A stretch of 23,344 nt of DNA from an uncultured Deinococcales bacterium (GTDB lineage Bacteria > Deinococcota > Deinococci > Deinococcales > JAAFIG01): assembly GCA_964247135.1 (NCBI GenBank), contig CAXTTL010000050.1:1-23344 (forward strand). Direction: 5' to 3'. This document shows positions 1 to 23,344 of this stretch, one piece after another. The translations under genes and the position numbers were made by a program. The notes under the pieces were generated by a model. That model searched no databases and was not told the origin of the DNA. It worked only from the letters and a program-made list of their open reading frames with translations. Every line of letters begins with the position of its first letter. The stretch's first letter is position 1.

Positions 1-761
1 TCACTGACTTCGGAGGCCGCCGGTACGAGCAATTCCCGCACTCCAGCATTCGAGCCGATCTTCTCGAGCAACTCGAGGGTCGTTTTGTTCATGCGCTCAA
101 AACGTACACCCAGCCCGCGCAAACCACGAAGCGCCTGAGCGCAAACCTGAGCGGGCGCTCGAGTGCCAATCAATTCGCGGTTGTTGCGCACGCGTTCAAA
201 AATACCGTCGTTGCGTCCAACCACCAAACCCAAACTGAGGGTCGAATCGCCGACCAGCATCGCCACGCTGGAATAAACGACCACATCGGCTGCAAACTCG
301 AGCGGACGGCAACTGTAGGTGGTTGCCAAGGAATTTTCGACAATGACCAGTGCGCCAACCGTGTGCGCCAAACTCGCAATCTTTGATAGGTCGGGAACGC
401 CCAGACTGGCACTCGAAAGCGCCTCGACGAACACCGCGCTCGCACCCTCGAAGTTGATGCTTTCAGGCTCGAGCAAATCAGCAAATTCGACGGTAATGCC
501 AAATTCGGGCAGCATTGCCAAAGCGCGAAATGCCGCGCCAGACAACTCATTGGAGGCAATCACCCGATCCAGAGGACGTAAAAGCCGCGCCACGGCATCA
601 AGTGCCGCGCGTCCAGAAGCAAACGCCAAACCCCAAGCTTTCGCAGACCCTAAACCCGCACCCTCGAGTGCCGAGATTCGCGCCTCCAACTGCGCGGCGG
701 GACTTGAGAATTCTGCTCCAGCGTGGGTGGCGAGGGTGTCAAAGCGTAAAACCTCGTCCAT
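1..761 (-). CDS. Cys/Met metabolism PLP-dependent enzyme family homolog (cystathionine gamma-lyase/synthase-like), 3' end outside window, catalytic residues degenerate
   Basis: Hand-translated; absent from the ORF track because the frame stays open to base 1. MDEVLRFDTLATHAG...LEARISALEG...AFASGRAA...VFVE...VPDLSKIASLAHTVGALVIVENSLAT...RPLEFAADVVVYS...ALRGLRGLGVRFER follows the MetB/MetC motif order. Confidence 0.85.
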   Translation of the reverse strand, partial: MDEVLRFDTLATHAGAEFSSPAAQLEARISALEGAGLGSAKAWGLAFASGRAALDAVARLLRPLDRVIASNELSGAAFRALAMLPEFGITVEFADLLEPESINFEGASAVFVEALSSASLGVPDLSKIASLAHTVGALVIVENSLATTYSCRPLEFAADVVVYSSVAMLVGDSTLSLGLVVGRNDGIFERVRNNRELIGTRAPAQVCAQALRGLRGLGVRFERMNKTTLELLEKIGSNAGVRELLVPAASEVS

Positions 762-986
762 GCAGCAGGCATCATACTAGAAAATGGCGATGGTACAAGG
801 GGCAAAACCTGCCAAACAGCACCTCGAGAACAGAGAACCGTGTCTTTGACGGCATCATAGCCTCGAGTGTGGGTTAGAGATCACACAAGTAACCCTCGAG
901 TTTCAAACTCACCCATACAAACCATTTCACGGTAAACTGTTCTCGCTTCACAGCAGATTGAATCAGGACTTCAGGAGGAGATGTCT

Positions 987-2246
987 ATGAAATTCTCAAA
1001 AATATTGGGCGCAAGTTTGGTGCTCGGCACGGGAATCGCGGCATTATCGCTTTTTACCGTTGGGGCACAAGAAAAAAAGAACCTCGAGTTTGTCACGACC
1101 AACCTTCAATCCTTTGCCGATTACTTCAACCCGCTGGTTGAAAAGTACAACAAAGCCAATCCTGCGCAAAACTTGAAGTGGACCGATTTGCCACAAGCCT
1201 CGATTCAACCCAGGGTTTTGGCTGGCGTCGCGGCGGGCAACCCACCAGACGCCATTCAAATGAACTCGAGTCAGGTGCTCGAGCTTGCCCAGCAGGGCGC
1301 GTTGTTGCCTTTGAACAACTTATTGACCAAGGAGCAATTAGCCATTTACCAAAAGCAAGCGCTCGCAGCCTTCAGTTTTGATGGCAAAGTCTACGCACTG
1401 CCCGATTATGCCTCGCCGAGGGTGGTGATGTTTAACACCGACATCCTGAAAAAAGCTGGCTTGGACGGTCAACAGTTGCCGCGCACGATGGGCGACATTA
1501 TCGCCTGGGCAAAAATCATCAAGGACAAAACGGGGCTTTACGGCTTTTCGCCGCTGGTTGCCAACGTGGATTTCTTAAAAACCTTCCAGGAACAAGGCTT
1601 GCCGCTGTTTTCCGACGACCGCAAAAAAGCCGTCTTCAACAGCCCAGCCCACGTGGCATTGTTGCAACAATACGTTGATTTGCGCAAAAAAGATTACTTT
1701 GCCGAGGACGCCATCCGCAAAGGTTTCACCGCCGGTTACGAGTTGTACAGCGCGGGCAAATTGGGCATCATCATCATTGCACCCACTTTTGTACCACGCC
1801 TGCAAAAAGACAACGAAGCCGTTTACAAGGTTTCAGTCGTCGCGCCGCACCCCGTCAGCGCCGCCCAAGTCGCCCAAGCCAGCACCTTTTCTTACGGCGT
1901 GCCAAAAGGGGTCAGCGATCCGAAAGCCGCCGCGCAACTGGCATTCTGGCTGACCAACGACGAACAACAACTCGCCTTTTCCAAACGCGCCGGAACAACC
2001 TTCCCAACCACCATCAAAGCCGCTCGAGACCCATTCTTTAACACGGGTGGCGACAGCCTGATCGACAAATCTCGAGCCGCCGCCGCCAAAACCATGAAGG
2101 TCGCCAAAGAACTGGCGGTGTTTGTACCGAACGCTTCGGTTTTAAACAAAGCCTTCAAAGACAACATCGAAGCCGCGTTGTTCGGACAAAAAACCGCCAA
2201 AGCCGCCTTGGATGAGATCGTTAAAATCTGGAACGCCAACCTTTAA
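987..2246 (+). CDS. ABC transporter sugar-binding protein (extracellular solute-binding family 1)
   Basis: Signal peptide MKFSKILGASLVLG...VGA|QE; motifs AAGNPPD, GALLPL, DGKVYALP, MFNTDILKKAG, KTAKAALDE. The GGAGG SD at 974-978 is better spaced for ATG 987 than ATG 981. Confidence 0.9.
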   Translation: MKFSKILGASLVLGTGIAALSLFTVGAQEKKNLEFVTTNLQSFADYFNPLVEKYNKANPAQNLKWTDLPQASIQPRVLAGVAAGNPPDAIQMNSSQVLELAQQGALLPLNNLLTKEQLAIYQKQALAAFSFDGKVYALPDYASPRVVMFNTDILKKAGLDGQQLPRTMGDIIAWAKIIKDKTGLYGFSPLVANVDFLKTFQEQGLPLFSDDRKKAVFNSPAHVALLQQYVDLRKKDYFAEDAIRKGFTAGYELYSAGKLGIIIIAPTFVPRLQKDNEAVYKVSVVAPHPVSAAQVAQASTFSYGVPKGVSDPKAAAQLAFWLTNDEQQLAFSKRAGTTFPTTIKAARDPFFNTGGDSLIDKSRAAAAKTMKVAKELAVFVPNASVLNKAFKDNIEAALFGQKTAKAALDEIVKIWNANL

Positions 2247-2260
2247 AATCTTTTGAGAAC

Positions 2261-2296
2261 GGGTGCAGGGTCTCTAGACCCTGCACCCTCTTTTTT
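2261..2296 (+). terminator. Intrinsic terminator after the solute-binding protein gene
   Basis: GGGTGCAGGGTCT-ct-AGACCCTGCACCC perfect 13-bp inverted repeat followed by TCTTTTTT. Confidence 0.85.
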
Positions 2297-2381
2297 AATC
2301 TCAAATCTCGAGAAGCACTTTCAAGCACAAGGTTTTCTCGAAATTTCAGGTTAAAAGACTCGCGCTAAAGTATCATTGGGC

Positions 2382-3011
2382 ATGAAGAACTTCTGGCGAA
2401 ATATTTTGCTGCTTAGTGGAATAACCGTTCTGTTCTCGAGCTGCGGGTTTTTGTTGCTGCTGAGCTTGGTGTTTTTCCAACCGCGCGGTTGTTGGGATAT
2501 TTGCGGCGGACCTTACGTTCAACCACCTCCAGAAAGCATCAATTTCAACACCGATGAACGCATTTTACGTGGCGATTGGCGGTCTTTGATTCCTGGCAGC
2601 AACGAATTTGACCCTGGCAAAACCGTCAGTTTAAAACTCGAGGCAACCTATACAGACACGACCTCGTACACGGTCACGGGAACATTTCAAGTGACTGGCG
2701 ATGCAGCCTTGAGCGTTCAAGGTATGGTCAAGGGCGGCGACTTGCAGGCGTACACCAAAAGCGCAAACCGTACTTCACCACTTCCACCGCAAGCTTTTGC
2801 TGAATTGTTACTCTCGAGTGCCGTTGGGCAACCTGCAACTCAGGTCCTCATCTTGTGTCCTTACACGTATCAAGGCACGGACAACCAATGGCAGTACAGT
2901 GGTGTGCTCGAGCCTGTCACGGCAGGTCGGGTGCCATTCTCGAGTTGTTATGGCAGCACCTCGAGCGGGAAACATGTGGTTGTGGGTCGTAAACCAGTTG
3001 CAGTGCCGTAA
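2382..3011 (+). CDS. Hypothetical exported/lipoprotein
   Basis: MKNFWRNILLLSGITVLFSSC (lipobox-like) followed by a hydrophobic stretch; TATCAT at 2371-2376 lies 5 nt before ATG 2382, a leaderless configuration. Confidence 0.7.
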   Translation: MKNFWRNILLLSGITVLFSSCGFLLLLSLVFFQPRGCWDICGGPYVQPPPESINFNTDERILRGDWRSLIPGSNEFDPGKTVSLKLEATYTDTTSYTVTGTFQVTGDAALSVQGMVKGGDLQAYTKSANRTSPLPPQAFAELLLSSAVGQPATQVLILCPYTYQGTDNQWQYSGVLEPVTAGRVPFSSCYGSTSSGKHVVVGRKPVAVP

Positions 3012-3013
3012 AT

Positions 3014-4609
3014 TTACTTTCCAGCAACCCAAACTTGCGGTGCTTTGTCCCGTTCGAGTTTCAAAAATTGATTCGCGCCCACGTCCATCCAATCGCTGTT
3101 GACCCCATCGTTCCACTGTACCCGCAGCTTGGTGCTCTCGAGCGTGCCAATGCCAAAATGAATCCAGCCCAAACTACCACTGGCATGACCACCGCCAATC
3201 GTGATTTCACGGCGAATCGTGCGTGTTCCAACTTGCACTTCAACCCATGAACCAATTCCGTCACGGTTCGCGCCAGGTTGTTGTAATTTCAGCTCGAGCC
3301 AGTGGTTTTTGGGGTCATTGCTGGTGTTGCGCCAGATTTGAGCTTTGTCGTGACGGTTGACCACCAGAATATCGAGTTGCCCATCCAAGTTGAAATCCAC
3401 CACCGCTGCCCCTCGAGCCGCTTTGAAACTTGCCACACCTGCTTTGTCGCCAGCCTCGAGGAAGGTGCCGTCGGGTTTTTGCAGCAGGAGGTTGTTTGGG
3501 TCTTTGTCGGCAAAATCTGGCATTTTTGCCACGTTTCCCTTGGCAATGAACAAGTCGGCGTAAGAGTCGTTGTTGACATCTTCAAATTGCGCGTGCCAAC
3601 CCGTTGACGGGTGAACGTCGCCGCCAGTGTAAGGTCGGTGCGCGGTGACACCCAGTTTGAAGGCAACATCGCCAAACGTTGGTTTGCTCGAGCCAGAGGT
3701 AAGCATTTGCAATTTGGAATCTGCCATACTGGTCATAAAATAATCTGGGAAGCCGTCACCGTTCAGGTCGTAACTGGCGATCCCCATGCCCCAAATCACC
3801 AATTTCTTCCAACCGTCGGCTTCGGTGTACAGCATCGGGTTTTTTCCAGGCTCGAGCTTCCAGAGTTGTTCCTGACCACCCTTGTAATACTCTCGGTCAT
3901 TGGAAACCCGCAGGGCTGGCGTTCCCGAACGGTTCCAGTCGGTGAACAACATGCTTAAAGCGCAATAACTTGGCTTTAAAGCTTGAGGTGTGCTGTATTT
4001 CCCGCTCGAGCCTCGGTAGAGCATGTTGCTGGTACATGAACCCCAAGGCGAATCGGATTTGCTGCGGTCAATGTAACTGCCCACCGCCAGCGTGGGCAGG
4101 CTCGAGTTTTTCTCCCAGGTCGCGGCAAAAGACGTGTGCCAAGCGTCGCCACCGTCGAACCCCCATTTTTCGTTGGCGCGTTCAAACCCGCAATTGCCCA
4201 AACCTCTAAACAAAACATTTTCGCCGACCCGCAAAACCATCAAATCCGTGATGCCGTCCGCGTCCACATCGAGCGGGTACGCGCCCGTGACATTTTTCAG
4301 CTCGAGGTTTGACTTTTGGGCTTTGAAGGTCAACGCTCCGCCGACGCTCGAGGTGTTGCGGTAGAAGGCGGCTCTGTTCGTGCCACCCGCCAAGAACACG
4401 TCGGGCAGTCCGTCGCTGTTGCAATCAAAAGTTGCCACGCCACCGCCGACCATGTACTCCCACTCGCCGTTATAGACGCTCGAGATGCCTGAATTGCTTT
4501 CTTCGAGGTATTGGGGGACGATTGGGCTGGCTTCGTCTTGGGCGATGGCGAACAAACCACCAGAAAGCAAGAGCAGGAAACCGAAACCATATTTTTTGGG
4601 CGAACGCAT
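3014..4609 (-). CDS. CRTAC1 family protein (FG-GAP/VCBS-like repeats plus C-terminal ASPIC/UnbV domain), secreted
   Basis: Signal peptide; repeated DxNxDGxxD motifs (DCNSDGLPD, DVDADGITD, DLNGDGFPD, DVNNDSYAD, DFNLDGQLD); C-terminal NHWLELKL...NRDGIGSWVEV...HFGIG...VQWNDG. Confidence 0.88.
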   Translation of the reverse strand: MRSPKKYGFGFLLLLSGGLFAIAQDEASPIVPQYLEESNSGISSVYNGEWEYMVGGGVATFDCNSDGLPDVFLAGGTNRAAFYRNTSSVGGALTFKAQKSNLELKNVTGAYPLDVDADGITDLMVLRVGENVLFRGLGNCGFERANEKWGFDGGDAWHTSFAATWEKNSSLPTLAVGSYIDRSKSDSPWGSCTSNMLYRGSSGKYSTPQALKPSYCALSMLFTDWNRSGTPALRVSNDREYYKGGQEQLWKLEPGKNPMLYTEADGWKKLVIWGMGIASYDLNGDGFPDYFMTSMADSKLQMLTSGSSKPTFGDVAFKLGVTAHRPYTGGDVHPSTGWHAQFEDVNNDSYADLFIAKGNVAKMPDFADKDPNNLLLQKPDGTFLEAGDKAGVASFKAARGAAVVDFNLDGQLDILVVNRHDKAQIWRNTSNDPKNHWLELKLQQPGANRDGIGSWVEVQVGTRTIRREITIGGGHASGSLGWIHFGIGTLESTKLRVQWNDGVNSDWMDVGANQFLKLERDKAPQVWVAGK

Positions 4610-4682
4610 GACCAGATTATAGGCTCGAGTTTGAAATTTTGAAAACCCTGAAATTACAGTTTAGACAAGTTAAACTCGAGTC
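4610..4682. promoter_or_regulatory. Back-to-back leaderless promoters
   Basis: Minus-strand TATAAT (4616-4621) is 6 nt before ATG 4609; plus-strand TAAACT (4671-4676) is 6 nt before ATG 4683; neither gene has an SD. Confidence 0.7.
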
Positions 4683-5573
4683 ATGATTGCAGCGCTGGAC
4701 ATCGGTGGGACAAAAATTTCAGTTGCGTTGGTGGACGCCGCAACCATCCTCGAGCGCCATGAGGTTCAAACACCAGAAATTGCTACACCAGAGGCGGTTT
4801 GCACAGCGGCAATCAATTTGCTCGAGCCGTTCAAAACCCGAGTCTCGAGTTTGGGCGTGGCGGCAACGGGGCGGGTGGCGAACGGTCGGGTCACGGCGCT
4901 CAATTCCAAAACGCTGACGGGTTGGAACGATTTTGATTTGCAAACCACGTTTCAGAAAGCCTTGAACCTCGAGACGATTGTGCTGAACGATGCCGATGCG
5001 GCGGCTTGGGGCGAGGCTGCATTTGGGGCTGGAGTTGGCGTGCGAGATTTTGTGTTTGTCACGATTTCGACAGGCATCGGCGGTGGTTTGATTCTCAACT
5101 CGAGGTTGCACACCACACCATTTGGCTTGCAAGCCGATCTTGGGTTCACGCTGATCAACGGTGTACCGCTCGAGTTTCTGGCTTCGGGAACGGCGTTAGA
5201 CCATTACGCGGTTGCTCGAGGCTGGACGGACGCTCGAGATGTGATTGCAAACGCCCCAACAGATTCAGGCGCAAACGCGAAACTCGAGGAAAGCGCGAGC
5301 TTGATTGCGCAAAAAATTGCGGATTTACGGGTGGCGCTTGGGATTACCAGGGCGGTGATCGGTGGCGGTTTGGGACTCGCAGACGGGTATCTCGAGCGTC
5401 TGAAGCACAACCTTTCCAAACTTCCAGAACTTTATCAACTCGAGCTAGTGCCTGCGGCGTTGGGTGTGGATGCGGGTTTGATCGGCGCGGCGGCTTGGGC
5501 ACAACAAAATTTCGTAGGGGATGGTCTGAGACCATCCCCTACCTCATCCTCTACGAAGGGAATCACATCATGA
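4683..5573 (+). CDS. ROK family sugar kinase (N-acetylmannosamine kinase-like)
   Basis: ALDIGGTK, LNDADAAAWGE, FVTISTGIGGG, VIGGGLG and DAGLIGAA motifs; no N-terminal HTH domain. Confidence 0.88.
   Translation: MIAALDIGGTKISVALVDAATILERHEVQTPEIATPEAVCTAAINLLEPFKTRVSSLGVAATGRVANGRVTALNSKTLTGWNDFDLQTTFQKALNLETIVLNDADAAAWGEAAFGAGVGVRDFVFVTISTGIGGGLILNSRLHTTPFGLQADLGFTLINGVPLEFLASGTALDHYAVARGWTDARDVIANAPTDSGANAKLEESASLIAQKIADLRVALGITRAVIGGGLGLADGYLERLKHNLSKLPELYQLELVPAALGVDAGLIGAAAWAQQNFVGDGLRPSPTSSSTKGITS
5514..5542. repeat. GTAG-type REP palindrome inside the 3' end of the ROK gene
   Basis: GTAGGGGATGGTCT-G-AGACCATCCCCTAC, a perfect 14-bp inverted repeat with GTAG/CTAC ends. Confidence 0.8.
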
Positions 5574-6796
5574 TGACTTGGGAAGATCACCTCGAGCGGG
5601 CTGGCGGGCAACTTGTGCCCCATGCCGTGAAATTTGCTCGAGACTTGCGGGCGGCTGGTGTGCAGGTGACGGCTTCACAAACCCAGACCTTCACGCAAGC
5701 GCTGACCGTCATTTCGGTCATGGACGCTCGAGCTTTTCAGGACACCGCGCGAACCTGTTTGGTCACGCGCCGCGAGGATTTGATTCGGTTTGAAGAGGTG
5801 TTCAAGAAATTTTGGATTGATCTGGGCATGGGCGGCATTCCAGAAGAATTGCTCAACCGTATGGGCGTGCCACCAAAACGCAATCAGGCGCGTCCTGCCG
5901 AGGTGCGGGAAACTTCAAACGAAAAACGGATTGAAAATCCGAATGCCAAACCCGAAAAACTTTCTGACCGAGCGTTCACGTACTCGAGCGAAGAGGTTCT
6001 CAAAAACAAGCGTTTTGATCACATGAACGAACTCGAACTTCAAACGGCGCGGCGCGTGATGCAGGGTTTTCAGTGGCAGGTCGGAATGCGGCGCACACGG
6101 CGGTTTAAAGCCGCCAGTCGCGGTGAAAAACTCGATTGGCGCGGCAGTTTGCGGGCTTCGTTCAAAACCGGTGGCGAGTGGCTGAAGCTCGAGTGGAAGG
6201 AACGCAAAACCAAACCGCGACCACTGATTGTGATTGCCGACGTTTCGGGATCGATGGAACGTTACGCGCGAATGCTGCTGCATTTTTTGCACGTGGTCAC
6301 GCAGGTTGCCATTCGGGGCGAGAAACGCAAGGTCGAGACTTTTGTCTTCGGCACGCGCCTCTCAAGGATTTCAAAATTGCTCGAGTCTCGAGATGTGGAC
6401 ACGGCAGTGGATGATGTCGGAAAAACCGTGCGCGATTGGTCTGGCGGCACGCGCATCGGTGAAAGTTTGAACACGTTTAACCGCATTTGGGCAAAGCGCG
6501 TGCTTGGACGCGGCGCGGTGGTCTTAATCATTTCTGACGGTTGGGAACAGGGCGATCCCGAATTGCTGGGCAAGCAAATGGAACGCTTGCAAAAAACCTG
6601 TCATCGTTTGATTTGGTTAAACCCTTTAATCGCCACGCAAGGTTTTGCCCCCGAAACCAGGGGGTTAAAAGCCGCGTTGCCATTTGTCGATGATTTCTTA
6701 CCCGTCCATAACCTCTCGAGTTTGGAAAGTCTGGCAAGGCACCTCGAGAGCTTACCCGCAAGACGTTCGGCGCGGCGCAGCGGCTTTAGAAGTTGA
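5570..6796 (+). CDS. CoxE-like VWA domain protein
   Basis: FARDLRAAG, DVSGSMERY (MIDAS), FVFGTRL, DWSGGTRIG, IISDGWE, LIWLNPL, VDDFLPVHNLSSL. The start ATG 5570 overlaps the ROK stop (ATGA); the upstream part of the 596-aa ORF is shadow. Confidence 0.88.
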   Translation: MMTWEDHLERAGGQLVPHAVKFARDLRAAGVQVTASQTQTFTQALTVISVMDARAFQDTARTCLVTRREDLIRFEEVFKKFWIDLGMGGIPEELLNRMGVPPKRNQARPAEVRETSNEKRIENPNAKPEKLSDRAFTYSSEEVLKNKRFDHMNELELQTARRVMQGFQWQVGMRRTRRFKAASRGEKLDWRGSLRASFKTGGEWLKLEWKERKTKPRPLIVIADVSGSMERYARMLLHFLHVVTQVAIRGEKRKVETFVFGTRLSRISKLLESRDVDTAVDDVGKTVRDWSGGTRIGESLNTFNRIWAKRVLGRGAVVLIISDGWEQGDPELLGKQMERLQKTCHRLIWLNPLIATQGFAPETRGLKAALPFVDDFLPVHNLSSLESLARHLESLPARRSARRSGFRS

Positions 6797-7196
6797 TCTC
6801 GAGTTTGTAACGCCCACTGTTGCCCTGTTGGTCGAGTTTGAAATCGAAGCGTTCATTTGGGCGTTGATATCTGGCTTCGACTTTGGTCGCAGAATTTTTG
6901 ACGTTCAGTTTTGATCGCAACCAGCCACGCCTGAGCAGTTCATTGTGAAAAAATGCGTACACTTGACCCAACGAGGCATTCGTTTCAAACTCGACTTTTC
7001 TCGATTCGCCATCTTTTTCTTCGAGGTTAAACACACGACTGTTTGGGTAGGCTGGCAATCCAATTCGCTTGTTGACAATCAAAACACTTGGGGATGCAAC
7101 CACCACGACTGTGGTTTGTACAGGTACGGGCTTGGTGACAACTGGTTGAGGATCAATCACGCGAACGACGCAGCTCGAGACGGTCACAAGCATCAA
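6786..7196 (-). CDS. Hypothetical lipoprotein (start uncertain)
   Basis: VSSC lipobox-like motif, Pro/Val-rich linker, then LPAYPNS...VEFETNASLGQVYAFFHNELLRRGW small alpha/beta domain. Confidence 0.65.
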   Translation of the reverse strand: MMLVTVSSCVVRVIDPQPVVTKPVPVQTTVVVVASPSVLIVNKRIGLPAYPNSRVFNLEEKDGESRKVEFETNASLGQVYAFFHNELLRRGWLRSKLNVKNSATKVEARYQRPNERFDFKLDQQGNSGRYKLEINF

Positions 7197-7336
7197 AAAA
7201 ACTGGTAGGTAAGGCTTCTTGATCTGAGGCTAGGTCTTGAAACTGAACCCAAACTGAAACGACCTTCAGCAAACCTCAATCTATTGCGCAGAATCTCATT
7301 AAGTTTGCTCGAGTCTCTTGAGGTTTTAAAGTGTTT

Positions 7337-7777
7337 TTAAGAAATCCGTGCCTCGAGGTAACTGCGGTCCCCTGCCAGAATGCGTTCGATGCTGGGCAGA
7401 TCGTGTGGAAATTCTTTGCCACGGTTGATGTGGTGCGTTTCAAAACGTCCAATCCCAAAGGCTTCGACCAGGCTAGCGATGGCTTTTTGGCTGTCGAATT
7501 CTTTGCAACTGAAAACATCAACACTGACGAATCGTTTTTCTGGGAAGGTCTGAATGGCGATGTGCGATTCGGCGACAATGACCACGCCCGTAATACCGGC
7601 GTCTTCAGGGTGGCTGCCAGCAACAGTTTTAACGTGAACGGGCATGATTTTGTGCATGTCCATCTCGACTGGAAGTTGCTCGAGTAGACCGCGAATGAAG
7701 TCCAAGTCCTCGAGTTTGCTTTTCTGTGCGTGATGACCATCGATCATCAGGTGCGAGCCGAAACCAAAAAGTTCCAA
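7337..7777 (-). CDS. speD: S-adenosylmethionine decarboxylase proenzyme family (pyruvoyl-dependent)
   Basis: FGSHLMIDG, GITGVVIVAE|SH self-cleavage site, TFPE, VDVFSCKEFD. TTG 7777 is preceded by a GGGAGG SD. Confidence 0.85.
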   Translation of the reverse strand: MELFGFGSHLMIDGHHAQKSKLEDLDFIRGLLEQLPVEMDMHKIMPVHVKTVAGSHPEDAGITGVVIVAESHIAIQTFPEKRFVSVDVFSCKEFDSQKAIASLVEAFGIGRFETHHINRGKEFPHDLPSIERILAGDRSYLEARIS

Positions 7778-7867
7778 CGTGAACCTCCCAAAATGCGCTC
7801 GAGTGCTCGAGGTCGCCTCGCCCGCCTGATTCTGGTTCGCAGATTGAAAAAGGCGAACGCGAACGGA

Positions 7868-7895
7868 ATTATACATTTGTGGCGCAATCTGTCAA
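7868..7895 (-). promoter_or_regulatory. Sigma70/SigA promoter for speD
   Basis: Minus strand TTGACA-N16-TATAAT; both hexamers are perfect consensus. Confidence 0.75.
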
Positions 7896-8154
7896 GATCA
7901 ATCAAAGATTGCGAAATTTTTTTGCTTCTTTTTTTCTCATAACAATAAAAGTATTACTTTTCAAACACATAAATTCTTATCTCACGAGGTCATAAGATTG
8001 ACTTCTAAAAATGTTTGATTTTGAGTTCAGTTTTAAACCGTTTTCGAAATCGATTTCGGCAGTCGCCCAAGGTACAATCCGAGAACACCTTGAGCGCCTG
8101 ATGCGCGGCGACTGATCTTCCTGTAAGCTCGAGATACAAGTGTTTGGCTAAAAG

Positions 8155-8177
8155 TGCTAATATTTAACCTAGGTTAA
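8155..8177 (+). promoter_or_regulatory. Putative extended -10 plus operator palindrome upstream of sdhC
   Basis: TGcTAATAT (8155-8163) immediately followed by the perfect palindrome TTAACCTAGGTTAA (8164-8177). Confidence 0.5.
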
Positions 8178-8228
8178 CTAAATTTCAGAACCAATCCTCG
8201 AGACTCAACTCGGGCATCAGGAGGGATC

Positions 8229-8642
8229 ATGTACAAAGGCAGAGAGGGACAATGGGCTTTTTTTCTTCACCGACTTTCAGGCTTGGCATTGCTGGCATAT
8301 TTGTTGCTGCACACCTTCAGCATCGGTTCGGTGATGTTGGGCGAAAAGTTTTACTCGAGCATTCACGAAGTTTATGGTTTTGTGCTGTTCAGGCTGGGTT
8401 TGATCGGCGTGGCGGGAGCGGTTGCGTACCATGCGTTTAACGGTATTCGAATTATTTTGATGGATTTCACCGATTGGGGCGTCAAAGTCCAGCGTCAACT
8501 CTGGTACGGCGTGCTGGTCCTGGCGGTTGTTGCCACAGGAATCGCCGCTGTCTACAATCTGCCACGGATTTTTGACAACGATCCACTGACATTACGCCAC
8601 ACCTCGAGCCACACCGTTGCGCTGACGAAAGTGGTGCGCTGA
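8229..8642 (+). CDS. sdhC: Succinate dehydrogenase cytochrome b556 subunit
   Basis: MYKGREGQWAFFLHRLSG, YLLLH, YHAFNGIRIILMD; three TM helices; AGGAGG SD. Confidence 0.93.
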   Translation: MYKGREGQWAFFLHRLSGLALLAYLLLHTFSIGSVMLGEKFYSSIHEVYGFVLFRLGLIGVAGAVAYHAFNGIRIILMDFTDWGVKVQRQLWYGVLVLAVVATGIAAVYNLPRIFDNDPLTLRHTSSHTVALTKVVR

Positions 8643-9049
8643 TGGCGATCAAAGCACGTTCATTTAGAGACGCCAAAAGCCAGGCTAAATCCAACCCCGA
8701 ACTGGTCTGGTGGGTCTTCATGCGCTTGTCAGGCATGGCGTTGGTGGTTTTAACCATGTTCCACTTGTTTAAGAATTACATCATCACCTCCGAGCTTGGT
8801 TGGGATTATGCCAGCGTGGTTGGCAAATACTCCGAAGTGACCGAACGCCTGTACTTGCTGGCATTGCTCGCACTCGGTTTAACCCACGGCACAAACGGTT
8901 TGCGTTATGCAATAGACGACATGACCTCGAGAAATCCAGTGGCGCGGTTTTGGGTCAAAAGCCTTGCTTACATTGTCATCGCCCTAATATTTGTTTTTGG
9001 GCTTCTGGCATTGTTTGTGAACGTCACACCGCCAGCCCCACCAGCCTAA
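8642..9049 (+). CDS. sdhD: Succinate dehydrogenase hydrophobic membrane anchor
   Basis: WWVFMRLSG, HL, THGTNGLRYAIDD; translationally coupled to sdhC (TGATG). Confidence 0.92.
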   Translation: MAIKARSFRDAKSQAKSNPELVWWVFMRLSGMALVVLTMFHLFKNYIITSELGWDYASVVGKYSEVTERLYLLALLALGLTHGTNGLRYAIDDMTSRNPVARFWVKSLAYIVIALIFVFGLLALFVNVTPPAPPA

Positions 9050-9086
9050 AATTCTCGAGCAACCATTCGCAAACGAGGTCTAAGCA

Positions 9087-10844
9087 ATGAAAGCACACAA
9101 ATACGATGTCATCGTGGTGGGCGCAGGCGGAAGCGGTTTGATGGCGGCACTCTACGCCACCAAAAACGCGACTGGCAGCGTCGCCGTCATCAGCAAGCTC
9201 TACCCGACCCGTTCGCACACCGGCGCAGCCCAGGGCGGCGTCGGCGCGGCGCTCGGCAATGTGGACGAAGACCACTGGGAATGGCACATGTTCGACACCA
9301 TCAAGGGCGGCGATTACCTGACCGACCAGGATGCCGCCGAAATTTTTGCCAAAGACGTGATCGAAGCGGTGTTGGAACTCGAGCACATGGGACTGCCATT
9401 CTCGAGGCTTCCAAACGGCAAAATTGCGCAGCGTAGGTTCGGTGGTCACACCAAAGAATTCGGCAAAGCCCCAGTTCACCGCGCCTGTTACGCCGCCGAC
9501 CGCACGGGTCACATGATTTTGCAAACCTTGTACCAACAAAGCATCAAAGAGGGCGTGACGTTTTTTAACGAATACCTGGTGCTCGATTTGATCCTCGAGA
9601 CTGAAGCAGACGGTAAGAAAGTTTGCAAGGGCGTTGTTTCAATGGAGATGGCAACGGGCGAGATTCACACCTTCCACGCCAAATCGGTGGTGCTGGCAAC
9701 GGGCGGCAACGGGCGCATGTTCAAAGTCACCAGCAACGCCCACGCGCTCACAGGCGACCTGACGGGTATTGCGTACCGTCGCGGCATTCCGCTCGAGGAC
9801 ATGGAATTTTACCAATTTCACCCGACGGGCTTGTACAAACTCGGGGTACTGTTAACCGAAGGTGTGCGCGGCGAGGGCGGCATTTTGCGCAACGGCAACG
9901 GCGAGCGTTTCATGGAACGCTACGCCCCAACCATCAAAGACCTTGCCCCCAGGGATATTGTCTCGAGAAGCATGTACATGGAAATTCGTGAAGGGCGCGG
10001 CGCAGGACCAAACAAAGATTACATTCTGCTCGATGTGACGCACATCGACCCGAAGATTCTCGAGGAACGCCTGCCAGACATCATGGATTTTAGCCGCACT
10101 TACTTGCGTGTCGAACCGACCAAAGAACCCGTGCCAATTCAACCCACCGCGCATTACACGATGGGCGGCATTCCAACCACGATTGATGGCGAAGTGATTT
10201 ATGGCACGACCACCCAAGAAACCGTTCGTGGTTTGTACGCCGCCGGCGAGGTCGCCTGCGTCAGCCTTCACGGCGCAAACCGTCTGGGCACCAACTCTCT
10301 GGGCGACCTGATTGTCTTCGGTAAACGCACAGGTGTCGCCGCCGCCAAATACGCCAACCAAGCCAGCCTCGAGCCGATCACCGACGATGCCGACAAACGC
10401 ACCGAAGATTACGTTGCCAAAATCAAAAACTCGAGCGGCAGCGAAAGCGTCTCTAAAATCCGCAGCGAGTTGCAACAAACCATGCAGGACAACGCCAGCG
10501 TTTTCCGCACCGAAGAAACCCTGTCCACTCAAGTCGAAATCTTAAAAACCTTGTTCGCCCGTTACGAAAACATTGGCATCACCGACCGAGGCGAACGCTT
10601 CAACACCGACCTGATCGAAGCCATCGAACTCGGATTCCTGCTCGAGAATGCCGAAGCCTTTGTTCACAGTGCCCTCAACCGCCGTGAATCTCGAGGGGCA
10701 CACGCCAGGGAAGATTTTAAAGAACGCGACGACGTGAATTTCTTGAAGCACACCATGATTTTTAAAGGCGAAACTGGCAAGCCCGAAATCAAATGGAAAG
10801 ACGTAGTGCTCGGCAAATACGAACCGAAACCCAGAACCTATTAA
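9087..10844 (+). CDS. sdhA: Succinate dehydrogenase flavoprotein subunit
   Basis: GAGGSG, RSHTGAAQGG (covalent FAD His), QFHPTG, TEGVRGEGG, HYTMGG, HGANRLGTNSL, RRESRGAH. Confidence 0.97.
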   Translation: MKAHKYDVIVVGAGGSGLMAALYATKNATGSVAVISKLYPTRSHTGAAQGGVGAALGNVDEDHWEWHMFDTIKGGDYLTDQDAAEIFAKDVIEAVLELEHMGLPFSRLPNGKIAQRRFGGHTKEFGKAPVHRACYAADRTGHMILQTLYQQSIKEGVTFFNEYLVLDLILETEADGKKVCKGVVSMEMATGEIHTFHAKSVVLATGGNGRMFKVTSNAHALTGDLTGIAYRRGIPLEDMEFYQFHPTGLYKLGVLLTEGVRGEGGILRNGNGERFMERYAPTIKDLAPRDIVSRSMYMEIREGRGAGPNKDYILLDVTHIDPKILEERLPDIMDFSRTYLRVEPTKEPVPIQPTAHYTMGGIPTTIDGEVIYGTTTQETVRGLYAAGEVACVSLHGANRLGTNSLGDLIVFGKRTGVAAAKYANQASLEPITDDADKRTEDYVAKIKNSSGSESVSKIRSELQQTMQDNASVFRTEETLSTQVEILKTLFARYENIGITDRGERFNTDLIEAIELGFLLENAEAFVHSALNRRESRGAHAREDFKERDDVNFLKHTMIFKGETGKPEIKWKDVVLGKYEPKPRTY

Positions 10845-10848
10845 ACCC

Positions 10849-10991
10849 GTAGGGGCGCTGCTTGCTGCGCCCTTGCACGGAAATGACGCACTTGCTCGAG
10901 TTTTATTGTTCAAAAATTGATCGTCCTGTCGGGTGAACACAAGCGACCATGCCCGAAGGTGCGTATTATGGTCAAGAAGGTTCACCCCTAC
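10849..10991. repeat. Composite REP pair (BIME/REPIN-like) between sdhA and sdhB
   Basis: Plus-strand GTAGGGGCGCTGCTTGCTGCGCCCTTGC (10849-10876) and minus-strand GTAGGGGTGAACC...GTTCACCC (10991 down to about 10931); the outer ends GTAGGGG/CCCCTAC are complementary. Confidence 0.7.
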
Positions 10992-11016
10992 CAACAACCG
11001 AAAACAAGGAGCGAAC

Positions 11017-11715
11017 ATGCAGGTTGTTTTTAAAATCCGTCGTTACAATCCCGAAAAAGACAAGAAACCATACTGGGCGGAATACACGCTCGAGGTGGAC
11101 AAACGAGATCGCATTCTGGACATTTTGCATCGCATCAAATGGGAAATGGATGGCACGCTCAGTTTCAGGCGTTCGTGTGCGCACGGGATTTGCGGTTCGG
11201 ATGCGATGTTGATCAACGGGCGCAACCGTTTGGCGTGCAAGGTGCTGATTGAGGATTTGGGACAGACGATTACCGTCGAACCGATTCGGGGTTTGACCGT
11301 CGAAAAAGATTTGATTGTGGACATGAAACCGTTTTTCGAGAGTTACGAGGCGGTGCTGCCGTTTTTCATCAACGATGATCCTCCTCCCGCTCGAGAGCGC
11401 ATTCAAAGCGCCGAGGAACACGCGGTTTTCGAGGCGAGCACCAAGTGTATTTTGTGCGCGTGTTGCACCACCTCATGCCCCATTTTCTGGGTGAATGGGC
11501 AGTACCTTGGACCTGCCAGCATCGTTCAAGCGCACCGTTTTATTTTTGACTCGAGGGACAAAGGCGGCGCGAAGAGGCTCGAGGTTTTAAACCAGAACAC
11601 AGGCGTTTGGCGTTGTCGCACGGCGTACAACTGCACCGAGGCTTGCCCGAGGGATATTCCGATCACGGATATTATTGGTCAGGTGAAACGGGCGGTGTTG
11701 TACAGCAACACCTGA
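11017..11715 (+). CDS. sdhB: Succinate dehydrogenase iron-sulfur subunit
   Basis: FRRSCAHGICGSD...LAC, CILCACCTTSCP, CRTAYNCTEACP; AAGGAG SD before ATG 11017 (MQVVFK). Confidence 0.96.
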   Translation: MQVVFKIRRYNPEKDKKPYWAEYTLEVDKRDRILDILHRIKWEMDGTLSFRRSCAHGICGSDAMLINGRNRLACKVLIEDLGQTITVEPIRGLTVEKDLIVDMKPFFESYEAVLPFFINDDPPPARERIQSAEEHAVFEASTKCILCACCTTSCPIFWVNGQYLGPASIVQAHRFIFDSRDKGGAKRLEVLNQNTGVWRCRTAYNCTEACPRDIPITDIIGQVKRAVLYSNT

Positions 11716-11733
11716 AAACTTGAAGGGAATTTT

Positions 11734-11767
11734 AAGGCTCGAGCATCCAACGCTCGAGCCTTTTTTT
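11734..11767 (+). terminator. Intrinsic terminator of the sdh operon, stem formed by two CTCGAG copies
   Basis: AAGGCTCGAGC-atccaac-GCTCGAGCCTT running into T7. Confidence 0.88.
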
Positions 11768-11838
11768 AATCTGTGGTTTTGATTGATCAAAATTTGTTAA
11801 TCCTTGAGAATTCAAATCGTTTTAAAGAAAGCCAAACC

Positions 11839-11859
11839 GTAGGGTGCGCCCCGCGCACC
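11839..11859 (+). repeat. GTAG-type REP
   Basis: GTAGGGTGCGCCCCGCGCACC: GTAG followed by a GGTGCG/CGCACC hairpin, in a convergent intergenic gap. Confidence 0.6.
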
Positions 11860-11891
11860 AACGCTTGAAACACTCGAGCCTTTTCTTTGGC

Positions 11892-12662
11892 TTACATTGC
11901 CAGTGGCGGGGATTTTGTGAATCTCGAGCGTAAAAGCAGGGTTAATGCTGCCAGCAAGAACGCGATTGGAAGTCCGAAAAGCGCGAGTTTCACGGGTTGA
12001 TTCTCGAATAGTCTCGAGAATTCGTTCCAGTTGTCGGGTGTGGTATTTCCAGTGTTATAGGTTGCTTTGAGTGGGTTGGTCGCTTCCGTGGTCAAACTTC
12101 CTGTGAGTGGGTTGGTCGCTTCCGTGGTCAAACTTCCTGTGATTAGAAGATCTACTGTTGAATTGGCATCAACCGTGACGTATGCGGGTTTTTCTCGGGT
12201 TCGGTCAGTAGTCGTAACCCATGTAATTGAGCCTGGTGCTGCAATATATGTAGTCAGTTCGTGGAACAAGTTGCTCGAGAACATGTAGGCTTGACTTAAG
12301 TGCGTAATTGGCATGATCGTTGCGAAAATCAAGGCACACCAAAAAGCACTTTTGGGTTGGGTCAGTGCGGCAACAACCACACCAAAAACCAGAGCACCAA
12401 TGCTCAACTCGAGATGATGCTGTGCGTATAACCAACTTGCCAGGGTTGCCAGAATCACAACGCTCGAGATGCCCAGAATACGTTTGAACATGCTTGCTCC
12501 TTTTAACTCGAGATAAAATTGAATTCCGCCCAACGCCCATTCCAGTGCTGCTAAACTGTGTAATTCCTCGAGTTCGGTGAGCATTCCGCGTCCAATTTCG
12601 AGTTGAGGTTTTGGATAAAATCCAATAATCCAGCGCAGTAAAGCTCGAGCGATGGTTTTCAT
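11892..12662 (-). CDS. PadR-associated membrane protein
   Basis: Start overlaps the padR stop (ATGA); amphipathic N-terminus LLRWIIGFYP...GMLTELEE, several TM helices and a Thr-rich loop. Confidence 0.75.
   Translation of the reverse strand: MKTIARALLRWIIGFYPKPQLEIGRGMLTELEELHSLAALEWALGGIQFYLELKGASMFKRILGISSVVILATLASWLYAQHHLELSIGALVFGVVVAALTQPKSAFWCALIFATIMPITHLSQAYMFSSNLFHELTTYIAAPGSITWVTTTDRTREKPAYVTVDANSTVDLLITGSLTTEATNPLTGSLTTEATNPLKATYNTGNTTPDNWNEFSRLFENQPVKLALFGLPIAFLLAALTLLLRSRFTKSPPLAM
12068..12139. repeat. Perfect 36-bp tandem duplication (in frame)
   Basis: TGAGTGGGTTGGTCGCTTCCGTGGTCAAACTTCCTG x2, encoding TGSLTTEATNPL twice. Confidence 0.95.
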
Positions 12663-12964
12663 GCTTGGCTCGTTTTGAGTGTGCCGAGTGCTTGCGGTTT
12701 GGTTTGAAATTGCAACGCAAAGCTTGTACCGTCAGAGGTCAGTCGGTAGGCGTGACGTGGTGGTTTGCCTGGGCTGCTGGGTTCGAGCCAAGTGCTTTCC
12801 AAAAACCCGCTATCCTCGAGCCGTGCGAGGATTGGGTAGAGCGTGCCTGATTTGAGGTTGGTGCGTTTTGAGAGATCGTAACCATGCTGCCAGTTTCGGG
12901 GTTGCTCGAGTAAGGCTTGAAGTACGGTTTGGGTTTGTGGGCTGGTGTTGGGTTCTCGAGGCAT
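12659..12964 (-). CDS. PadR family transcriptional regulator
   Basis: HGYDLSKRTNLKSGTLYPILARLEDSGFLESTW...PPRHAYRLTSDG winged-helix signature. Confidence 0.92.
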   Translation of the reverse strand: MPREPNTSPQTQTVLQALLEQPRNWQHGYDLSKRTNLKSGTLYPILARLEDSGFLESTWLEPSSPGKPPRHAYRLTSDGTSFALQFQTKPQALGTLKTSQA

Positions 12965-12969
12965 GATTT

Positions 12970-12999
12970 AGTCTATATATGTAGAGTTTAAAAAGTCAA
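12970..12999 (-). promoter_or_regulatory. Leaderless padR promoter with overlapping operator
   Basis: TTGACT-N18-TAGACT, 5 nt before the ATG; near-palindrome TCTACATATATAGA (12972-12985) overlaps the -10 and spacer. Confidence 0.7.
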
Positions 13000-13030
13000 G
13001 CCTTGCAACCTCGAGCTTCGATTTCGGGTT

Positions 13031-13528
13031 TTATCCTGGTCTACCCGTACAGAGCCATTGCATCATGTGCGGAAACGACGCGACCCCAGATTCTGCACCG
13101 CGTTTTGCATCAACGGTCATGCCAAGCCATTGCAACATCGGCACGCCAAAACCATTGCCTTGACTAAACGTTTCGATCAGCGAATCGCCGCCGCCTCTGT
13201 AACCGTGCTCGTGAAACACAACTTCCAAGGGAATCTCGAGATGCACCGCCGCCGCGTAAGACCAGGCGATGGACATCATCTCCTCTGCCCCGTCACTGCC
13301 AGCGTTTAAGGTGGTCTCGAGCCGCTCAAGTGGGGGTTTGACCGCCAAATGACCTGCCTCGTGAAGCAAATCACCAGGGTATTTGAGTTTTGATTCGTCG
13401 ATCAGCAACGCGCCATGCTCGAGTTTGATGCCTGGTAAAAAACCATCCTCCTCAAAGGTTGTGATTTGAACATCCAAACCAATCTCGAGCAGGAAGTTCA
13501 CGATTTTTTCGGTGAGAGGATTGTGCAT
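13031..13528 (-). CDS. Hypothetical protein with HExxH motif
   Basis: GFLPGI, PGDLLHEAGHLAV, EEMMSIAWSYAAA, VFHEHGY, GVPMLQWLG; 165 aa. Confidence 0.75.
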   Translation of the reverse strand: MHNPLTEKIVNFLLEIGLDVQITTFEEDGFLPGIKLEHGALLIDESKLKYPGDLLHEAGHLAVKPPLERLETTLNAGSDGAEEMMSIAWSYAAAVHLEIPLEVVFHEHGYRGGGDSLIETFSQGNGFGVPMLQWLGMTVDAKRGAESGVASFPHMMQWLCTGRPG

Positions 13529-13574
13529 AGGGCATTCTCGAGGATGGATTCAAAAGCGTCAAGCTCGGGTTTTG

Positions 13575-14594
13575 TTAAGGGTAAATTCCCCATTTTGGTA
13601 ATCCCATGTCTTCGGGCAGTCCAAGCATCAAGTTCATGTTTTGAATCGCTTCGCCAGCCATGCCTTTGACCAAATTATCAATCGCTCCAAAAGCAATAAT
13701 GCGGTTGGCTCGAGCGTCAAACTTCACGGCTACATCGCAACGGTTGCTGCCCGCCACGGCTTTGGTGGTTGGCAGGTCGCTAGCGAAATGCACGAATGGT
13801 TCATGGGCAAACGCGTCTTGATAAAGCGCCTCGAGTTCGGCTTGAGTGGTGGTTTCGCTGGGCGTAACATAGCAATTGACCAAAATGCCCCGTGTGAATG
13901 GCGCAACCCTTGGCGTGAACGTTACGATGCTTTTTTGACCTGCCCGCTCGAGGTTCGCTTCCATTTCTGGGGTGTGTTGGTGCGTACCAGCGACCTTGTA
14001 GGCTTTGACGTTTTCGTTGGCTTCGGCAAAACTGAAGGCTTCGTTGTTGCGTCCACCTCCACTGATGCCGGTCACGCCGTCCACAATCACGCTGCCCGAA
14101 ATCAAACCCGCCTGCGCCAAGGGCATCATGGCGATTGCCGCAGCCGTGACAAAGCAACCAGGGTTTGCAGTCAGGCTCGAGCCTTTAATTTGGTCTCGGG
14201 TGAGTTCTGGTAGCCCGTAAGCGGCTTGGGCAATCAAATCTGGGTTTGAGTGCGTTTTGCCGTACCAACGCTCGTATTCGGCGGCTGGCAGCCTAAAATC
14301 GCCACTGAAATCAATCACTTTTTTACCCGATGCCAGCACTTTTGGCATCAAATCCATTGCCAAACCGTTCGGCAGTGCCAAGAAAATAAAATCGGATTTC
14401 CCAATCACCGTGTCCAAATCTTCAAACACCGTCTCGAGGGTGCTGTTCGACCAGCATTTGTTGAACGGTTGCCCTTCAAATTGTCTGGAGCTAAACCCCA
14501 CCAGTTCCACTTCGGGGTGACTCGAGAGCATCCGTGAGGCTTCGCCGCCACCGTAACCATTTGCACCAATAATGCCAACTTTGATTTTGCTCAC
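13575..14594 (-). CDS. argC: N-acetyl-gamma-glutamyl-phosphate reductase
   Basis: GANGYGG, FLALPNG, DFSGDFRL, YGLPEL, ANPGCF (catalytic Cys), HQHTPE, IDNLVKGMAG; follows argF, which favours ArgC over the LysY paralog. Confidence 0.9.
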   Translation of the reverse strand: MSKIKVGIIGANGYGGGEASRMLSSHPEVELVGFSSRQFEGQPFNKCWSNSTLETVFEDLDTVIGKSDFIFLALPNGLAMDLMPKVLASGKKVIDFSGDFRLPAAEYERWYGKTHSNPDLIAQAAYGLPELTRDQIKGSSLTANPGCFVTAAAIAMMPLAQAGLISGSVIVDGVTGISGGGRNNEAFSFAEANENVKAYKVAGTHQHTPEMEANLERAGQKSIVTFTPRVAPFTRGILVNCYVTPSETTTQAELEALYQDAFAHEPFVHFASDLPTTKAVAGSNRCDVAVKFDARANRIIAFGAIDNLVKGMAGEAIQNMNLMLGLPEDMGLPKWGIYP

Positions 14595-14612
14595 AAAAAC
14601 CTCAAATTTATT

Positions 14613-15548
14613 TTAGCCCATCAAGTGATACAGCAAAGCTTTTTGCGCGTGCAACCGGTTTTCGGCTTGGTCAAACACTTTTGATTTAACGTGCAACGTG
14701 GCTTCTTCAACCACTTCTTCCCCGTAATGCGCGGGCAAACAATGCAAGAAAATTCCGTCGGACGCAATCAACTCAAGCATCGCAGGGTTGACTTGAAAAC
14801 CCAGAAAATCTTTGATCTTGCGTTTTTGGCTGGCTTCGGCTTCTTGTCCCATGCTGACCCAAACATCGGTGTAGAGCACATTCGCACCCTCGGCGGCGGC
14901 TCGAGGGTCGTTGGTCAGTTCGATGCTCGCGCCCATTTTCATCGCCTCGAGCACCACGGCGGCGTTCGGTTCGTAACCGCGCGGCGTGGCGATGGTCAGT
15001 TTCGCGCCGGTCAAACCCGCCATGTGAATGTGGCTGTTTGCCATGTTGTTGCCATCACCGATGTAGGTGATTTTGAGGTCTTTGGGGTTGCCAAAATTTT
15101 CTTCGATGGTTTGGTAATCGGCAAGCAATTGCACCGGATGCAAGAAATCTGAAAGCCCATTGATGACGGGAACCCTCGAGAATTCCGCCAGCCCTTCCAC
15201 CGTCGAATGCAAAAACACCCGCGCCATGATGCCGTCCACCCAACGCTCGAGGTTCATGGCAACGTCGCGCACGGGTTCTCGGGTGCCAAGTCCAATGTCG
15301 CTGGGTGCAAGGTAAATCGCGTGACCGCCAAGTTGCGTCATGCCGACTTCAAAGGTTGTGCGGGTACGAAGGCTGGGTTTTTCAAAAACCATTGCCAGCG
15401 TTTGCGCCTCGAGCGGTTTTTGTCCCTTAAACTCGCCGCGTTTCATGGCGTGTGCGGTGTCCATCACGGCACGGTACTCGAGCGGGCTGAGGTCGAGGTT
15501 GCTTAAGAAATCGCGTCCTTTGAGGGTGTTGAAACTGGGTACGGTCAT
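14613..15548 (-). CDS. argF: Ornithine carbamoyltransferase
   Basis: FEKPSLRTR, HPVQLLAD, GDGNNMA, DVWVSMGQE (SMG loop), HCLP, QAENRLH; AGGAG SD. Confidence 0.95.
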   Translation of the reverse strand: MTVPSFNTLKGRDFLSNLDLSPLEYRAVMDTAHAMKRGEFKGQKPLEAQTLAMVFEKPSLRTRTTFEVGMTQLGGHAIYLAPSDIGLGTREPVRDVAMNLERWVDGIMARVFLHSTVEGLAEFSRVPVINGLSDFLHPVQLLADYQTIEENFGNPKDLKITYIGDGNNMANSHIHMAGLTGAKLTIATPRGYEPNAAVVLEAMKMGASIELTNDPRAAAEGANVLYTDVWVSMGQEAEASQKRKIKDFLGFQVNPAMLELIASDGIFLHCLPAHYGEEVVEEATLHVKSKVFDQAENRLHAQKALLYHLMG

Positions 15549-15618
15549 GGGCTGTCTCCTGTTGGTTTATGCAAGCTCGATTTTGGTGTCTGTGAGCACT
15601 TTTCGAGGGGTTAAAACA

Positions 15619-15653
15619 GGCGCAAGTATACAAGATGCTGCATAAACTTGCAA
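15619..15653 (-). promoter_or_regulatory. argF-argC promoter overlapped by ARG-box-like sites
   Basis: Minus strand TTGCAA-N17-TATACT; plus-strand TGCATAAACTTGCA (15639-15652) and a weaker box ending TATACA (15619-15632), offset by 20 bp. Confidence 0.7.
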
Positions 15654-15687
15654 TGAAAAACTTTAAAATCTCGAACCTCGAGTCAAA

Positions 15688-16062
15688 TCATATCGCGCCA
15701 ATCAACTCGAGCGCTTTCAGGGCAGGTTTGATCTGCTTGTCCTCGCACCAAGGAAACTCGAGCGCATTCACCCAACGCACGACCCGACCTTCTGGGCTGG
15801 CTTCGAGATGTTCGAGTTTCGCCAGGTAGCACCTGCACTGGTCTTCAGGGTCTTCAAACAAGAATTTGATGATCTTGACGCTTGCGCCAGCTTCCTCGAA
15901 AGCTTCTCGAGCAGCAGCCTCTTCAAAACTTTCGTCTGGATTAACACCGCCACCAGGAAACGTGAAAAAATCGTCATGTTCCACCAGCAACGCCAACTGT
16001 CCCTCGAGAATGCAGACGCAAGCGCGTCCAATTCTGTCTGGGCTGGGTGAAAGGTTCATCAT
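15688..16062 (-). CDS. Nudix hydrolase
   Basis: Nudix box GGGVNPDESFEEAAAREAFEEAG; start ATG 16062 (or 16059) after AAGGGA. Confidence 0.88.
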   Translation of the reverse strand: MMNLSPSPDRIGRACVCILEGQLALLVEHDDFFTFPGGGVNPDESFEEAAAREAFEEAGASVKIIKFLFEDPEDQCRCYLAKLEHLEASPEGRVVRWVNALEFPWCEDKQIKPALKALELIGAI

Positions 16063-16087
16063 GTTTTCCCTTGTGTGGCTCGAGACG

Positions 16088-16114
16088 GCAAGGCGCAGCA
16101 AGCAGCGCCCCTAC
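16088..16114 (-). repeat. GTAG-type REP, near-identical to 10849-10876
   Basis: Minus strand GTAGGGGCGCTGCTTGCTGCGCCTTGC; differs from the sdhA-sdhB copy by one C. Confidence 0.85.
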
Positions 16115-16150
16115 AACAGCTTTGGGTTGAAAACTCTCTGCCCTCCGCAA

Positions 16151-16762
16151 TTACAGTTCGTCTTTGTACTTCGCCAGCAATTCCTCGAGTCCTTCACGGA
16201 GCAAACTGGCTTCGGTGCGTCCGGTGGCGTTTGAAAGTTTTGCCAGTCGCTCGAGTTGGGCTTTTGGGTAGTAGTTGCTTTTTAAGGTCATCTTGTCTTC
16301 GACGTAAATCGCAACGCGTCCGCGTCCTTCACGTTTGGCGCGGTACAAGGCTTCGTCGGCGGCACGAAGCAGGTCGCCGGTGTTTTTGGCGTGGGCGAGT
16401 TTGTTGGCAATCCCAACCGAAATCTGGACTTTGCGTGGCACTTCTTTGCTGGCTTCACGGCTCGAGAAGTGCGTGCGGATTTCCTCGAGCAGAATCAATG
16501 CCCCCTCGGCGCTGGTGTCGGGCAGCACAACCACGTATTCGTCGCCGCCGATGCGGGCAACCAAGGCTTCAGACGGCACGCTGCCGACAAGGGTGCGCTC
16601 GAGGCTGCGGAGCACGGTGTCGCCGCCTTCGTGTCCAAAAGTTTGGTTGATTTCACTGAAGTTGTCGAGGTCGAGCGCGGCGATGCTGAGGGATTCTTTG
16701 GCTTCCAAGACGATGAGGGCGGCTTCGAGTTCGGCGCGGTTGAAAAGCTTGGCGGGTGTCAT
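16151..16762 (-). CDS. GGDEF domain protein with C-terminal ribbon-helix-helix domain
   Basis: DLDNFSEINQTFGHEGGD, ARIGGDEY, ISVGIA, ADEALYRAKREGR, then MTLKSNYYPKAQLERLAKLSNATGRTEASLLREGLEELLAKY. GGAGG SD before ATG 16762 (203 aa). Confidence 0.88.
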   Translation of the reverse strand: MTPAKLFNRAELEAALIVLEAKESLSIAALDLDNFSEINQTFGHEGGDTVLRSLERTLVGSVPSEALVARIGGDEYVVVLPDTSAEGALILLEEIRTHFSSREASKEVPRKVQISVGIANKLAHAKNTGDLLRAADEALYRAKREGRGRVAIYVEDKMTLKSNYYPKAQLERLAKLSNATGRTEASLLREGLEELLAKYKDEL

Positions 16763-16786
16763 GTTTTCCTCCAGGTATGAGATTGA

Positions 16787-16821
16787 GCATATATATACTA
16801 CTTTAAACATATATATGTCAA
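16787..16821 (-). promoter_or_regulatory. Promoter of the GGDEF-RHH gene with twin palindromic operators
   Basis: Minus-strand TTGACA (16816-16821); palindromes ACATATATATGT (16807-16818) and GCATATATATAC (16787-16798), exactly 20 bp apart. Confidence 0.65.
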
Positions 16822-16957
16822 ACGTATCTCGAGTCTCTTGATTGACATGGATCAAAACCAAAAACGATTGTGGTTCTGACCTTTTATTGGCAACCAAAAC
16901 CGCGTAAACTCGAGGTATTGTGATGCAGTTTTCTCAAACCAAGATTTGGATCAAACC

Positions 16958-18451
16958 ATGAGCGTAACCAAACGAGGGCTGTTCGATTTTGGCAAAGCCA
17001 AAACGGCGTCAACCACACTGGACTTGACGGTGCCCCTGCCTGTCAGTTCGCGCGATGTCTTTAGCGATGTTTATTCGGGCAAAGATGCCCTGCGCGACGA
17101 GATGCTTTACGGCAACCGCGACCTGATTCGGACGCTCGAGGCTTTGAGTGTGGCAGGTCCTTACAAAATGACCTCACCCTGGGAAATGACTGACGAGCGC
17201 GGGCATTCAACCATCAACGCCGGCGGTTATGCTGCAATACCTTTTGGCGACAAATACCCGCCAATGCTCGAGTTCTTGCGCGAATACTTAGAACGCGACA
17301 CCAGCATGGGTTTGCCGCAACAATCGGCAGCCACCTGGCGGGCAGCGCTCGAGACGAATCTGGTCAGTTTGCTCTCAAAATTTGCGCCCTCACACGCCGA
17401 CTCGAGGGTATTTTTCAGCAATTCTGGGGCAGAGGCAGTTGAGGCGGCGATCAAATTTGTCAAGGCGGCACGCCCCAAAGCCAAAGAAATCATCAACTTT
17501 AAAGGCGCGTACCACGGTAAAACCTTCGGGGCGCTGGCGTTAACCCCCAATGCCGAATACCAGGATTTGTTCCGCCCACTGATGGGCAACGTCACCACCC
17601 TGCCTTACGGCGACGCTGGAGCGCTTGAAAGCACCGTGCGAAAGCTTGGGGCAGCCAACGTCTGCGCCGTGATTCTCGAGCCAACCCAGGGCGAGGCGGG
17701 CGTGATTTCGCCGCCGAGCGATTTTCTGGCGCGGGTCAATGAACTCTGCAAAAAGCACGGCATTCTGATGGTCGCCGACGAAATTCAAACGGGGCTTGGA
17801 CGCACTGGACACTGGTTTGCCAGTATTGCAGGAGGACTTGAGCCAGACATTATCACGCTCGCAAAACCTTTAGGCGGCGGTATTACGGCGGTTGGCGCGA
17901 CCATTGCACGGTCTTGGATTGTTGGTAAAACCTTGGGTGGTTTCTCGAGCAAACGCCACAGCAACACCTTTGGCGGCAACAGTTTGGCGATGGCAATCGG
18001 TTTAAAAGCACTCGAGTTGCTGGTGGATGAGAACCTGCCCGAACGCAGCCAACGCTTGGGTGCAAAAGGCTTGGAACGCCTCAAAGCCTTGCAACTCAAG
18101 TACCCCAACTTGCTCGAGGCGGTGCGCGGTGCGGGCTTATTGATGGCATTACAATTTCGCACTGTGATTCCACCCCAAATGATTCCAGGACTCGAGGAAT
18201 TGGTGTCCGAACTTTCGGGAGGCTTGGGAATACGGATGCTTTACGAGGGTGGTGTGACCGCCAATTTTTCACTCTCGAGCAAGCGTGTGATTCGTTTGAC
18301 GCCCGCCCTGACCATACCCGACGATGTTTTCGAGCGCATGTTAAACCGAGTCGAGCAAACCGCCGAACGCTACCGCGACGCGAACACCATGTTGCGCCGC
18401 ACGCCAATTGACCGTCTTTACCGCCTCGGCAAAGTCGCGTTCTCCAAGTAA
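16958..18451 (+). CDS. Class III PLP-dependent aminotransferase
   Basis: [56 protein letters not shown] (PLP Lys), [15 protein letters not shown]; start ATG 16958 or TTG 16946. Confidence 0.9.
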
Positions 18452-18463
18452 GACCAGAGTATT

Positions 18464-20809
18464 GTGACCAGCCGACCTTTGCCCCTGCGCTCGAGTGACC
18501 TGATGGTGGGTTTGCTGATTGTGCTTTTTGTGATGCTGCTGGCAGGATTTGGCACGCTGATGCTGCACGTTTTGGGTTTGGGATTGCTCTCCAGCCTCTG
18601 GTTTTTCAGCGTTTTTGGGCTGGGTTTTATGCTTGCCAATACCATAAAACCAAAATCCGAGCCTCGAGCACAAGATTTTAAATTGAGGATTGTTTTTGTC
18701 GTGCTGGCGCTGGTTCAGACCGTGTTGGCTTGGCGGTTAACGCTTCATACTTCAGTGCTCGAGGTTGGGTTGTACTTGCTGATTGCGGGTTTCGCGTTTG
18801 GCTTAACTTGGGCTGCCTTGCCCAAACCAACGCCGGCAAGCAGAAGGATCATGGTCTTGGTCGGGATGTTAGGGCTTTTGATTTTTGGTTTTTTATTTGC
18901 CGCCAGGATCGCCAGCGACTTTGCCCCTCGAGAGGCAAACCTCAAAAAGGCATTAAGCGTTGACGAACGCGCTCAGTTGGAAGTCTTAAAGCTGCAACCG
19001 CAGTTGAGCGGTTTCAACCCTGGCGCACTGAAGCGCCAACTGAAAGCCAACCTCGGTAAGCAACTGACAAATTTTAGTCTGGCACTGAAAAACGACAGCG
19101 CCGCCCAAAAAGCCTTGCTCTCAGACCCTGCCACACCCAGCTACTGGCGCGAGATTCTTGAGCGTGGCGGTTTAAAAGGGGTCATGGAAATTCACTTTTT
19201 AAAACAAAAAATCAATCTCGAGAAAGCCTTCAGGGACGAAGACCCGAACGCCATTCGAGAATTGCTCTCGAGCGGCGAAATACCGGCTTGGGTGCGTTTG
19301 GATTTGGAACGCGGCGGCTTGAAAGATTGGGTGCACCGAAAATTTGACCGCGAGCGTTTGACCATCGAAAACGCCATTCAAAATGCTGATCCAAAAGCCA
19401 TCAAGCTGTTGGTGAAAAACCCGCAAACCCGTCCAGAATTAAGGGCTTTGCTGGAAAAAGGTGGGGTGCGGGTCAGCATTCAAAAGCGCTTAACAAATTT
19501 GCGCCTGTCCCTGAAAAAAGCGATTGAAAGCGGTGAAACTGACGCGGTCGGTCTGGTGTTTGGGCATCCGTTCACGCCCAAAAAGATTCGGGAAATGTTC
19601 AAGGACGGGGCGTTACAACCACAGATCAAGCTCGAGCTTGAAACAAACCAGAATTTAATCATTGCCGCTTTTTTACATTCAGACCCTCAAGCCGTCAAAC
19701 AATTAAAGGCGTTGGGAATTGCCAAAACCAACTTGCCCACAGATTTTACCCTGCCTGTGACCGTTCAAGAATCTCGAACGCAACTGGCAATCAAGCAATT
19801 GCTCGGGCAGGCAGACAATATTCGGGCTGGGTTTCTGACGCGCCGCACCTTGCTGACCCGAGCGATTCAAAATGATGATCAAACGGCGATCAAAACCTTG
19901 TGCCCAGATTGCACGGCGAAAACTCCAGACCATAACTCAACCGCAAGCTCGGGTGCAATCGTAGCCCTTCAAACACCTGTTGCCCAAGAATCCACGGCAA
20001 CCACCAAAACCCTCAAATTGCCCGAATCACTTAAAATCTATTTGCAAAATGGTGGGTTGCGAAGCCCAATCAAAGCAACGTACACCGTGCAATACCAACT
20101 TATTGAAAAAGCCATCCATTCTGGGGACATGACCCAGGTGCTCGCCCTGCTCGAGAATCCCAAACTTCCAAGCGACGTGACTGCCTGGATCACCAAACTG
20201 AATTTGAGCGACATTGCCACGGGCGAGGCTCGAGCGGCACAACTTCAAAAAGCCAAAACCATTCTTGATAAGTTGCAGCAAAGCGAAATCAAAAGTGCTG
20301 TTTTGGCGGCGCTCGAGGTGGTGAAATTGACTTTGACCGCACTTGAGGTCGGTGAACTTGAGGGCATGATCAGCCGGCAGGTGATTGACAACGCCTTAAA
20401 CCAAGCCTTGCCAGCCTTTGATGCTGCCGCCAGCAAAATCCAAACTCGAGCCGTCGATGTTGCCTTGCAGGGCGCGTTGATTGCTTTGACCGTCAACGAA
20501 AAAGCTGCGGGAAATGCAGCCGTGCAAACCTTAATTCGCAGGGCGCAATTTGAGCTTGCCAAGGAAGCCCCGAAGACCGTCAAAACAATTTTTGACGGTA
20601 CGCTCAAAGCCGCTCGAGGTCAAGTCTGGGTCATGCGCCAAAAACTCTTTTCCGTGATTGACGCTTTGGCGCAGGCGCAAAAAGAGACGTTCGTGATGGT
20701 ACTGCGTAAAACGTTTGCGGTTCTGGCATTGATCGCCTTGCTGGGCGCTGGATTGAGCTTTAAAAGCCCACAACCTGAAGTCTTCAATCAGCGCAAGATC
20801 ATCAGGTAA
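18464..20809 (+). CDS. Membrane protein with a large helical repeat domain
   Basis: About 5 N-terminal TM helices, about 600 aa soluble region with 49-aa repeats, one C-terminal TM helix; begins 12 nt after the aminotransferase stop. Confidence 0.8.
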   Translation: MTSRPLPLRSSDLMVGLLIVLFVMLLAGFGTLMLHVLGLGLLSSLWFFSVFGLGFMLANTIKPKSEPRAQDFKLRIVFVVLALVQTVLAWRLTLHTSVLEVGLYLLIAGFAFGLTWAALPKPTPASRRIMVLVGMLGLLIFGFLFAARIASDFAPREANLKKALSVDERAQLEVLKLQPQLSGFNPGALKRQLKANLGKQLTNFSLALKNDSAAQKALLSDPATPSYWREILERGGLKGVMEIHFLKQKINLEKAFRDEDPNAIRELLSSGEIPAWVRLDLERGGLKDWVHRKFDRERLTIENAIQNADPKAIKLLVKNPQTRPELRALLEKGGVRVSIQKRLTNLRLSLKKAIESGETDAVGLVFGHPFTPKKIREMFKDGALQPQIKLELETNQNLIIAAFLHSDPQAVKQLKALGIAKTNLPTDFTLPVTVQESRTQLAIKQLLGQADNIRAGFLTRRTLLTRAIQNDDQTAIKTLCPDCTAKTPDHNSTASSGAIVALQTPVAQESTATTKTLKLPESLKIYLQNGGLRSPIKATYTVQYQLIEKAIHSGDMTQVLALLENPKLPSDVTAWITKLNLSDIATGEARAAQLQKAKTILDKLQQSEIKSAVLAALEVVKLTLTALEVGELEGMISRQVIDNALNQALPAFDAAASKIQTRAVDVALQGALIALTVNEKAAGNAAVQTLIRRAQFELAKEAPKTVKTIFDGTLKAARGQVWVMRQKLFSVIDALAQAQKETFVMVLRKTFAVLALIALLGAGLSFKSPQPEVFNQRKIIR

Positions 20810-22383
20810 AATTTCATTGGACCGCTCGGCAGCACGTCTTGACTGGCGGCGATCCCAACCGATGTGTTGCCCTCGAGTTTTTTCAGGCGCTCAATAAAAT
20901 CGGCGATATCGGCATCGGTCACAATATCGGTCGGAATGTTCTCGAGCGGCACGCCGCGAGCACGCAATTCGCTGCTGACTTCACGGTTGAGGTTTTGCAA
21001 AGCGGTGGTCATGGTTAAGACTGGGCGTTTATCGCCTGAACCGACCGCGATTTCCCTGGACTTGATGGGTTGACCCGTGCTGAACAAGACCGTATTGGGT
21101 TTCACCTCGAGGGTCACTGGGATTTGCGGTTCGCTGACGCGTGGTAGGTTTTTGCTCGAGCGCACCAAAATCAAATCTGGGGCATTGGTTTTGATGGCTT
21201 GCTGCACGAACGTCTCGAGGTCGGCGTTCGGTTTGAGGCTGACCGAACGTCCTTTGGTGCCGCCGCGACCCTCGGCAATTTGGGAGGCGGATTTTAAAAG
21301 GTTTTGCATTCGGGTTCGGGTTTCGTCTATTGATCCGTTTGGAATCACAATCTGCAAGATCAGTTCGCCTTGACGGTACAAGAAATTGCCGCTGGTCGCC
21401 TGAATCAAAGCGTCTTGGGTTTGTTGCAAACTGCGTTTGGTGTCACCCAATTGGGTTTGCAAATCGTTGTTTTGCGTCTCGAGGGTGGCAAGGCTTTGCT
21501 GTAAGTCCAGACGTTGCTGGGTCAGTTCGGTCACGTCGGAGTTCAAGGTTTGACGTTGCGCCGCCAGCGTGCGCACGTCATCCTCGAGCTTGGCGAGCCG
21601 TGCCTTTTGTGGTTCGAGTTGGGCTTTGGCGCTTAAATATCGTTTCTCAAGGTCTATTTTGTCGTTGCGTAAACCCGTGATGGTGTTCTCGAGTGCGGAT
21701 CGTCTGACATCGAGCTTGCTCAAGCTATCGCGCAATTGATTGCGTTGTTCGTTTAAGGCTTTAATTTCAATATCCAAATTTTTGATCTTCGTGTTCGTCT
21801 CGCGCCCCAAAGCCGTAATTTGCGCATTACGTTGCTCGAGTTCAGTGTTTTTTACATCGAGCAATTTGGTTTTGTCTTTGATTTGCTGCCCAAGGTTGAG
21901 ACGTTCAGTCTCGAGGGTCTTGGCTTTTGCGGTGAATGTCGTGATCAAAGCCACTTGTGCCGCCAATTCAGAAGCTTTGCGCTCGAGTTCGGCACGTCCC
22001 GCGTCAAGTTGAGCTTTGCCCGTATTCAATTGTTGCTCGAGTAATTTTTGGGCGGCTTTGGCTTTGCTCAAATCCTCGCGGCTGAGGGCGTATTCTTCTT
22101 CGACCGAAGCCAGTTTCCGCTTGGCATTTTGGTATTCTTGATTGATTTCGTTGGCACGAAAAGCGTTGTTCACGGTGCTTTGTGCCAGCAAGCCCACCGC
22201 GCCGACGGTGACCAAAGCGACCAGCACGCCCGAACCCACCGCCACGACCAAACCCGTGGTTTTGGGGCGCAAGCCAAACAAACGCATGTGTTTGCGTCCG
22301 ACTTTGCGCCCGACAACATCACCCAGATAGGCGATCAAACCGCCTAAGAAAGCAACGCTGAGCAAGACCAAAATCCAGAACAC
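20788..22383 (-). CDS. DUF3084 domain coiled-coil membrane protein
   Basis: GGLIAYLGDVVGRKVGRKHMRLFGLRPKTT signature followed by a long coiled coil; downstream of lptB; AAGGGGG SD before GTG. Confidence 0.85.
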   Translation of the reverse strand: MFWILVLLSVAFLGGLIAYLGDVVGRKVGRKHMRLFGLRPKTTGLVVAVGSGVLVALVTVGAVGLLAQSTVNNAFRANEINQEYQNAKRKLASVEEEYALSREDLSKAKAAQKLLEQQLNTGKAQLDAGRAELERKASELAAQVALITTFTAKAKTLETERLNLGQQIKDKTKLLDVKNTELEQRNAQITALGRETNTKIKNLDIEIKALNEQRNQLRDSLSKLDVRRSALENTITGLRNDKIDLEKRYLSAKAQLEPQKARLAKLEDDVRTLAAQRQTLNSDVTELTQQRLDLQQSLATLETQNNDLQTQLGDTKRSLQQTQDALIQATSGNFLYRQGELILQIVIPNGSIDETRTRMQNLLKSASQIAEGRGGTKGRSVSLKPNADLETFVQQAIKTNAPDLILVRSSKNLPRVSEPQIPVTLEVKPNTVLFSTGQPIKSREIAVGSGDKRPVLTMTTALQNLNREVSSELRARGVPLENIPTDIVTDADIADFIERLKKLEGNTSVGIAASQDVLPSGPMKFYLMILR

Positions 22384-22402
22384 GACTCACCCCCTTAAAC
22401 AC

Positions 22403-23194
22403 TTACAGCTCGAATTCGTCACCCAGGTAATAATCTCTCGCCCCAGAATCTTTGCTGAAGGCTTCTGGCGTACCCTGAAAGACCACTTTACCGTCATACA
22501 TCAAATAAACGCGGTCAGTTAAGGCAACGGTTTCACGCACGGCATGATCGGTGATAAAAACACCCAACCCGCGCCGTTCGCGCAAGTCACGAATCAGGCG
22601 CTGAATCTCGCGCACGCTTTTGGGGTCAACGCCGGTAAACGGCTCGTCGAGCAAAATAAAATCTGGGTTGGTGGTCAAACTTCTGGCAATCTCGAGCCGA
22701 CGACGCTCGCCGCCCGAAAGCGTAAAGGCTTGCTTGTTCGCCAAATGCGAGAGGCTGAATTCCTCGAGCAATTCGGCGGCTTTTTGTTGGCGTTGCGCGT
22801 CTGAAAGCGGTTGAAACTCGAGAATCGCCAGCAAGTTGTCTTTGGCGGTCATGCGCCTGAAGGCGCTGGCTTCTTGCGGCAAGTAACCCAAACCCATGCG
22901 GGCGCGTTCGTGCATGGGAAGGCGCGTGATTTCGGTGCCTGAGAGGTGAATCGTGCCAGAGTTGGGTTTGACGAAACCCACCATCATGTAAAAGGTGGTG
23001 GTTTTACCCGCGCCGTTGGGTCCAAAGAGCGCCACAATCTCGCCGCGTTTCAGCTCCAAATCGACGCCCTGCACAACTTCGCGCTTGCCGTAACGTTTGT
23101 GAAGCCCTCGAGCCACCAACCTGGGAATTTGGCTTGATCCGGTAATTGAAATTGAAGGTTGAGGTGAGGGAGTTTGAAAGTTTGGGGCGGTCAC
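22403..23194 (-). CDS. lptB: LptB-family ABC transporter ATP-binding protein
   Basis: [56 protein letters not shown]. Confidence 0.92.
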
Positions 23195-23200
23195 CGCTTC

Positions 23201-23206
23201 ATTCTA
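23201..23206 (-). promoter_or_regulatory. -10 box of a leaderless lptB transcript
   Basis: TAGAAT 6 nt upstream of GTG 23194; no SD. Confidence 0.6.
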
Positions 23207-23344
23207 ACGCAAATCTTGATTTTTGCGTGAGGAACGAATTCGATCAGATTTTTCTCATTTGAGCGATACGCGATATGTGGTGCGCCAACCACTCTAGAAT
23301 CAATAGCTTGTATGTCCCGAGATTGCCAAGGAAGCCCATGTTAC

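Follow-up and report, generated by a model that had tools for sequence, protein, structure and literature searches.

The closest described counterpart of the sequence reported here is HIP1 (GCGATCGC), a highly iterated palindrome that, together with alternate HIPs, is known from cyanobacteria (Elhai 2015, PMC4390886; Xu, Lawrence and Durand 2018, PMC5861425; Rodriguez-Cruz et al. 2026, PMC13756078). This literature describes HIP1 as 15- to 300-fold over-represented, with conservation both inside reading frames and between them, as recognised by two methylases, DmtA and DmtC (PMC13756078), and as located inside CRISPR repeats (PMC6604393), and a self/kin DNA mark for uptake or recombination is the role now proposed for it. 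A word search of the text of Elhai 2015 (PMC4390886) returned neither Deinococcus nor Thermus, and we found no publication on CTCGAG abundance in this lineage in a search that left the supplementary tables of the HIP1 papers aside. HIP1 has gone unexplained for three decades and has been regarded as a cyanobacterial peculiarity. Periodicity of its distribution at 10-90 kb counts among the marks of the type.

Two further systems invite comparison. Uptake sequences (DUS of Neisseria, USS of Pasteurellaceae) are non-palindromic words of 9-12 nt that occur about once per kb, and Thermus and Deinococcus relatives are naturally transformable. Very-short-patch repair by Dcm/Vsr of E. coli acts at CCWGG, where it has a small effect and depletes the T-containing variant.

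The window, by which we mean the whole stretch of 23,344 nucleotides analysed here (contig CAXTTL010000050.1 of an uncultured Deinococcales bacterium), is studded with the palindrome CTCGAG, an independent and denser HIP-type case in another phylum and with a different word. Like HIP1, it is a short, G+C-rich, lineage-wide palindrome that is hyper-abundant within and between genes (~25x excess here) and conserved between relatives above background (66-83% vs 46%), and it is found inside CRISPR repeats, as is stated for HIP1 (PMC6604393). It differs in being a hexamer rather than an octamer, in its density of one per 150 bp, in its strong protein toll (more than 12,000 extra Leu-Glu), and in being graded across its phylum with the opposite sign in a Deinococcus-like genus; moreover, we found no conserved cognate methyltransferase, whereas HIP1 has DmtA and DmtC (PMC13756078). 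As DUS and USS do, CTCGAG forms a lineage-specific over-represented word across genes and spacers, but it has weak flanks and is not a classical uptake sequence because it is a palindrome of 6 nt with 6.7 copies per kb. With Dcm/Vsr it shares the idea of site-specific repair raising its own recognition word, but the excess is 25x, the variants are undepleted, and this genome yielded no Vsr. Unlike REP elements and MITEs, it shows no conserved sequence past the CTCGAG core. Any functional parallel with HIP1 would draw on the cyanobacterial literature.

We counted 166 exact copies in the window (~7.1 per kb), very close to the roughly 165 counted by hand in the original prediction. The expectation of about 6 given there was slightly high: 100 dinucleotide-preserving shuffles averaged 3.99 copies (sd 2.08) and never exceeded 10, which puts the excess at ~40x by shuffles, or ~25x when the genome is compared with its base composition. 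The following features are referred to below:

63..23112, no strand: extent of all 166 CTCGAG copies, from the one at 63 to the one at 23107-23112
981-2246: solute-binding protein gene, 5 sites
1083..1088, + strand: frame 0 example in the solute-binding protein gene, CTC GAG read as Leu-Glu (KN-LE-FV)
1265..1270, + strand: frame 2 example, xxC TCG AGx read as Ser-Ser (QMN-SS-Q)
2071..2076, + strand: frame 1 example, xCT CGA Gxx read as Ser-Arg-Ala (DK-SR-AA)
4683..5573, + strand: ROK-family gene, 11 sites, the densest among the genes named in the original prediction
9087..10844, + strand: sdhA, 10 sites, aligned with 18 orthologues

All three frame examples had been read correctly, and the estimates of about 11 sites in the ROK gene and about 5 in the sugar-binding gene were exact. 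Thirty-three of the 166 sites fall outside called genes, by a caller that overlooked two genes of the window.

The excess extends to the whole genome (386 contigs, 84% complete), in which CTCGAG is the commonest hexamer, with 33,925 copies, 24.8x the base-composition expectation, or one per ~150 bp (6.7 per kb). It is no artefact of one contig: every one of the 297 contigs of at least 5 kb has the motif, at 2.56-10.5 sites per kb. A maximal-order Markov model expects 27,444 copies (ratio 1.24), a ratio that carries no information, since the hexamer dominates the pentamers too. The frequency of the inner tetramer does not explain the excess, since TCGA outside CTCGAG is at only 1.12x expectation. 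Each of the other 15 NTCGAN words occurs just 121-2,188 times. Flanks are near random (base frequencies of 18-39% at every position), the sole preference being G at -1 and C at +1, in 39% of copies. The excess is thus owed neither to a longer repeat nor to TCGA frequency.

Codon usage was addressed with 4,193 genes from our own crude caller, which cover 81% of the genome. Coding sequences hold 27,501 sites vs 3,858.5 (sd 66) in synonymous shuffles that preserve proteins and the codon usage of each gene. None of the three outcomes named in the original prediction as refuting it was therefore observed. Frame 0, which reads Leu-Glu, accounts for 17,270 of these (63%; 5.7x the shuffles), and the enrichment is steeper in frame 1 (3,978 vs 261, 15x) and frame 2 (6,253 vs 549, 11x). 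The 1,973 short intergenic gaps, the least constrained sequence, reach 9.47 sites per kb at 46% G+C, 46x the composition expectation, and coding density is lower, at 6.65 per kb. With all frames enriched and intergenic DNA even more so, Leu-Glu codon usage is insufficient as an explanation, as had been argued from the window; the force acts on DNA, coding or non-coding alike.

CTCGAG is frequent enough to alter proteins. Leu-Glu dipeptides number 22,260 vs 9,434 expected (2.4x), more than 12,000 extra pairs, and the reverse dipeptide Glu-Leu (9,507) shows no enrichment. CTCGAG spells 77.8% of Leu-Glu pairs vs the 5.0% that codon usage elsewhere would predict, as CTC makes up 15% of Leu codons and GAG 33% of Glu codons outside these pairs; the odds ratio of 66 (ln 4.2) agrees with the intergenic value (ln 46 = 3.8). 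In sdhA, six of the ten sites use residues also allowed by most of the 18 aligned orthologues, and the other four occupy residues that are mostly restricted to this lineage:

10059: Leu-Glu here, Ile-Glu in most orthologues
10368: Leu-Glu here in place of aromatic-x
10430: Asn-Ser-Ser
10641: Leu-Glu here, Leu-Asp in 10 of the 18 orthologues

The codon and dipeptide statistics of this clade are distorted by a force at the DNA level.

Over short distances the sites are spread more evenly than chance predicts: in 300-bp bins the variance-to-mean ratio is 0.82 for CTCGAG, whereas five frequent control words give 1.0-1.24, and only 4.4% of spacings are 20 or less vs 12.6% expected. The even spacing hints at copy-wise selection over pure drive, but the scarcity of close pairs could simply be due to selection against the hairpins that two self-complementary copies can form. 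One pair in the window forms such a stem downstream of the gene ending at 11715:

11738..11765, + strand: terminator-like hairpin with a two-CTCGAG stem (GGCTCGAGC, 7-nt loop, GCTCGAGCC), then a T run

DUS and USS are likewise found in terminator stems, but here a CTCGAG pair with a T run follows the stop codon in only 67 of 4,168 genes. We rejected a terminator role as the explanation, as it accounts for less than 2% of sites. REP-like hairpins are also present in the window. At the other extreme, CTCGAG-free gaps reach 2,644 bp and are mostly AT-rich, the four longest having 27-40% G+C; an imported methylase gene (40% G+C) has no site, and 66 tRNA genes have 10 sites in 5,129 bp (1.95 per kb). 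A 23S gene, sought as a measure of rRNA constraint, was not assembled in this genome.

The trait is present in 19 of 19 genomes of the family, which span five genera and have 12,028-35,442 copies each; one of them is a complete single contig of 5.09 Mb with 23,515 sites. Counts covering 201 genomes of the phylum show it in weaker form in other genera of the order, namely some Meiothermus/Calidithermus-like genera and one more, whereas CTCGAG is avoided in a Deinococcus-like genus. In Calidithermus roseus NBRC 110900, one 13-kb locus has 3.4 sites per kb, 2.35x synonymous shuffles, and weaker forms of the trait thus appear to be present in cultured organisms.

Sites are retained between relatives. 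In 296 kb aligned with a genome of the same genus (85% identity), CTCGAG is conserved at 934 of 1,127 frame-0 sites, 163 of 247 frame-1 sites, 305 of 391 frame-2 sites and 150 of 204 non-coding sites, or 66-83% vs 46% for control hexamers; within the window, the corresponding figures are 74-79% vs 42-48%. Within the genus, CTCGAG is therefore kept ~1.4-1.8x more often than control hexamers. Between genera, where third-position identity has fallen to 43%, 147 orthologues have 171 of 948 sites in common. Both genera keep Leu-Glu at 410 places, which one genome spells CTCGAG in 82% of cases and the other in 39%, and joint use (122 places) is close to the 131 expected under independence. Placement is therefore independent between genera once the amino acids are fixed, which indicates a live equilibrium: CTCGAG is held at a lineage-specific level despite synonymous saturation. 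The original prediction of a genome-wide, HIP1-like process that creates or selects CTCGAG is supported by this conservation, by the enrichment in all frames, and by the trait's presence throughout the family. Deinococcota, the phylum to which that prediction pointed, is also the right one.

Gains and losses are both visible. The site at window position 8926 is present in this genome alone, its four relatives having CGCCAA or CGCCAG, and is a clear recent gain; overall, the five-genome alignment of the window has 33 all-but-one patterns (putative losses) vs 22 singletons (putative gains). Differences at orthologous sites are ordinary synonymous transitions with no hot position. Where flanks are near identical in that alignment, differences of at least three letters occur at 24% of presence/absence places vs 4.9% of controls. 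The commonest multi-letter alternatives are six-fold codon family switches (CTGGAA and TTGGAG for Leu-Glu; CCAGGG, with Arg as AGG). Block writing of the whole hexamer was considered and rejected, as the multi-letter excess fell to ~2x over 296 kb and the alternatives are such codon switches. A search of read runs for population data returned only small shares (at most 0.07 of sampled words).

CTCGAG is a true HIP of this uncultured Deinococcales family, and we consider the chances about even that its equilibrium is kept by a weak but pervasive fixation bias, which would probably be copy-wise selection. Such a bias would favour the complete hexamer, weakly at each site and everywhere, on the DNA itself, with a population-scaled strength of ~4 in natural-log odds per site. 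Its most likely source would be natural selection on a function of the DNA, with every copy contributing a little. Candidate functions are a self/kin DNA mark for uptake or recombination, by analogy with the proposal for cyanobacterial HIP1, and binding by an abundant chromosome protein; no reader protein was identified in this analysis. The natural transformability of Thermus and Deinococcus relatives makes uptake a possible role.

Methylation-coupled repair drive ranks second to selection, and we regard it as possible, if somewhat unlikely. Under this account, which is Elhai's model for HIP1, a methyltransferase would mark CTCGAG or TCGA, and short-patch mismatch repair would turn near-cognate mismatches into the full site, making the word a neutral or selfish by-product. 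Such repair would hit all resident DNA, and intergenic density is indeed equal to or higher than coding density; it would spare recent imports, in keeping with the mostly AT-rich gaps and the site-free methylase gene; and the family has many DNA methyltransferases, just as HIP1 is recognised by two methylases (PMC13756078). A conserved enzyme for the methylation-repair route suggested in the original prediction did not emerge, however: these methyltransferases are patchily distributed, and we found no orthogroup common to the whole family among the genomes examined, which are mostly metagenome genomes of 57-94% completeness. Sequence does not reveal specificity, moreover, and enzymes that are unrelated could have the same one. 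The L082 type has a match in five of 18 genomes, six of 19 have an orthologue of the L125/L083 type at 74% identity or more, the D12 types L122 and L190 occur in seven of 19 and in three of five good genomes, and the TaqI_C family occurs in six of 18, this genome not among them. The L082 type was rejected as the cause, as density does not track it and genomes without it also have ~6.4 sites per kb. The complete 5.09-Mb genome has no PF01555 gene, and its sole C5 methylase gene, at 42% G+C and free of CTCGAG, appears to be an import; one 91%-complete genome has no C5 methylase match. Neither an XhoI family member nor Vsr was found in this 84%-complete genome, and an XhoI-type nuclease was found in 0 of 19 family genomes, a weak result given that the model was also silent in all 14 control genomes. 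Also against biased repair, the one-letter variants are not depleted: those reached by transition stand at 1.16-1.76x (CTTGAG/CTCAAG at 1.16x, TTCGAG/CTCGAA at 1.7x), and orthologous differences are the ordinary transitions noted above. From sequence alone, weak selection and biased repair cannot be separated, because both cut loss, raise gain and spare recently imported DNA.

The remaining accounts fare worse. That a past process wrote CTCGAG, which now persists only inside constrained proteins, is very unlikely: about half of the Leu-Glu pairs are common between genera (410 of 811 and 699) and putative losses exceed putative gains, but non-coding sites are conserved far above the controls, density is highest in short intergenic gaps, recent gains are clear, and shared Leu-Glu is spelled CTCGAG at 82% or 39% vs a codon-usage expectation of 5-13%, at saturated third positions. 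This relic reading is largely refuted. A preference at the level of translation, for the codon pair CTC-GAG or a useful Leu-Glu peptide, would fit the predominance of the Leu-Glu frame and the 2.4x enrichment of the dipeptide, yet it is scarcely credible, being refuted by the 15x and 11x excess in the other frames and the still denser intergenic DNA, and further disfavoured by the modest use of CTC and GAG outside Leu-Glu and the unenriched Glu-Leu. We give practically no credence to an assembly artefact, a mobile repeat (REP/MITE) footprint or linker contamination, and count this account as refuted; the sheer number of copies and the REP-like hairpins might suggest one, but flanks are near random, close pairs sit in unique contexts, orthologous positions are kept in independently assembled genomes, and the excess is present in all 19 family genomes, including the single-contig one.

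Returning to selection on a DNA-level function, a broader version, which we hold to be unlikely, is that a kin-DNA discrimination system across Deinococcota recognises CTCGAG without a conserved methyltransferase. If so, accumulating lineages would use site density to favour uptake, recombination or tolerance of their own kind, Deinococcus-like genomes would purge the word, a reader protein would be implied, and the HIP1 puzzle would become testable in a second, cultivable phylum. Whatever the cause, the system has useful features, in that its strength is graded among related genera, its sign is reversed in a neighbour genus, its protein cost is measurable, and cultured carriers appear to exist. 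It opens comparative and bench tests of palindromes as selected signals vs repair by-products.

CRISPR arrays provide a view of the DNA that these cells encounter. The 95 unique spacers from five family genomes contain 24 CTCGAG in 3,300 bp vs 0.77 expected, and the DNA sampled by these cells is therefore also motif-rich, an ambiguous result that, like the even spacing and the lack of a conserved methyltransferase among those found, hints at copy-wise selection over pure drive; the word occurs within the CRISPR repeats of the family as well. One family array had no match in a phage collection, two single spacers had 0 matches each in viral contigs, and a pattern scan for three close CTCGAG gave 80 loci, mostly of 65-70% G+C, none of which matched a spacer or closely resembled this genome. 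Of the 15 spacers in this genome, one has a match (35 of 37 nt) on the chromosome of the genome itself, and spacers may therefore derive from kin or self DNA or from mobile elements that the same force has shaped. The contig with this protospacer is ordinary chromosome, and a prophage identity was rejected. In practical terms, motif-free stretches flag imported DNA in these genomes, and XhoI would cut family DNA into pieces of ~150 bp.

We found 166 exact copies of CTCGAG in the window, spanning positions 63 to 23112, against a mean of 3.99 (sd 2.08, maximum 10) in dinucleotide-preserving shuffles. The original prediction had named one example of the motif in each of the three reading frames and had counted 11 sites in the ROK gene (4683-5573) and 5 in the solute-binding gene (981-2246), all of which proved correct. 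The source genome is metagenome-assembled (5.09 Mb in 386 contigs, the window being contig C50; 84% complete, 52.7% G+C). The closest named records to its SdhA protein are from uncultured "Deinococcales bacterium" genomes (85-98% protein identity), followed by Meiothermus, Thermus, Calidithermus, and Truepera (67-71%). Genome-wide, there are 33,925 CTCGAG copies versus 1,369 expected from base composition (24.8x). The motif ranks first among all hexamers, with its own overlaps as runners-up, and occurs on every one of the 297 contigs of 5 kb or more (2.56-10.5 per kb, median 6.77).

The bases flanking CTCGAG are near-random, 39% being reached only by G before and C after the site, so the repeated unit is the hexamer itself, with no longer repeat around it. 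The embedded tetramer TCGA is 2.76x over-represented overall, yet 62% of its copies lie inside CTCGAG and the remainder stand at 1.12x; counts for the other fifteen NTCGAN words run from 121 to 2,188. One-letter variants of CTCGAG range from 0.08x to 1.76x, and the commonest are transition variants, as expected from decay of CTCGAG sites. Depletion of such variants, the footprint of short-patch repair, was looked for genome-wide and seen in none.

Genes were called with our own simple caller (4,193 genes, 81% of the genome), and by these calls CTCGAG density is 6.65 per kb in coding sequence and 6.70 in the remainder; the caller missed two probable window genes (5006-6796, a long frame overlapping the ROK end, and 3-761, open-ended at the left edge), so some window sites tallied as outside genes are actually coding. 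Clean intergenic gaps of 20-300 bp (n = 1,973; only 46% G+C) carry 9.47 copies per kb, 46 times what their composition predicts, with peaks in convergent gaps, at 10.8 per kb, and immediately past stop codons (first 10 bp). Coding copies fall in frames 0, 1, and 2 in numbers of 17,270, 3,978, and 6,253. Synonymous shuffles, in which codons are permuted within a gene so that every protein and the per-gene codon usage are preserved, yield 3,048, 261, and 549, respectively, or 3,858.5 (sd 66) in total versus 27,501 observed. tRNA genes carry 10 copies in 5,129 bp.

The excess reshapes the proteome. Leu-Glu dipeptides number 22,260 versus 9,434 expected (Glu-Leu, 9,507), and CTCGAG encodes 77.6% of the Leu-Glu pairs. 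Away from these pairs CTC makes up 15.4% of Leu codons and GAG 32.5% of Glu codons, which gives an expected share of 5.0% and an odds ratio of 66 (ln 4.2), near the intergenic value of ln 46 = 3.8. Six of the ten CTCGAG sites in the gene for the highly conserved SdhA (9087-10844, + strand) are on residues that most of 18 aligned orthologues also allow; the other four are on residues largely confined to the lineage, e.g., Ile-Glu to Leu-Glu and aromatic-x to Leu-Glu.

Copies are spaced by 148 bp on average (maximum 2,644 bp) and are more even at short range than expected: spacings of at most 10 make up 0.8% versus 6.5% expected, and those of at most 20 make up 4.4% versus 12.6%. Counts in 300-bp bins have a variance-to-mean ratio of 0.82, where five frequent control words give 1.0-1.24. 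Neighbouring copies can pair as a hairpin and some form terminators (e.g., window 11738-11765), but such a structure follows the stop codon in only 67 of 4,168 genes. Most of the longest CTCGAG-free stretches are AT-rich and the four longest have 27-40% G+C (e.g., C13:11893-14536); this composition makes import likely, and they are probably imported DNA. An imported-looking N6/N4 methylase gene (C189:4856-5632, 40% G+C) likewise has no CTCGAG on a contig with 6.3 per kb. Missing CTCGAG marks imported DNA in this genome.

In four same-genus genomes syntenic with the window (84-87% identity), 74-79% of CTCGAG copies are retained, compared with 42-48% of control hexamers. A 296-kb alignment with a fifth same-genus genome shows 934 of 1,127 frame-0, 163 of 247 frame-1, 305 of 391 frame-2, and 150 of 204 non-coding copies conserved (controls, 45.6-46.0%); ordinary synonymous transitions account for most of the differences, and no hot-spot position was found within the differing sites of this alignment. 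Orthologues from two different genera (147 pairs; 65% identical in amino acids, 43% at third codon positions) have only 171 of 948 sites in common. At 410 places with Leu-Glu in both genera the CTCGAG spelling is used in 82% in one genome and 39% in the other, and jointly at 122 versus 131 expected under independence. Positions are thus not remembered beyond the amino acids, each lineage keeping its own high level; what is seen is an active equilibrium rather than a relic.

A family-level search of the genome collection returned exactly 19 family genomes, and all 18 others (five genera) carry 12,028-35,442 copies, about 4.3-6.8 per kb. Sampled DNA exceeds synonymous shuffles 7.3x in a same-genus genome (338 kb; Leu-Glu 2.26x) and 5.1x in one of another genus (59% G+C, 400 kb; Leu-Glu 2.18x). 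Within a phylum survey of 201 genomes, a Deinococcus-like genus has the opposite sign, strongly avoiding CTCGAG (26-1,010 copies per genome in 83 genomes of 1.9-6.1 Mb). We infer that this large genus is Deinococcus, since two named Deinococcus loci (L057 and L080) carry 1 site each in 21.7 kb. A Thermus-like genus is near the reversed control word (about 0.7-1.6 per kb), and three more genera and a lone genome reach 1.4-3.5 and 3.6 per kb. This weaker excess outside the family is real: sampled DNA of these carriers, which include named loci of a Meiothermus genome and the cultured Calidithermus roseus NBRC 110900 (a 13-kb locus only), gives 2.1-3.5x synonymous shuffles and 2.2-4.4 per kb in non-coding DNA; the ratio is 0.72x in Thermus loci and 0.29x in Deinococcus loci.

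The genome encodes three full and two partial N6/N4 methyltransferases, two C5, one D12, two MmeI-like, one large Eco57I-type, and one type-I-like gene; searches of this 84% complete assembly for the XhoI family, TaqI_C, and Vsr (very-short-patch repair endonuclease) gave no match. No methyltransferase orthogroup among those followed is common to the family, whose genomes are mostly incomplete and whose enzyme specificities are not readable from sequence. In a family genome assembled completely as a single contig, no N6/N4-type gene occurs and the sole C5 gene looks imported. HIP1, the highly iterated palindrome of cyanobacteria, differs in having conserved methylases, as reported in PMC13756078. 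Elhai 2015 (PMC4390886) does not contain the words Deinococcus or Thermus, and our literature search returned no paper linking CTCGAG to iterated palindromes, over-representation, Deinococcus methylomes, or Meiothermus.

These observations are consistent with a weak advantage to each complete CTCGAG site, of about 4 scaled log-odds. Such an advantage would act on the DNA itself, would be strongest under least constraint, and would suffice for fixation of thousands of amino-acid changes. A serious rival to selection is a repair drive coupled to methylation; the two are not separable from sequence data alone. The even short-range spacing, the undepleted variants, the absence of Vsr and of any conserved methylase from our matches, and the current direction of HIP1 work, as given in abstracts, lead us to favour copy-wise selection for what may be a DNA-level function. 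Candidate functions would be a self/kin tag for uptake or recombination, or chromosome-protein binding.

The motif is also found in the CRISPR system:

C221:6954-8137, CRISPR array, the only one in the genome; 17 repeats of 37 nt, each with CTCGAG, and 16 spacers

Of the 18 other family genomes, 12 have related arrays. The 95 unique spacers from five genomes contain 24 CTCGAG in 3,300 bp versus 0.77 expected (22 spacers have at least one), so the DNA that these cells sample equals the host in motif content. It may come from kin, from the cells themselves, or from adapted mobile elements; searches with selected family spacers found no matching phage. One spacer of the array matches the genome's own peroxiredoxin gene (35 of 37 nt; C25:927-961, on an ordinary chromosomal contig) and is apparently self-targeting.

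Many other 6-nt palindromes are nearly absent from the genome. The reversed word GAGCTC (SacI site) has 0 copies in 5.09 Mb, and across the family 16 of 19 genomes have at most 25 (the other three have 114, 161, and 568); GGGCCC has 1, CGGCCG 3, AGGCCT 4, CGTACG 5, GGATCC 7, CCGCGG 11, and CAGCTG 15, and the tetramer GGCC has 380. This suggests heavy, long-standing restriction pressure.

A dispersed and conserved element, some 60 nt long, is also present in the window (10931-10991, also 5510-5554), shortly before a likely ATG (11017). It has no Rfam match at gathering score, and many copies, 85-97% identical, are found in this genome and the five others of the genus. REP-like G+C-rich hairpins starting CCGTAGGG lie at 10847-10872 and 11838-11860; at least eight contigs carry a 20-nt stretch of the latter (11839-11858), which a spacer in a related genome's array also matches.
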